Assembly (NCBI GenBank): GCA_963677925.2
Contig: CAXXYH010000003.1
Coordinates: 32,001-96,000, forward strand
Reading direction: 5' to 3'
DNA length: 64,000 nt
Origin: Spirochaetia bacterium
Lineage (GTDB): Bacteria > Spirochaetota > Spirochaetia > UBA9216
Position numbers and translations under genes: made by a program. Positions 1 through 64,000 of the stretch are shown here, one piece after another. Position 1 is the stretch's first letter, and each line of letters opens with the position of its first letter. Below the pieces are notes generated by a model. The model worked only from the letters and a program-made list of their open reading frames with translations. It did not search any database and was not told the DNA's origin.

Positions 1-1
1 T

Positions 2-1465
2 CTGGACAGTAGAAAGAGTATTTCAGCTGAACTTCTCGCTGCTCTTAACGAAGCTGTCCCGGAATATCAGCCTGTCCCGGAGTACAGACCTCAATACCTG
101 ATGGATACTGTTGATACAGATCTTCATATGACTGAGAGCGGTGAAGTTTTTGTCACCTTTATTCATGAAGGTGCGGGATATAAAAATGCATTAGGTTTCT
201 ATACATACAATACGGCTGACGGACCACCTGAATCTGTTCCTGATGAAGATATTACAATAATTTTTCCTAACGTGAGCTACTACTACGGCGGAGGAGAGCT
301 GGTAAGTGGTGATACTGTTAAAATCGGTACTTTTGACGCCGGTACATCAATCGGCTGGACGCTTATTTCCAATGCTTACAGCACGCGTTTTTACGGAGTT
401 ACATCAGGTTTGAATACATTCTACTCTGAAAGCAGTCTTAATCCTGATGCCTCTCCCTATCAGCAGCACATAATTCAGCTTGATCTGAACGGTGAGATTG
501 TTCTGGGCATTGAAGACCTGGTAAGACCCGGCGGAGATAATGATTTTAATGACGCTATCTTTACTGTAAGTTCCAATCCTGTAACGGCCATCAGCAGATC
601 CGGCCTTGTTACAGATACAACCGTTCATTATACAGCTCCTGAAGAACCTGCAGATACACTTACTCTGAAGGACGCTCCCCTGTATACAGTTACCGGTTAT
701 CAGTTTTTCCCCGGCATGGATGAATACGGCACACTTGCCTATGAGGACCTGTGGCCATGGAAGGGCGATTATGATTTCAACGACCTGGTCCTTGATTATA
801 ATGTTATTGAAGCCCTTGATGCAGATAACAAAATAGTTCAGATACAGCTTAGTCTCAAAATAGTGGGAATTATTGCAAGTATGCATAACGGATTCGGAGT
901 ACAGCTAGGTGTTGCTCCCGAGCTTGTTGCATCAGTAAGCGGAGCTCTATATACAAAGGGCGACATTTACGTTGCTGATAACGGAACAGAATTACGACAG
1001 CAGAAGGCAGTAATTATAGTTTTTGAGGATGCCCAGGAGCATTATAATGCGGCTTCACCGGATGATTCAGAACTTATAGAGGTTTCAATAAACTTCGTAA
1101 GAGGCGTAACAAGATCTGAACTCGGCTTTGCGCCCTATAATCCCTTTATCATCAGTAACGGTGAGCGTGGAAGAGAGGTACATCTTCCCGGATACCAGCC
1201 TACAAGTCTGGTTCATATTCCATACTTCGGTAGTGAGGATGATGACAGCGTCATCGGTACAACCTTTGTCTACAAGACAACCAATGATCTCCCCTGGGCA
1301 CTGCACCTTCCTGAGCCCTTTGCCTATCCCTATGACAGCATAAAAATTTATGATGCTTACAATCTTTTTCAGACCTGGGTTGACAGCAACGGCTTCAGTT
1401 ATTCGGACTGGTACATGGATAAACCCGATTACAGGAATTTAACCAGAATTATGCGTATTCCTTAA
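2..1465 (+). CDS. LruC/DUF4842-domain surface protein with DUF4114 domain (5' end runs off the window)
   Basis: Frame is open from position 2. Motifs EGAGYKNALGFY, GIEDL..GGDNDFND, AYEDLWPWKGDYDFNDLV and LPWALH are typical of LruC-domain proteins. Confidence 0.8.
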   Translation: MDSRKSISAELLAALNEAVPEYQPVPEYRPQYLMDTVDTDLHMTESGEVFVTFIHEGAGYKNALGFYTYNTADGPPESVPDEDITIIFPNVSYYYGGGELVSGDTVKIGTFDAGTSIGWTLISNAYSTRFYGVTSGLNTFYSESSLNPDASPYQQHIIQLDLNGEIVLGIEDLVRPGGDNDFNDAIFTVSSNPVTAISRSGLVTDTTVHYTAPEEPADTLTLKDAPLYTVTGYQFFPGMDEYGTLAYEDLWPWKGDYDFNDLVLDYNVIEALDADNKIVQIQLSLKIVGIIASMHNGFGVQLGVAPELVASVSGALYTKGDIYVADNGTELRQQKAVIIVFEDAQEHYNAASPDDSELIEVSINFVRGVTRSELGFAPYNPFIISNGERGREVHLPGYQPTSLVHIPYFGSEDDDSVIGTTFVYKTTNDLPWALHLPEPFAYPYDSIKIYDAYNLFQTWVDSNGFSYSDWYMDKPDYRNLTRIMRIP

Positions 1466-1482
1466 TACTTAGTTAAAAGAAT

Positions 1483-1514
1483 AAAAACGGCTGTCTCATG
1501 ACGGTCGTTTTTTT
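1483..1514. terminator. Probable bidirectional intrinsic terminator between convergent genes
   Basis: AAAAACGGCTGTC-tcat-GACGGTCGTTTTT hairpin with A and T tracts on both sides. Confidence 0.55.
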
Positions 1515-4500
1515 ATGCCCGATGAAATTAAATGTTTTATTCTGCGAATTAGGGGCAGAGGATGTTTCAGAATGCGGAAACCAATAAACAGAAAAATCAA
1601 CGCAGCGGGTATTCCTGCCAGACCTCTAAAATACATAGCTTTAAACATGACTCCAAGATCAGGAATTTCATCCTGATCACCTATGACATGACCCTGTGTC
1701 AATCCGTTGATAATAACTGGGTCTGCATTACCCCGTACCCAAAGCGGCGAAGGTGATTTAAAGCTGTTTATAACTGACTTTCCTGACACCGGAGTCGAAG
1801 GAGTTTTTGCTTCTACTACTGCAAGTGCATCAAGAAGTGCAAATTCTGAAACAGCATAAAACCCAAGGTCTTGAACGTTCAGAAGTCCTCTATCAAATTT
1901 ACTGCCCCTCGCCCACCATTGAATGACAGCATATACGGCCTTCTCCGGTGCTATGGTAAGATGCTCATATTTATTATCACGGCTCTTGTAGCTCTCTTCA
2001 ACCTCCGGAATATAGTCAGTTGATATTATACGCTTCTCTTCATTCAAATACAGTATTTTGCTGTGACGTTTATCCAGATGCTCTGAACCAGCTGTATAAC
2101 CAAGATAGTATTCTTTTCCTGGAGAGACTCTAAGTAAACTGCTTGAAACAATATACCAGTCGCAGGAACAGGTAGCTTCAGCCTCTGCACTAAAATCAAT
2201 CTGATTTCCCCCTGACCTGCGTACATTAAGACTTAAATCATCATAACTTATTTTTTCACATTCGCTGCAGTCAATTTCCTGCTGCGGTGGAAGGTAGGCC
2301 GGCAGTTTTATTTCTGCAGGACTGAATTTACGCAGGCTGTTTACTGAAAGAAGGTTTTCGGCATCAGAACTGAACTCAATCTTAATATTATAAGTTCCAG
2401 CCGGCAGTCTTAAATCACCGGTTTTAAATTTTCCTAAAGACGGAAATTCATCAGGCAGGTCAATTATTTTCCGTTTATATTCAGCCCTTGGATCCTCATC
2501 AGTATTTTCAATAATAATACCGTCGGAATCCTCATCATTGCTGAAAGTTACCGGAAAGGAAACAGGCTGAAAATAATCGCTTGTTAAATCCAGTGGAATT
2601 ACAGAGAGAGTCATTCCCGGGGCTGTATATTTATAACCCCCGAATAATTCAATGTGATATATACTGCTTTCTGGAATAATGACCCTTCGCGTCGCTTCTC
2701 CTGAGCGTGATCTTATAGCGTTACCTCTGCTCAATACAGGAGCTCTTCTGCTGCTTTGAATTTCGCCATTAAAATCAAAATCAGATTCCGCTTCATATCC
2801 TATAACGGTCGTTGACCGGTGAAGTGCGGCATCTGCGGCAGCCATAAATCTTCCTGTTTCATTTTCCGGCACCGCCGCAATAAGGTTGATTCCCTGAAAA
2901 CCTTCATGGTTTGTAATTGTAAACTTTTCCCCTTTTACGAGATTGAATGTTCCAAGCTCGGTCCAGACAAAACCTGATTTTGAAATGCTTTGTGTTTTAA
3001 TTTCTGTTTGTTTCTCAGCCGTATCGAATAAGAGAGTTCCTCCGGAGGGTGAGTGAAAATTTCTCATAAAAAACCTGTAACGGCCTGAGTCTTTATTAAA
3101 AGGAACTGAAAAACTGTTGGGAATGCTGAAATCTGAAAGATCTTCAAGCTCAAGGTCATGTATCCACCAGTGTATTCTCTGCTCAGCTCTCTGACGGCTG
3201 AGAATGTCTATTCTGCATTCAGCAGTTTCGGGCGGTGTCACAAATTCTGTATAAAACTCCAGACTGTCGTAATTAGTGAACTCTCCGGGAGCAACAGCAT
3301 AGGAAATACCCAGTTCATTTTGATTCTTATCATAAAACCTCAATTTCAAATGAAGCTGGTTGGCACCACGGCCTGAGACAAGAACTGAAAAACGGTAGGG
3401 AGTTTTCTCATGCATCTGAATCATACCTGACTTTGCAACCTGCCAGAGCTTTCCCTGATCACTTTGGGCAATAATTCCCCGTATAAGAGGAAACACATTG
3501 CCTTCAGAAATAGGATTCGCGGCAATCTCAAAACTTTCCGGGTTATCTGCCTTAAAAAACAGATCCATCCTCAGCATAGTGTTGAAATCAAGTACTATCG
3601 CCCCGTTTAATGCAGGCCATCTGTAGTTTGGAGGGACAAGGCTTGCAGGAGAATATGTCATTGCAAGATTGGATGAGAAATCAAATTCATATCCGAAATC
3701 ATATATTCCGAGTGATTCAAGCTGCCAAAGCCAGTCGCCTGTATGAGCAGCAGTCTGAGACCATCCCAGCAGAGGATTTCCGGTTTTCAGTTCCAGAGCA
3801 GGATACAGGTACTGATCTGCGGGCAGTGTATTCAGCCAGACCTGTTCAGGCTGCTTTGTAAAAAGATAAGCTTCGGATGCCTTCAGATTGAGCGATTCTT
3901 CATGCGTTGATAAGGTTGTGTAAAAAACAGATGAGGCCTCCCCCGTTATTCCAAGTCTTGCTAATAGAGATTCGCTTGCAATACCTTCAGTATTAATAAC
4001 AGGTGTATCTACACGCTTAAGGGTATCGCTTCCCGTAAATCGGTAGACGGTAAAAATGGAATTTTCATAAATCTTTGCGGCATTTCTCTGCATATCAAGC
4101 ATCTGAAGATTAAACTGCTGTCTGTCTTCCTGTCCTGTAAACTGATTCTGATAAACCAGGGTATCAATTCCAAGCACAGGCAGAAAACCCGCATTTGAAT
4201 TGGAAAGTCCAAGGTCTAGATCATGCTGAAGGTATGAAAGATGATAGCCGATAGACGGCAGATTTCCCTCATGATGAAAAAAGGTATCCCGCTCCATCTG
4301 GTATATTGTGTAGTCGCCTGTTGCTTTTTCCAGAATATCGGGCCGGCCTGCAGTATTCCAGAAATAAGTTGCCACGCCAGTAGACGGCTGAGTCATATTA
4401 TCAGCAACCGGAAATATCAGAACTCTGCTTGAGCCATTTGAGGCAAGATACCTGTTTACCAGGCTGTACTCTTCAGGAACAATTACGGGTTTATAATATC

Positions 4501-5887
4501 CCGACAGGTATCGATCGTAATAAGGGGCCAGATAGAGAAATACGGCAGCTAAATAGATTCCTATGGCAATACTTATCCTTCCATGAGTCAGAAAGGTCCG
4601 GTTTAACCAGTGAAATCCGAATATAATAAACAGGGAATATCCAAGTGCTGTCAGGCCTGAAAGTTTATTCGGATCACGGAACATACTTCCTATTACCGGG
4701 GTTTTTGTAACAAGGGTTACAAAAAGGGAATCTATATACTTATAATAAGTACCTGTTGAAAGAATTAAAAACAGTACTGTTAAGACCGTAAAAAATAATA
4801 GAATCGGATATCTTCCGGCTGAGGATAGAAAGCCTGTGATAATCAGTATGATAATAAAGATTACAGAAATGTTAAACGATAAAGGCAGAGCCGAAAGATC
4901 AAACATCGGCCACCAGTAACCGGTTAAGGCAAGGCTGTTTGCGGCATTCGCGTTTCTGCTGAACATCATTAAAGTATCATTTACATTAATATTATGCTGA
5001 GATCCCTGCGTTCCCTTCAGTATACCCATGACATATACTGAAAGCCAGTGAAAAGATAATAGTGAAAGAAAAAAGACGAGAACTATAGCTTTTACAAAAA
5101 AATTGGCAATTATCGAGCGTTCATAAAGGACTCCTTCCCTTCTGTGCGCTGCCAGGGTTTTTACAAGCAAAGCAGCCCACAGCCCTGCATACATAATGAT
5201 GGTATAGAAAAAATAGTGTATTGCGGCTGAAAGTGTTGAGATGACAAGTGCGGCAAGAAAGATATCAAAAAGATTTCTGCTGTACATCCTCTGACGTGAT
5301 ACTCTGTAATTTTTTATCAGCTGACTTTGAAATTTGGGGTCGAAAATATTAAAAAATAGAAGCAAAGCCAACGGCAGAAGACTGTATCCGCATAGAAGAT
5401 ATAAATGCTGTATCCTGGTGATAAACCATGGATTTGCAGCATAAAAGAGTGCACCAAGTGATACGAAAAAGACGGAGGCAAAAGAAAATCTGCTACCTAA
5501 ATATACAGAAGTAATTCTTTTTCCGAAAAGATACATTGAAAAGGCACTGATGATAACCAGAAGAATTATATATGTTTTGATAAAAACAGCGCCGCTGAAG
5601 CCGAAAACAGCAGACAACAGCCAGGGCCAGAAGGTGTATAATAGACGGGGCAGATTCAGCTGTGTTGAAGTATTCCAGCGTTCATTCCATATACCGGTAA
5701 GCTCCTCGAGATATCTCTTACTGTCGCCTGGAAAATCAAGATCACTGAAGATTATATGCCCTTCTGAAAGAATCGGAGAATATATACCTAATAAGACTAA
5801 AAAAAGCAGCAGTAAGGCTATGGCGTCATAACGGTAGGGAAAAAGAAGTTGATTTAGTTTCCAGAAATTACTTTGCCGTTTTATCAT
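1496..5887 (-). CDS. Large polytopic membrane protein: GT-C-like (AftD/YfhO-like) N-terminal half plus extracytoplasmic beta-sandwich/CBM-like domains
   Basis: 1463 aa with roughly 12 hydrophobic segments in the first 460 aa, GALFYAANPW and MFRDPNK motifs, a long soluble region and a C-terminal TM anchor. Confidence 0.55.
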   Translation of the reverse strand: MIKRQSNFWKLNQLLFPYRYDAIALLLLFLVLLGIYSPILSEGHIIFSDLDFPGDSKRYLEELTGIWNERWNTSTQLNLPRLLYTFWPWLLSAVFGFSGAVFIKTYIILLVIISAFSMYLFGKRITSVYLGSRFSFASVFFVSLGALFYAANPWFITRIQHLYLLCGYSLLPLALLLFFNIFDPKFQSQLIKNYRVSRQRMYSRNLFDIFLAALVISTLSAAIHYFFYTIIMYAGLWAALLVKTLAAHRREGVLYERSIIANFFVKAIVLVFFLSLLSFHWLSVYVMGILKGTQGSQHNINVNDTLMMFSRNANAANSLALTGYWWPMFDLSALPLSFNISVIFIIILIITGFLSSAGRYPILLFFTVLTVLFLILSTGTYYKYIDSLFVTLVTKTPVIGSMFRDPNKLSGLTALGYSLFIIFGFHWLNRTFLTHGRISIAIGIYLAAVFLYLAPYYDRYLSGYYKPVIVPEEYSLVNRYLASNGSSRVLIFPVADNMTQPSTGVATYFWNTAGRPDILEKATGDYTIYQMERDTFFHHEGNLPSIGYHLSYLQHDLDLGLSNSNAGFLPVLGIDTLVYQNQFTGQEDRQQFNLQMLDMQRNAAKIYENSIFTVYRFTGSDTLKRVDTPVINTEGIASESLLARLGITGEASSVFYTTLSTHEESLNLKASEAYLFTKQPEQVWLNTLPADQYLYPALELKTGNPLLGWSQTAAHTGDWLWQLESLGIYDFGYEFDFSSNLAMTYSPASLVPPNYRWPALNGAIVLDFNTMLRMDLFFKADNPESFEIAANPISEGNVFPLIRGIIAQSDQGKLWQVAKSGMIQMHEKTPYRFSVLVSGRGANQLHLKLRFYDKNQNELGISYAVAPGEFTNYDSLEFYTEFVTPPETAECRIDILSRQRAEQRIHWWIHDLELEDLSDFSIPNSFSVPFNKDSGRYRFFMRNFHSPSGGTLLFDTAEKQTEIKTQSISKSGFVWTELGTFNLVKGEKFTITNHEGFQGINLIAAVPENETGRFMAAADAALHRSTTVIGYEAESDFDFNGEIQSSRRAPVLSRGNAIRSRSGEATRRVIIPESSIYHIELFGGYKYTAPGMTLSVIPLDLTSDYFQPVSFPVTFSNDEDSDGIIIENTDEDPRAEYKRKIIDLPDEFPSLGKFKTGDLRLPAGTYNIKIEFSSDAENLLSVNSLRKFSPAEIKLPAYLPPQQEIDCSECEKISYDDLSLNVRRSGGNQIDFSAEAEATCSCDWYIVSSSLLRVSPGKEYYLGYTAGSEHLDKRHSKILYLNEEKRIISTDYIPEVEESYKSRDNKYEHLTIAPEKAVYAVIQWWARGSKFDRGLLNVQDLGFYAVSEFALLDALAVVEAKTPSTPVSGKSVINSFKSPSPLWVRGNADPVIINGLTQGHVIGDQDEIPDLGVMFKAMYFRGLAGIPAALIFLFIGFRILKHPLPLIRRIKHLISSGIKKRPS

Positions 5888-7037
5888 TTTTTACCCGGGG
5901 CTTCCTCCTGACTGTCTTTTTCACTGCGGATTTTTTTCTGCTTAAACGTCCGGAATCTTTTTTACCCTGAGGTGACTTTTCCTGTATTACCTCTAGATCG
6001 TTATAAAGATAGTTAATATCATTTCTGATTTCATCAAGAACAGGCAGATTTTTCCTTACCCGCTCTATAGATTTGAGCAGTCTTCTGAAAAACAGCATAT
6101 CACCGGTATACCTGTCGGAAACGAGTAGATTCTCACCGAACTCTGCTACTGATTTGTTTAAATACCAGGCTGTAACAAAAGCACCTGCCGAAACAAGTAA
6201 AAATGCAAGAATCATCAGGTTCAGAAAACCAGACCGTTGCACAAAGGCCAGACTCTGGTCCTGAATTACTGAAAAATAAATTCGTTCCGGAAAAATACGT
6301 ATGGAAGTATAAGATATCCGCATTGATTCGAATGTCTCTGTATTCGAATATCCGTCAATCATCTTTTCTGTAATCTGATTAAGAAGCGTTATATAAGGAT
6401 TTTCAGGGAATTTTGAATCATATAAAACATGGTAGTTTCTATTTAAAAGCTGTATTCTGATATTTTCAAATTCAAGCAGATACGCACTGTAAAAGGGCAT
6501 TTTCATTATTATTGCCGCATATCTGTATGGGCTTTCCCCATCCAAAACATTATTTATCAGGAACAGTACCGGTATAAAATCTCCTCCATCCAATATAAAA
6601 CGATATGAAAAATAATCAGAAAAAATTTCATTTTGCAATGATGAACGGATTTCACCTTGAATCTCAGATTCCTCTAGTCTGCCGTTATCAGACATTCCTC
6701 CGGTAAAGGAATAGTCATCATCATATAAACTTATCTGCTGAATATAATTACCCTTATAATTTAAGTGTTCATAGAAAGACTCGGGATTCATTCCGTCCTC
6801 TGTAAAATTAAGGTAGGCATACCTGCTGAAATCATTAAAGTAGTTTTCACCTGTGCGGCTTAGCGAATCACGTATGGTTTCAAGTTCTGTATCCTGATTC
6901 TGTATATGCAGGCCGGTAATACGGGTAAAAGCGGCAAAGATTAAAATTGCAAAGGGAATTAGAATAGCTGCAATTACAACAAAGTAAAGCTTCCTGGAAA
7001 TTGTCAGTGTAATTCCTTTAAGAATTTTTATATTCAT
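5868..7037 (-). CDS. Two-TM membrane protein with Cache-like periplasmic region
   Basis: 389 aa, TM-periplasm-TM-coiled coil layout; overlaps the downstream gene by 20 bp. Confidence 0.5.
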   Translation of the reverse strand: MNIKILKGITLTISRKLYFVVIAAILIPFAILIFAAFTRITGLHIQNQDTELETIRDSLSRTGENYFNDFSRYAYLNFTEDGMNPESFYEHLNYKGNYIQQISLYDDDYSFTGGMSDNGRLEESEIQGEIRSSLQNEIFSDYFSYRFILDGGDFIPVLFLINNVLDGESPYRYAAIIMKMPFYSAYLLEFENIRIQLLNRNYHVLYDSKFPENPYITLLNQITEKMIDGYSNTETFESMRISYTSIRIFPERIYFSVIQDQSLAFVQRSGFLNLMILAFLLVSAGAFVTAWYLNKSVAEFGENLLVSDRYTGDMLFFRRLLKSIERVRKNLPVLDEIRNDINYLYNDLEVIQEKSPQGKKDSGRLSRKKSAVKKTVRRKPRVKNDKTAK

Positions 7038-7113
7038 GAAATAATTATATTCTACTGAAAGAAATTGTCAAAATCATGAAAATTCTATTTCTAAAAACTT
7101 TGATTTTGAAGGC

Positions 7114-8361
7114 ATGAAAAACTATGCTGAATATATGAAAGCTGCTGGAAAAATCATAATAATATTTATAGTATCTGTCATATCAGCAGAATCTCTGTAT
7201 GCAGATGACCCTGTATTTCTGATGCCGGTGGAATTGGTTACGGAGGTATATGACAAGGTTGATGAAGAACCAAATAATCAGCAGCTTGGCGGAGTCCTTC
7301 TGAGTGTAAAACCCCAGATAATCTGGAAACTTGATAATGCGCTGCTTCTTTTATCATTACAGATTTACGGATATCTTGGTGAAACTACTTCAGAGATTCC
7401 TGAGGAGGCTGCCGATCCTGTTCTTTCATACTCAGGAAGTTTTAGCAGTCAGGATCTTATCGGTATAGCTCTAAAGCCCGACAGCTTTTATCAGTCAACT
7501 ATCAGAGATTCTGATTTATATTTCAAAGTCGGAAAGTATACTACTGAAATACCATTTCTTTACGGTGGTGATCTGGTTTCAGGCCAGTTTGAATTTGGAA
7601 TCAGAAAAACTGATAAATACCGCATATACACAAGTTCTATCTTCTATAACTGGTTTACAACAGATATATTTGAACAGCCGGATCAGAAAATAATACAGCT
7701 GCTTGCCATGAATCTGTGGTTTGGGGAGCAAAACATTAGTCTGTATTATCCCTTCCTTATAAACAATGCATTTCTTGAACAGTATCATTTTCCATCGGTT
7801 CAGTGGATTTTCAGCGGAGAAAAGATTAGAAATGATGTATTCGGCGGATTCAGCTACCATAAAAATCTTGAAGGAGAATCAGGATATTCATGGGCGGTCC
7901 GTGAGGAAGCCGGAATAAGATATGGTGAAGCATGGAGAACCAGTATAATGTACAGCTTTCTGAGTGCTTCTGATACAGTTACAAATAATTATGCTTTCAC
8001 ATCGGTAGATGCACAGACTCCGTATTTAAGTTACGGACATCATTTTGATTATATTTATGAAGTTATCGGAAATATCTACGGTCTGCATTCTGCTGGTATT
8101 CATCAGGCGTTTTCAAAAGAAGATCTGAGCTGGTGGCTGGAATCAGCTGTATTTTTCACAGCCCTTCCTTCTGATTCAGCTTCTAAATTTGCCGGAGTAG
8201 CCCTTCGGGGAGACATGAAGCTTTTTAACCTGTGGAATTCCGGAAGTATATTGGAAATATACGGAGCAGTTCTTTTTCCCGGATCTTTCTCACAGAGAAA
8301 TCTGGATAAAACTTACAATCCGGGGTATCAATTATTAATAAAACTGCAGCAGAATTTTTAA
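7114..8361 (+). CDS. Secreted, probable outer-membrane beta-barrel protein
   Basis: Signal peptide, aromatic/Gly-rich alternating strands, C-terminal Phe. Confidence 0.5.
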   Translation: MKNYAEYMKAAGKIIIIFIVSVISAESLYADDPVFLMPVELVTEVYDKVDEEPNNQQLGGVLLSVKPQIIWKLDNALLLLSLQIYGYLGETTSEIPEEAADPVLSYSGSFSSQDLIGIALKPDSFYQSTIRDSDLYFKVGKYTTEIPFLYGGDLVSGQFEFGIRKTDKYRIYTSSIFYNWFTTDIFEQPDQKIIQLLAMNLWFGEQNISLYYPFLINNAFLEQYHFPSVQWIFSGEKIRNDVFGGFSYHKNLEGESGYSWAVREEAGIRYGEAWRTSIMYSFLSASDTVTNNYAFTSVDAQTPYLSYGHHFDYIYEVIGNIYGLHSAGIHQAFSKEDLSWWLESAVFFTALPSDSASKFAGVALRGDMKLFNLWNSGSILEIYGAVLFPGSFSQRNLDKTYNPGYQLLIKLQQNF

Positions 8362-8843
8362 GAGTTTTCTATCTCCCGAAATTTCGGCAAAAACATCCCC
8401 ACTTTTCTTCTGTACTCTCTATACTCTTCTTCAAAATGCATAATAAGATTTTTTTCTTCCCTCGGGTTTCCATGAATAAAAAATGCAGAAGTACAGACAG
8501 AAATATACTTGAATACAATCCTGTAAAGGCTACATACCAACCGGTGAATGTCAGCATAAGACCCAGATTTACAGAATGCCGGATGGATATAGCTGTAAAG
8601 TCCGTTATTGATAATATTGTTCGGAATCTCTCAGAAGCCGTTAAGATCAGTTTTTACAAGCTGAATACTTCCTGCCAGCATTAGTAAAATCCCGAATAAG
8701 CAAAAAATACCTCTTAGGATAGCAAAGCCTGCTCTGAATAGAAAACTTCCTTTCATTTTAATAAAGGTTAAATACATTATTAAAAACGATATGGAAGCAA
8801 TAAAAATAAAAATCTGCAGTCTAATAAGTTCAGCTAAATACAT
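8358..8843 (-). pseudogene. Isoprenylcysteine carboxyl methyltransferase-family pseudogene
   Basis: AGGAG plus ATG at 8843. In-frame TGA at 8631-8633, a 4-bp ATCC duplication in the GLYSYIRH motif, and a second frameshift before EEKNLIMHFEEEYREYRRKVGMFLP. Confidence 0.7.
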
Positions 8844-8922
8844 ACAGATTGTTCTCCTTAAATACGGAAAACTATATACTATCAGATTACTTCTTAAAAA
8901 GATTAAAGTCAAATCTGCCTTA

Positions 8923-10407
8923 TCAGGGTTTGGCTAACATCAAAATATTTTTGTCATCTGTATTTACTATTTCCCATATCTCATTCGTTGTATTATTCAA
9001 AAAAGTATCATCATGACTTACAAGAATAATAGCACAGTCAATTTCACTGAGCGTACTTTCTAACTTTTCAATTGTACCAAGATCCATATGATTTGTAGGT
9101 TCATCCATTATCAGTAATTTTGGAGAATAAAGAAAACCTTCTGATAATAAGAGTTTCCGCAGTTCACCGGGACTTGGTGTGTTTGTATTTAATATTCTGT
9201 GTGGATCCGACCCCAGTCTGTCGAGTGATGCAAATACTTTACCTTTATCAGTTCTATTCAAATGGTCTATCCTTTTGGTAATTATATCAGCTTCACCCAT
9301 AGATATTTCCTGGGGAATATATAAAGTACGGGAATTGGTATTCATTTTAATAAGATATTTAATAAAACTAGATTTACCGGTTCCATTAGCACCTTTAATT
9401 CCAATATTGGTTCCAGGAGATATCTCAATTTCCGGAAATACTAGTTTTCGCTTCCCAATATTCAATATTCCGGAATTCAGCCTGATAATGTAATCTGACC
9501 TTGCTTCTTCGGATGTATTATACAGCTTTAGCTCCCTCTTTATTTTTACATCCGCCTCAGAAAGCTTTTTCTTTTCGTGAGCAATTCTATTTTGCATAAT
9601 GGAATACATCTTAGCCTGTACAGCATCCTTTCCAGTAAGACGGCCCAGATCAATCTTTGCTTTTGCATCGTGATCTTTGTTATCAAGTCTTCTTTTCGAA
9701 CTGTCTGATTCTGCTTTTGCAGTCAGTCTCTTTTTATTATCTGCAGCAGTTTCCAGTTTTTTTATAGTTCTTCCAAGCTTATTTTTCAGTCGAACAGCCT
9801 CTTTATACTCTCTTTCTTCTTCAATTTTTCCTGAAGAATAAGTCCCTTTCCGCAGAGTGACATTCGGAGGATTAATAAACAGACACTGGAAAGGCAGCTG
9901 TTCCAGTAAAGCTCTGTCATGGCTTACTAATAATCCAGTACCTTTAAACAGTTTTAAAGAATTAATAATCATTTCCCTGCTATTTTTATCAAGATGATTA
10001 GTCGGTTCATCTGTAAGAAGAATGTCGGGCTCTTGAAATAATGCACAGGCAATTTGAAACCTGATTCTTTCTCCATAACTCAGTGTGGGCCATCTGTCCG
10101 GCCAGTCATATTCAATATTAAGAATTCCTCTAAGCCGCATGGAAACACCGGTAAAATCATATAGAAAATCCTGTGAATTTTCAGGCGGATTTTCCGAATG
10201 CTGTGAGCAGTAAGAGACAAGACCATGTGTTGAAATTCCGCCACTCCACGGTTTTAGTTCTCCTTTAATTAGACGAAGAAGTGTTGTTTTACCGCAGCCG
10301 TTATTCCCGACAATTGCAGTCCATCCTTCCGAGAACTGAATATTTAGATTATTGAAAATTTGAGTTGAATATCCGAATGTTAGATTATTTATAATTATAC
10401 CGGTCAC
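8923..10407 (-). CDS. ABC-F family ATPase (possible ribosome-protection type)
   Basis: Two ABC domains (GNNGCGKT, LSYGE, DEPTNHLD; GANGTGKS, SPGE, DEPTNHMD), long charged linker, no TM segments. GTG start at 10407 follows AGGAGG. Confidence 0.85.
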   Translation of the reverse strand: MTGIIINNLTFGYSTQIFNNLNIQFSEGWTAIVGNNGCGKTTLLRLIKGELKPWSGGISTHGLVSYCSQHSENPPENSQDFLYDFTGVSMRLRGILNIEYDWPDRWPTLSYGERIRFQIACALFQEPDILLTDEPTNHLDKNSREMIINSLKLFKGTGLLVSHDRALLEQLPFQCLFINPPNVTLRKGTYSSGKIEEEREYKEAVRLKNKLGRTIKKLETAADNKKRLTAKAESDSSKRRLDNKDHDAKAKIDLGRLTGKDAVQAKMYSIMQNRIAHEKKKLSEADVKIKRELKLYNTSEEARSDYIIRLNSGILNIGKRKLVFPEIEISPGTNIGIKGANGTGKSSFIKYLIKMNTNSRTLYIPQEISMGEADIITKRIDHLNRTDKGKVFASLDRLGSDPHRILNTNTPSPGELRKLLLSEGFLYSPKLLIMDEPTNHMDLGTIEKLESTLSEIDCAIILVSHDDTFLNNTTNEIWEIVNTDDKNILMLAKP

Positions 10408-10616
10408 AGCTTCCTCCTGAAGTGTAACCGGGCTTTTCTTATAACAAAAAAAGTTACAACAGAGAGCCCGGGGAAAAGCAGTGCAGACAACCACAATAAT
10501 GAACCTGAAGAGTTCTGATATAGTATTTTGTGATGATCTGCCTTAGAGCCTCATGTCCCTTTGTACTCCTGTTAAATAAGTAATTTTATGTTAACGATGA
10601 AGTTAAATAATGTCAA
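10408..10616 (-). promoter_or_regulatory. Sigma70 promoter and attenuator-like leader with a 3-codon uORF (MRL*)
   Basis: TTGACA (10611-10616)-17 bp-TAACAT (10588-10593). AGGAG then ATG AGG CTC TAA at 10543-10554. Competing pairings: GCUUUUC or CCGGGCU with GAAAAGCCCGG. Confidence 0.6.
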
Positions 10617-10631
10617 CGCTTAACTTTTCTT

Positions 10632-11702
10632 TTATAAACCTAAAGAACTAATCCAACGGTTAATCTCATGAAGAAGCTCTACTGAAACTGTATCATCAAT
10701 ATCAGAATAATCCTGATATCCTTTAGTAGGCTGAAGCATATGGTTCAAATTAGGAAACTCTATTATTGAATTTTTATCATTCCAGTTCCTGCTTAAGGCT
10801 AATTTTGTATATTTAAGGTTTTCTTCCGGCGGCACCTGAATGTCATACTGTCCTATAACGGCAAGTACGGGCATTTTGAGTTTTTCTATATAATCAGAAG
10901 GATTATTCAAAAATATATATCTGTACCATGGTAAAGTAATTTTTGTGGAAAGATTATAACGGTCAGCCAGGTTATAAATTTCAGTATCTTTGAAATATGA
11001 ATCATATAGTTTTTCAACTTTAAATCTGGACTCATTACGGTTACTGTAATTATCAACAAGTTCATTATATTCCCTGTGAAAACTCATCAGCATCTCTTTC
11101 TCATCATCCGGAGTCCCTGCAATTTCGTAGGATAAGACTGCCGCATTCAGGCTTACATCCCTTAACGGCAGAGCAGGAGTTCCAAGTAGAATTACGAATG
11201 AAATATCAGGGTCTTCAGCTGCCGCCATTGCGCTTACTATTCCCCCCTCAGAATGACCGATAAATCCGATATTACAATTACGAGTCTCTTTATAACTTCT
11301 TAAAAAACTAAGCGCAGCGCTCAGATCCCGTGCAAAATCTGCGGTTGTGTTCTGGTAAAACAACTCAGGATCTGAGTTATATTCACGATCATTAAGCCTG
11401 AGAACTGCAGTACCGTTTTCTGCAAGGAAATCAGCAATAACGGCAAAAGGTTTATGATAATTCCATTCCGCATCATAGTTATGCGGGCCGGAACCGCTTA
11501 CCAAAACTACTACCGGAAAGGAGTTCCTGTTATTGGGTATGCTTAAAATACCTTCCAAAAATACATCATCATCTTCGTTATAAATAGTAACAAATTGATT
11601 TTCATAATTAAAAGGCGGTTCCGGGTTTTGCGGTCTTGAAACGGTTTGACAGGAAGTTAGTACAACTAAAAATATTATAAGAACTTTGATTTTTATATTC
11701 AT
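10632..11702 (-). CDS. Alpha/beta hydrolase lipoprotein
   Basis: Lipobox LTSC, VSGSGP, GHSEGG nucleophile elbow, D(IQV) and NH catalytic motifs. The second Met (11702) is the likely start. Confidence 0.85.
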   Translation of the reverse strand: MNIKIKVLIIFLVVLTSCQTVSRPQNPEPPFNYENQFVTIYNEDDDVFLEGILSIPNNRNSFPVVVLVSGSGPHNYDAEWNYHKPFAVIADFLAENGTAVLRLNDREYNSDPELFYQNTTADFARDLSAALSFLRSYKETRNCNIGFIGHSEGGIVSAMAAAEDPDISFVILLGTPALPLRDVSLNAAVLSYEIAGTPDDEKEMLMSFHREYNELVDNYSNRNESRFKVEKLYDSYFKDTEIYNLADRYNLSTKITLPWYRYIFLNNPSDYIEKLKMPVLAVIGQYDIQVPPEENLKYTKLALSRNWNDKNSIIEFPNLNHMLQPTKGYQDYSDIDDTVSVELLHEINRWISSLGL

Positions 11703-11797
11703 GACAATTACTATTATATTAAATATTTTTAATATTTGTACATAGATTTGAATTACACGGTATTTTTTCATAAAGTTAGTATGTATGCAGGAATTTA

Positions 11798-13042
11798 ATG
11801 AATTTTAATACATTTTTTAGACGTATTATAGGATTATTTGCCGCGGAAGATGAGCTGCTTATGGGCCGTGAAATAAAAGAATGGCGTCAGGAAGTCTGTG
11901 ATACAGTATTCAAATTTTTCGCAATACTTGCATTTTTCACTTATATTCCCAGTGTCTATCTATCAATTAAGGAGCATTATTATCTTATTGCTTTTGCTGA
12001 TACTCTGTTTTATTTATCATTTTTGATATTGGCAAGAATAAAGAATTTGAATTACAAAATTAAAAACTCGATTGGACTTGCCATATTCTTTTTTCTTGGC
12101 TTAGTAGTTCTTATAGTTCTCGGTCCTCTGGGTGCCGGTGAAATATGGATGTTTTCAACAACTATTCTTGCCGCTTTTTTATTGGGGAATAAGGGCGCTA
12201 TAGCCTCATTTTTGATATACACTATTACCAATATCACAGTCTGGATTCTACTGGATTCTGGAAACCTGGACTGGGAAAGTAAATTTAATATACTTCCAGA
12301 CGCCTGGCTTGTAAAAAGTCTAAATTATATTCTGCTGAATATGAGTATTGTTGTTTCTAATGCATTATTTTTAAAAGGTTTTCAGAATCTGATCAAAAGA
12401 ATTGTTCAAACTAGAAATGCAAGTATGATCGGTCTGGCTAAACTTGCAGAATACAGAGATAATGACACCGGACAGCACCTTATACGTTTACAGAACTATA
12501 TAGAGCTCCTGACGGATGATCTGAGAATATCAGGTAAATACCACGGCTATATAACAAAGGAGTACATAAGAGATCTCAAAAATTCAATTATTCTTCATGA
12601 TATTGGAAAAGTAGGAATTCAGGATTCCATATTATTGAAACCAGACAAACTCGATAAGGAAGAATATGATATTATTAAAAGTCATCCTGTAATTGGAGGA
12701 GCTGTTATCTCAGCTATAGAGAAAAATATCTCCGGTCAATCCTTATACAGCCTAGGTAAGGAGATAGCCTTATATCATCATGAAAGGTGGGATGGTTTGG
12801 GGTATCCAGAAGGTTTGAAAGGCGACAGGATACCCTTATCAGCACGAATAACAGCGCTGGTTGATGTTTATGATGCCCTTGTTTCAGAACGTCCCTATAA
12901 AAAAGCCTTCAAACATGAAGATGCAGTTGAACTCATTAGTGAGCAGCGTGGTAAGCAGTTTGATCCGGATATAGTGGACAGCTTCATGAACGTATCTGAA
13001 CAGATATTCAGAATCTCCATTTCGCATTCAGATACTGAGTAA
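11798..13042 (+). CDS. Membrane-bound HD-GYP c-di-GMP phosphodiesterase
   Basis: N-terminal TM helices; LHDIGKVGI and HHERWDGLGYP motifs. Confidence 0.9.
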   Translation: MNFNTFFRRIIGLFAAEDELLMGREIKEWRQEVCDTVFKFFAILAFFTYIPSVYLSIKEHYYLIAFADTLFYLSFLILARIKNLNYKIKNSIGLAIFFFLGLVVLIVLGPLGAGEIWMFSTTILAAFLLGNKGAIASFLIYTITNITVWILLDSGNLDWESKFNILPDAWLVKSLNYILLNMSIVVSNALFLKGFQNLIKRIVQTRNASMIGLAKLAEYRDNDTGQHLIRLQNYIELLTDDLRISGKYHGYITKEYIRDLKNSIILHDIGKVGIQDSILLKPDKLDKEEYDIIKSHPVIGGAVISAIEKNISGQSLYSLGKEIALYHHERWDGLGYPEGLKGDRIPLSARITALVDVYDALVSERPYKKAFKHEDAVELISEQRGKQFDPDIVDSFMNVSEQIFRISISHSDTE

Positions 13043-13053
13043 TCTCGGGATAA

Positions 13054-14136
13054 TTATATCAGCTGTGATGCAAGCTTTTCAGCAGCTTCTTTAAGTTCCT
13101 CGCCTTTTTCGAGTCCGCTTATAAATTTTGATGGAATACCGCTTAGTCCTACCTGTGCCCCTGTAAGTGCACCGGTTAGAATTGCGCGGGCCTGATTCTG
13201 GCCTCCGCCGTTGACTGCATTCAATACTGCCGATTCAAAATCATTTCTAAATCGAGCTGAAAGATAATAAACTGCCGGAATTTGATGATATATAGCACAG
13301 GGCATTCCGTAAACTATAGAAACTTTCCATGCAGGTTCAATTTTAATATCCGGATCAGCCGCAGCCTCAGCCATATATGATGGCGTAAGCAGTGCATCAG
13401 GTGAGGCAAACCTGCCTGCTCTTGGCATTTCAGTATCGCCTGCTTTCGGGGGTTCAAGATCTTCATTTGTTACAGAATGAAAAGGTAGTTCACCAGTGTG
13501 AACTAGTTTCATGAGTCTTCCTGATATTTGCTTATCTAATGGATACCCCTGAACAAGCTGACCAAGAATTGCTGCATATGCAACCGTTATCGATACGATG
13601 GTGTCGTCAGTTTGAGTCAGCAATGTATTTCCGGATACAAATTCGGCCAGTTTTGAAGGTTTAAGTGCGTATCTTACAGCGATAGGTATTGTTCTTTCTA
13701 TAGCTTCGGTAGTATCGGCATTCCCCCCTGTTTGTCCCCAGGGTAATTTTCTTAAAGTTCTTTTTTTCCAGGCTTCACGTATTGACTGGCTTGTATAATT
13801 ACCCGGACCGCTTATTGGAGTTCCATCAATAAGGGGAAAGAAATCATTATCCATTCTTCTGCAGAAATCTACTTCGCTGTATCCTCCGTGTTCTATTAAA
13901 GAATTAAGAGTCAAATTAAGCAGATATCCTGCCTGTGACAGCGAACCGGCTTTTAATCCGTCATGATATCGACCCGGCATAGGATCTGTGTAATAATCAA
14001 TCCATTCGCCGTAATCTATTCTTTGTTTTTCTATATTGTAATACCAGTGCGGTCCAAGAGCGAGTGCATCTCCGATAAATGCCCCTAAAACAGCACCTGC
14101 AGCCCGATCTTTAATCTTTTTATCTAAATCAGCCAT
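13054..14136 (-). CDS. ADP-ribosylglycohydrolase family protein
   Basis: GAFIGDALALG N-terminal motif; FESAVLNAVNGGGQNQARAILTGAL C-terminal motif. Confidence 0.85.
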   Translation of the reverse strand: MADLDKKIKDRAAGAVLGAFIGDALALGPHWYYNIEKQRIDYGEWIDYYTDPMPGRYHDGLKAGSLSQAGYLLNLTLNSLIEHGGYSEVDFCRRMDNDFFPLIDGTPISGPGNYTSQSIREAWKKRTLRKLPWGQTGGNADTTEAIERTIPIAVRYALKPSKLAEFVSGNTLLTQTDDTIVSITVAYAAILGQLVQGYPLDKQISGRLMKLVHTGELPFHSVTNEDLEPPKAGDTEMPRAGRFASPDALLTPSYMAEAAADPDIKIEPAWKVSIVYGMPCAIYHQIPAVYYLSARFRNDFESAVLNAVNGGGQNQARAILTGALTGAQVGLSGIPSKFISGLEKGEELKEAAEKLASQLI

Positions 14137-14280
14137 AGTTAACTCCTCAAACTTATCTAAATTTAATAAAAAATTTACTGAAAATCAAAAAGGATTGTAT
14201 TCGATTACATAGCATTTTAAGATTTCATTTCATATAATTAATTATTACAGTTTTAAACGGTATTTAACGGAGCCGTCTGA

Positions 14281-15570
14281 TTGAAAGAAAAAGTTGACAT
14301 CAAGACATTCAGAACAGGAATCATATTAGCCTATCTCTTTTACGGTGCTTTCGGATTTATTGATTATATGCTAATGCCTGTTCATTTCAAAACCGGGTTT
14401 TATATTAGGTTTTTAATGGTGTATCCGGTAATAACTGCAGGATTTATTATTTCAAATTTCAGAAATTCTGAGAAATATCTAAAATTACTGGCTCTTTTAC
14501 TGCTTATCACCGGTCAGGCTGGTATTCTTATTATGATTTCAGTCTCTTCTGCAGAAGAGCCTGCATACTATCATTACTACGTTGGGTTGATACTAATGAT
14601 TTTAGCCTGCGAATTTATCTTTAGATTAAATTTATTAACAACATTGCTTTACTTTCTTCTTTCAGAGTTTGCATATATTTTTGTTGCATTTTATTTTCAA
14701 AGAATAGCTGAAAATACTGATTTTTATAAAGATATTCACTGGTTCTGGGGAAATCTGATGTTCATGACATCAGCTGGAATTATATCAATAATGGGGACTG
14801 GCAGAATTCAGAAGAACGCCAAAGAAATACGTGAGAAAGCTCAAGTCCTTATTTCGGCAAAACTTGAGGCAGAAGAGGCTAATAAAATTAAGTCTGCATT
14901 TTTACATAATATCAGCCATGAAATTCGCACCCCTTTAAACGGAATTATTGGATATTCAAGGCTTATTGCAGATACCGCAGATGTAGAAAATGATAAATTG
15001 CAGACATATTGTGAAATTGTTAACTATAGCAGTTCACAGCTTATTGATATTGTTGACAGCATTATATATATGTCTGAAATTGAGACAGGAAAATCGGAAC
15101 TTAATATTGAACCGGTATGTTTGATAAGTCTTTCTGCTGAGCTAAAGAAACATTTTAAATTTCCGACTGAGCATAAATCGCTGATATTAAATATAAATAC
15201 AAATCTTAACGCAAAAAACCAAATGATAAATACAGATGAACAGCGTTTAAAGATTGTTCTTAACGATCTAGTAGGTAATGCTGTGAAATTTACTGAAAAA
15301 GGTTCAATTACATTAAATATTGATTATAATGATTCAGAGTATGTAATTAGTGTCAGTGATACCGGAATCGGTATAGAACAGAAATATTTTTATAAAATAT
15401 TTGAGCCGTTCTATCAGGTAGAAAGCGGTTATGAAAGAAGCTACAGGGGAAATGGTCTCGGGCTTGCTGTTGCAAAGTCCTTTACCGAACTGCTTGGGGG
15501 AAAAATAACTATTGAAAGTACTCCTGGTAAAGGTTCTGTTTTTACTTTAAAACTGCCCGATTTAAAATAG
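14281..15570 (+). CDS. Membrane sensor histidine kinase
   Basis: TM N-terminus; H-box [13 protein letters not shown] box, DTGIGI and GLGL motifs. Confidence 0.9.
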
Positions 15571-15651
15571 TGAAATCAGCATTCATACTGGATAGTCAGG
15601 GAAGAATTGGATATGCTGGAATTCTTACAACGACTGAAAATGAAGGCAGAG

Positions 15652-16467
15652 TTAAAAAAAATCAGGAGCTTTTTTTCTTTTTAGCATGAAAAAAAGAAGA
15701 ATCCCAAAAAGCGAAAGAATTATTCCAAGTGCGTTAAACCATACAGGCTGATGCAGTGTTTCAGAAGTTGGAATGTAACCGTTTATACTGACTCCGATTA
15801 TATCGATGAGCAGGACAGGAAGAAAATTTACAGCAGCATGTAAAATGATACCCGGCAGTACAGAACCTGAGAGTATAAATAAATATCCGAAAATACAGCC
15901 ATAAATAAAGGCTCCCGGGAACTGCAGCGGATTAAGATGGAATAAACCGAAGAGAAATGCTGACCAGAATATTGCTTTTGGTGAAGATATTGTTCTATTT
16001 AATCTTTCAAGGATTAGTCCACGGAAAATCAGTTCTTCAGTAAGGGGGGCGACAATACATAAGGTCAGAATTTCAACCAGGATATCAAAAAAGCTGCCAT
16101 TGGTACTTATTAAATTTTCAAGTAGAAATATTTCATGTAGAGGAAGAACAGTTCTTAAAATATTATCAAATTCAGATACTAAAATAGATATTCCTAGAAT
16201 CAGTAGTAACCCTGGGAAAAGATATATGGTCCGGAAGCGTTTGATTGAGTAAAAATTAAAAAGATCGGCTCCGTCTCTGCTTGCAAGATAATATATATAG
16301 CTGCCGAAAACTATGATATTTACAAAACCTGCAATTAAAGTGATATTCAGATTTTTGTTTATCAGCATTGCCGCTGCCGTAATAAACAGTCCGCCTAAAA
16401 ACTGAAGAACTGAAAGAATAATGAGAATTACAATCGCTTTTTTTAAACCAAAATAATTATCTTCCAT
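15652..16467 (-). CDS. CPBP (CAAX/Abi) intramembrane metalloprotease
   Basis: EELIFRG, FGLFH and HAAVN motifs. Confidence 0.9.
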   Translation of the reverse strand: MEDNYFGLKKAIVILIILSVLQFLGGLFITAAAMLINKNLNITLIAGFVNIIVFGSYIYYLASRDGADLFNFYSIKRFRTIYLFPGLLLILGISILVSEFDNILRTVLPLHEIFLLENLISTNGSFFDILVEILTLCIVAPLTEELIFRGLILERLNRTISSPKAIFWSAFLFGLFHLNPLQFPGAFIYGCIFGYLFILSGSVLPGIILHAAVNFLPVLLIDIIGVSINGYIPTSETLHQPVWFNALGIILSLFGILLFFMLKRKKAPDFF

Positions 16468-16512
16468 GCTTTTTTATACTGACAAATATTATAATAATTT
16501 GGTTTAACATCT

Positions 16513-16974
16513 TCATCCTCTGGTTAGATTGAGCTGATTTCCCAGAGTTTTAGCGGCTTTATCCATTCTGGCGCCTATAGCTACACCAATAGCTAATCCA
16601 ATAGGAAGGCCAAGACCTATAAAGGCCATGTTATTCAATGATAAACCGAGAGCTGCACCTATTGGTACACCAAAAGCTGCCATTCCCATGGCCATCCATT
16701 TATTTTGATAATGATTTTTAGTTACCAGTTTTAGTTCTTTTTCAAGAGTGTTGAGTACATTCTCCTGGGTACTGTTTAATAGTTTCAAAAGTTTTTTTGG
16801 TTCGCCATCAAATGAATTTATTGAATCTATCATATTATTAAAAGTTTCAATCATTTTATCAGGTATATTTCTGTTTCTAATTTCATTAAACAAGTTAACA
16901 AGACTTACCAAGCGAACCTGAATTTTCTGATTTTCATAATCGCTATGGTTTAATTCAATTTTTTTGATTCTCAT
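16513..16974 (-). CDS. Hypothetical protein with C-terminal Gly-rich TM hairpin
   Basis: 153-aa ORF with GGAG RBS. Confidence 0.7.
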   Translation of the reverse strand: MRIKKIELNHSDYENQKIQVRLVSLVNLFNEIRNRNIPDKMIETFNNMIDSINSFDGEPKKLLKLLNSTQENVLNTLEKELKLVTKNHYQNKWMAMGMAAFGVPIGAALGLSLNNMAFIGLGLPIGLAIGVAIGARMDKAAKTLGNQLNLTRG

Positions 16975-17086
16975 ATAGAAAATTTCTCCATATATCAGAT
17001 GCTGAAATATTTTATCATAAAAAATTTAAAAAGCAAGAATATCAGTTTCAGATTTATTTAGAACTGTAGAAATACTGAGGAATCGG

Positions 17087-17446
17087 TCAGTCAAAAAAAT
17101 GTAGAAGAGGATCATCATCTTCATCATCCTCCGGTAAAGGTTTAGATGTTATAAAAATAACATCTTTTTCTATTTTCAGCCCATATCTTTTTAATCTGGA
17201 AGCATCATGATTGAGGCATTCTCCAGTCACCAGATTAAATTTCCATCCATGTCGCGGACAGGTCGCGACATCTCCTGATATTTTTCCTGTTGTTATATCT
17301 GCGCCCTGGTGTTTACAGCCAACTTCGATTGCGTAAAACTCAGAATCCGCTTCTTTTATAATTGCTACTTTTTTACTCAATATAGTGAGACTTTTTATTC
17401 TATTATTTTTAAAATCATTAATATTTGCTGCTTTTATATAATTCAA
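17087..17446 (-). CDS. Rieske [2Fe-2S] ferredoxin
   Basis: CKHQG...CPRHGWKF motifs. Confidence 0.9.
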   Translation of the reverse strand: MNYIKAANINDFKNNRIKSLTILSKKVAIIKEADSEFYAIEVGCKHQGADITTGKISGDVATCPRHGWKFNLVTGECLNHDASRLKRYGLKIEKDVIFITSKPLPEDDEDDDPLLHFFD

Positions 17447-17489
17447 TCTCTTTACCCTTCCCTGTATTATAGCATATTGTTTAATATAA

Positions 17490-17881
17490 GCAGGTTATTT
17501 TTCGTTGCTCCGACGATTATCGACCTGGAACAGGCTCAAAACATTTTTAACAACATTCAAAACGACTTCATCACCCAATTCCTGATTAACCTGGGCGAAT
17601 ACGGCGCTGCAATCGCATTGATTTTCTTCGGCATGCATTCTATTCTCAACGGCATCCTGATACTGAAAACAGAACGATTGCCCAATTTTGTAAGCCTCGC
17701 ATTCATTATAGGCGGTGCTGGGTTGCGGAGCTTTTTCTACCGTCTCCTTGGTTTTTCGCTGTTTATGATTGTAGCACTTCCCGGTCTGATTGCGGTGTCC
17801 ATAATCAGCTTTTGGCTGGTGTTCAAGGGCGCTCCGAATAGTTCAGACCATTATCCATTGTCTTCAATGCTTCTAAAATAA
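17490..17881 (+). pseudogene. Fragment of a DUF4386-like membrane protein
   Basis: AIALIFFGMHSILNGILILKTERLPNF resembles the DUF4386 C-terminal half. No credible start; it collides with the 3' end of the DUF2785 gene. Confidence 0.4.
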
Positions 17882-18731
17882 TATCTCTTAATTCATCATT
17901 ATATTTTGGTTTTTTTTCAAAAATATAAATATTCTTTATATTCTTCATGCCAAAGAGCAAAGTGAAATATAAAGAACGCAGAAATGTAATGATATTTAGC
18001 CATACTGTTGAATATTCTTGATTATCTGCAATATCTGTCCAGTGCTTTTCATCAAATATTAGGGTTAGGTTATGTATCCAGCGTTCATAATCAGAGATAT
18101 TTAGCAGTCCTCTATACATCATAATAATTACAATGCGGGCAAGTCTATTATCTTCATTATTTATAAAATACAAATTGTTGTATTTATGAAATTGAGAAGC
18201 AATAAGATTTAGCATTTCAAGATGATCATCTTTTGTTGAATAACGATGGAATGCGAGATCCCGTAATAGATCAGCTGTATGTGATATTGCATGAGCCCAA
18301 CCCTTTCCGGAGATATATCCTCTAAAATCATTTTCTTCTTTTGCATAGTGTATTGATTTTTCATACCATGAAATGTATTCATTATATGGCAAAAATGAAG
18401 TTCGATTATTCAAAAATAAAAGCTCATCTTGTGTGATAATAAGAGAAATAATGAGCACTGAAAAAGTTCTCAAAAAGATTGAATCAGATTCTTTCCTATC
18501 AAATTTATAAGAAATATTATCAATCAAACGATTTCCTATCTCTAATAGCTTTTTTCCAGATAAAACATTTGATTCAATTAATTCCCAAAGTAAATCTAAA
18601 CAGCCTTCTCTGATCAGACTATCTGTATTACCTAAATTTGATTCTATCTGTAATAATATACTCTGAAAATCTGATTCATTAATAAGTTCTATGCCTGTGC
18701 TTGTATACTTTTGTAATTCTAAATTATCCAA
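17823..18731 (-). CDS. DUF2785-domain protein
   Basis: FLRTFSVL, DFRGYISGKGWAHAISHTADLL and NEDNRLA motifs. Confidence 0.8.
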   Translation of the reverse strand: MDNLELQKYTSTGIELINESDFQSILLQIESNLGNTDSLIREGCLDLLWELIESNVLSGKKLLEIGNRLIDNISYKFDRKESDSIFLRTFSVLIISLIITQDELLFLNNRTSFLPYNEYISWYEKSIHYAKEENDFRGYISGKGWAHAISHTADLLRDLAFHRYSTKDDHLEMLNLIASQFHKYNNLYFINNEDNRLARIVIIMMYRGLLNISDYERWIHNLTLIFDEKHWTDIADNQEYSTVWLNIITFLRSLYFTLLFGMKNIKNIYIFEKKPKYNDELRDIILEALKTMDNGLNYSERP

Positions 18732-18925
18732 TAATTAAACCTCTTTCACATTTTTTATTTTATTAAATAAGCCCATCATTATAATATCTCCATACACTTA
18801 CAAGTTTGTAAGCTTCATTCTTTATTGTAAATTCAAATTCTTGGAACATTTCAAATCTCTTAATATAAATAATTTCCCTAATAATTACAGGTTACTTTTA
18901 ACTCTTACTTTCTAAAAATTTTCAA

Positions 18926-19543
18926 TTACCATTTATTAAACAAAATATGTTTGTCTATATCTAATTTCTTCTGTGGAATTTCTTTAATTTCACTTTTTTT
19001 ATACCCAATTGGTATTATTGAAGCTACTTCAAAGTTATCTGGAATGCCTAATATATTTTTTACAGCTCCTGTATTTTTTGGAATGAATGTTACACCAAAA
19101 ATATTTTTTTCAGTCAATGAAAGTAATAAATTTTCAATTGCACACCAAATAGAAGCAAATCCATTAATATCATAAACTCTTACAGCTTCTTTAATATTTG
19201 TTTTTGGTTTATATACTGCAACAATTGATAAAGGAGCTTCAAGAATCATTCTTTTTTGTTTTGGAATTGCATCAAAATACATTTTTCTTGCAATTGGATC
19301 ATGATCTTTAAACGATACTTTCATTTCTTCTGTTATTCTTTCATACATTTCTTCTGTTTGAGTAAGTTTGACCTTTTGTTTTTCATCATCAATTATTAGA
19401 AAGTACCATTTTTTTAAATGATCATATGTTGGTGCCATAAAAGCATTTTTGATTGCATCTTTTACTTCATCAATATCTAATGCTTGATCTGAGAAATCTC
19501 TTATTGTTCGTCTGTTTATGATTACCTGTTTAAAATCCATCAT
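18926..19543 (-). CDS. Nitroreductase family protein (eroded cassette)
   Basis: RRTIRDF, APT, SIWCAIENLLL and IPIGY motifs. Confidence 0.85.
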   Translation of the reverse strand: MMDFKQVIINRRTIRDFSDQALDIDEVKDAIKNAFMAPTYDHLKKWYFLIIDDEKQKVKLTQTEEMYERITEEMKVSFKDHDPIARKMYFDAIPKQKRMILEAPLSIVAVYKPKTNIKEAVRVYDINGFASIWCAIENLLLSLTEKNIFGVTFIPKNTGAVKNILGIPDNFEVASIIPIGYKKSEIKEIPQKKLDIDKHILFNKW

Positions 19544-19616
19544 AGTTCCCCAATTATTTTAAAGACTATCAGTTTTACTTGTTTTCTCGTCTTATTTATT
19601 TTACTATTTTTTTGCA

Positions 19617-19731
19617 GCCTGACGGTTGCAGTCTTCGATGCATGGCGCAGTTCTGGAACGCAGTATGAACAGCCTGGAGTGTCTCTGCCAGAACTGTAAC
19701 AAAGGTGTTGACGACTCTAAATCTCTTGTTA
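19617..19731 (-). repeat. Degenerate attC (R'/L' side eroded)
   Basis: GTCTTCGA..GGCGCAGTTCTGGAACG..CCAGAACTGT..AAATCTCTTGTTA retained; the TAACGACGATTTGAG end is lost. Confidence 0.75.
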
Positions 19732-19773
19732 TCAAGAGCTTTTCTCTTAATATCTTATTTCTCTTTCTTAATT

Positions 19774-20220
19774 TCACGATTTCTCTTTTTCCCATTCCAT
19801 TATGTATTCTGATTCTTCAGTATCATTATCAATTATATCTGAAATTATTTTAAATCCATTGTTTTTATAAAAATTTATACTTTTCAAATTCTTTTTATAT
19901 ACTTTCAATTGTATTCTATCTCGTATTTCTTTTACGTAATTTATTAATTCACTACCAATTCCTAAACCTTGCATTTCTGTTTTTATAAAGATTGCTGCGA
20001 GATATTCATCTATCATTGAAATAAATCCCATAAGCGTATTTTCATTTTTAGCAACGTAAGTTTCTGAAATTGGAATATATTTTTCTTTCATTAACGATTT
20101 ATTCTCTTTCCAATAATTATCCGTAATGAAATCATGTGCTTTTATTGATACCTCATACCAGATTTCAATTATTTCATCTAAATCATTATCACTTAATTTT
20201 TGTATTCTTATATTTTTCAA
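19774..20220 (-). CDS. GNAT N-acetyltransferase (YjaB-like) cassette
   Basis: AHDFI, QGLGIGSELI and NFYKNNGF motifs. Confidence 0.85.
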   Translation of the reverse strand: MKNIRIQKLSDNDLDEIIEIWYEVSIKAHDFITDNYWKENKSLMKEKYIPISETYVAKNENTLMGFISMIDEYLAAIFIKTEMQGLGIGSELINYVKEIRDRIQLKVYKKNLKSINFYKNNGFKIISDIIDNDTEESEYIMEWEKEKS

Positions 20221-20348
20221 ACTATTCCCTCATGCAGTCTTTTTCATTTAAGAAGTCTCTATTCGCCGCCCTAATGCTCGCTTCCATCTGAATATCTAAC
20301 ATTGATATTTACATATATATAATATTTAAATCAAAAAATTTAGCTATA

Positions 20349-20480
20349 TAACGACGATTTGAGTAGCGAAACCGGCCAAGTCTTCGAGGCTTGGCACAGT
20401 TCTGGAACGTAGCGCGATCAGCGCGGAGTGTCACCGCCAGAACTGTGACAAAGATTTTGACTACTACAAAATTCTAGTTA
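20349..20480 (-). repeat. attC (main family, some mutations)
   Basis: TAACGACGATTTGAGTAGCG...CTAGTTA. Confidence 0.88.
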
Positions 20481-20581
20481 TCTGCTGTTGTAAATAATAA
20501 TTAATGGAGTATATAGATCAGCATACCTCCATATTTTATTCTTAATAATATTAATATAATATTTAAATAAAACTTAAACTC

Positions 20582-21229
20582 CTACCTTTCTATTTCTATA
20601 AGTTCAAAGATTTCTACTGGATTTTGTTTAAATTCAACTTTTATTGAATCTACAGAACGTCTAATAAAATATTTCTCCAATTCTTTTTCTACATATTCTG
20701 ATATTAAAATTTGAGTTTGGTACATCATATTAGATTGAGATAATCTATAACTTAAATTAACTGCATCACCTAAGACACTAAAGAATAATCTTGATTCAGT
20801 CCCTATGTTTCCAACACTTACAAAACCGCTATTGATTCCTATGACAATTGGAATAACTAAATCTTCATTATTAATTTCATCTTGTCCTTTTTTAATTTCT
20901 ATTGCAGTAATACATGCATCATCATAGTGATTTCCTCCATTTAATCCAAAAACTGCCATTATAGTATCACCTGATAGATTTATAATTTCTCCATTATTTT
21001 TTTCTATTATTTCAAAAGTATTTTTTATATAAGTATTCAAGGCATGTGTTAGACTAAACGGATTTAAATTTTCAGAAAGAAAATCCATCGATAAAACATC
21101 AACAACCAATATGGTTAAATTTTCATCGTTAAAACCTATATTACATATAGACTTTTCACCTTTTTGTATTTGATTATAAATATAATTACCAACAAATTTT
21201 TTGAATGATTCTGTTTTTTTCTTAAACAC
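20582..21229 (-). CDS. Class III adenylate/guanylate cyclase domain protein cassette
   Basis: LVVDV, SGDTIMAVFG, IGINSG and LGDAVNLSYRL motifs. Confidence 0.8.
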   Translation of the reverse strand: MFKKKTESFKKFVGNYIYNQIQKGEKSICNIGFNDENLTILVVDVLSMDFLSENLNPFSLTHALNTYIKNTFEIIEKNNGEIINLSGDTIMAVFGLNGGNHYDDACITAIEIKKGQDEINNEDLVIPIVIGINSGFVSVGNIGTESRLFFSVLGDAVNLSYRLSQSNMMYQTQILISEYVEKELEKYFIRRSVDSIKVEFKQNPVEIFELIEIER

Positions 21230-21393
21230 AACATTAACTCCTATATTTAACTTCTATATATAAACATTTAAAACAATTTGTACTCTTTCAACATTATTTG
21301 TCTGCAATAAGTAATTATAGAATTTCTATAATATTCTATTACATATTAAACCAAATATAATAGTTCTTAAATTTTTATCACTCTTCGTGCATA

Positions 21394-21504
21394 TAACTAC
21401 TCCAAATCTCTTGTTAAATGCTTACACCCAACTTACCCAAATCATAAAATAAAAATTTGGCGCAGCCCGATGAGTTTATAGCGACGAGCAAATAACTCCT
21501 GTTA
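21394..21504 (-). repeat. attC remnants: internally deleted main-family site (21394-21416) plus half of a foreign-type site ending at 21504
   Basis: TAAC is fused directly to TACTCCAAATCTCTTGTTA. A second box, GTTATAGGCAGTAAGCGCC, is complementary to GGCGCTTATTGCCTATAAC ending at 22133. Confidence 0.7.
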
Positions 21505-21569
21505 TAGGCAGTAAGCGCCTCTTTGATTACATTTAGAGAGGCACGGATGCCGAACGGAAAGCTTTCTTC

Positions 21570-22049
21570 TTAATTTTTCTTCTCAACAACATTTGTAATC
21601 GACAAGTCTGAATTGATTCTGCTCTCAGAAATAATTCCAATTAAATCTTCTTCTCTCCACCATTTCTTCATATCCTCTTCACCAAAATCAGAACTAACTG
21701 ATTTCGATTTATGTCGTAGTAATGTCTCTTTAAAAGATAAATCATAATAATATGCAAATATTTCAGAGTCAAATTCTTCAATTGCTGTTTTAAATAATCT
21801 AAGATAATAATCGGAGTATAAAATTCCTTCCAAAATTACAAATTCCGAATTCCTCTTCCCATATTTAATTAATTCCTCTAAAAGCGGAATTGCCTCATTT
21901 TCAATTCTATCATGGACCCACAACATCTCTCTTCTAACATAATCCTGAGAAACAAGCATTGTATTACGGCCGAATTTTCGTTGTAAAGATTTAGCTAGTG
22001 AAGTTTTCCCACTTCCTGAATTACCTCTAATTATTATCAACTTTGACAT
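21570..22049 (-). CDS. P-loop kinase (AAA_33-like) cassette
   Basis: IIIRGNSGSGKT Walker A and VILEGI motif. Confidence 0.8.
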   Translation of the reverse strand: MSKLIIIRGNSGSGKTSLAKSLQRKFGRNTMLVSQDYVRREMLWVHDRIENEAIPLLEELIKYGKRNSEFVILEGILYSDYYLRLFKTAIEEFDSEIFAYYYDLSFKETLLRHKSKSVSSDFGEEDMKKWWREEDLIGIISESRINSDLSITNVVEKKN

Positions 22050-22218
22050 CTACTTTATACATTCCTCTTAGAATCCGACACGGATGGCGGATTTCCTTCT
22101 TCTCGAAAAAACTTGGCGCTTATTGCCTATAACGTCCCGGGAATATAAGACGTTTTTATTTTTCTCATTGATTCTAACACACCCGAGGGTATCCCGAAAC
22201 TGAAAAATCCCGTGTATT

Positions 22219-22348
22219 TAACGATGATTTGAGCTGCCTGGTGGCGCGAATCTTCGAGCGCATTGACATGATTCTGGAGTGCGGCGATCAGTCGAACGTC
22301 TCTGCAAGAATCATGACAATAACCATGACTGCTCCAATTTTCATGTTA
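22219..22348 (-). repeat. attC (divergent variant)
   Basis: TAACGATGATTTGAGC...GCTCCAATTTTCATGTTA. Confidence 0.85.
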
Positions 22349-22460
22349 TACGGAAATTAGAGCTTTATTTTTTTGCGGTATATATCAAAAAAGCGGTTTA
22401 ACTATGTATTTACTCTACTTAAAAATTTGCTGGAGCATTCTTTGAATTTTAATTTCTAAA

Positions 22461-22715
22461 TCAATAATGAAATCTACAAGATATAATCTTAATTATTTCA
22501 TCATCTACCTCATATACAATTCTATGTTCTTGATCTATTCTCCTGGACCAACAACCCTGCAATTGATATTTTAGAGGTTCAGGTTTTCCAATTCCTTCGA
22601 AAGGGTCCCTTGTTATTTCTTTAATTAATTCATTAATTCTTCTTAAATTCTTTTTGTCATTTTTTTGCCAATACAAGTAATCATCCCATGATTCGGGAGT
22701 AAATAGTATATTCAT
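22461..22715 (-). CDS. yoeB: Txe/YoeB toxin
   Basis: WDDYLYWQ, GIGKPEPLK, WSRRIDQEHR and CRFHY motifs. Confidence 0.95.
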   Translation of the reverse strand: MNILFTPESWDDYLYWQKNDKKNLRRINELIKEITRDPFEGIGKPEPLKYQLQGCWSRRIDQEHRIVYEVDDEIIKIISCRFHY

Positions 22716-22966
22716 TCTTCGATTAATTCTTTTCTAAGTGTATTACCGGATCGGGCTGAATGTAATGATTTCATGAGATGTTCAGCATTTTTTTCAGATG
22801 ATAATAAGTATTGTGTTTCTGTAAGACTATTGTAGTCATCAAGAGAAATCATAACCAAATTCTCATTATTCTTGCGAGTTATAATCAAAGGTTCATGATC
22901 TTGGTAAACTTGTTCCATTCGAGCCTTTAAATTTCTTCTTAAATCGGTATAATTTATCGCATTCAT
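22712..22966 (-). CDS. yefM: YefM/Phd antitoxin
   Basis: NYTDLRRNL..EPLIITR..SLDDYNSLTETQYLLSS; 4-bp overlap with the toxin gene. Confidence 0.95.
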   Translation of the reverse strand: MNAINYTDLRRNLKARMEQVYQDHEPLIITRKNNENLVMISLDDYNSLTETQYLLSSEKNAEHLMKSLHSARSGNTLRKELIEE

Positions 22967-23001
22967 ATGTACAATATAACGTACCTATTTGTGTACGTCA
23001 A
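22967..23001 (-). promoter_or_regulatory. TA promoter with GTAC-core operator boxes; probably a leaderless transcript
   Basis: TTGACG-17 bp-TATATT ends 6 nt before the ATG. TGTACA at 22968-22973 and further GTAC boxes at 22981 and 22993. Confidence 0.6.
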
Positions 23002-23102
23002 TCTATTTCTATTGATTTTCACAAAGTCTAGAATTAGCAACTTTTGAAACAATTATTACGGGATATCTTAAGATATATATTTATCCATATCAAAATTCCG
23101 TA

Positions 23103-23235
23103 TAACGACCAGTTCAGCAGCTTAGCGGCGTGTGTTTTCACACGCATTGGCGAGGTTCTGGAGTGTAGCGCATCAGCGCGAAACGTCTCAGCCAGAACTG
23201 TGACAATAGCCAGGACAGTTCCAAAACCCTTGTTA
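23103..23235 (-). repeat. attC (divergent variant)
   Basis: TAACGACC...GTTCTGGAG...CCAGAACTGTGACAA...TTGTTA. Confidence 0.8.
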
Positions 23236-23390
23236 AATGCTATTACCCATATAATCCTAAATTAACAAAAATATATATAACGAAGAATAGAGTATAATTA
23301 ACGAAACATATCATCATAGAACGCAGATTTAATTGGACTTCCAAGACCCTCCAAAAGCTAAATCCGGATTACCATCTATATTTAAAATTT

Positions 23391-24392
23391 TCATCTCCAT
23401 TTTTCATTTTTTAGTTTTGCTGCTAATTCTTGAGAGTTTTTACAATCTATTGCAATATCCCAAAAATATCTTTTAGATTGCTGCATACCACCGCTTGATA
23501 TTTTAAAAAAAGATGTCTCAAATGGTTTCTCCAATAAAAAAACCTGTAAATCCACGGTTTTATTTTCTTCTACTCTCCAATCCCATTTTCGTATCATATT
23601 TTTTGCTTCTATAATCAATATTTCATCTTCAACGTTCACATTTTTCCATTTTATTCTTCCATCACTAATTTCTTTTTCAATAACTACTAAAGCTTTAATT
23701 TCGAAAATTTGATTTATTGATTTATTTAAATACGGCCCGAAGTATTTAGCTCTTCTATGACTATATGCACCACCTGTATCTGGACACATATAAACATTTT
23801 CATCAATCTCTTCATAAGTTCCTGTACAATTTACAACATCTAGCAAATATTTCCACTTTGGTAACAGATCATTTCGTTCTAAATATGTCTTGAATTCATC
23901 CAATAGATTTTGTAAATCTAAAGTATTACATGCTCCTTCCAATGCTCCCACAAAGTCTTCAAAACTAAGTGGTTGGATTATTATATTTTCTGATTTGGCA
24001 GATTGTATTGCTTCATGAAATCTAATCTCTATATTTTGATCTTCAAAATTAGATAATAATATTAGTATTTTTATTTCAGATTTATTATCAAAGCTTGTAA
24101 TGTGTCTTCGAATTTGTTCTTCATAAAACCAATCACTTAATTTTGTTTCAAAGAAAATTGAAAAAGATCGTTGTGTGATTGCTAAATCCGGAATACTTTT
24201 TCTTTGTTTAGTTTGTTGTTGAAATCTGGTTCCTACTATTAAATTTATTTCGTTTGGTAAAATTGTTGTTAAAATCTCCTCAAAATTTTTTGGACTGTTT
24301 TCATAAATCGTCTTCATCATTAAACCACAATAATTAGTTAAACTATTTTCTCTTTGATGATAATCTGAAAAAATCGATATTTCTCTACTCAT
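23391..24392 (-). CDS. PD-(D/E)xK nuclease-like protein cassette
   Basis: ENSLTN...IPDLAI...FFETK motif. Confidence 0.65.
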   Translation of the reverse strand: MSREISIFSDYHQRENSLTNYCGLMMKTIYENSPKNFEEILTTILPNEINLIVGTRFQQQTKQRKSIPDLAITQRSFSIFFETKLSDWFYEEQIRRHITSFDNKSEIKILILLSNFEDQNIEIRFHEAIQSAKSENIIIQPLSFEDFVGALEGACNTLDLQNLLDEFKTYLERNDLLPKWKYLLDVVNCTGTYEEIDENVYMCPDTGGAYSHRRAKYFGPYLNKSINQIFEIKALVVIEKEISDGRIKWKNVNVEDEILIIEAKNMIRKWDWRVEENKTVDLQVFLLEKPFETSFFKISSGGMQQSKRYFWDIAIDCKNSQELAAKLKNEKWR

Positions 24393-24578
24393 TTTTATTT
24401 CCTATTTCTATAAAACTATGTTGTTTATTTGTACCATTTTCCTTTTTTATCAATTGACCAAAGGTTAAGAATCTCCATCTTTATGAGCTAAATTAAGCTA
24501 ATGTTCCAAGTTTATCAATTTTTATTGTAACACCACTTACTCTTGCTTCCCTATTGAAAATGAAAATTTCTTGACATT

Positions 24579-24709
24579 TAACGACGATTTGAGTAGCGAA
24601 ACCGGCCGAGTCTTCGAGGCTTGGCGCAGTTCTGGAACGCAGCGCGATCAGCGCGAAACGTCTCAGCCAGAACCTTGATAATAGCCAAGACAGTTGCAAC
24701 CGTTTGTTC
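24579..24709 (-). repeat. attC (mosaic of the main family and the 23103 type)
   Basis: Left part matches the main family. Right part CGCGAAACGTCTCAGCCAGAAC..AATAGCCA.GACAGTT matches the 23103 site. Confidence 0.85.
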
Positions 24710-24721
24710 TACAGACTTATA

Positions 24722-24982
24722 TTATTGATAATGTGTCCACATTCTTAATATTTTTACAATCTGTTCGTCATAAAGAACTTGGTATACAAGTCTATGCTGG
24801 ATATTTATACGTCTTGAATAAGCGCCAGTTAAATCTCCAATTAATTTTTCATATGGGGGTGGATTTTGAAATGGATCTATTTTAATTATCTCTAATAATT
24901 CTTGAGTTTTTCTTTTAAGATTACTTTCTGAAAGTTTTTTTGCATCTTTTTTAGCTTGCTTAGTATAGAGTAATCGATACAT
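24722..24982 (-). CDS. Txe/YoeB family toxin
   Basis: QNPPPYEKLIGDL.GAYSRRINIQHRLVY..LRMWTHY. Confidence 0.93.
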   Translation of the reverse strand: MYRLLYTKQAKKDAKKLSESNLKRKTQELLEIIKIDPFQNPPPYEKLIGDLTGAYSRRINIQHRLVYQVLYDEQIVKILRMWTHYQ

Positions 24983-25225
24983 TTACCAATCCAGATTTTC
25001 TTCTAAATCATTAATTGGTGTATTCAATCCATCAACTATTGATTCTCTCATTCCAGGAATAGACATTAAATAAAGTGTTTCTTCTATACTCTTCCAATCA
25101 TCTTCTCCGATTAAAACCGCAGAGCTGTTTTTTCCGGTTATATGAATAGGCTCATGTGATAAATTGACTGATTCAACAATTCTGTAAAGGTCTTTTCTAG
25201 CATTAGTGATGTTTATAGAACTCAT
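24983..25225 (-). CDS. Phd/YefM family antitoxin
   Basis: NITNARKDLY..HEPIHITGK..DWKSIEETLYL. Own promoter TAGACA-17-TATATT at 25255-25283. Confidence 0.93.
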   Translation of the reverse strand: MSSINITNARKDLYRIVESVNLSHEPIHITGKNSSAVLIGEDDWKSIEETLYLMSIPGMRESIVDGLNTPINDLEENLDW

Positions 25226-25415
25226 AGATCCTCCGTACGTTAAAACGCACGTATAATATACTATATAAATCTATTATTGTCTATTTAAAAATTATAGCTA
25301 AAAACCAAACCTAAACTGGAGGTTTATCCACCCAGAGTCTGGCTTCCAGTGGTCCGTTAACCTTAATTACCCATAATTTTTTGATTGTTGTTGTAAGAAA
25401 CTAATTTGTTCTGTA

Positions 25416-25545
25416 GAACGACGATTTGAGTAGCAAAATTGATCGGCGTCTTCGCCGAATTGGCGCGATTCTGGAGTGAGCGATCAGCGAGCGTCTTTAG
25501 CCAGAATCGTGACAATAAATTTTGACTACTCCAAATCTCTTGTTA
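25416..25545 (-). repeat. attC (variant)
   Basis: GAACGACGATTTGAGTAGC...TACTCCAAATCTCTTGTTA; the upstream ORF stop codon lies in R''. Confidence 0.88.
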
Positions 25546-27003
25546 TATGGATTTTTTTAAAATCACTGTTTTATCCAATTCATCCTCGATAAATCTATTT
25601 TCGAAACATTCAAACTCTTGCATAATTTGCATAAATTCAATTCCTTTAACATGCCCCTCACTATATTGCCTTTCAATTTTTTCTATTATTATTTTTTCAA
25701 ATAATTCTTGATCATTGTTAAGTATCTGTATCAAAATCTCAAATTCTTCTATATTAATCATAAATGCATTATGAAAATTACAATCATCATCATTCGAGAT
25801 CTTCTCTAATCTCTCTTTTATTACTCCGTCAGCTAAAAAAATATCATCAAAATATAGAACCAGCTTAATTATCTCTATTTCTTTATCTAAAGTTTGCTCA
25901 GTTCTAGATAATTGCTTGACAGCTTTTATATATTCTTTAAAAACGTAATCTATTTTTTCAAGATCAAAAATTATATCTTTTTCTGATATGTTAAACATCT
26001 TAAATTTTTGTTCAATTAATAATATATATTTCTGTGAATTAACTATCAAATCAGCTCGTTTCTGCTTTTTATCTTCTTTTAATCTTTCAAATTTAATATT
26101 AAATTTCTTTAGGATTTTATCAACATATTTTTCAAAGCGCATCCCTAAGTGTTGATTGATTTCTTTACCATAACTCTTTTTATATTTTTCTCGTGTATAC
26201 CAATATATAAACCCCAAACATTTATTAGCATATATAAATGAATTTAGAATCTTATATTCATCTTTACCAATTTCTATAATAGGAGTTACAAACATTTGCT
26301 TTTGATTTAAAGTTGATTTCCTAAAACAACTATAATCTGTAGCAAACTTCCTTATAATATCATGAAGTAAACTACTATTTTTTCCATATAGCAGGAACTG
26401 TTTATCTAATGCAATTGGGAATTTAATAATTGTTCCTCTTTGAGCCATTATCATTAACACAAAAGATGCAAGAACGACATTGCTAAATTCAACCTTAAAT
26501 TCATCTTCGATTATCGATTGGAGATTCACATTATCATTATAATTATCAGTTAACAATAAATTGAATCTTACAAACTTATTTATCATTCGGTACCCTTCTT
26601 GATACCAAAATGTTTTCTGCATTAAACCAAATAGGATATAGAAAAACATACTTTCATCATCAAACTGTTTACTTTCTCTATCTTTTTTAGATATTTCATC
26701 ATCGAAACCAAGAAATAATCCATATAAATTCATGAATTCATGTTCTGTAATTTTACGTGTTGATAATTCATTAGTATATTTTATTGCATAATATGAAATA
26801 TCCGCTAAATTCCAAGGAGTCAGGAAAGACGACCCCTTTTTAATTAGAATATTACTTTCACTTGATGTTTTCTCAAAAAGATGAAATCGGACTACTGGTT
26901 CATCATTCATCCATAATTTCATTGATAATGATGAAGAAATTTCCAAAATACTACTTAGTTTATAGTTTTTTATTTCTCTAATAAATCTGTAATTCTCAAA
27001 CAA
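25543..27003 (-). CDS. Hypothetical protein with C-terminal PD-(D/E)xK/NERD-like nuclease motif
   Basis: GMRFEKYV...RADLIV...LIEQK. Confidence 0.6.
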   Translation of the reverse strand: MFENYRFIREIKNYKLSSILEISSSLSMKLWMNDEPVVRFHLFEKTSSESNILIKKGSSFLTPWNLADISYYAIKYTNELSTRKITEHEFMNLYGLFLGFDDEISKKDRESKQFDDESMFFYILFGLMQKTFWYQEGYRMINKFVRFNLLLTDNYNDNVNLQSIIEDEFKVEFSNVVLASFVLMIMAQRGTIIKFPIALDKQFLLYGKNSSLLHDIIRKFATDYSCFRKSTLNQKQMFVTPIIEIGKDEYKILNSFIYANKCLGFIYWYTREKYKKSYGKEINQHLGMRFEKYVDKILKKFNIKFERLKEDKKQKRADLIVNSQKYILLIEQKFKMFNISEKDIIFDLEKIDYVFKEYIKAVKQLSRTEQTLDKEIEIIKLVLYFDDIFLADGVIKERLEKISNDDDCNFHNAFMINIEEFEILIQILNNDQELFEKIIIEKIERQYSEGHVKGIEFMQIMQEFECFENRFIEDELDKTVILKKSI

Positions 27004-27030
27004 CTATTTTTTCCTATTCTTAATTCCATA

Positions 27031-27163
27031 TAACGACGATTTGAGTAGCGAAACCGGCCGAGTCTTCGAGGCTTGGCGCAGTTCTGGAACGTAGCGCGAT
27101 CAGCGCGGAGTGTCTTTAGCCAGAACTGTGACAAAGGTTTTGACTACTCCAAATCTCTTGTTA
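27031..27163 (-). repeat. attC (main family, 133 bp)
   Basis: Consensus copy. Confidence 0.93.
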
Positions 27164-28330
27164 TATGGATTTATTCTCTTTCTCTAATTCATGCTCCTCT
27201 AAATTAGATATCTTAAAAATAATATAAGTATATAGGACAAAGAATACATACCTAATTACAAACAGTATTATGAACCTTATAAGATTATTACTTATAATCA
27301 TCAATATATTTGTACTATCCAAAGTTATTGATCTCAGAAAATAGTCAATTACAACATTGACTCCTAAAAAGATAATATTATATTTTAAGAGACTGGATAA
27401 ATTCCTTACTATGAAATCGATTGTATTTAATAAAGCTATTTTTAATTTTTCATTATAAATACTGATTCTAATTAATAATACCGGAACTAAGAAACCAAAC
27501 ACTATTTTTATAAAAGAAATTAATGTTATATATTTATTAAACAAATCTTTATCTATATAAAACCCTACAGAGAATATAAAACTAGTTAGTACAATTATAA
27601 AGAATATTGAGATATTGTTTTCAATACTAAAAGTGATTATCTCTTTATTATCACATTTTATATCCTTAAAATAGTTTATCAGACAAGTAAATACGTATCT
27701 ATAAAATATTGAAGCTATATAAGATATCAAAATAGTTTGCAAAATCATTATTACTTTTTCAATATTGCGTATTTCAAAATTATCATAAAAAATAGCTAAT
27801 AATATTAATAACAATACAAGTGCAGCAAATACCGTATAAATAATATATATTTCTTTTATTTTACTTCTTTTTATTCCTTTTCCTACTCTTATTATATATA
27901 TAAATAAGGCTATTATCATTATAAACATAATTGTATTGTAAAAATTAAATAGGGAAATAGTACTATATAAATATTTACCAAGGTTTTGGTAAAGAAAAAT
28001 TATAATATTTTTTAAATCTAACAAATCGTTTGCACTTTTAAATATTAACCCATTATCACCTTTATAATATTTTACATAATTCATTAGATTTGGAATCTGA
28101 ATAGCTTCAATCACTATCTTAGTAACAACAGGGATAATAAAAAATAAGATCCAATTTTTAGACATGCTATTCTTACAAAGATCAATTATATTTCTTCTAT
28201 CTAAAATATTCTTATCTTCAATATTTCTATTATTATCATTCTTTATTCTCATTAGAATTATAAAACATAATACAGCTATGAAAGATGTGATTAATAGATC
28301 GTAGTTTATCTCCATTTTCATTGCTCCCAT
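27161..28330 (-). CDS. Polytopic membrane protein cassette
   Basis: 389 aa with about 9 hydrophobic segments; stop codon lies in R''. Confidence 0.7.
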   Translation of the reverse strand: MGAMKMEINYDLLITSFIAVLCFIILMRIKNDNNRNIEDKNILDRRNIIDLCKNSMSKNWILFFIIPVVTKIVIEAIQIPNLMNYVKYYKGDNGLIFKSANDLLDLKNIIIFLYQNLGKYLYSTISLFNFYNTIMFIMIIALFIYIIRVGKGIKRSKIKEIYIIYTVFAALVLLLILLAIFYDNFEIRNIEKVIMILQTILISYIASIFYRYVFTCLINYFKDIKCDNKEIITFSIENNISIFFIIVLTSFIFSVGFYIDKDLFNKYITLISFIKIVFGFLVPVLLIRISIYNEKLKIALLNTIDFIVRNLSSLLKYNIIFLGVNVVIDYFLRSITLDSTNILMIISNNLIRFIILFVIRYVFFVLYTYIIFKISNLEEHELEKENKSI

Positions 28331-28377
28331 ATTATCATATTCATACTAAATTTAGTAATATCTCTCAGAATTCCATA

Positions 28378-28510
28378 TAACGACGATTTGAGTAGCGAAA
28401 CCGGCCGAGTCTTCGAGGCTTGGCGCAGTTCTGGAACGCAGCGCGATTAGCGCAGAGTGTCTTTAGCCAGAACTGTGACAAAGGTTTTGACTACTCCAAA
28501 TCTCTTGTTA
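28378..28510 (-). repeat. attC (main family)
   Basis: Near-consensus copy. Confidence 0.93.
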
Positions 28511-28586
28511 TGTTGTATTTTGTTTTTCTATTCTTTTTATATTTTCATTATTTTGTTCCAAGGTTCTTATTTTTCATAATTAAAAT

Positions 28587-29387
28587 TTATAAATCTATAA
28601 TATCCATTTTATATTCTACTGTGCTAGGAATAGCTTTATAGTAATCAATCTGACAATTTTTTTCTTTAAATACATTTTTTATCAAATCGATATTATCAAT
28701 TTTTGTTTTATCTCCAAATATTATTCCACATAATTTTCTCGGATTGTAAGTAATTTTCTGCTTTGAATTTGAAAACTTATCATAGATAACCGCACGCCAC
28801 TCTTGCTCATATTTCCAATTTTCATGTTTAGTATATAAATATTTTGCCATATCTTCTATATTTCGATTTAATATATTGTTTTGTACAGGCATTGTTTCAG
28901 AATAATTGATTTTTTTTATAAATATAAATCCAGGAGGAACAAGGTTAGTATGTCTCCCATTAAAATTGTGTCCTTTGAATTTAATTCCATATAAATCATT
29001 ATAATTATTTAACTCTATCTTTATACATATTCCGGAATGATTTTCTGCATAATGACTCCACATCAATGTATTATGTGGATTTTCTGTTAGAGACAATACG
29101 CTTATAGTATCATTTGCTTTTTCTATATTATTCTTATTGAATTTATCATCTAAAAGTTTGGGATTGTTCAAATACTTTATATATTCATAATATTTATTAT
29201 TAGTAGGTTTTAATTTTGTACTCCTAATATAATCTCTTTTTTCTTCATCAGTACCTTTAATATAGTAACGAATTTTACAATCGAATGGATCATTGAGTTG
29301 ACTTGGTTTAGCAAAATATAAATAACTATTTTTTAAAGAATCTAAGGTATTTTCATTAATATTATAAAATTTATATATATATTTCAT
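28587..29387 (-). CDS. DUF2971-domain protein cassette
   Basis: LNDPFDC, LMWSHYAENHSGICI and KHENWKYEQEWR motifs. Confidence 0.85.
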   Translation of the reverse strand: MKYIYKFYNINENTLDSLKNSYLYFAKPSQLNDPFDCKIRYYIKGTDEEKRDYIRSTKLKPTNNKYYEYIKYLNNPKLLDDKFNKNNIEKANDTISVLSLTENPHNTLMWSHYAENHSGICIKIELNNYNDLYGIKFKGHNFNGRHTNLVPPGFIFIKKINYSETMPVQNNILNRNIEDMAKYLYTKHENWKYEQEWRAVIYDKFSNSKQKITYNPRKLCGIIFGDKTKIDNIDLIKNVFKEKNCQIDYYKAIPSTVEYKMDIIDL

Positions 29388-29541
29388 TTTCTAAATATTC
29401 CTTCTCCAATTCTTTTTTTAAATCGGAACTCAACATATTAAACAACTGCAGTTCAGTTTGGCCTTCTTATTTGATTCTGCTTGGAAACTAATCTATTAGA
29501 AAATTGTATATCCAGATAGTAAACTATTCCCTATATCAACA

Positions 29542-29553
29542 TAACGACGATTT
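29542..29553 (+). repeat. attL core direct repeat (R' end of the split attC)
   Basis: CAACA-TAACGACGATTT is followed by AAACGC instead of GAGTAG. Confidence 0.9.
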
Positions 29554-29580
29554 AAACGCAGCCCATGGAAGAAGTTGTTG

Positions 29581-29599
29581 AAAAAGTAGGGTAAACCCT
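29581..29599 (+). promoter_or_regulatory. 19-bp box repeated upstream of xis (copy 1)
   Basis: AAAAAGTAGGGTAAACCCT, identical at 32129-32147. Confidence 0.7.
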
Positions 29600-29701
29600 T
29601 ACCCAATAACACTTTACTCCTCTGTAAGGTTCTATCTAATACTAAACCAAAATGGCCGTGTATGCAGCTATGATAGCATTTCGGCCGCATAAGGAGTTTT
29701 T

Positions 29702-30856
29702 ATGCGTTACAGAGAACCTTTTACACTCTATCTCAGGAAGTTACCCTCGGGTAAGAAGATTTGGTATTATCAAACATACGATATGAACAACAAACGGACA
29801 AGCGCCTTTTCTACAGGTAAGAAATCTAAAACTGCAGCAAAAGCTTATTGTTTTGATTTACTGAAAAAAGATTTATTGATTCCGGTAAGACTGAGCAAAA
29901 TCACTTTTAAAAAATATTCTGAAAACTGGTGGCTATGGGATAAATGTGAATACTTGAATTATCTCAAAAAGAGAAAGACGATTTCAAGATCATATGCGAA
30001 GACCGCCCGGGTTATGCTTGGCAAGCATATACTACCGTATTTTGGAAAGCTGCAGTTGAGAGAAATAAGGTCATACGATATTGAGAAATGGCTGGATACA
30101 TTTGCTGTTAAGGGTCTGGCGAATGCAACGGCAAATCTCGGATTGGCTTTTTTGAAGATCATGTTCAAGGAAGCTGTAAGACGTGAGATTATATTTGAGG
30201 ATTCTTCAAGCTCAATCATGCCGCTTAAAACGGAAGCGGTAGTTCGCGGGGTCCTCTCCCAGGATGAAGTCTCAAAGCTTTTTAATCCTGAGAATAAAAA
30301 ACAAATATGGTCAAATGATATTTATTATTACGCAAATTTGTTGTCAGCCTGCACGGGCATGAGGCTTGGTGAAATACTCGCGGTTCGTGGGGAAGTACTG
30401 AAAGATAATTATATCATCGTTGACAAGCAGTATACTAAGAGCTTCGGGCTAACGGATACGAAGACTCATCATTCGAGAAAGGTAATAATTCCAGAAACAT
30501 TGATGGCCGAGGTTCTGAATTACTCGGAACAAAATAACGGCGGATATATATTTTCAATAGACGGCGGGAAGCAGCCGGTTTATCCGGACACTATGCGCCG
30601 AGCATTATTTAAAGCACTTGGGAATATTGGAATTGATGATGAACAAAGACGTGAACGAAACATATGCTTTCACAGTTGGAGGCATTACCTGAACACTACC
30701 CTAAGAAGCAACAACATCACCGACGGCAAGCTCAGAGCGCTGGTCGGACATTCATCTTCCAGGATGACCGAACACTACACCCATTTTGATACTGAGGATT
30801 TCAAGGACATTCAGGAGATCCAGAACAAGATAATAAACTTTAAAAAAGTAGTATGA
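29702..30856 (+). CDS. Tyrosine recombinase/integrase (phage/genomic-island type, not IntI)
   Basis: TGMRLGE, TKT, FHSWRH, VGH and EHY catalytic motifs; basic N-terminal arm-binding-like domain; AAGGAG RBS. Confidence 0.95.
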   Translation: MRYREPFTLYLRKLPSGKKIWYYQTYDMNNKRTSAFSTGKKSKTAAKAYCFDLLKKDLLIPVRLSKITFKKYSENWWLWDKCEYLNYLKKRKTISRSYAKTARVMLGKHILPYFGKLQLREIRSYDIEKWLDTFAVKGLANATANLGLAFLKIMFKEAVRREIIFEDSSSSIMPLKTEAVVRGVLSQDEVSKLFNPENKKQIWSNDIYYYANLLSACTGMRLGEILAVRGEVLKDNYIIVDKQYTKSFGLTDTKTHHSRKVIIPETLMAEVLNYSEQNNGGYIFSIDGGKQPVYPDTMRRALFKALGNIGIDDEQRRERNICFHSWRHYLNTTLRSNNITDGKLRALVGHSSSRMTEHYTHFDTEDFKDIQEIQNKIINFKKVV

Positions 30857-30864
30857 GTCAATTC

Positions 30865-30902
30865 GAAACTGGTAAATAGCAAAGTCTACCAGTTTCATTT
30901 TT
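30865..30902 (+). terminator. Intrinsic terminator after the integrase
   Basis: GAAACTGGTA...TACCAGTTTC followed by ATTTTT. Confidence 0.6.
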
Positions 30903-31128
30903 CAAAAATCTGGAATAATTTTCTAAAACAGTTTCAAGGTCTTGGTATTTCTGTAAATTTCATGTTAGGATTAAAAGTGTAAAATCTGCTGCAAATCCTC
31001 AGCCAATACCAAGAAGCAAAAACTACAAACAGCGTTTACAGTACCGAACATGAGACTCGAGTTAATAGTATTCAATGCACAAAGCTATGTAGCTATAGCA
31101 TTCATAATATATTCCCAGGAGAAAAACT

Positions 31129-31473
31129 ATGAAACCAGTCCAATGCTGTCTCTAGCAAAAAGAAGAATTCACGAAGGAGGACCTTCAACTTGAAAACATA
31201 CATACCTATGAAGATAATGATCACTTTAAACATAAGCTGAAAAGATGCCGGGAATGCGGTCAACTGTATTTCTATGAGTTTTATGAGGAAATAGACTGGG
31301 AAAACGGCAACGACCCCAGTTATATTACATATATTCCGGTTAAAACAAAAGAAGAAGCAGATTCCGTGGCCGGGTTATCTCCAATGGAACTGTTATCCCA
31401 CTTCCCGCAGATTAGAGATGACTTCCCAAGTGATGCTGATAAACCAAGAATAAGCTGGAGAGGTCGTGATTAG
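31129..31473 (+). pseudogene. Small CxxC-containing hypothetical gene with a premature TAG at codon 9 (missed by the ORF track)
   Basis: AGGAG RBS; MKPVQCCL*QKEEF...KRCRECGQLYFYEFYEEIDWENGNDP...WRGRD*. Confidence 0.65.
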
Positions 31474-32015
31474 AGATACTGCCTGTAATTATCAATACAG
31501 CTTTTTAGACGCTGACCGAGATATTCATGGAAAGCAGCAAGCTTTTCATAAATCAACTCTGCTTCCTGAAGATAGCTCAATTTTTCTTCAGGGGACCAAT
31601 GTGGGGGCGGTTCCTGTAAATTTGTAATACGGTCGCAAAGCTTTACCATTGCTGCAGATTTTCCAATAGACATTATACGTTCAAGAGAATCTTCCATCTG
31701 TTCAGTTTTTGATAAACCGCTTTTTTGTTTCTTGGTCAATGCTTTAACAGCAGCAGTTACCTCTGGACCGAACTCCTTTAAAAGTTCTTTTTCTGAAGTA
31801 TCGGTATCTTCGATGGTATCATGCAATAGAGCTGCCTGGATAACAACATCAGGGTTATCAGGAGCTTCTTTAAACATCGCCAGTCCTGCTTCTGCGGCAA
31901 CATTGCTGAGATGAACCACATAGGAGTAATTTTTACCCGGTACTTTCTGTTCTTTTTCTTCATGCTTTGCAGCGGCAAAATCAATTGCTTTTTGGTAACT
32001 CTCTTGTTTCCACAT
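31470..32015 (-). CDS. HD-domain small alarmone hydrolase (Mesh1/SpoT-like)
   Basis: YVVHLSNV, AALLHDTIEDT and VKLCDRITNL motifs. Confidence 0.85.
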   Translation of the reverse strand: MWKQESYQKAIDFAAAKHEEKEQKVPGKNYSYVVHLSNVAAEAGLAMFKEAPDNPDVVIQAALLHDTIEDTDTSEKELLKEFGPEVTAAVKALTKKQKSGLSKTEQMEDSLERIMSIGKSAAMVKLCDRITNLQEPPPHWSPEEKLSYLQEAELIYEKLAAFHEYLGQRLKSCIDNYRQYL

Positions 32016-32128
32016 GGCAAAACCCTTTTTTACACATAAATATTAGTAAAAGTATTCTAACAATTCCGGCCCGATTTCACAAGAAAGTAACTGTTGCAAA
32101 ATAAGCGCAATATACAACAAGAAAACTT

Positions 32129-32147
32129 AAAAAGTAGGGTAAACCCT
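32129..32147 (+). promoter_or_regulatory. 19-bp box upstream of xis (copy 2)
   Basis: AAAAAGTAGGGTAAACCCT; near-palindrome TAGGGTAAACCCTA. Confidence 0.7.
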
Positions 32148-32219
32148 ACCCTGCCAGTTGCGTTAAAAGCGGTAGATTGAAATACAGTCTATCGCTTTTT
32201 ATTTTCGAGGAGGTTTGAG

Positions 32220-32471
32220 ATGAAGGCATTATTGACTATTGAAGAAGCATCGGAACTTACGAAGCTGAGTATTAAAACCCTGTATAAATACGCGGAACGG
32301 GAAACTATCCCGCATATAAAACTCGGGCGCCGGGTTCTGTTCGACGAAGATGCTATTGAGGGATGGGTAAACAGCTATAGGGTTGCACCCGTGAGTGAGG
32401 CTGCGACGAAGCCTACCGCTGCGGTTGAAGCCAAGGAAGAGGCGTTGCAAGAAGCGGGAGAGCCGGTCTGA
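32220..32471 (+). CDS. Excisionase-like HTH_17 DNA-binding protein
   Basis: LLTIEEASELTKLSIKTLYKY..IPHIKLGRRVLF..IEGW; GGAGG RBS. Confidence 0.9.
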   Translation: MKALLTIEEASELTKLSIKTLYKYAERETIPHIKLGRRVLFDEDAIEGWVNSYRVAPVSEAATKPTAAVEAKEEALQEAGEPV

Positions 32472-32791
32472 TGAAGAAGAAATATCTTACCGTAGAAAAC
32501 ATTCGCGGTGCGCTGAAGTTCTTAAAGGCGCGACGGGAGCATGCTAAGACCACCGGCAATAGAAAATGTATTAAATCATGCAAGATCTCTATATGGGCTC
32601 TTTTCAGGGACTATATCCTATATTTATTTCTGCTGTTGAATCATTTTAAAGCAAGATCTGTTCAAAAGATAATTAACGTCATTATCAGGGAATCTCAATC
32701 TCACAACCTTCCAGGAATACAAAAGAATCAACCTGACGGTGCCAGCCGCCAGGTTAAAACGACTTACTTTGCCGTACTGGACAGGTGCTGA
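32471..32791 (+). CDS. Hypothetical basic protein coupled to xis
   Basis: Stop/start overlap with xis; the 3' end overlaps the convergent ORF. Confidence 0.45.
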   Translation: MKKKYLTVENIRGALKFLKARREHAKTTGNRKCIKSCKISIWALFRDYILYLFLLLNHFKARSVQKIINVIIRESQSHNLPGIQKNQPDGASRQVKTTYFAVLDRC

Positions 32792-33025
32792 ATCTGCAAC
32801 ACCGGCAATAACATTTGTAAGCGGACAAAGAGCACACCGCCGGTCTCTGCAATTGCTGCAGATGTTATTGCATTTCTTCATGGAGACAAAAGCTGCAACA
32901 GCGATATTCAGTGTCTGCGTCATTGGTTTGTTCAAGGCCCATGCGAGCCGCCTGAGAATGAAAGCCGTTTCGGAACTGATTTGGGGAGTATAAACTCTTT
33001 GTTTTGGTTGTTGATTCTGATACAT
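32624..33025 (-). CDS. Small mobile-element protein, RHH-like N-terminus with Cys cluster
   Basis: GGAGGT RBS; YTPQISS..LRRLAWALNKPMT..CNNICSNCRDRRCALC. Confidence 0.7.
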   Translation of the reverse strand: MYQNQQPKQRVYTPQISSETAFILRRLAWALNKPMTQTLNIAVAAFVSMKKCNNICSNCRDRRCALCPLTNVIAGVADSAPVQYGKVSRFNLAAGTVRLILLYSWKVVRLRFPDNDVNYLLNRSCFKMIQQQK

Positions 33026-33087
33026 AATGTACCTCCGTTTAGTGATTTGCTTTACGGACGAACAAAGGATTTACCTCCCTTGCTTGC

Positions 33088-33206
33088 CGCGCTTAACCGT
33101 TCTCGACCAGCCTTCATCAGGCCATGTCAAGGCCGACCGCAGGGAGCCCGCAGGGCCGAAGGGCCTTTACCTGGACAGATAAGGCGGTACAATGAGAGAC
33201 GTGCGG
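33088..33206. promoter_or_regulatory. Long imperfect hairpin, candidate Frpo-like single-stranded-DNA promoter
   Basis: Arms pair (GTCAAGGCC/GGCCTTTAC, GCCTT/AAGGC, TCTC/GAGA, CCGC/GCGG). TGTCAA at 33125-33130 lies opposite TTTACC-16-TACAAT (33166-33193). Confidence 0.6.
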
Positions 33207-33232
33207 AAACATTTCTTTTTAAAGGATTGTGT

Positions 33233-35632
33233 TTATATTATTTCTTGTTCAACTGAATAGCCTAATGCCTCATAGCCTTTCAGTCTTTTTGCATGCATTC
33301 TTGATAATACCGGGACATTTAGATCGGCGTAATCGTAAATCACAACATCGTCCTTGCCGTGATAATCTCTGTGCAATCTGCCGGCATATTGAGAGAGGGT
33401 TCCCCTCCATGAAACAGGAAAAGTCAATAATAAAGTATCCAGAAACGGCATATCAATTCCCTCACCGAGATATTTACCGGTAGAGAGGATTATTCTTGAG
33501 GTACCATCTTCTACCTGATTTATTTCATCAAATATCTTCTTCAGCTGTTTCTTACCTAACCCGCCTTTTAGAAGAAATAAATTATAATTCATCGGTTCGA
33601 GAAGATCATAGAGGGTATTGAGGTGTTCAATCCTTTCACTCAGTATAAGTATTTGCCTGCCAGTAGAAACAAGGGTTTTAACGTCTGAAATGATTTGATT
33701 GTTTCTAATTTCATCCGCACAAACAACCTTAAAGAGTTCCTGAATGCTGTAGTCAGCGTTCTTATTAATAGTAAACTTAGTCACACACACAATTATCCGG
33801 TGATCAAAATCCCGTTCCAAAGCCTGCTTTCTGGCATTTACCGAATATCTGATTTTACCAAGGTTCATAAATATGATCGGATGCTGGCCATCCTTCCGAT
33901 ATACCGTTGCAGATAACCCCATCTTATAAAAAGCATTGCTTTGCCTAATTGCCTGTTCAAATGAAAAAGCTGATATGTGATGGCATTCATCCACTATCAC
34001 CTGACCATAATGCTGAATCCAATCCGGAGTGATTCCGTTTCGTGAGACACTTTGAATAACGGCTATATCCAGTTTTCCATTTCTTTTCTTTTTGCCGCCA
34101 CCGAATTGTCCTACTTCTTTGGCGGGAATGTCGAAAAACTGACTAATTCGCTCCACCCATTGCTCCATCAGCTGTTTTCTGTGAACCAGAATCAGAGTAT
34201 TTACTTTTCTCTGAGCAATTAACCATAAGGCAATAACTGTTTTCCCGAATGCTGTCGTAGCAGACAGAACACCGGTTTCATTCTTTAATAACCCTTCAGC
34301 AGCTTTTATCTGTTCATCTTTAAGTTTCCCGGCAAATTTTACATCTATAGGAGTCCCATGATTTCTTTCGTCATTAGTTATGGGTTTAATATTATAGTGT
34401 TTCAGCAAATCCATAAGTTCATCGAGACAGCCAATCGGAATTGCTATATACTTCGGAAACTGTTCATATAGATATAAGATTCTTGGTTTATCCCATGTCG
34501 GTAGCCGCATTCGCTGGGCTTGATAAAACTCAGGATTAGAAAAGGATGCCAATCGAAGTATTCTGTTTATAATGATTGGCGGCAAACCTGAATAATCAAT
34601 AAAGATCTGATTTGACAATGTGATATCTATCTTATCCGGAATCATTTCATTAATTTCCGGGTAACGTATATGGTTTTTAATTTTCCAGGGAAGATCTTCA
34701 TCAACCTGACTACCGAAATCAGGTCCGACCGGTAGAAGTTCTCCGTTACTCTGTGCCCTTTGAACAAAATCCTCAATAAAACCTTTTTCAATCTTTTCTA
34801 TTCCTGAAAGGAATGTCCATTGATCCGGATAAGGAGTGAAATTCCTATCTAAGAATACAGAATGGTTTTTATCGCGGGCTTTTTTCTGTAACGGTAATGC
34901 AATAAGATTTCCAAAACCGCCGCGAGGGATTGTATCCTGATTGGGAAAAAAGCGATCAAATGAATCAAGACCAATTTCGGGCCGTATGTCGAGAGTCTTG
35001 GTTATCAGCGAGGAACCCAGCTTTCTGGCAAGCGAGGCTTCTACCCTTTCTTTGAAAAATAGCCATACATGACCTCCGTTACCGGATCTGGATCTTTCAA
35101 GATAGGCAGGAACATCTTCAGCCGCACAAGTATCAAGAAAAGCGCAGGAATCAAGCTTCCATTGTTCTTTATCGAAATCCAATGCCAGAAACCAGCAAGT
35201 TTCATCTTTTAAAAGTGGATATACACCCATCACAAACGGCTTTGATTTCTTCTCACCCATCAAATGAGCTCTTATCTCTTCATCAGTTAATTCTAAATAT
35301 GCCTTGTTAGGGCAATCCCGACATTTCTTTTGGGGTTTTCCGCATAAGCCAAGTACCCATTCATTTCTACATGCCGGCTGATAACCAGTTTTACCGGTTT
35401 TTTTGCTTTCGAACCTGCGCGCAAAGACATCCTCTCTGCCGCGAAATAATGAACGAAACAGCTTTATCTTTTCTTCGGGAGATGAAGTATTTGAAATAGT
35501 AGATTGTTTCTCCGATATCTGCTCCGGAATAGTTTGCAGCAAAGCTAACTCTTCCTTTTTTAGGTTCAGCACTGCTTCAAGTTGTGAAATCTCAGACTGC
35601 AGTTTATTTATTTTATCAGCAGGATTTTCCAT
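33233..35632 (-). CDS. AEP-primase (TOTE-type) domain fused to an SF2 DEAD/DEAH helicase
   Basis: LFRSLFRGREDVFARR, LALDFD, ERSRSGNGGHVW; TAFGKT, DECH, SAT and QYAGRLHR motifs. Confidence 0.85.
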   Translation of the reverse strand: MENPADKINKLQSEISQLEAVLNLKKEELALLQTIPEQISEKQSTISNTSSPEEKIKLFRSLFRGREDVFARRFESKKTGKTGYQPACRNEWVLGLCGKPQKKCRDCPNKAYLELTDEEIRAHLMGEKKSKPFVMGVYPLLKDETCWFLALDFDKEQWKLDSCAFLDTCAAEDVPAYLERSRSGNGGHVWLFFKERVEASLARKLGSSLITKTLDIRPEIGLDSFDRFFPNQDTIPRGGFGNLIALPLQKKARDKNHSVFLDRNFTPYPDQWTFLSGIEKIEKGFIEDFVQRAQSNGELLPVGPDFGSQVDEDLPWKIKNHIRYPEINEMIPDKIDITLSNQIFIDYSGLPPIIINRILRLASFSNPEFYQAQRMRLPTWDKPRILYLYEQFPKYIAIPIGCLDELMDLLKHYNIKPITNDERNHGTPIDVKFAGKLKDEQIKAAEGLLKNETGVLSATTAFGKTVIALWLIAQRKVNTLILVHRKQLMEQWVERISQFFDIPAKEVGQFGGGKKKRNGKLDIAVIQSVSRNGITPDWIQHYGQVIVDECHHISAFSFEQAIRQSNAFYKMGLSATVYRKDGQHPIIFMNLGKIRYSVNARKQALERDFDHRIIVCVTKFTINKNADYSIQELFKVVCADEIRNNQIISDVKTLVSTGRQILILSERIEHLNTLYDLLEPMNYNLFLLKGGLGKKQLKKIFDEINQVEDGTSRIILSTGKYLGEGIDMPFLDTLLLTFPVSWRGTLSQYAGRLHRDYHGKDDVVIYDYADLNVPVLSRMHAKRLKGYEALGYSVEQEII

Positions 35633-35785
35633 TGCTTTTTGATGATAACCTATAGTAGAAGTACTGTTAAGCGTCTCGCAAGAGACAATATATGATGAAA
35701 AAATCTATCAAATCAGTTATAATCCACATATGATATCTAAAAAATGTATGTATATATTCCAAGTTGAACATAAAAGGCAAAATAC

Positions 35786-38700
35786 TTGAGCATAGCCGGA
35801 GTTCATTCAAACAGGGGCGATATATACCAAACTCTGATCGCATTTGACTGGGCCATAAAAGTATTTTCTGACCCGTCCTTTCAATGGCTCGAAGTAGATT
35901 CGATATTATTCCCGGAGGTTGATGATGTAGTTATAGGAAAGACAGATGGAACATTAATCTGTTGTCAGTGTAAAAAGAATCAATCGGACTTCAAAGCCTG
36001 GTCTTTTTCTGACTTAAAAAATGAGTTGGAAAAGACAATTAATCTACTCTGCACCAATGAAATGGCTACAGCACATTTTTATTCCCGCGATTCCTTTGGC
36101 GGTATGGCCAATTTAAGAGACTACATTGATATCCAATCAGACAAGGGGAATTATTATAAAAATCTATCTCAGAAATTACAAAAAGTAGATTCTGATTTAA
36201 ACGATCTTATAACCGAACAAGGATACAACTTTTCATCATATGATTTAATAAAGCGTATAACATTTGAAACTACCTTTGGATTCGAGAAGTTGGAAGATCT
36301 TTTAAGGGAAAGATTAAATGCCATAGTCAGCAATTCTGACAACGCCTATAATGCCCTTTGGACACGTCTTGCTCACCTTGGCGGATGCATGGGCGGGGAT
36401 TTAGCATCCGGTTCAAACAACGCCCGGTTAACTAAAGAGGATCTAAACAAAATTCTTATTGAAGCAGGAGCAATAAAAGCCCCGATTGTTGATATCAAAG
36501 AAGCCAAAATGTCCTTTTTACGTGCGTCCTCAATCGGCCGGAACTGGCAGCGAGATATTGCCGGCAAAACTATACCTATGCCGATAATTGATGATTTGTT
36601 ATCCGCTATCAGTGAAAAGAAAAAATCAATTCTGCTTACAGGAGCCCCTGGCTCCGGAAAAACCTGTGTGCTTCTTTCGCTTATGGAAAAATTAGAGGGA
36701 CTTTATAAAAATAGATCTGATATTGTTCCCATATTTATCCAGTCCCGGGAATTTGCTGATTTAAAGAGCCAAATAGATCGTGAAGCTCAAGGATTTCCAA
36801 AACAATTCTTCGAAACAACTGCTCGTTTAGCTGAAGAGTCGCATGTAATAGTGATTATTGATTCCCTTGATGTCCTTTCAATTTCGAGGGAACATTCAGC
36901 TTTAACATTTTTTCTATCACAAATAGACCAACTGCTACAGATTTCAAATGTTTCTATTGTCACTGCATGTCGTAATTTTGACAGACAATATGATTATAGA
37001 ATTGCTGTAAGAAATTGGGAATATGAGCTTGAATGTCCGCCTCTGGATTGGGGCAGTCAGATTGTGCCTTTACTTGAAGCCGTGGGCATTGCTCCGGAAG
37101 AAATTGATAAAAATACACATGAGCTAATTTTAAACCCGCGAGAACTTGATTTATATGTAACGCTTGTAAAAAAGGAAGGGAATGTAAGTTCCGTTACCAG
37201 CCAGGATCTGGCGCAACGTTATCTGGAAGCCGTTATTAGTACTGATCCTCATTTAGGGAGACCTGCACTGGAGGCGGTTGAGGACATCGCAGATGAGATG
37301 TTAAAAAATCGCAGCCTCGTTGTCCCTGTTCAAAGATTTAAAGGATCGGAGTTTTTACCGAACTTGCGAAGCGCAAACATACTACGGGAAAAAGATGGGG
37401 GACTCTCGTTCGGTCATCAAACCCTGCTGGATGTATTGGTTATAAGCAGAGCCATACATAACGGCATTACCCTAAGCGAGTTTATTGAAAACCTCCCTCC
37501 TGTTCCGTTTGTTAGACCGAGCATCAGAAGCTTTGTTGCTCACCTTGCGAGTGGAAATCGAAAAACATTTAGAAAACAGATTAGGGCGGTGCTTACAAGT
37601 AGTAGTGCTTTTCATATACGGCGTCTTATTGCTGAATCAGTAGCGGAACAGATTCCGACTGACGATGATTGGCCTTTAATACGAGATCTGAAAATAAATC
37701 ATAATGAAGTTTTTCAGGTTATCTATATGAAAACACAGAAGATAGAGTGGCTTGATTTCTGGGATAGAAACCTTGTTCCAATGTTGACTACAACAAACGA
37801 TTACGAAGGGCTCGTATCTCATGCATATAAAATTTCAATTTGGGAAAATAACTCTCCTGAAAAAGTTATTAACTTCTGGATGGAACTTCTGAAAATGCAG
37901 ACTGATAACGAAGAACGTATTAGAACTCAAATTGAAATTTATCTTTCGGATATAAGAATTGAATATTCAAAATACATAGTTCCAATATTAGAAATCTTAA
38001 TAGATAAACCAAAATCGCAACATAATTTCTTAGGACGTAGTATAGCAAAGTGTGTTCACACAGGAGTTATAAATGATTCGCTACTTTGGAAATATATTTC
38101 CGGTGATGTTACTGATGAAGATGTAAGAAATAATCATTTCAATAAAAAATTATTCTGCGCTTATCATCATTTTGGAGATAAGGATAAAGACTTTCTTAGC
38201 GATAGAATGAAACATTCTGAAAATCTATTGGATCTTGCTATCACCTCAATTTTAGAATGGAATAAAATCAAATATCATGAATTTGGAAGAACCGGTTTCA
38301 ACTTTACAAATGGCTTTCTCTCCTATACTTCTTATGAAATGGTTCACACAAAACATGATACATATCCAGTTGATGACGAAACAATACTCTTCAAAGCTGT
38401 AGAGGTGGCCATATTTTATCATGCAGAGAACCATTCTGATTGGTGGAAGAATAATAGTGAATCCATTGCGTTCTGTAATGAAACGGCTTTACGCTATTTT
38501 ATTATTATTGCATGTACTCGTTTCCCTGAATTCAATATGGAATTAATTGGACGAATTCTAACTGATAAAGAATTGCTGGAATCAGAATTATCATATGAAT
38601 TAGGCTGCTTGATAAAAAAATCCTTTGTTTATCTCACCTCTGATATTCAACATGAAATTATTGAAATAGTTTCAAATATTCATAGTGACTATCTGTCTGA

Positions 38701-40339
38701 TGAAGAAAATAAACAGTGGGTCGAACGGAATCGAGCAGAAATGTTTAAAACTATCCCCTGTCATTTGCGCTCACCTGAAGCTCAAAGGCTATTAGATAGT
38801 TTTGAGAATATGAACGGTACATTGCATATTCAACCCCGGTTACATGCATGGGGAGGATTAGTTTCTGCTCCTTTTTCATATACCGCATTCCTTACTCTAT
38901 CTGATGATGCAATTGTTTGTATATTAAAACACTATACAGAATATAAAAGAGATCTTCATGATTATCCTCGTGGAGGGAGTACTGAGGTCAGTAGCCAATT
39001 ACGCGAAGCTGCATCAAGATCCCCGTCAAAATTCTTAAATATTTTGAAAAAATATCGTAATATAATTGGTAAAGCTTTTTGTGAAAACATTATTGATGGA
39101 ATATCGAATTATCTGGCCTACCAGTATGGTAATCTGACACCAAACAAGAACTGGGAACCTCTTGAACAAACTGATTCTGCTATTCTTGTTCACGATATTC
39201 TTACTGAACTTGAAACACAATCGGGCTCCTGGAATAAAGACCATTCGGCATCAAATGCCTTGCAAGCCTGTGCTCATGTTGTAGATAATAAAGAAGATGG
39301 AGAACGGATAGTTTTCTTAAGCTTGGGATTTAAATTTATACAAGAATATCATGATTCGAAAGATGATTATAGCGACCTTATTAATGTTGGCATCAATATG
39401 AGCAGAGGTCATGTTGCAGAAGCTTTAATAATCATTGCAAATAGATTCACTGAAAAAGGCATTCTACTACCCGAATTGCTTGTTCCTGCCCTATTCCATT
39501 TTTCTAATGATGATCATCCGGCAGTACGGGCAGTTATATTGCGCAGGCTACCTTATCTTTTATATTACAGACCTGATCTTGGCTGGGATTTACTAGAATC
39601 TTTACTACAGGCTTCAGAAGGCTTATGGCCGTTAGCTGAATCATGTCTATATCAAATGTACCATAAAAATTTCGATAAGGTCGGTCCATTGCTGGACAGA
39701 ATTCTGAAAGAGGGAAAGGAAAAAGATTTTGAAACCTGGGGAAGGATTTCTGCGCTTGCTGCAATAGGTAATTTCATAGACATAAATGACTTTATCAGAA
39801 ACCTGGAAAAACTGAACAGTTCCGAAGCATGGGATGGAGCACTAATGGTTTGGACACATTCCGGCAATTTCAAACAGAAAAAAGAGAGTTGCCTTTTAGG
39901 AATACGTGCAGGATTTACTTCAAATATGTCAATAATTACTACACAGAATGTTACTAAGATGTTCCTTAATAAGGATTTCGTATTTATACCTATGGACATC
40001 ATTGAAGCATGCCTTACAGTTGCCGCTGAGAATGATAAAGAACAAAACATGATCCATGGGTTGGAAGAATGGCTGAATACCCTATCACAATATTATCCGG
40101 AGCAGGCGTTAGATGGTATTGAGGCTTATGTTAAATATGCAAAACAGGCGTTTCCGTACATGCTTGACTATAAGAATAACCTTACCCAGCTGATGACCAG
40201 ACTCTTTGCAGAGGCGGAGGAAAAAGAAGAATCTGATAATGGAGATATGCTTCTTAGAGTTGTATCTGTACAGGACAGATTATTATCACTAGGAATTAAC
40301 GGCATCCAGGAATGGCTCGAGGCTGCTGAACGGCCATAA
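35786..40339 (+). CDS. Avs (AVAST)-like STAND NTPase with N-terminal PD-(D/E)xK-type nuclease
   Basis: 1517 aa; NRGDIYQ..VDDVV..CQCK nuclease motif, GAPGSGKT, IIDSLD, and a long helical C-terminus. Confidence 0.75.
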   Translation: MSIAGVHSNRGDIYQTLIAFDWAIKVFSDPSFQWLEVDSILFPEVDDVVIGKTDGTLICCQCKKNQSDFKAWSFSDLKNELEKTINLLCTNEMATAHFYSRDSFGGMANLRDYIDIQSDKGNYYKNLSQKLQKVDSDLNDLITEQGYNFSSYDLIKRITFETTFGFEKLEDLLRERLNAIVSNSDNAYNALWTRLAHLGGCMGGDLASGSNNARLTKEDLNKILIEAGAIKAPIVDIKEAKMSFLRASSIGRNWQRDIAGKTIPMPIIDDLLSAISEKKKSILLTGAPGSGKTCVLLSLMEKLEGLYKNRSDIVPIFIQSREFADLKSQIDREAQGFPKQFFETTARLAEESHVIVIIDSLDVLSISREHSALTFFLSQIDQLLQISNVSIVTACRNFDRQYDYRIAVRNWEYELECPPLDWGSQIVPLLEAVGIAPEEIDKNTHELILNPRELDLYVTLVKKEGNVSSVTSQDLAQRYLEAVISTDPHLGRPALEAVEDIADEMLKNRSLVVPVQRFKGSEFLPNLRSANILREKDGGLSFGHQTLLDVLVISRAIHNGITLSEFIENLPPVPFVRPSIRSFVAHLASGNRKTFRKQIRAVLTSSSAFHIRRLIAESVAEQIPTDDDWPLIRDLKINHNEVFQVIYMKTQKIEWLDFWDRNLVPMLTTTNDYEGLVSHAYKISIWENNSPEKVINFWMELLKMQTDNEERIRTQIEIYLSDIRIEYSKYIVPILEILIDKPKSQHNFLGRSIAKCVHTGVINDSLLWKYISGDVTDEDVRNNHFNKKLFCAYHHFGDKDKDFLSDRMKHSENLLDLAITSILEWNKIKYHEFGRTGFNFTNGFLSYTSYEMVHTKHDTYPVDDETILFKAVEVAIFYHAENHSDWWKNNSESIAFCNETALRYFIIIACTRFPEFNMELIGRILTDKELLESELSYELGCLIKKSFVYLTSDIQHEIIEIVSNIHSDYLSDEENKQWVERNRAEMFKTIPCHLRSPEAQRLLDSFENMNGTLHIQPRLHAWGGLVSAPFSYTAFLTLSDDAIVCILKHYTEYKRDLHDYPRGGSTEVSSQLREAASRSPSKFLNILKKYRNIIGKAFCENIIDGISNYLAYQYGNLTPNKNWEPLEQTDSAILVHDILTELETQSGSWNKDHSASNALQACAHVVDNKEDGERIVFLSLGFKFIQEYHDSKDDYSDLINVGINMSRGHVAEALIIIANRFTEKGILLPELLVPALFHFSNDDHPAVRAVILRRLPYLLYYRPDLGWDLLESLLQASEGLWPLAESCLYQMYHKNFDKVGPLLDRILKEGKEKDFETWGRISALAAIGNFIDINDFIRNLEKLNSSEAWDGALMVWTHSGNFKQKKESCLLGIRAGFTSNMSIITTQNVTKMFLNKDFVFIPMDIIEACLTVAAENDKEQNMIHGLEEWLNTLSQYYPEQALDGIEAYVKYAKQAFPYMLDYKNNLTQLMTRLFAEAEEKEESDNGDMLLRVVSVQDRLLSLGINGIQEWLEAAERP

Positions 40340-40358
40340 CTAAATTGCCGGCGCTCAT

Positions 40359-40371
40359 ATTTTCACCGACG
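40359..40371 (+). repeat. 13-bp direct repeat, left of the R-M module
   Basis: ATTTTCACCGACG, identical at 48437-48449. Confidence 0.75.
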
Positions 40372-40412
40372 ACTTAGAAAAATCTGATTAAGGCATCTGT
40401 CTTTCAATAAAA

Positions 40413-43322
40413 TCAAGCGCAGTCATCAATGGTAACTTGAATTACAGTATGCGACATGATATCAAAAATAGAGCCTGGATCTATGTATTTCTCATCCGTT
40501 AAACACTCATATAAAGAACGTTCCATGTAGCTGCTTTCAATAGACTTCCTGACATCTCTTTTATAGATATTATCAAGATAATCCATATCATCAATATGGA
40601 CCGTTATAATATGATTAATCGATTGATCATGGATTTTCTCTTCACAAACATCCTTTATGACGAGAGCCTCTGCTTCAGATATTTTATATTTTTCGCGAAT
40701 ACTTTCAATAACATCACTAACTGTTACTTTTTGCGGCTTAGTATTACCGCCTGCGCCGCCAGTATTCTTTTTAGAATATTTCCCTTCAAGCTTTTTTTCT
40801 CCGGCATAGGACACTGCTGCCTTTGTTACATAGATCCCGCGCATTATTTTTTTTAACTCAGACTCGGAACCTTCTTTCAGTAATTGAGGATAGATAAAAG
40901 CAGTAAAAACAGCAAAGATCAAAAAATCTTCTTCTATTTCGAAAAAGTTGCTAAGGAAAACAAAGGTCGAATGGTATTTTGACAAGAGATTTATGTACTC
41001 TTTCTGGTGCTCTACATCTTTTATTTTCCCCAAGAAAAGGGTTTTCAATCTTATAACAAGCGTCTGTTGATTAGCATCTAAACCGGACTTAATTATTTCT
41101 ATATTATCCCTGGCGGTTGCCATATTAAAAACATTCCAGGATATTATTTCATCATAAAGACTTTTTAGTTTCTTTATGTTCGGTTCTACCGGTTCAAATG
41201 GTGTTCCTTCCCGATACTTCTTGAATGCCTTGATTATCTCATCAGCATTATTGGTGAAGTCGACAACAACTACATGGTCTTTATTGTCATGACAGCGGTT
41301 TAAACGGGATACTGTTTGAACTGCGTTTCGATCACTGACAGGCTTATCGAGAAACATTCCAGCTAACAGAGGTTGATCAAAACCTGTCTGGAACTTATTG
41401 GCGACAACAAGAAGGCGGTATTTATCAGTATCAAATAAATCTTCTATCAATTCACCATTGCTTAAGGCGTTTATCTGCTGTTCTGTAATATCTTTTCCCG
41501 TTTCAGGATTGGTAAAATCGGAAAAAGCATAGATGACGTCATACCCATATTTTTCAGGATCCGCTTTTCTTTTTTCTTTTAATTTTTCTTTAAGGACTTT
41601 GTAGTATTCCAAACCGGCAATTCTTGATGTTGCCACAATCATTGCCTTTGCTTTACCGTCTATAAGGTCGTAAATATTTTCTTCAAATATTCTCAGCATA
41701 AGCTCTGCTTTGTACTGAATAAGGCCCTTATCCTGATACGCAATATTCTTCAGCATCTTGCTGATAATTCCGGGCGGAAATGTTTTCTCATCCTTAAAAG
41801 GAATAATCCGGCTCTCAAGATTATAGAGCGTTTTATACGAGATAATGCTTGAAGCGACATCAACAATATAGCCTTCCTGAATAGCCTCAGCTTCAGAATA
41901 GGTATCAAAAGGTTTACCGAATAACTGAACAGTTGATTGGCTTGGAGTTGCTGTAAAGGCAACCGTCATCATATTGGGAAATTCAGCCTTTTTAAGCTCA
42001 GTATTGATTTCATCCTCTTCATCAGGAGCTTCCTCTACAACAAAAGATCCGTCATCCTTAAACAAGTTACGGATATTTGTTCCGGCTTTCCCTCCCTGAG
42101 ACCGATGAGCTTCATCTATCAGGAGGGCTACATTTAATGTTTTTATCTCAGAATCACTTTTCAGTTTCTCAATAATCCAGGTAATCTTTTGCTGTGTTGT
42201 AACAATAATCTGCTCACGATTTTTGATGTACTTAGGCAAGTCATCCGCTTTCCTGGCAAATTTCATTTTATTATTCAGATGAGTAAAGTTGCCGAGTTCA
42301 TCACAAACATTTTTATCCAGAACCTTTCTATCCGTCAGGATAAATACTATATCTATTATTTTCTTATTTGTTCCCGGAACATAGAGGCTGTTAAGACGGT
42401 CTGCCAACCAGGATATAGTAAGGGTTTTCCCGGATCCGGCTGAATGGTTAATCAGATAGCGGTTTCCACAGTTACCATGCTCATGGTAATAATCAAGTAT
42501 ATCATCCGCCAATGCAGAAACAACACGGGACTGGTGATATCGGGGGAAAATACTAAAAGCCTCTTTCTCCGGGATGCCATCTGCCGCAGAAACTTTAGGA
42601 ACATAGATGAGATAGAAACTTAAAATCTCCAATATCGATTCCCGGCTCAATACATGTCGATACAAATATTCGATCGGATACTCATCACTATTCTCCGGTT
42701 GATTAACAAGACCGGTATTATACCAGCGGAAGTTCTCTTCCTTCGACGGATTGGCAGCAGCCTTTACTTCGGTGGTATCCGAGGCAATATAAAGAAAAGG
42801 CAATCTAAAAATCTTATCCAGATGATTTCTTCGTACAAATTGGGTAACGGCATCATGTACATTCTGATTTTTTTCGTGCTTTAGCTCTATAACAATTATC
42901 GGAAGACCATTAAGAAACAGAACGATGTCGGGACGTTTCTCTTCTCCTATCTCAAGCTGCGGGATAAAACCGATAATATTATTTGAAGGATTCTCTGACG
43001 ATTCCAGGGAACGAGGAATACGGTCAAACAAATTGAAATGGATTCCTCTGACGGTTAATCCATTACGAAAGATCATCCACAGAGGTCTATGATTCGTCTC
43101 TTCTTTTAACGCTCTGATAATTTCATCATTAGTATCGCTTCCATAATTCTGCTCCAGTTTTACATAAGTATAGAGCTGAGTCTTACGAATATAGGCAATT
43201 AAATCATCTTCGATAAGATACCATTCTTTATCAGACAGATTCTGATTTGAATATTTCTCATATTCATGGATTTCAACTAATGCTTTCTCAAAATGCCTTT
43301 GAAAATCAAGTTCCGTTCCCAT
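40413..43322 (-). CDS. hsdR: Type I restriction enzyme R subunit
   Basis: RPDIVLFLNGLPIIVIELK, HSAGSGKT, DEAH, FTATP and QTVSRLNR motifs. Confidence 0.93.
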   Translation of the reverse strand: MGTELDFQRHFEKALVEIHEYEKYSNQNLSDKEWYLIEDDLIAYIRKTQLYTYVKLEQNYGSDTNDEIIRALKEETNHRPLWMIFRNGLTVRGIHFNLFDRIPRSLESSENPSNNIIGFIPQLEIGEEKRPDIVLFLNGLPIIVIELKHEKNQNVHDAVTQFVRRNHLDKIFRLPFLYIASDTTEVKAAANPSKEENFRWYNTGLVNQPENSDEYPIEYLYRHVLSRESILEILSFYLIYVPKVSAADGIPEKEAFSIFPRYHQSRVVSALADDILDYYHEHGNCGNRYLINHSAGSGKTLTISWLADRLNSLYVPGTNKKIIDIVFILTDRKVLDKNVCDELGNFTHLNNKMKFARKADDLPKYIKNREQIIVTTQQKITWIIEKLKSDSEIKTLNVALLIDEAHRSQGGKAGTNIRNLFKDDGSFVVEEAPDEEDEINTELKKAEFPNMMTVAFTATPSQSTVQLFGKPFDTYSEAEAIQEGYIVDVASSIISYKTLYNLESRIIPFKDEKTFPPGIISKMLKNIAYQDKGLIQYKAELMLRIFEENIYDLIDGKAKAMIVATSRIAGLEYYKVLKEKLKEKRKADPEKYGYDVIYAFSDFTNPETGKDITEQQINALSNGELIEDLFDTDKYRLLVVANKFQTGFDQPLLAGMFLDKPVSDRNAVQTVSRLNRCHDNKDHVVVVDFTNNADEIIKAFKKYREGTPFEPVEPNIKKLKSLYDEIISWNVFNMATARDNIEIIKSGLDANQQTLVIRLKTLFLGKIKDVEHQKEYINLLSKYHSTFVFLSNFFEIEEDFLIFAVFTAFIYPQLLKEGSESELKKIMRGIYVTKAAVSYAGEKKLEGKYSKKNTGGAGGNTKPQKVTVSDVIESIREKYKISEAEALVIKDVCEEKIHDQSINHIITVHIDDMDYLDNIYKRDVRKSIESSYMERSLYECLTDEKYIDPGSIFDIMSHTVIQVTIDDCA

Positions 43323-43325
43323 TTT

Positions 43326-43763
43326 TTACCTGCTTATTGCTTCATATATCCTTAATTTTATTACTTCATCATCTATATCATCGTTAATTACCGCTTCAAT
43401 AATATCATGCAGAAGCTCTTTATCAATCTTACCGGCAGCCAGATGAAAACTTATATTCTCCATCTCTTTAATAAAACGCGGAACAGCAAAAACATAACCG
43501 TTTATAAGAAGGAACTGAGCTCCCAGTGATATTGCAATACGCTTATTTCCATCCTGAAAGCAATGGAATTTATTCGAGCAGTAAAAGAGGTGGGTCAATT
43601 TCTCGACAAAGTCGGGATAATAATCATCGTTCTGGATATGAGCTAAGACACTTTCCAACTGCCCTAAATTCAAGACACCGTCAGAACCGCCGCCGCTGAC
43701 CTCTATAGTCTTATGATATACCTCGAGAGCATTTTCAATGGTGATATAAACGGTGCGGCTCAA
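43326..43763 (-). CDS. Doc-type Fic domain protein
   Basis: HCFQDGNKR motif. Confidence 0.88.
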   Translation of the reverse strand: MSRTVYITIENALEVYHKTIEVSGGGSDGVLNLGQLESVLAHIQNDDYYPDFVEKLTHLFYCSNKFHCFQDGNKRIAISLGAQFLLINGYVFAVPRFIKEMENISFHLAAGKIDKELLHDIIEAVINDDIDDEVIKLRIYEAISR

Positions 43764-44785
43764 TCCCTCTCCTTCAGACGCTTGAACACATCCTTGGCCT
43801 CTTCCAGACGATCCGCCAATTCTTTGCTCTTTTCCCCAATAAACCGCTCAAATTCATCAGCCTGTACCGGAGAAATGTAATCCTTAAGCTGCAAGTGCAG
43901 AGCATCGCGAAAGGCCAAATCACGGCTTGCCATCTTGTTTCTTGCACGTTCGACAAGGGGTACCCAATGGGGCTGCCTTTCGAATTCGGAGAATAAGACA
44001 TCAGCTTCAAAGGATGTCAGCATTGCCCCTTTCTTCTTGAAGGCTTCTTCAAGTGTTTTAGCAAATCCGTATTCATATGCAGCAATAAGGTCGAGGATCT
44101 CGGAATAGAAGGTATCCCGGACCTTATCCTTCTCCTGAAGTTTCAGGATTTTCCTATATTCTTTCGAATTCTCCCTGAAAATGCTTACATATATCTTATC
44201 GGTATAAAGAGGGTACTTGTATTTCCCCATATCAAGATAGTTCTTAAGGGCATCGGTAAACTCTTTTCGATAGTTTTCTTCCTGAAAATAGGCGATTATA
44301 AAGTCTTCATCACGCTGATTCACATATTTTGTAGCACCGCCGGTACACTTGTTGATAGTATCGATGACGATATCCAGAATCACCTGACGGAGGATTTTAG
44401 CCTTTTCGCTTTCCGTAATCAGCATTCCCAGGTTCAAAAATGAACGAAAATCAAAAACACCAAGGCTTGGAGCCTTCTTGATGTTAACGAAATACATTTC
44501 GTCGACATCAGCTTCGGAAATGGCTAATTTCAACTCCTGCAAGGCTTTACCCCGTAAAACCTCGTAACCGTTATGTTTAAGCTCATCTTCGTTCTGAGAC
44601 AGATAATTATCGATAGTCCGGGGGCTTACCTCAAAAAAATCAGCAACCTGCTCTTTTGTTAGAACGGCCTTATCCATGTAGCTGATGGTGTGGATTCCGA
44701 CATTGCTTTTAATTTCTTCCAGAGCATATGGATTATTGAGGATATTCTGCCGTTCTACCCCGGATACGGTGAGATCTTTAGGCAT
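43760..44785 (-). CDS. Putative DNA-binding protein inserted in the hsd operon
   Basis: Start MPKDLTVS at 44785 overlaps the hsdS stop; LTKEQVADFFEVSPRTIDNY HTH-like segment. Confidence 0.7.
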   Translation of the reverse strand: MPKDLTVSGVERQNILNNPYALEEIKSNVGIHTISYMDKAVLTKEQVADFFEVSPRTIDNYLSQNEDELKHNGYEVLRGKALQELKLAISEADVDEMYFVNIKKAPSLGVFDFRSFLNLGMLITESEKAKILRQVILDIVIDTINKCTGGATKYVNQRDEDFIIAYFQEENYRKEFTDALKNYLDMGKYKYPLYTDKIYVSIFRENSKEYRKILKLQEKDKVRDTFYSEILDLIAAYEYGFAKTLEEAFKKKGAMLTSFEADVLFSEFERQPHWVPLVERARNKMASRDLAFRDALHLQLKDYISPVQADEFERFIGEKSKELADRLEEAKDVFKRLKERD

Positions 44786-46061
44786 AAACAGCCTCCTGTA
44801 CATCTGCTTCGGTAATTCGCCGTTTACCGGTAACACATTCATGAATCAACGATTTCTTATACTCTTCCAGCTTCTCAATCTGGAGGGTTATTTTCTCGAG
44901 AACGGTATCTATTTCAGATGTTTTTTGGTCGAGGTAAGCTGCAATATTTAATTGTTCTTTATAGCCTGGAACAGGAATATATAATCTTTTTATTGTATCA
45001 ACTGAAATCCCAGGCTGTGCTGCGGCATTTGAATATTGATTAAGATTCATAATGATTAATAATGCCTCTAACCAACGAATTGCATATCGCCTTATTGGAT
45101 AGCAAACTATTGCATGCTCTGTTGCCCAAAACTTTCCGCTAATATAATTTATATTCCCACAAAGAGCGCCTTGTCGTCCAATTAATAGATACTCACCATC
45201 ATTATTGTATTCTGGAAAATATCCACGTAAACCATTGCCGCCCAATACAGGGAATGAGCCTTCATTTTGTATCTGCTCTGATGTAAGGTTCTCACCACTT
45301 TGAAGTTTAAAATTATCTTTAATTCTTTTAACCTTCCAGCCTTTCGGTATTTTTCCAATCCATTCAATTCCGGAATCTTTCATCTCTACTGAATCATCCA
45401 GCCCCTTGGTAACAGCTTTATAGATAATGGATTTCTTGAGTTCTTCAAGATTCTCAAGCTGTTTCCTTTTTACAGCAACGGCCTTATCTATGGTAGCAGT
45501 TGTTCTATCCAGATAGGCTGAGATAAGCTTTTGCTCCGGAAGAGGTGGAAGAGGCAGTATTCCATTTTTGATATGCCTTCTTGAAATAGCCCATCGAGTA
45601 ATTCCTGTTGCTTCCCGATGAAATTGAGATGCAATAGATAAATCTTTAAAACACCAAAAAATAAAAGCCCCATACAAGCGATTTTTATAATTTCGTAATA
45701 TTGCTAAATGATAACCACATAATAGATTTTCAATTTTATCCTTAACAATAGCAGGTACTGCAATATCGAAAGGGTCCTCAGAGTCTTTTGTAATAATTAC
45801 ATCGCTTTCTTCAAGCTGGAACTTAATAACTTCATTTTCATTTGCAGTTGCTTCCATGAAATTGATATCTTGTTTTATGAAATCGTTATAATAGACATCA
45901 ACATAATTACATAGTTTAACTGGTTGCTCATTATCCTCAGTCTTTTTATCCACATTACTAGGAATTACATAGCAACTCCCCTTAATCTTTGTAGAACGCC
46001 ATTCCCTCTGGATCATACCGATCCATTCGGTACCTGACTCAATCAAATCTGACACAATCAT
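44778..46061 (-). CDS. hsdS: Type I R-M specificity subunit
   Basis: Two target-recognition domains with conserved PPLPEQKLISAYLD and DSGIEWIGKIPKGW spacers. Confidence 0.93.
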   Translation of the reverse strand: MIVSDLIESGTEWIGMIQREWRSTKIKGSCYVIPSNVDKKTEDNEQPVKLCNYVDVYYNDFIKQDINFMEATANENEVIKFQLEESDVIITKDSEDPFDIAVPAIVKDKIENLLCGYHLAILRNYKNRLYGAFIFWCFKDLSIASQFHREATGITRWAISRRHIKNGILPLPPLPEQKLISAYLDRTTATIDKAVAVKRKQLENLEELKKSIIYKAVTKGLDDSVEMKDSGIEWIGKIPKGWKVKRIKDNFKLQSGENLTSEQIQNEGSFPVLGGNGLRGYFPEYNNDGEYLLIGRQGALCGNINYISGKFWATEHAIVCYPIRRYAIRWLEALLIIMNLNQYSNAAAQPGISVDTIKRLYIPVPGYKEQLNIAAYLDQKTSEIDTVLEKITLQIEKLEEYKKSLIHECVTGKRRITEADVQEAVYA

Positions 46062-48079
46062 TTCAGCCCCTTCAGAATTACTTCCGCTTCTGATTCCAGC
46101 TGCCAGAACTCTTCCAGTATTTTATCCGCAGGCTTTGGAGGTTCGTATTTATAAAAATACTTGTTCGGCAGGATTTCATAACCAAGCTGCGGCCGGTCTT
46201 CCCATTTGATAATGGGCTTGGAAATCTCCCTTTCAAGAAAAGCCTCTATATCTTCACCATAGGGAATGTATTCATCATCCTGAATGTAATGCTTATGTGT
46301 ATATTTTGCAGAAAGATCCCAATCCTTTATTGCCTTAAAAATCTTCGCGGCTGTTTTATGTACTTCAAGCTCGGGGAAATCAGTCCTGGCTAAATCTGAT
46401 AGCTGGGCTTCAAAAGATTTTGATTCTTTGGTTTGAAGTACAGAATATTCTTTTTCAATACCATCAGGGGTAATAAGCTTTACAGTAAAATCAAGATCAC
46501 CATAGAGATCAAATTTCTTTTTCACATTCGTATTGGAAAGCTGGACATCGAAATTTTCGGTAACCATCATCGGCTCATCATTTTCATCAGTCTGCCAGAA
46601 AGTAACGGCAACCTTATGATATGCAAAATCACTGTTCTGAAATATCTTTACATTTTCATTATCATAACCGGACTTCCTTCCAAGATTATACTGTTCTTTA
46701 ATCCAGGCTCTATGTTCATTCGTCATTCGATTACGCTTGTTGCCGAAGGATTTAGGTTCTTTTTCAAACTGCTGTCTGGCATCAATAATCATCACCTTGC
46801 CTTTATGTTCTACAGGCCTATTGTTTGAAAGCAGCCAGATATAGGTATAGATGCCGGTATTATAGAACATCTGATCCGGCAGCATAACAATTGCATCAAG
46901 CCAGTTATTTTCAATGATCCATCGGCGGATTTCACTCTCTCCGGATCCGCAGTCACCGTTACTCAATGGTGAACCATTAAAGATTATTGCAATTTTGCTG
47001 CCGCCGTCATCTACAGGCTTCATCTTAGTCAGCATTGTCTGTAAAAATAGTAATGCACCGTCATTGGTTCTGGGCATTCCGGCTTTGTAGCGGGTGCTTC
47101 CCAGCTTGCGGGCTTCTTTTTCATAACCGTCTTCACCGCCCCAGGTTACGCCGAAAGGAGGATTTGAAAGCATGTAATCAAATTGATCGTGTTCTCCGGA
47201 AAGCTGGTCCCCGGGATCATCGCTTTCCGGATCATGAGGAATAAGTGAATTTCCGTAATAAATAAAGGCGTTGGAATCGTTCTTAATGAGCATATCAGCC
47301 TTACAGATAGCATAGTTCTGGGGCTGAATTTCATGGCCATGGAGGGTAATCAGGGTTTCGGTTCTGGACTTTTCATCTGAATCATGTATTCTGTCCACAA
47401 CATGGGCTTTTGCAACGGAAAGCATTCCGCCGGTTCCGCAAGCAGGATCGTAGATGGAAACATGCTTATCTTTAACGGAGATATCAAGAAGTTCTACCAT
47501 TAGACGAATGACTTCTCTTGGCGTAAAATGTTCTCCGGCTTCTTCCCCGCTCTGCTCTGAGAATCGTCTTAACAATTCTTCATAGATATATCCCATCTCA
47601 AGGTTACTGATTTTCTCAGGGCTCAGATCTTCATTTCGATACTGGTTAATGATTGGAGCAAGGCGGCCGTTCTTTTTCATCTGGCCGATGATAGCTCTGT
47701 AATTGAAATGATCTATGATCTCCTGGATATTCTCGGAAAAACCGTTGATATAATCCCGGAAGTTCTTTTCCATTATGGTATGATCTTCCTGATAGATTGA
47801 ATCCAGGGTCCAGTTTGTTGAATTTGAGAAATTGTAGGTGGATAATTCCATCTTTTTGACCATCTCATCAAGGTTCCTGGAAGCAAGATCAGGACGTTTT
47901 GAGTGTATTTCTGCTTTTGTTGCTTCTCTCATTTCAATAAGAACACATTCAATGCGCCTGATTACTATAATAGGGAGAATAACGTTTTGATATTCGTATG
48001 CTTTGAACTTTCCCCGAAGGCGTTCAGCTGATTTCCATATTTCATTCGCTAAATTATTAAGTATTTCCTGTGTTGCCAC
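46058..48079 (-). CDS. hsdM: Type I R-M methyltransferase
   Basis: GEHFTPREV, YDPACGTGGML and NPPF motifs. Confidence 0.95.
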   Translation of the reverse strand: MATQEILNNLANEIWKSAERLRGKFKAYEYQNVILPIIVIRRIECVLIEMREATKAEIHSKRPDLASRNLDEMVKKMELSTYNFSNSTNWTLDSIYQEDHTIMEKNFRDYINGFSENIQEIIDHFNYRAIIGQMKKNGRLAPIINQYRNEDLSPEKISNLEMGYIYEELLRRFSEQSGEEAGEHFTPREVIRLMVELLDISVKDKHVSIYDPACGTGGMLSVAKAHVVDRIHDSDEKSRTETLITLHGHEIQPQNYAICKADMLIKNDSNAFIYYGNSLIPHDPESDDPGDQLSGEHDQFDYMLSNPPFGVTWGGEDGYEKEARKLGSTRYKAGMPRTNDGALLFLQTMLTKMKPVDDGGSKIAIIFNGSPLSNGDCGSGESEIRRWIIENNWLDAIVMLPDQMFYNTGIYTYIWLLSNNRPVEHKGKVMIIDARQQFEKEPKSFGNKRNRMTNEHRAWIKEQYNLGRKSGYDNENVKIFQNSDFAYHKVAVTFWQTDENDEPMMVTENFDVQLSNTNVKKKFDLYGDLDFTVKLITPDGIEKEYSVLQTKESKSFEAQLSDLARTDFPELEVHKTAAKIFKAIKDWDLSAKYTHKHYIQDDEYIPYGEDIEAFLEREISKPIIKWEDRPQLGYEILPNKYFYKYEPPKPADKILEEFWQLESEAEVILKGLK

Positions 48080-48436
48080 GATATTCCTCTTTTGTATTGC
48101 CCAGCAGAGGGGCCTATGATAATAGTTTCTCTTTATCTGATTATTATTTATATCATATTTTGATATATTTTAGGGTTAAATTATATTGGATATAGATTGA
48201 ACTTGTGAACCTTAATGAACTTTTTTTGAAAAGAAAAATATAAAATATAGAAGTGTATAGTATAAGTAAAAGAAGTGAACTCATTCTTGGCAAAGGCCTC
48301 CCCCCTACTGTGGGCATAAATCATTGTAATTACTTTATATGTAGCAGATTGCATAAGATAGTGTTACTCCATTTTTTCACAAAAATATATAAATTTTTGT
48401 GAAATTTCTCGGGTATCAATTGTTACAAGCACCAAA

Positions 48437-48449
48437 ATTTTCACCGACG
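48437..48449 (+). repeat. 13-bp direct repeat, right of the R-M module
   Basis: ATTTTCACCGACG. Confidence 0.75.
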
Positions 48450-48469
48450 TTTTCCCGGCAATTGCGGTA

Positions 48470-49285
48470 TCATCTTATAAACCGCTCCACAGACATTGTC
48501 TCAGTATCTATCACTACAAATACCAGTGCTCCGGTTTGACCTGGTTGTATCACAATCGTGTTGCCTACTTCGTGCTTCCATTTCCCGCTGACATCGGGTG
48601 ATTCATGAATATGGCCATGTAATGAAAATAAAGGTTGTCTTTGCTTTATGAAATTATATATGGAATCGGAGCCAACACGTCTTCCATCCATACAGACATC
48701 CAGACCAAGCTTTGAAGGCGGCATGTGAATAATATAAACAACCTTTTCATTACCGGATTTCGGCAAATTCTCGAGTTCATCATGTATAGTAGGTAGTTTT
48801 TTTACATATCCGGACCAATCGACAATTTCAGTCCATCCGTCCTCAGTCGAAAGCAGCGCAGTTCCGTTTTGTATTTGAGGAAGGTAATTGTCATTATCCA
48901 TCCGGCATCTATCTTTTAATCTGAACGGGTAATCGACAACCCAGTTCATTCCAATAAAATCAAAATCATTAATCGTTATTATTTTTTGAGCGATATCATG
49001 GATATAATCAAATCGACTGCATTCTTCCTGAAAAAGTTCGTCAAAAATCTTTAGATCATCATTTCCCGGGTAACTTAGATAATGGATTCCAAGCTGCTCG
49101 AATCTTTCAAAATGCTTATGCAGTTTATCCTTTATAAAAGCATCCTGTTTGTGCAGATCAATATTCTTAGGAAACATATCTCCACCATTAATCACAACGT
49201 CAGGATGTAATTCATCAGCAACATTCACTAATGCATCATATTTTCGATTATCACCGTGAAGATCTGTAATGTATATTATTTTCAT
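48470..49285 (-). CDS. Calcineurin-like metallophosphoesterase
   Basis: DLHG, GGD, GNDD, HMPP and GHIHE motifs. Confidence 0.9.
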   Translation of the reverse strand: MKIIYITDLHGDNRKYDALVNVADELHPDVVINGGDMFPKNIDLHKQDAFIKDKLHKHFERFEQLGIHYLSYPGNDDLKIFDELFQEECSRFDYIHDIAQKIITINDFDFIGMNWVVDYPFRLKDRCRMDNDNYLPQIQNGTALLSTEDGWTEIVDWSGYVKKLPTIHDELENLPKSGNEKVVYIIHMPPSKLGLDVCMDGRRVGSDSIYNFIKQRQPLFSLHGHIHESPDVSGKWKHEVGNTIVIQPGQTGALVFVVIDTETMSVERFIR

Positions 49286-49294
49286 CGTTTCCTT

Positions 49295-49864
49295 TTAATC
49301 GCCAAATATTCCGCCGTTAGCGCCTCTATCCTGAAACTTATGTTTTTCTACTAAAGCGCCAAGAGGGTCCTCGACTTCCAATATTTCACTTTTTGAAAGA
49401 AGATTGAATGTATTTAATAAAAAAGCTTCTTTATCTTCTGCCTTTTCATATTCACTGAGAATTGAAATCTCCTGATACAAACTGCTGAAGCGTCTATGCC
49501 ATAGATCCCGTTCCGTTTGGGCCTTGTCCAGCCATTCAATGAGATCGAGCCTATCAATTGAGTTCAACCTTTCTTCTGCTTCATCTTCTGAATTGAAAAT
49601 ACCGATATATATTGAATGCCAGACAGCGATATAAACAAGACCGTTATTTACATCTTTTGGCCAACGACATTTATCACAATACAGTGTCTCAGTAATAATT
49701 CCCGTTCTTATCCTGCATCCTCTTGTTATATCTCCCGGCTCATATGTATCCATAAAGTTTTCAAAAACTTTGGTCTGAACAGAATTGATTTCATTACCGC
49801 AATCAGGACATTTTATCGAATCCCCCAGTATTAATGTGTCGAATAATCCCATATTATGCCCCAA
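49295..49864 (-). CDS. Hypothetical Zn-binding protein
   Basis: MGLFD..CPDCG..QTK..YCDKC. Confidence 0.7.
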   Translation of the reverse strand: MGHNMGLFDTLILGDSIKCPDCGNEINSVQTKVFENFMDTYEPGDITRGCRIRTGIITETLYCDKCRWPKDVNNGLVYIAVWHSIYIGIFNSEDEAEERLNSIDRLDLIEWLDKAQTERDLWHRRFSSLYQEISILSEYEKAEDKEAFLLNTFNLLSKSEILEVEDPLGALVEKHKFQDRGANGGIFGD

Positions 49865-50139
49865 AAAAGTATAGTTTTACGCAGTTTTATACGTTACTAA
49901 CGTATATCTCATTATAACCTGAATCTAATAAAAATAATTCCGGTGTTTTGCATTTTAATACCGGGGTGACAATTAGCAAGTTTATTTTAAATATCTCATG
50001 ACTCATCTATAAAGCCATCTACTAAAACATATTGTAATACAAGAATCAGTAAATATCAAACATTCATAAAGTTGGCCGTCACATCAACCTTAACAATTAC
50101 AGATATTGGTATAGTATTGGTGGCATGGATGATGTAAAG

Positions 50140-50700
50140 AGGGCCGCGGTGTGAAACACGGCGGTGCGCGGGCCTTTTTACGGCTGGAAGCCAGACGCTC
50201 CCCCCCAGCGGGGGGGACGGGAGGGGGGGGAGAATACAATAACTTACCTTTCGGCGCCGGTCCGGGAGGAAGCCGTAAAAAGCCGACCCGAAGATAGCAG
50301 CTATTCAATAGCCTTATTTACCGCTCATGAGGGTTACTATAAAAATGAGGTTCCAATGCCTATTACGTTATGATTCTATTGAATGGCTGTTTGATGAGGG
50401 CCGGAAAAGTTCCAGGTAACAACCCAGGCACACAACCGCGCAGGGACGCGCGGGACCTGCAGGTACAGCCCTGGACTAAATGGCATGCCCGGAAAAGGGA
50501 GCGCGGAAGCGCGGTTTCCGGGTGTTGAAACAAAGAGTGTCAGAGCAAAAACGGGAGCGTGAAAATGCAAAGCATTTTACGCGGGTTTTTGCAGCGGCTA
50601 CGGATTAAAAGCCCGCCGGTCTGCGTGAGCAGTCCGGGAGTATTGTCTTTTTTTCTTGTAATAAGGAATTTATCACGGGCGGAGCCGGTGATAAATATTG
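50140..50700. other. GC-rich non-coding region with many nested hairpins (oriT/sso or structured RNA candidate)
   Basis: At least eight inverted repeats, e.g. CTTTTTACGGCT (50174-50185)/AGCCGTAAAAAG (50271-50282). No credible ORF. Confidence 0.55.
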
Positions 50701-50830
50701 GTATTACTAAACAACTATCTGAACAATATTCGGCTAACACCATAGCTTTTAAAATAATATTATTTACTATACGCTCATACTGTATCATAATATGCATATA
50801 ATTTAATTCGTTATTAAGAGGTGAATGTAG

Positions 50831-51313
50831 ATGGCAAAAATACAGTGTCCTTATTGTCGAAAACCCATCGATGAAAATATAGAATATTGTTCTTTTTGTG
50901 GTAAATCTTTAGATGTAGATACAATCAAACTCAGTAAAGAGAAGCAGAAGAAAAGAAATAAACGGATTTGGATATTTGTTGCTATTTCTATTGCTTTTTT
51001 TACGATTGTCATGTTCATTCCATCGGATGGGTCGTCATCAAGTAGTAGTACAGCACAAACTAAAGAAGTTGTCACAAATAGTTCTTTAGATTCCTCTGTA
51101 TCTCAAGTAAAAGTGTGGATGAGAAGTAATTTAAAAGATCCAGATTCATTGGAATATTTAGAATGGTCAGCTGTACAAAAGACAAACACCGGAGATTATA
51201 GAGTTCGTGTTAAATATAGAGCAAAGAATTCTTTCAATGCAGTGGTTATTGAAAACAAGTTATTCACGTTGGATTCTAATGGTGTTGTTATAGATGTGGT
51301 GGATTATCATTAA
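50831..51313 (+). CDS. Zinc-ribbon, single-TM membrane protein
   Basis: CPYC..CSFC, TM helix, LKDPDS..YRAKNSFNA; GAGGTG RBS. Confidence 0.8.
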   Translation: MAKIQCPYCRKPIDENIEYCSFCGKSLDVDTIKLSKEKQKKRNKRIWIFVAISIAFFTIVMFIPSDGSSSSSSTAQTKEVVTNSSLDSSVSQVKVWMRSNLKDPDSLEYLEWSAVQKTNTGDYRVRVKYRAKNSFNAVVIENKLFTLDSNGVVIDVVDYH

Positions 51314-51473
51314 ATATAAATTATTCTTTGTCAGCAAATATGATAGCATTTAGCTTACGGAATTGGTAGAAATAGGCAAGAATTAAGAACATTACAAGGC
51401 AATCATATTTGACTAATTCCTTATATAGTAGTAATATAGAGAAATAGATAGTAATCTACGGAATTGAGCGGTT

Positions 51474-51606
51474 TAACGACGATTTGAGTAGCGAAACCGG
51501 CCGAGTCTTCGAGGCTTGGCGCAGTTCTGGAACGTAGCGCAATCAGCGCGGAGTGTCTTTAGCCAGAACTGTGACAAAGGTTTTGACTACTCCAAATCTC
51601 TTGTTA
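51474..51606 (-). repeat. attC regenerated at attR of the element
   Basis: Complete 133-bp main-family copy whose first 12 bp are the element's direct repeat. Confidence 0.93.
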
Positions 51607-51610
51607 TATG

Positions 51611-52693
51611 TCATTCTAAATTTCTTACAATATCTTCAACATCCTTTCTCTTAGATGCTACAATACAATTGTATTTATTATCATATGATAATTTCCCATT
51701 AATAATCATAGAATTTAATGGTTTTTCTGTAAAAAAGTAATCACAATAAGGCAAAGCAAATGAGGCATGTATAAAATCCATTGTATCATTCTTATGATGC
51801 GGTTTATTTTTATCCCATCTTACAGCTGCAAATAAACCGGAAGGAATATCAATAGATGGAAATTCATCTTTAATTTTTCCTAATCTAATCAAATTATAAA
51901 TAGCATAAATAACATTACTTTCATTCCCAAAACTCTCTAAATATTCTTTTTCATCATTTGTAAAATAATAAAATAAATCTTTCATTGCTTCTTCTATTAT
52001 ATTCCTATGGGATTCAAGCCCTCCAGCGAGTTCTGCCAAATATAATTTTTTAAATGTATTATGCTCTGATATATGCTCAATTTTCTTTTTATTCAAATAT
52101 TCAGTATTATCAAAATGTTTAAAAACATCATTTCCCATATATTCATCAATTTCTAAGAATTTCATGCCCCACAAACGATCAATAAATTGTCTATTAATAT
52201 ATTTAGTATCTTCAATTTTCTCAAATTTATAAGGTGGAATTAAAGTACCAAAAATAAAAGGTAATTTTGTCCAAACAAGTTCTTCATTTTTATATAAATT
52301 AATTGGTAATGATTTCCCGAAATACGTCATCACCTCTAAGGTTATCCTTTCATAAAGACTAATTGAAGTTATTCCTTCAGAAAGTAAATCAATTAGTTTG
52401 ATTGTTTCAATCCTTGTATTTTTGTCTGATTGCTTTATAACTTCTAAATATGTTACATCACTGATTGGGAAAATATATTTCCCAGAATCATGAAGTTGTA
52501 AGATTTTTTTAAGAAATACATTATCAGATGATATTTTTTTCAAATCTCTTAAAATAATCCAATAATTAACATCGAGATATATCTTTACTTTATCTTTTAC
52601 TTTTTCTTCATATAGAGCAATTTTCTTCTTTTTTACATAAGCATTGTAATCATCATTAATTTGAAATTCTTCACTTTTCATAATGCTAATCAC
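51611..52693 (-). CDS. PIN-like domain protein cassette
   Basis: IYLDVNYWI..YLEV..NDTMDFIHASFALPYCDYFFTE acidic motifs. Confidence 0.55.
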   Translation of the reverse strand: MISIMKSEEFQINDDYNAYVKKKKIALYEEKVKDKVKIYLDVNYWIILRDLKKISSDNVFLKKILQLHDSGKYIFPISDVTYLEVIKQSDKNTRIETIKLIDLLSEGITSISLYERITLEVMTYFGKSLPINLYKNEELVWTKLPFIFGTLIPPYKFEKIEDTKYINRQFIDRLWGMKFLEIDEYMGNDVFKHFDNTEYLNKKKIEHISEHNTFKKLYLAELAGGLESHRNIIEEAMKDLFYYFTNDEKEYLESFGNESNVIYAIYNLIRLGKIKDEFPSIDIPSGLFAAVRWDKNKPHHKNDTMDFIHASFALPYCDYFFTEKPLNSMIINGKLSYDNKYNCIVASKRKDVEDIVRNLE

Positions 52694-52739
52694 CTTATAA
52701 TCAATTAAGATTATTTAATCTTTATTATTTATGTACATA

Positions 52740-52851
52740 TAACGCCCGCATCAGCTGCAATTTTGCCCCGAAGGGTTGGCGTAGTTTTTGAAATGAGCGA
52801 AGTGACTTCAAAAACTATGACAAAAAAATTGTCAGTTGCATGCGATTGTTA
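52740..52851 (-). repeat. attC of an unrelated (foreign) family, 112 bp
   Basis: TAACGCCCGCATCAGCTGCAATTTT...AAAATTGTCAGTTGCATGCGATTGTTA. Confidence 0.85.
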
Positions 52852-52911
52852 TGCATCTCCTTTTTCTAAATTGAATTACTAATCTGTAATATTTATCTTC
52901 ATTTACTTCCA

Positions 52912-55302
52912 TTATAATCTCGACTCTATAAGACTTAATGTATCTTGAATTAAATTATCTAACTCTGAAACTGTTATTGTATTTGGGTTCATTCCAAGTG
53001 TTGTATAATCTGGATTAGGGTCACCATGATGAGGTTTCCAAGAAACCCCATTGATTAAGTTTAATTTCAAAATAATATCAGATCTATTTGCATTGTCTCT
53101 AAATGTTACTGGATAATTATTTAAGAAAGAAATAAGCCTTCCAAAAGTCTGCTGACTCGACATAGAGCGAATTTCTTTATAAAATTTAAACCGTAAATGA
53201 GACTCTAGTACATTTCTTAACCAACCTAGAACAGAATCTTTTAAATTAATGTCTGGGTTCCTTCTAAATTCTTCTAATTTTTCGATATGTTTAAAGTAAT
53301 CAATTTTGACTAATTCATTTAAATCACATAGCTCAATTCTTGAAGCTTTTGCAACAAAATCTTCAGTAATACGTAGGGTACATTTATTTGAAGCATTGAT
53401 ATCTTTACCAATTTCATGAAGAAAATACTCATTGTGACTTAAAACAACGATTTGTTTTAAATCATTAAAAAGAGCCCTAATTAGCCCAATGGTATATGTT
53501 CTTCTGTTTGTATCCAAACTTGACAATGGATCGTCAAAAATCAGTATTTTATTTTGCCTATTTGAATCTATATCAAGTTTTGACAAAAAGAACGAAAGAG
53601 CAATTGTACTTTTATCTCCCTCACTTAAGCATTCTTTTGCATTAAATGGTTCGTTGGGTATAAATGAAATATCTTGTCCATCAATTGTTAGCTTATAACT
53701 TATTTTACTTTGAGTAGCTCTACCCCTGGGTGCAATATGGTTTACATCTTCAATTTTAAATGGTGTTCTAAATACATTCTCCAAGTAATGGTTTATTCTT
53801 ATTTGATAATTACTGAAGAATGTAGAAGCCGCTTGCTCTTGTTGCTGAGATAATTGTGTATAAATAGTTTCAAGATCTCTAAGTTTCTGCCTTTCAGTAC
53901 TAAGTTGATCACAAAGAGTATTAATCGGAACTTCAAATCTCTTTTTTATCCTTTTTAGACTATCAAGTTCACTTTGTGCATTTTGCACAGACTTTATACT
54001 CGAACGAAAGGTAGATATTTCCGAATTATATTTGATAACAGTTTGATTATATTCATTTATTTTTGAAGATATAATTTGAAATTTCTCCCTAATATCATCA
54101 ATTGTGGATATATCAATAGCAACTGTGGGATTTTGGATTTTACTCTGAACTAAATCAATTGCGGTTTGAAATTCAGATTTTAAATTTTCTTCATCTTCAA
54201 TAAAACTAAATTCTGGGATCTGGACAGTCTCTGGCAAATGTAATGACCAAGTTTCTATTAAACTCAAATTCAGCGTATGGATATTAATTATTGATTGTAT
54301 TTTGGCTTCAATATTAAAACTCTGAAGTTTTTCTTTATATTCATTTAATCTTCTAATCAGATCATTAAAGGCTGTATCAAATTTACTTGTATAGGCATTT
54401 ATTATATCTGAATTAAAATCAAGAGATTGCCTACAAAAAGGACATAGCTGATTAAGCTCATTATTTGCTTGCTTTTTTTTCACATAAGAATAGCCTTTCT
54501 GTAGCCAGTTTTCAGATCCATCAAGATTGTTATTCGTTAATTCTTCACAATGTTGATTGTACAAAGCTTCTAGTGCAGCATTTTGAATTGTTTTCGATGT
54601 AATTTGTAAGTCAGAAGTTATAGGATTTAAATCTAATCTCGAAATTTCATCAGTAATTTTGGAAAGGGTTTGAAAACTCTGAATAAAAGCATTTGCATTT
54701 GCACTTGCTAGTGCAGCTTCTGCATTAGAAATTTGTTGATCTATATCATTTTTTTGGGAGGGAGGAATATTTAGAAAACGATTAATTAAGTCATCTGTTA
54801 AATTATTTCCAACTTGTTGAATTAATTCTGATTTTAAGCTTGTTTGAACTTGTCTTGAGTTGGTCTTTGCTGCTTTATTTTGTTCAATCTGATTCTGGAC
54901 AGCAACGCCTTGAGCTCCAATAACAAAATTATGAAGTTGCTTTCTTTGTTCATCATTGAAATCAAATCCTGAGTATATATTTTCATTAATAAAATGAATA
55001 TCAAAGACTTCTATATCCGAAAAAGGAATTGACCAACCAGATGTTCCAAATGTATGGAAAATATTAGGAGATCCAACTTCACTAATTTGTGCAGACTGTG
55101 GATCGGAATGATTTGTAGAAATTCTATTTCTAATTATTTCTGGATCATTATTGGATACTGAACGAAATATCGATGACAAAGTTGTTTTACCTCCGCCATT
55201 ATCACCATAAATCAAAGTCAATTTCTTAAAATTTACTGGACCTGATGCTTGATAATTGCGATATTTTCCAATGGAGATGATTTTTTCTATTTTATTAATC
55301 AT
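52912..55302 (-). CDS. AAA_13/RloC-like ABC-ATPase with zinc hook
   Basis: GDNGGGKT, CPFC hook in the coiled coil, LSEGDK, FDDPLSSLD, VLSHN, and a C-terminal helical domain (LRNVLE..PHHG). Confidence 0.75.
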   Translation of the reverse strand: MINKIEKIISIGKYRNYQASGPVNFKKLTLIYGDNGGGKTTLSSIFRSVSNNDPEIIRNRISTNHSDPQSAQISEVGSPNIFHTFGTSGWSIPFSDIEVFDIHFINENIYSGFDFNDEQRKQLHNFVIGAQGVAVQNQIEQNKAAKTNSRQVQTSLKSELIQQVGNNLTDDLINRFLNIPPSQKNDIDQQISNAEAALASANANAFIQSFQTLSKITDEISRLDLNPITSDLQITSKTIQNAALEALYNQHCEELTNNNLDGSENWLQKGYSYVKKKQANNELNQLCPFCRQSLDFNSDIINAYTSKFDTAFNDLIRRLNEYKEKLQSFNIEAKIQSIINIHTLNLSLIETWSLHLPETVQIPEFSFIEDEENLKSEFQTAIDLVQSKIQNPTVAIDISTIDDIREKFQIISSKINEYNQTVIKYNSEISTFRSSIKSVQNAQSELDSLKRIKKRFEVPINTLCDQLSTERQKLRDLETIYTQLSQQQEQAASTFFSNYQIRINHYLENVFRTPFKIEDVNHIAPRGRATQSKISYKLTIDGQDISFIPNEPFNAKECLSEGDKSTIALSFFLSKLDIDSNRQNKILIFDDPLSSLDTNRRTYTIGLIRALFNDLKQIVVLSHNEYFLHEIGKDINASNKCTLRITEDFVAKASRIELCDLNELVKIDYFKHIEKLEEFRRNPDINLKDSVLGWLRNVLESHLRFKFYKEIRSMSSQQTFGRLISFLNNYPVTFRDNANRSDIILKLNLINGVSWKPHHGDPNPDYTTLGMNPNTITVSELDNLIQDTLSLIESRL

Positions 55303-55359
55303 TCATCTATCCTGTTATTGTATTCTTTTGTATTTAACATACTCATACTTCTGTATGCA

Positions 55360-55491
55360 TAACGACGATTTGAGTAGCGAAACCGGCCGAGTCTTCGAGG
55401 CTTGGCGCAGTTCTGGAACGTAGCGCGATCAGCGCGGAGTGTCTCTGCCAGAACTGTGACAAAGGTTTTGACTACTCCAAATCTCTTGTTC
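55360..55491 (-). repeat. attC (main family)
   Basis: Near-consensus copy ending GTTC. Confidence 0.93.
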
Positions 55492-56765
55492 TACAGATTT
55501 TTCTCTAAATTCTCAATCTTCATATTAATCATATCATTTTTATTATCTCTAACAACCTTAAATAATACCTCATTTTTATCACATAATATTTTCTTAACTA
55601 ATTCAACTTCTTCTTTTGTTGTATTAATTCCAAATATAATTTCCTTAATTTCAGGCGCTTCAATTTTATCTTTTTTCATATTATAACTAATCATTCTATA
55701 TTCATTTTCATAACACCATTCATTATTCTTGATCAAAAATGAATCTTCTAGTAGCCCTTCATATTCTTCAGGATTCTTATTAATAAATTCATGTTTTTTG
55801 TATTTAACTTTTTCAAAAATTACATTATTTTCTTTACAATATTTATCATCTATTATGTATCCAATACATATTCCTTTATGTGAATCAGCATAATGGCTCC
55901 ACATAAGTATCGAATTTTCATATGATGAAAAACATGTAACTCGTATTTTATCTAAAACGTTTGAAAGTGATTTATGATTTCGATAGTTATCTCCTCTATA
56001 TATAGGACAATCAAAAGGATCATTAAACTGTTTAGGGTCATTAAAAAACAAATTTTCATTAATCAAATCAACAATTGTATATTTATCTAATTTGATATAT
56101 TTATAAAACATTTTATTAAAATTATACTTTTGTAATTTCTGATCCATTAGAATTGTAATTGATTTTTCGTAATAATTTTCTGCTTGCTCAATATTTCCTA
56201 AATTATTATATACTAACGCTAAATGTGTATAAGTAACATAATCCTGGTCATCAATATCTAAAGCCTTTTCAAGATTATCTTTTGCCATTTCTAATAGCTC
56301 ATTTTTTTCTTTTATATCTATCTTTTTTTCTGAAACAGCGGCTTGTATTCTTCCCAGCTCTTGTAATGCTATTATTAGAGGTAAATTATTACTAATATTT
56401 GAATTATTTTCATACGTATTAATTATCTCACCGTATATATCAACAGCTTTTTGTAAATTTGATATATTCTTATATGAATTCGCCATAATCATTTTAGTAG
56501 AATTTAGTATATATAATAATTCTCCTTTAGCTATCCCCAAGTCCGTATTATTTAACTTTTCAATAATCTTATTACCACAATCAATATTTTTTTCATAATC
56601 GTTTTTTGAATTATAGCGGCCAAACAACTCTATATATATTGGTAAGCTTTGAGTTTTATTATTATGTAATTCTTTTAAGAGGTTGTCTAATTCAATTATT
56701 GCTTTCTCATCATCTTCAATTTGTTCAATCTCATTTAGTTTCTTTTCATACTCGTAATTGTTCAT
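55491..56765 (-). CDS. TPR-repeat plus DUF2971 protein cassette
   Basis: TPR-like helices (YTHLALVYNNLGNIEQAENYYEKS), then FNDPFDC, LMWSHYADSHKGICI and WCYENEYR. Confidence 0.85.
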   Translation of the reverse strand: MNNYEYEKKLNEIEQIEDDEKAIIELDNLLKELHNNKTQSLPIYIELFGRYNSKNDYEKNIDCGNKIIEKLNNTDLGIAKGELLYILNSTKMIMANSYKNISNLQKAVDIYGEIINTYENNSNISNNLPLIIALQELGRIQAAVSEKKIDIKEKNELLEMAKDNLEKALDIDDQDYVTYTHLALVYNNLGNIEQAENYYEKSITILMDQKLQKYNFNKMFYKYIKLDKYTIVDLINENLFFNDPKQFNDPFDCPIYRGDNYRNHKSLSNVLDKIRVTCFSSYENSILMWSHYADSHKGICIGYIIDDKYCKENNVIFEKVKYKKHEFINKNPEEYEGLLEDSFLIKNNEWCYENEYRMISYNMKKDKIEAPEIKEIIFGINTTKEEVELVKKILCDKNEVLFKVVRDNKNDMINMKIENLEKNL

Positions 56766-56815
56766 AATACTATTTTACCTTTTTAAAAACATTAATACCA
56801 ATTCTGAATTCTGTA

Positions 56816-56946
56816 GAACGACCAAATAAGTAGCGAAACCGGCCGAGGGCTTCCGAGGCTTGGCGCGGTTTCTGAGCGAGGAGTATTCGACGAGCGTCTC
56901 CGCAGAAACCGTGCCAAAGGTTTTGACTACTTCATTTGATGTGTTA
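56816..56946 (-). repeat. attC (mosaic variant)
   Basis: GAACGACCAAATAAGTAGCGAAACC...GACTACTTCATTTGATGTGTTA. Confidence 0.85.
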
Positions 56947-56987
56947 AATACCGATCAAACCATAGTACACGGATGTACTATGGTTTT

Positions 56988-57788
56988 TTATCTTAAATTC
57001 TCTAAAATTTGCTCTCTAAAATAATTAATTGACTTTTCCAAACCTTCTATTGTCTTTGTTTCTAAAATTATTGATTTTACATCTGTTCGCGTTGATTCTA
57101 ATATTTTCATAATATCTATTTCTCCAGTTCCTAATGGAAGGTGATTATTTTTCCCAATCGCATCATGTAGATGAAGATGAATTATCTTTTCAATATTCTT
57201 CAAATAACAATTCTTATCTTTTTCTCCACTGGAAAAATCATGCCCGACATCCCAGGTAAGCCTAAAACTGTCATATTCTATTAATAAATCTACTGCTTCT
57301 TTAATAAACTTTTTATCCAAAACTCCGGTATTTTCTATACATATTTTTATATTAGTATTTCTTAATTTCTTATTTATCTTTTCTCCAAATTCTTTGCTTA
57401 AATCAAGATATCTTTCTTTATTTTCTTCAAATATAAATCTTTTTTCATCTGGTAAAGTGAAATATATTCCTTCATTCATATGCATATTCAGTATTTCTAT
57501 ATTTTTAATCAGAGATACTTCTATCAATTCATCGATTGTCTCTAAATAAGTATTTTTTATCTTTCCATTATAATCCCATATATTAAATTCTTCTGGAAGA
57601 TGAATTGAAAACCTAATGTTTTTATTTACATCTATTTTCTTTATATTTTCTATTTGTAGATAGGGTAAATTCATGTTTAGTTCTATTAAAGATAGTCCAA
57701 GCCTTTTACATAATTCTATATTTTCTTCAAAAGAGTACAGTTCAATAAGTGTAGGCATTCCTAAAAGGACGTTTTCATTTAATGACAT
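56988..57788 (-). CDS. Sugar-phosphate isomerase/AP-endonuclease-2 TIM-barrel cassette
   Basis: CIENTG, WDVGHD, HLHD, HLPLGTG and ILE motifs; start position uncertain. Confidence 0.85.
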   Translation of the reverse strand: MSLNENVLLGMPTLIELYSFEENIELCKRLGLSLIELNMNLPYLQIENIKKIDVNKNIRFSIHLPEEFNIWDYNGKIKNTYLETIDELIEVSLIKNIEILNMHMNEGIYFTLPDEKRFIFEENKERYLDLSKEFGEKINKKLRNTNIKICIENTGVLDKKFIKEAVDLLIEYDSFRLTWDVGHDFSSGEKDKNCYLKNIEKIIHLHLHDAIGKNNHLPLGTGEIDIMKILESTRTDVKSIILETKTIEGLEKSINYFREQILENLR

Positions 57789-57892
57789 ATTTTCTATTCT
57801 TCTCTTTGCCATGGACGGCAAAGAGTCTTCTTTCCCCCACAAAAAAATCTATTACTTTTAAAATATCCCAAATCTGAGAAACTTCGTGTATT

Positions 57893-58033
57893 TAACGACG
57901 AAATAAGTTGCGCCCTCGATCCTGGAGCGAAGCGGAAGGAATTGGCGTGATTCTGGAGTGGAGCGCGATCAGCGCGGAACGTCTTTAGCCAGAATCATGA
58001 CAATAGACGGCGACAACTTCATTTCATTTGTTA
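57893..58033 (-). repeat. attC (second family)
   Basis: TAACGACGAAATAAGTTGCGCC...GGCGACAACTTCATTTCATTTGTTA. Confidence 0.88.
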
Positions 58034-58047
58034 TGCAGCTATTTCGA

Positions 58048-59067
58048 TTATGAAATTTTAGCTCCATTTCTATTTTTCTTTCCTAAGAAGTAACCGTAGA
58101 TTAAGTTAATTACTATTGCAACAGAAAACACTAATACTAACATTTTCAAGGAATATGAATTTCCTGAGCGCAGATTTAAAAATAAGATGCCAATAAAGAA
58201 GAGTATCGCACTTTCAATAGTAACAGCTAATTGTAACCAACTATGTGCAGAAAATGGCCATGGTAGACCTTGCTCCTTTCTACTCAAATTTTGATGAATT
58301 CTAAAACGAAATAATGCATACCCAAAAATTTGCAATATTAAACCTAATATTATATAGAGAATTCCTATTGCAAGTAGCATACTAATTCCATTTTCATTAG
58401 GCCAATTCATATTTTTCACTGTAATTGATCCAATGAAAGAGATTGCTAGTGTAAATATAGCTGTAGCCCAAGCAGGAACTTGCCATATTAAGTTATCGAA
58501 GTGCTTATATTCAGTACTATATGAAGGTGGATTCTCTTTTGTGTAGTGATTAAAAACTGAAAAATAATTTCTTAGTGACGTTCGTTTTAATTCATCTTTT
58601 TTCTTATCTTTATTTTGTTTTAAATTATATTTAGATTCTAATTCAGTCTTAAATTCTTCAAAGGTTATCGATGTATCTTCATGCCAATCAGACATAGATA
58701 CATCACCATGTTTAACTGTATGCATAATTGTGTCAGGAAATGTATAGATATTATGAGGGACATTTGGTTCTGTTGTAAAAATACCATTTTCATTTATTAT
58801 TTCTTCATACCATTTATTTTCTTTATTGAAAGCATAGATAACTTTTCCTGATTGAATTATATATGTTTCTCCAAAATATTTATGATAGTGAGGTTTTTGC
58901 CAAACACCTTCATCTTTAGATATAGTCATAATATATCCATATTTGCCTTTCTGATTTAAATAAAAACGTACTTCTCCATTTTTCATTTTCTGATTATAAG
59001 TCTTAATCCCAAACTTCAATTTTCTTATTGTTCTACTAATAATTCCTACCATTTTTTTCACCTTCAA
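58048..59067 (-). CDS. Cupin domain fused to a C-terminal 4-TM domain
   Basis: PHYH...E..G...PNVPHN cupin motif followed by four hydrophobic helices. Confidence 0.7.
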   Translation of the reverse strand: MKVKKMVGIISRTIRKLKFGIKTYNQKMKNGEVRFYLNQKGKYGYIMTISKDEGVWQKPHYHKYFGETYIIQSGKVIYAFNKENKWYEEIINENGIFTTEPNVPHNIYTFPDTIMHTVKHGDVSMSDWHEDTSITFEEFKTELESKYNLKQNKDKKKDELKRTSLRNYFSVFNHYTKENPPSYSTEYKHFDNLIWQVPAWATAIFTLAISFIGSITVKNMNWPNENGISMLLAIGILYIILGLILQIFGYALFRFRIHQNLSRKEQGLPWPFSAHSWLQLAVTIESAILFFIGILFLNLRSGNSYSLKMLVLVFSVAIVINLIYGYFLGKKNRNGAKIS

Positions 59068-59528
59068 CCTATTATTTACAAAATAGGTATAGAGATATTG
59101 CCTTTATTGAATATTATCATAATTACTGCAATTTTATTATTTTATTCTTGCTTGCTTCTTATCCTTTGTATATTTGTTCGTTTGTTAAGACCGAGCTTTG
59201 TATACAAATTTCTAATAACCACATGTACAAATTTTCTTGCATTTCTATCATTTTAAGGCTGTTTTCAGCCCCTGGGAACTATATTTTATAAATAATTCTA
59301 TCAAGCTTAGCTTGAAATAGACAATTATTAGTTAAGTCCTTGGACAGTTAAGACTTATTGATTTGTAATGTAATGAAAAATCAATAAGTCCCTTAATTTT
59401 TAAAACTCTTTTCGGTGTATTATCTTAATCAGGAGCTAATCTCATCTCTTTTTCTTAATAAATCATAGCTGTACACTAATCTATTAGAATTGTGTTGACC
59501 AAGCTACCGGCGTTACCTGTTGTCTGCA

Positions 59529-59664
59529 TAACGACCAAATAAGTTGCGCCCTCGATCCTGAGCGAAGCGAAGGAATTGGCACTGTTTCTGAGTGAGGGCC
59601 ATTGCCCGAACGTCTTTAGCAGAAACCGTGACAATAGACGGCGACAACTTCATTTCATTTGTTA
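59529..59664 (-). repeat. attC (second family)
   Basis: Same ends as the 57893 site. Confidence 0.88.
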
Positions 59665-59695
59665 TATGCCGTTAATACCAGACCGCACGACGGAG

Positions 59696-60319
59696 TCAAG
59701 GGCTGGTTTCTAATTCTTGATTTTCCAACCTCTCTTTAATTTTATTATAAACTTCATATTTATCTAAATCAGGATTTAAAACAATTTCTATCAAATAATC
59801 ATATTCTATCATTCTCATTGACATAATTTTATCCAGATCAACAGTATTCCATTTTTCTTCAGTCATATCTGGTTCAGTTGGTAATTCAACCTCGATTATC
59901 CACCACTTATCAATCTTAGCGATCAATCTTTTTATTTCAAACAAATATTTCGTATTTATCTCTTTTTCAGAATCTGATAAATATTTAAATAATTCATGAG
60001 CGACTTCATTTCTATGAATTGTTATTTCTTCAATTATTTTCACTTCATTATCATTTATTATTTTACGATTTTGCAACCATTTTATTGAACTTTGAAATTT
60101 TCTTTTTTTAGGATCTAATTCTAATACATTCAGGATGTATCTATCACTATATGTTGTTTTATTATTTTTATATCCGTTAATATAGAAAGATTTCAAATTC
60201 TCCACTATTGATTCTTTTAAAAGTTCATATCCGGTTAAAAACAAAGAAGCAGTTATAAAATTAGCAAATAAACTATCAGGATTTAGAAATTTTAGCCAAT
60301 CGTTATCAGATTTGGTCAT
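59696..60319 (-). CDS. HEPN-like (Rx4H) helical protein
   Basis: YELLKE...HRNEVAHE. Confidence 0.6.
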   Translation of the reverse strand: MTKSDNDWLKFLNPDSLFANFITASLFLTGYELLKESIVENLKSFYINGYKNNKTTYSDRYILNVLELDPKKRKFQSSIKWLQNRKIINDNEVKIIEEITIHRNEVAHELFKYLSDSEKEINTKYLFEIKRLIAKIDKWWIIEVELPTEPDMTEEKWNTVDLDKIMSMRMIEYDYLIEIVLNPDLDKYEVYNKIKERLENQELETSP

Positions 60320-60945
60320 AGTTTCTCTTCATCTTTTATCTTCTCTACAATCAAGTCGAAATCTTCTTGCGTATTACTAAGTAATAATTTAGCAATTTCA
60401 GTATTTTTCATTTCCAAATATTCTTGCACTTCATTAAACTGCTGAGAATTATTCCCCATAGACCAGGCCGCAGAAACACGAGTGTAAAATAAATTCTTCT
60501 CAAAATCTTTTAAAGAAGAACCATCAATAATTTTATATAATATTTTTAAATATTTAACATCACCATATGCAAAATATGATGCCCAAATCATATCATTCAA
60601 CTCTGGGCTGTAATTTTCTTTAACATAATAATCGTCTATATTAGTTCTTGAAATTGTATTAAAATAGCCTTTTACTTTTTCATTTGCTTTTTCATCAATT
60701 ACAGCCATAATATCTTTCTTAATATTGTCATCTTCGAATAAAGTTGAATAAAAAGCCAAATATATATTTGTTAATTCTGGGCTTAACTCATCCACATCTT
60801 GAAAATAATCTATTGTGATATCAACAATTTCATTTGTTCTATTTTGAAAAAAGTGCATTATATATATCGTAAAATCTTCTGAACTAATTGAAAATAGATT
60901 AGAAGCTGTTAGTAACAATGTAATTATTAATAATATCTTTTTCAC
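60316..60945 (-). CDS. Secreted helical hypothetical protein
   Basis: Signal peptide MKKILLIITLLLTASNLFS; NDMIWASYFAYGD; 4-bp overlap with the next gene. Confidence 0.7.
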   Translation of the reverse strand: MKKILLIITLLLTASNLFSISSEDFTIYIMHFFQNRTNEIVDITIDYFQDVDELSPELTNIYLAFYSTLFEDDNIKKDIMAVIDEKANEKVKGYFNTISRTNIDDYYVKENYSPELNDMIWASYFAYGDVKYLKILYKIIDGSSLKDFEKNLFYTRVSAAWSMGNNSQQFNEVQEYLEMKNTEIAKLLLSNTQEDFDLIVEKIKDEEKL

Positions 60946-61084
60946 CTTTCATCTACTCCTTGACTCATTTTTTTTAAATCTTCATAGCCCGTCGGCCGGA
61001 GGTCCGGGCTATTTCTTTGGTCTTATTTTACACCCACCTGCGAATATATTCTAATACTTTTAGCTATATCTAAATTCGTGCATA

Positions 61085-61217
61085 TAACGACGATTTGAGT
61101 AGCGAAACCGGCCGAGTCTTCGAGGCTTGGCGCAGTTCTGGAACGTAGCGCGATCAGCGCGGAGTGTCTTTAGCCAGAACTGTGACAAAGGTTTTGACTA
61201 CTCCAAATCTCTTGTTA
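61085..61217 (-). repeat. attC (main family)
   Basis: Consensus copy. Confidence 0.93.
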
Positions 61218-61228
61218 TAAAGCAATCT

Positions 61229-62290
61229 TCATATTTCTAAATATTTTAAAATAATCTCACATCTTTGTAGTATAGATAGCGCATCATTAGTGCCTTGTTG
61301 TGTCATATTAAAATAATCATATAATTCATAATTAGCTTTATCGAATTCATTTTCTGCAATTTCTCTATTATCCTGAACTTTATCAACAAATTCTTCAAAA
61401 TGCTTTCTACTTATTTTTGTAACCAAATTCCTTTTAATTAACTCATCAAATACTAGATAGAAAACAACCATATTACCTTGTGCTGATAACAATTTATCAT
61501 TATCAATAAAAATATTAGTCATTACATCTAATTTTCGAATTACTTCTTTTGTCAATTCATTAACAAATTTTTTATTTCCACTTTTATATCTTTTAGTTAT
61601 ATCGTCTAAGAAAACTTTCTTTGTATCAATCAATTTTTCATTTTTACTCAATTTCTCTTGAGTTAATAATAATCTACAAGCGATTTCTCTATGTTGATAT
61701 CTTTTGTTAGTAAATTTAACTTTTTCTTTAAAAAACTTATGATTAGCTACTTTTCTTATTGATACAACAAAATCTCCACCTAAGGCGTTTCGTTTCTCAG
61801 CTGAATTTAGTGGAGCAGCTTCATTTAGCCTAGAAAACATTTCTTCTATTAAATCTATCTCATCTGTTCTTACTAAAACAATAGGTAAAACAAATGAATC
61901 GAATATAATTTTTATCTTTGGATATTTTTTTGAAATATCATTATAACTCATTCCACTTAAATTTATTTCCTTATTTTTTAAGTATTCGAAATTTTTATCC
62001 AAGGTAAATTTATTTTCAATAAAATCCCAAATTGTTTCTAATCTTTGTTTGCCATCTATTACAGAGTAAGAAAACCCAGATTTCAATTTTTCATCTTGTT
62101 CATAAACATGAAAATATAGTTTAGGTATATCATATTCATTAATTATTGAATCAATTAACAATTTCTTTTTATCTTCTGTCCAAATCTGACTATTTCTTTG
62201 ATAGTCAGGATCTAACACAAGTTCATCTTTTTCTGAATAAATTCGTAAAATTGCGCTATTTGTTAACTCATAAGTATCAATGAAACTCAT
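61229..62290 (-). CDS. DUF262 (ParB/Srx-fold, GmrS-like) protein
   Basis: PDYQRN..W..LIDSI..VIDGKQRL..FSRLN motifs. Confidence 0.88.
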   Translation of the reverse strand: MSFIDTYELTNSAILRIYSEKDELVLDPDYQRNSQIWTEDKKKLLIDSIINEYDIPKLYFHVYEQDEKLKSGFSYSVIDGKQRLETIWDFIENKFTLDKNFEYLKNKEINLSGMSYNDISKKYPKIKIIFDSFVLPIVLVRTDEIDLIEEMFSRLNEAAPLNSAEKRNALGGDFVVSIRKVANHKFFKEKVKFTNKRYQHREIACRLLLTQEKLSKNEKLIDTKKVFLDDITKRYKSGNKKFVNELTKEVIRKLDVMTNIFIDNDKLLSAQGNMVVFYLVFDELIKRNLVTKISRKHFEEFVDKVQDNREIAENEFDKANYELYDYFNMTQQGTNDALSILQRCEIILKYLEI

Positions 62291-63015
62291 TTCAAATCCC
62301 CTTTGATTATTTCGCCAATACTTGACAATTCCGGAAATAATTGGAATTTTGTAATTCCAAGATATCTTAATTCTTCAATTAAATCGTTCTTAGTATTTGA
62401 TGCTATTATATACTTTTTAATATGACTTTTATCACCTATCTCTTCAATTGGTGTTTTATTACGATGACTTATTGTGAAAACACCTAATTGAGCTTGAATC
62501 CTATCATTATTCCTTGTAGCTATTGAAGCCATTGGTAATAATTTACTCGTCGTTTCTTGTTGAAGACTTTCAACTGAATAATTCTTTAGATAATCCGATT
62601 CAAATGATGGTATAAAATTCTTCTCTTTTGAGTCTATTCCGGCATTAATATTTAATTGTGTTGGTTTCAATACCCATAAAGCAGCATCCTTTTTCTTATG
62701 CTTTGATTCATTAATAGCAAAATATAATGCTACTAAAGCACTTTCCGACCAATCTAGTAAACGAGTAGGAACACCATAATGCTGCATTAAAAACAGCCAA
62801 TCGAAACTTTCCTTTGGTTTGTCTGATAATAACATCATGGCATTTTGTTTAAACCGCACAAGTAAACTATTTTCTGAAGGAGCTTTTGACAACCTCAAAT
62901 AATTTGGTAATAGTGGCCAAGTTTCATTTGCTTGTCCCCTAAACCATAATGGACCATTGTAATCAATATAATCTCTCTTTAATGTACTAACGAGATCTCC
63001 AATACTGTTTATCAT
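62287..63015 (-). CDS. FRG domain protein
   Basis: WFRGQ, MQHYGVPTRLLDWS and RIQAQLGVF motifs. Confidence 0.9.
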   Translation of the reverse strand: MINSIGDLVSTLKRDYIDYNGPLWFRGQANETWPLLPNYLRLSKAPSENSLLVRFKQNAMMLLSDKPKESFDWLFLMQHYGVPTRLLDWSESALVALYFAINESKHKKKDAALWVLKPTQLNINAGIDSKEKNFIPSFESDYLKNYSVESLQQETTSKLLPMASIATRNNDRIQAQLGVFTISHRNKTPIEEIGDKSHIKKYIIASNTKNDLIEELRYLGITKFQLFPELSSIGEIIKGDLK

Positions 63016-63099
63016 TCATTTCTCCATCAATAGAGCATTTTTATTATTAAACCACCAAAACTATATTATAACAATTATTTATTCATTTTTTTGTCTTTA

Positions 63100-63232
63100 T
63101 AACGACGATTTGAGTAGCAAAACCGGCCGAGTCTTCGAGGCTTGGCGCAGTTCTGGAACGCAGCGCGATCAGCGCGGAGTGTCTTTAGCCAGAACTGTGA
63201 CAAAGGTTTTGACTACTCCAAATCTCTTGTTA
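63100..63232 (-). repeat. attC (main family)
   Basis: Near-consensus copy. Confidence 0.93.
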
Positions 63233-63239
63233 TGTACAT

Positions 63240-63911
63240 TTAATCTATGAATATACTTGTTACAAAATGGTTTAAGCTACTCATAATATCAAAGTAATTT
63301 ACTAAATTGATTTTTTTCTCTTTTTGACTTTTATAATAATCTCTCTTAATATCTCCAGTTCCTTGTTCATCATGCATTTTATTAGATAATATTGTTAATT
63401 CAGTATCATAGAATTCATGTGTATGCGGACCGTATTCTAAGAAATGTATATTGGTCTCATCAAACACCTCGAAAAGTGGTTCCCCTTTTAGTACCGATTT
63501 AGGTAATTGATATATCAAATTTGAAGATTTTCCAAATTTCTCACAATGCTTAACATGATAATAATAAATTAAACCATCGCTAATTTGTTTAGAACCAATT
63601 GTATTTACATGTAATAATTTACTTTTATCATATTTTGATATTCTGACTTCGTCATTGAAAGTTAATTCTTTTCTATCATTTTCTTCATTTGTATTAGGTA
63701 TTAATACTGCTCCGTTAAAAGGATATGAACTTACATCAAAGCTATATAATTCTTTTGGATGTTCAATGTATTTATCCCTAAAAAAAAGAGCATTTTCAAT
63801 AATTTTTGAAAAATTTAATATCTTATTTAATATTTCATCATTATATTCACTTTTCTTTATTGATTCATAGAAACTATGAAAACTCTTAAATCTTAAATTA
63901 TTTTTATTCAT
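63240..63911 (-). CDS. Hypothetical cassette protein
   Basis: 223-aa ORF ending 7 bp before an attC. Confidence 0.65.
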   Translation of the reverse strand: MNKNNLRFKSFHSFYESIKKSEYNDEILNKILNFSKIIENALFFRDKYIEHPKELYSFDVSSYPFNGAVLIPNTNEENDRKELTFNDEVRISKYDKSKLLHVNTIGSKQISDGLIYYYHVKHCEKFGKSSNLIYQLPKSVLKGEPLFEVFDETNIHFLEYGPHTHEFYDTELTILSNKMHDEQGTGDIKRDYYKSQKEKKINLVNYFDIMSSLNHFVTSIFID

Positions 63912-64000
63912 ATATATCTTTGAAAAATATATTGTTATTTCATTTAGAAATGTTTTAAAATTTGATAGAAAAATTAATATAGCATCAATAAATAGTTCCT

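Follow-up and report, generated by a model that had tools for sequence, protein, structure and literature searches.

How did a 22-kb island come to lie inside an attC site of an integron, and which recombinase placed it there? The window analyzed here is a 64,000-nucleotide stretch from the genome of a marine spirochaete, G000. A 12-bp direct repeat, TAACGACGATTT, flanks the island at 29542-29553 and 51474-51485. The starts of the two copies are 21,932 bp apart, as stated in the preliminary description, and the island between them is 21,920 bp long. There are 11 copies of the 12-mer in the window at one mismatch or fewer (9 of them exact) versus 0.36 expected from shuffles, and none of 100 shuffles gave 11. 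It is found exactly in 18 of 28 full-length attC copies collected from G000, and the window count confirms that AACGACGATTT is present in eight further attC sites. GC content is ~0.39 (0.35-0.42) inside the island and ~0.28 (0.25-0.33) in the cassettes on either side. On the left, CAACATAAC (29537-29545) is the exact reverse complement of GTTATGTTG (28507-28515), and this complementarity upholds the earlier view that the edge is a true cassette junction. On the right, the remainder of the split attC restarts at 51486 (GAGTAGCG...), as had been proposed, and aligns over its full length with intact copies such as 28372-28516. A 13-nt arm repeat, TATGATAGCATTT, is common to both island arms. The junction features are as follows.

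28517..29541, minus strand: cassette left of the island, with a 266-aa ORF at 28587-29387 (minus strand); it starts with TTATGTTG (minus strand), the remnant of the split attC's R' box
29542..29553, unstranded: attL core, the 12-bp identity block TAACGACGATTT, consisting of the R'-box AAC and the L' box of attC
29554..29701, plus strand: P' arm, the core-to-int interval; begins AAACGC, with the arm repeat at 29669-29681 and a conserved box, GTAGGGTAAACCC
51339..51473, plus strand: P arm; carries the arm repeat at 51339-51351 and two copies of TACGGAATTG, and terminates ...GAGCGGTT beside the core
51474..51485, unstranded: attR core, the second copy of TAACGACGATTT
51468..51612, plus strand: full-length attC regenerated at attR; the outer part of the R' box derives from the island

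The attC sites were scored with a covariance model (R1) of 37 attC copies that leaves out the two island-adjacent copies. R1 identifies 16 attC sites on the plus strand of the window and none within 29554-51467. The regenerated site at 51468-51612 scores 164.6 bits with model positions 1-145 all covered. Pairing in the attC hairpin holds in 97.5% of cells compared to 34-42% in slid controls, and 20 of the 37 pairs have compensatory changes. The single-strand DNA of an intact attC folds with -31.1 kcal/mol (z about -5.2 to -5.7). An IntI is encoded on the same contig, divergent from the cassettes, and its match at C3:128526-129455 scores 382.9 bits against a curated cut-off of 265. The covariance model, the IntI score and the hairpin covariation establish the target as a true attC of a true integron, and the island splits one attC of this chromosomal array.

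28372..28516, plus strand: intact attC of the left cassette, the reference copy (R1 167.4 bits, positions 1-145)
G000:C3:128199-129458, plus strand: intI, right of the cassette array

The cassette ORFs are on the minus strand and intI is to the right of the array on the plus strand; the plus strand is therefore the attC bottom strand. The insertion falls at the L'/R' end of the attC, at the IntI cleavage point (AA|C), in agreement with the earlier proposal.

The island has an intact tyrosine integrase of its own and an Xis-like gene near attL, and Pfam and PHROGs matches agree with its description as an integrative element.

29702..30856, plus strand: tyrosine integrase, 384 aa, with a predicted lambda-Int-like three-domain architecture
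32220..32471, plus strand: Xis-like HTH protein, 83 aa, a putative recombination directionality factor (Pfam HTH_17, 1.1e-12)

The integrase contains a Pfam Phage_integrase domain (2.4e-14) and SAM-like domains, matches the phrog_1 integrase (6.8e-51) and reaches just 33.2 bits with the IntI model (cut-off 265). All 24 integrase sequences compared keep the catalytic R-K-H-R-H-Y residues (R221, K254, H324, R327, H350 and Y359) unchanged. Among solved structures, Tn1549 Int and lambda Int are the closest in sequence, and the top Foldseek matches of the AF2 model (pLDDT 86.8) are full-length lambda Int (1z1b, 5j0n and 1z1g; E 5e-13). The Xis-like protein also matches the phrog_66 and phrog_1840 excisionases, and its gene is within a block common to the G000 and G007 islands.

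The closest integrases, 74-85% identical and encoded by two other spirochaete genomes, belong to elements with this same junction beside different adjoining cassettes. The closest homologues are thus not found mainly at tRNA or other loci: the elements of G007 (85%), L063 (a metagenome; 78%), G004 contig C50 (74%) and G004 contig C24 (a degraded copy; 82%) share the attC junction. In G007, a single-contig 5.15-Mb chromosome (OY776510.1), the island ends are 27.6 kb apart and both lie within a large attC array. Its attL reads ...TATACA-TAACGACGATTT-GAACGC and its attR GAGCGGTT-TAACGACGTTTT-GAGTAG. Core position 9 is A in attL and T in attR; this position falls inside the proposed 7-bp spacer, and the mismatch fits poorly with a strictly homologous 7-bp overlap spanning it. 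In G004, attL is on contig C50 with an attC ~0.8 kb upstream, and the matching right end is an attR inside an attC on another contig, C22, with a second attC ~1.2 kb off. G009:C121 has an attR-type end within an attC of 94.5 bits, and the right island end is conserved in G007, G004:C22 and G009:C121. The L063 junction reads CACA-TAACGACGATT-AAAACCGC. The 12-bp core is thus present at four of four attL junctions of 74-100% integrases, and its first 11 bases (TAACGACGATT) at the fifth, L063. The arm repeats covary between elements: TATGATAGCATTT is in one G007 arm and a one-mismatch copy in the other, and both G004 arms carry a different 16-mer, ACATATATGACAGCAG. Clade members with 61-67% integrases have less clear contexts. 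L036 (61%) begins 139 nt beyond an intact attC, counted from the far end of that site, and its second end was not found in the remaining 40 kb of contig; L062 (67%) has a cassette-boundary-like ATAACGAC junction only; no attC lies in the 10 kb upstream of L035 (61%). No attC was detected in the 40 kb of contig examined around the degraded G004:C24 copy (sides of ~9 kb and 31 kb).

The terminal R box of the left flank is an exact complement of the preceding attC in G000 and G007 and matches at 9 of 10 bases in G004. Nothing in the G007 array region matches the G000 flanks. The different left cassettes point to separate insertions, given that IntI would be unable to exchange a cassette beside a split attC. 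The exact attL signature is present only in G000, G004 and G007 among 401 Spirochaetia genomes sampled. The insertion events sampled are few and come from related hosts. Searches with the flanks in the 10 other genomes of the family found no empty site, and neither a circular form nor an excision product was observed. In the only public run that contains the left cassette, almost no reads cover the junction.

Seven attC-associated or attC-candidate integrases form one clade (support 100/99). A tRNA or tmRNA gene lies within 600 nt of 12 of the 32 tree rows outside this clade and of none of its seven members. The nearest outgroups adjoin tRNA-Pro, -Leu, -Val, -Arg, -Phe and tmRNA genes, and all tRNA/tmRNA-adjacent relatives are 46% identical or less (31-46%). 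Because only these distant relatives adjoin tRNA or tmRNA genes, a derived subclade appears to have attC as its primary site. In the sister species G001 (98% complete) there are at least 32 attC sites belonging to the same attC family, and the best integrase match there, at 31% identity, adjoins tRNA-Phe. This attC array without the island suggests that the island is not ancestral.

These data make it likely that the island was inserted into attC by its own lambda-type tyrosine integrase and that attC targeting is a trait of this subclade. One alternative is that IntI moves the island as an oversized cassette-like circle whose attP core mimics an R'/L' box pair, with single-strand exchange at AA|C and no need for the island integrase at the site. 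The left edge of the identity block is the IntI cleavage point, the right end of the island gives an R-box-like GGTTTAAC, the attP core is able to form a small hairpin and a functional-looking IntI is on the same replicon. However, R1 detects nothing resembling an attC within the island, and the only fold of the modelled attP single strand is an 8-bp hairpin of -3.6 kcal/mol (z about -1.1 to -1.5). A 142-nt version of this strand reaches -12 kcal/mol (z -0.8 to -1.35) versus -31.1 kcal/mol (z -5.7) for attC. Identity also runs 9 bp past the IntI cut, which a homology-dependent overlap needs and IntI single-strand exchange does not, and an int-Xis module with covarying arm repeats by the ends is conserved across elements. 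Movement by IntI is therefore very unlikely.

It is also very unlikely that attC is not a dedicated target, being either the place of one old insertion inherited and reshuffled in the family or a look-alike secondary site of an integrase whose attB is elsewhere. Every resolved case is from a single spirochaete family (genera g1 and g4), the degraded G004:C24 copy and the 61% homologue L035 are outside detectable arrays, and tRNA or tmRNA genes serve as targets for the wider integrase family. Against this reading, left-flank cassettes and attC subtypes differ among G000, G007 and G004, 85% integrase identity spans two different genera, and the sister species has the array and not the island. 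The core also recurs at the attL junctions described above, and no tRNA gene is in the window or near any of the seven clade members. The attC copies are near-identical 140-bp repeats able to confuse assemblers, but a chimeric join at a repeated attC deserves almost no credence: attL retains only 12 bp of the repeat, too short for a mis-join, both ends have the same architecture in the single-contig G007 chromosome, and the same ends are in two further assemblies.

Integration by the island's own enzyme would proceed by conservative site-specific recombination into the chromosome. The predicted attP joins the right end ...GAGCGGTT, the 12-bp core and the left end AAACGC..., with short inverted repeats around the core and arm-type repeats ~115-135 bp off on both sides. 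The attB would be the double-stranded L'/R' end of the integron attC, roughly (A)TAACGACGATTTGAG. Since attP carries the last 12 bp of attC and the R-box-like GGTTTAAC, integration would rebuild a complete attC at attR and leave 12 bp at attL. We infer that Int rather than IntI is the recombinase and that the cuts lie in this double-stranded substrate; the Xis-like HTH protein would direct excision. Targeting of attC probably arose in this spirochaete integrase subclade among tRNA/tmRNA-targeting relatives, with a multicopy target in what would be a largely silent array.

The island has at least 15 genes on both strands, and no conjugation or virion genes were detected in the 21.9-kb segment. 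Besides int and the Xis-like gene it includes the following.

31470..32015, minus strand: HD-domain phosphohydrolase (Pfam HD_4 6e-13; phrog_990)
33233..35632, minus strand: PrimPol (AEP-TOTE) fused to an SF2 helicase, cargo (Pfam AEP-TOTE 2.6e-97, ResIII, Helicase_C; PADLOC PrimPol 1.4e-90); no DNA similarity to the G007 island
35786..40339, plus strand: 1517-aa P-loop (AAA/STAND-like) protein, cargo and a candidate defence gene (Pfam AAA 8e-06, weak STAND matches; PADLOC PDC-M54A 3.3e-15)
40413..48079, minus strand: type I restriction-modification operon (Pfam and PADLOC)
40413-43322, minus strand: hsdR (PADLOC REase_I 1.4e-40)
43326-43763, minus strand: Fic/PDC-M59B gene embedded in the operon (PADLOC PDC-M59B 1.1e-36)
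43760-44842, minus strand: PDC-M59A gene embedded in the operon (PADLOC PDC-M59A 6.9e-105)
44778-46061, minus strand: hsdS (PADLOC Specificity_I 4.4e-88)
46058-48079, minus strand: hsdM (PADLOC MTase_I 1.5e-184)
48277..50692, minus strand: backbone block common to the G007 island (blastn 70.7-92.3% identity), with a metallophosphoesterase at 48470-49285 (Pfam Metallophos), a 189-aa ORF at 49295-49864 and small ORFs
50831..51313, plus strand: zinc-ribbon protein, 160 aa (Pfam DUF7575, Zn_Ribbon_1; PHROGs families of unknown function)

The earlier label of defence island suits the cargo of the G000 copy, with its type I restriction-modification system, PDC-M59A/B and PrimPol-helicase, but does not hold as a family trait. 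The genes of the G007 island are mostly other than those of G000, and its cargo includes AbiEi, an IS110 transposase, radical-SAM enzymes, a two-component system and glycosyltransferases. Cargo is variable, with a probable anti-phage role in the G000 copy.

The island shares its integrase family and predicted three-domain fold with lambda/P4-type tRNA/tmRNA islands and prophages, along with an int beside attL, an Xis-like HTH protein, a complex attP with arm repeats, a short identity block and the carriage of the target's end that rebuilds the target at attR. Unlike these islands, which target a single-copy essential RNA gene, it occupies a non-coding, multicopy, structured site of another tyrosine-recombinase system, and its identity block is just 12 bp. 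Integron cassettes are small, mostly single promoterless ORFs with their own attC at the end. The island has the array position of IntI-mobilized cassettes and the same AA|C / G|TT junction point, but differs in its gene number, its own integrase, the lack of an internal attC and the 12-bp duplication. IMEXs at dif borrow the host recombinases XerCD. Like them, the island exploits a conserved site of a host tyrosine-recombinase system, but it brings its own integrase and shares only the site.

Two other kinds of element target attC. IS1111-attC elements are ~1.5-kb insertion sequences with a DEDD transposase, in contrast to a 22-kb island with a tyrosine integrase, and no DEDD transposase was found among 18 island ORFs scanned with Pfam. 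Group IIC-attC introns are retroelements; they carry a ribozyme and a reverse transcriptase and recognize a folded single strand. In 19000-64000 no Rfam match attained the gathering score of its family, and Pfam found no RT domain in the island ORFs scanned. Passages in the literature describe specific, one-orientation insertion of IS1111-attC into cassette attC sites (PMC12444791 and PMC11089894, citing Tetu & Holmes 2008 and Post & Hall 2009), RNA-guided target choice by these elements (PMC11187229) and insertion of group IIC-attC introns into attC sites (PMC3001079). No description of an integrase-borne attC-targeting island was found in the literature searched. Because the G000 island and its relatives in other genomes sit in attC, integrase-borne islands may represent a third kind of attC-targeting element.

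The 12-bp core TAACGACGATTT occurs at 29542-29553 and again at 51474-51485, and these two copies are the ends of the island, attL on the left and attR on the right. They enclose an interior of 21,920 bp with a GC content of ~0.35-0.42, compared with ~0.25-0.33 in the cassettes on either side. The 12-mer was found 11 times in the window at one mismatch or fewer (0.36 expected from shuffles), and every copy except that of attL is the left end of an attC, the integron recombination site built of L', L'' and R' boxes. To the left of attL, the bases CAACATAAC (29537-29545) are reverse-complementary to GTTATGTTG (28507-28515), the end of the preceding attC, and this complementarity identifies 28517-29544 as a single cassette unit. 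The sequence that follows the attR core (GAGTAGCGAAACC...) can be aligned end to end with intact attC copies, 28372-28516 among them, and the attC at attR scores 164.6 bits over all 145 covariance-model positions. The left flank, core and post-attR sequence align as one complete attC, so that removal of the island would reconstitute the target. The 12-bp repeat, the split attC and the full-length alignment confirm the proposal of the preliminary description that the island is inserted in an attC. The island interrupts the L'/R' end of this attC, where the integron integrase IntI exchanges strands. The IntI cut at this end is AA/C (slash, cut) on the window + strand, and the duplication at the island ends is 12 bp, reaching 9 bp past that cut.

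The host locus is a real (sedentary chromosomal) integron, in which an IntI with its specific extra domain accompanies an attC array. A BLAST search with one attC as the query returned 28 copies over G000:C3:51630-126779 and 4 on contig C4 (G000 is the genome holding the window; C3 and C4 are two of its contigs). An attC covariance model was built from 37 aligned copies from the window and a relative, with the two island-adjacent copies excluded. Standard pairs occupy 97.5% of the alignment cells (34-42% in slid controls), and 20 of 37 pairs have changes on both sides. Modeled as single-stranded DNA, one attC copy folds at -31.1 kcal/mol (z -5.2 to -5.7). Searched with this model, the window + strand has 16 attC sites (19595-63238), none of them in the island interior (29554-51467). 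IntI at C3:128526-129455 scores 382.9 bits against NCBIfam TIGR02249 (cut-off 265). Its 419-aa ORF starts at C3:128199 on the + strand, ~1.4 kb beyond the last attC, with a minus-strand first cassette between them, and all ORFs of at least 90 aa in 19774-29387 are on the minus strand. Because the cassette ORFs are on the minus strand and intI lies to the right on the + strand, an attI is placed near C3:127.4-128.2 kb, with the array extending leftward from it, and the same evidence makes the window + strand the attC bottom strand.

The exact 12-mer is present in 18 of 28 full-length attC copies collected from G000 and in 11 of 31 from a sample of G007, a related spirochaete genome. Copies that lack it vary at L' positions, where L' covaries with L''; natural attC variants include GACGTTTT, GACGAAAT, GACAATTT and GACCAAAT. 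These counts give the island many candidate sites, yet not every attC.

Many attC copies of window positions 20343-63238 and of the G007 array have R boxes of the form TGCATTTAAC...GTTAAATGC in common. Copies are up to 98.5% identical between two different genera, which suggests either cassette exchange or one IntI specificity shared across the family. A second integron-like locus lies outside the window at G000:C4:1138286-1149385. The IntI model aligns to its 363-aa ORF as two separate segments of 97.5 and 98.9 bits, under the cut-off of 265, and four attC of the same family are on the minus strand 3.5-10 kb from this ORF.

The genes of the island are as follows.

Genes of the island (window coordinates, strand, product, evidence)
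29702-30856, +, tyrosine integrase (Int), 384 aa; Phage_integrase 2.4e-14 and SAM-like domains, phrog_1 6.8e-51
31470-32015, -, HD phosphohydrolase; Pfam, PHROGs
32220-32471, +, HTH_17 protein, 83 aa; HTH_17 1.1e-12, PHROGs excisionase families phrog_66 and phrog_1840
33233-35632, -, AEP-TOTE PrimPol fused to an SF2 helicase; Pfam, PADLOC
35786-40339, +, P-loop protein, 1517 aa; PADLOC PDC-M54A 3.3e-15
40413-48079, -, type I R-M operon hsdR/hsdS/hsdM with PDC-M59A (6.9e-105) and Fic/PDC-M59B (1.1e-36) inside it; Pfam, PADLOC
48470-49285, -, metallophosphoesterase; Pfam
50831-51313, +, zinc-ribbon protein, with small ORFs of no known family nearby; Pfam, PHROGs

The PDC-M59A/PDC-M59B pair (43326-44842) lies between hsdR and hsdS and consists of PADLOC candidate defence genes, the B member having a Fic/DOC domain; ~360 bp of it (44337-44700) also occur in the G007 island.

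Int is a classical lambda-type enzyme and not an IntI. Residues R221, K254, H324, R327, H350 and Y359 do not vary among the 24 aligned integrases, nor among the five closest, and Int scores only 33.2 bits on the IntI model. Its nearest solved structures by sequence are Tn1549 Int and lambda Int. An AlphaFold2 model computed from the 24-sequence alignment (pLDDT 86.8) predicts an N-terminus of two strands (7-13 and 19-26) and a helix (43-55) ahead of a SAM-like core-binding domain and then the catalytic domain. The best Foldseek matches to this model are full-length lambda Int structures (1z1b, 5j0n and 1z1g; E down to 5e-13, 367-401 aligned columns), and the integron integrase 2a3v appears at rank 17. 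Int is thus predicted to have three domains, for arm binding at the N-terminus, core binding and catalysis. The 83-aa HTH_17 protein is a putative recombination directionality factor.

The attachment site obtained by joining the island ends resembles a complex attP. The right end before the core reads ...CTACGGAATTGAGCGGTT and the left end after it AAACGCAGCCC..., so the inverted repeat around the core seen in the preliminary description is borne out, as an imperfect repeat in the core-flanking bases; the 7-bp spacer CGACGAT proposed there is hypothetical. The 13-mer TATGATAGCATTT is located in both arms (29669-29681 and 51339-51351). The element of G004, another related spirochaete, has a different 16-mer, ACATATATGACAGCAG, at the corresponding places in both arms, and G007 has the G000 arm motif in its left arm and a one-mismatch copy in its right arm. 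Repeats that change together in both arms behave as expected of arm-type binding sites, which these motifs may be. Modeled as single-stranded DNA, attP folds around the core into no more than an 8-bp hairpin (~-3.6 kcal/mol, z -1.1 to -1.5), and at 142 nt the strand reaches -12 kcal/mol (z -0.8 to -1.35), compared with -31.1 kcal/mol (z -5.7) for attC. On these folding models, attP is not an attC-like folded substrate.

Integrase relatives were searched in 41 genomes including G000 (the whole family and a class sample), and further searches covered species-representative genomes (29 loci), metagenome contigs (44 loci) and viral contigs (2 loci). All close relatives are in Spirochaetia, including 'Candidatus Thalassospirochaeta sargassi'. 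The junctions of these elements are listed below; L numbers are loci of integrase homologues.

Junctions of related elements (integrase identity to Int; slashes mark the junctions)
G007, single-contig 5.15-Mb chromosome: integrase 85%; attL TATACA/TAACGACGATTT/GAACGC, attR GAGCGGTT/TAACGACGTTTT/GAGTAG
G004 contig C50: integrase 74%; CCGTA/TAACGACGATTT/AAACGC; an attC lies ~0.8 kb upstream, where the contig ends
G004 contig C22: the corresponding right end, GAGCGGTT/TAACGACGATTT/GAGCTG, within an attC; a further attC ~1.2 kb away
G009 (related spirochaete) contig C121: the same kind of right end, GAGCGGCT/TAACGTCGATTT/GAGCTG, within an attC that scores 94.5 bits
L063, metagenome: integrase 78%; junction CACA/TAACGACGATT/AAAACCGC
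G004:C24:8049-9160, degraded left end: integrase 82% over residues 1-203, then a TAG stop and a second fragment; same attL junction
L062: integrase 67%; cassette-boundary-like ATAACGAC junction
L036: integrase 61%; starts 139 nt beyond an intact attC, counted from its far end; two further attC upstream
L035: integrase 61%; no attC within 10 kb upstream

In G007, 27.6 kb separate attL from attR, the element lies amid a large array of sites of this attC family, and the terminal R box of the left flank is exactly complementary to the preceding attC. The recurrence of the junction in G007, G004 and L063 supports the attC-targeting interpretation of the preliminary description. A check of the integrase homologues' flanks found the attC junction in the closest relatives (74-85%), and the three members at 61-67% have the other contexts listed above. 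At L036, the remaining 40 kb of contig held neither an attC nor a junction repeat longer than 10 nt that would mark the second end, and the right-end motif was not found in its genome, G005, at up to 3 mismatches. The short flanks of L062, L063 and L064 gave no attC match with filters off, and the attL side is expected to keep only 12 nt. The DNA around the degraded G004:C24 copy is gene-like and not a cassette; neither an attC, within the 40 kb of its contig that were examined, nor a right end to match was found for it. In 401 Spirochaetia genomes searched at up to 3 mismatches, the attL signature is exact only in G000, G004 (two) and G007. One further match has 2 mismatches and 24 have 3, a reversed control pattern occurs at a broadly similar rate, and these inexact matches were treated as noise.

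The islands of G000 and G007 differ in their middles but have four parts in common, with a DNA identity of 70.7-92.3%: the int gene, the right end, and the blocks that contain xis and the metallophosphoesterase gene. The G007 cargo comprises an AbiEi-like protein, an IS110-family transposase, radical-SAM enzymes, a histidine kinase with a response regulator, and glycosyltransferases. The IS110-family (DEDD) transposase gene, of the same broad family as IS1111, is at L026:6954-7946, inside the cargo and not in an attC. The two islands adjoin unrelated cassettes, and the attR of G000 and G007 lies in another attC subtype than that of G004 and G009. Because attL keeps only 12 nt of the attC, the left cassette should be beyond the reach of IntI exchange, so that the differing left cassettes would reflect insertions that occurred separately. 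An empty site in related genomes was sought and none was found among the 11 family genomes: the G000 flanking cassettes were unmatched in the 100-kb G007 array region, each flank matched only G000 across the family, and one G007 flank matched a different G000 cassette. One public sequencing run, probably of the source sample, contained the left cassette; its contigs cover 10 of 30 bins of 28300-30300 with almost no coverage and leave the junction unbridged. At G007 core position 9 there is an A at attL and a T at attR, possibly reflecting a crossover left of position 9, tolerance of one mismatch or a later mutation.

A tree was computed from 39 rows, G000 and 38 loci with near-full-length matches from the genome, metagenome and viral-contig searches, with partial matches left out and L038 dropped (reading frame of 163 aa). 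The integrases of G000, L033 (G007), L063, L034 (G004), L062, L035 and L036 form one clade (support 100/99), which together with its sister is nested among integrases adjoining RNA genes. Of the 32 rows outside the clade, 12 have within 600 nt upstream a gene for tmRNA or for a tRNA (Pro, Leu, Val, Arg, Phe), as do 0 of the 7 clade members; none was detected for the remaining 20 outside rows, which often have short flanks. The root is a midpoint placed for drawing only, so derivation of the attC-targeting clade from tRNA-targeting ancestors is no more than a plausible reading. At least 32 attC of the same family are present in the 98%-complete genome of the sister species G001, whose best integrase match (31%) adjoins tRNA-Phe. 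This locus (G001:C2:29527-35248) also includes three attC of the family, 2.4-4.6 kb downstream of that integrase, and may be a tRNA-targeting island carrying integron cassettes.

Integrases of the sister clade are 45-70% identical over the matched part. Its loci are L037, L040, L041, L048, L052 and L059 in one MAG and L045, L047, L057, L060, L065-L069, L090, L096 and L104 elsewhere. All have a near-identical upstream block, TTGACT...GGTATTATTCTTTATGTGGTAA.GAATTAAAAGTATAG, and the element is multicopy, with at least 6 copies with differing flanks in a single MAG.

The island was compared with several known kinds of element. An integron gene cassette terminates in an attC hairpin of its own and has G/TT junctions without further duplication, whereas the island has no internal attC, an attP strand that folds weakly and a 12-bp duplication. 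Insertion sequences, especially the IS1111 group, are named as attC-targeting elements in two recent integron papers (PMC12444791, PMC11089894); IS1111-attC elements encode a DEDD (IS110-family) transposase in 1-2 kb, whereas the island is 21.9 kb and has none in the 18 ORFs scanned. Group IIC-attC introns, described in PMC3001079 and PMC7923331, consist of a ribozyme and a reverse transcriptase; the island has no reverse transcriptase domain in the scanned ORFs, and no Rfam family reaches the gathering score within 19000-64000. A prophage or satellite was rejected because Pfam (18 island ORFs) and PHROGs (10) detected no structural or packaging genes; no virion genes were among them. The viral contigs contained only 2 integrase relatives, at 35-40% identity, and nothing there indicates a phage nature. 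An ICE was rejected since the same ORFs have no conjugation genes, and the PrimPol-helicase was rejected as a backbone replication gene since it is absent from the G007 island. There are no tRNA genes in the window. Judged from its sequence, the island shares with lambda-type integrative islands the catalytic residues, the identity core, the arm repeats and a candidate directionality factor. It belongs to the integrase-mediated integrative islands, a known kind, with a new kind of target. Papers on strand-biased integrative elements (PMC9345347) and on Tn7-like cargo (PMC8649781) mention attC only in other connections, and integron arrays are described as stores of defence genes. The literature searched, to which subscription journals and supplements are external, contained no tyrosine-integrase island with attC as its attachment site.

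The proposed mechanism would start with Int assembled on attP through arm and core contacts. This complex would capture the double-stranded L'/R' end of an attC, and Int would exchange strands within the 12-bp identity, with the HTH protein directing the reverse reaction. Because attP carries the last 12 bp of attC and the R-box-like GGTTTAAC, a full attC would be rebuilt at attR, and the array would stay usable on that side after integration. A further proposal, which we regard as unlikely, is that one crossover point serves two unrelated tyrosine-recombinase systems. The attP core would imitate the attC R'/L' boxes, and AA/C would be a site of action both for Int, on double-stranded DNA, and for IntI, on the attR attC in its folded single-strand form. 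If so, IntI could trap the island through a cassette inserted into attR or move it with neighbouring cassettes, and Int could recombine any two attC with identical 12-mers. Recombination of attC with attC by Int would delete or shuffle cassettes independently of IntI and the SOS response.

The practical reach of these findings is limited for now to three genomes of one family of environmental spirochaetes, whose hosts are related. Beside IS1111-attC elements and group IIC-attC introns, an island that carries its own integrase would add a third kind of attC-targeting element, different in mechanism and the first able to deliver tens of kb into a cassette array. It would represent an evolutionary switch of attB from tRNA and tmRNA genes to a structured multicopy site that keeps the logic of restoring the target. 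The island would provide a system for asking how a classical double-strand integrase reads a site evolved for single-strand recombination, whether Int and IntI interfere with each other, and whether integron arrays also serve as landing pads for whole defence islands.
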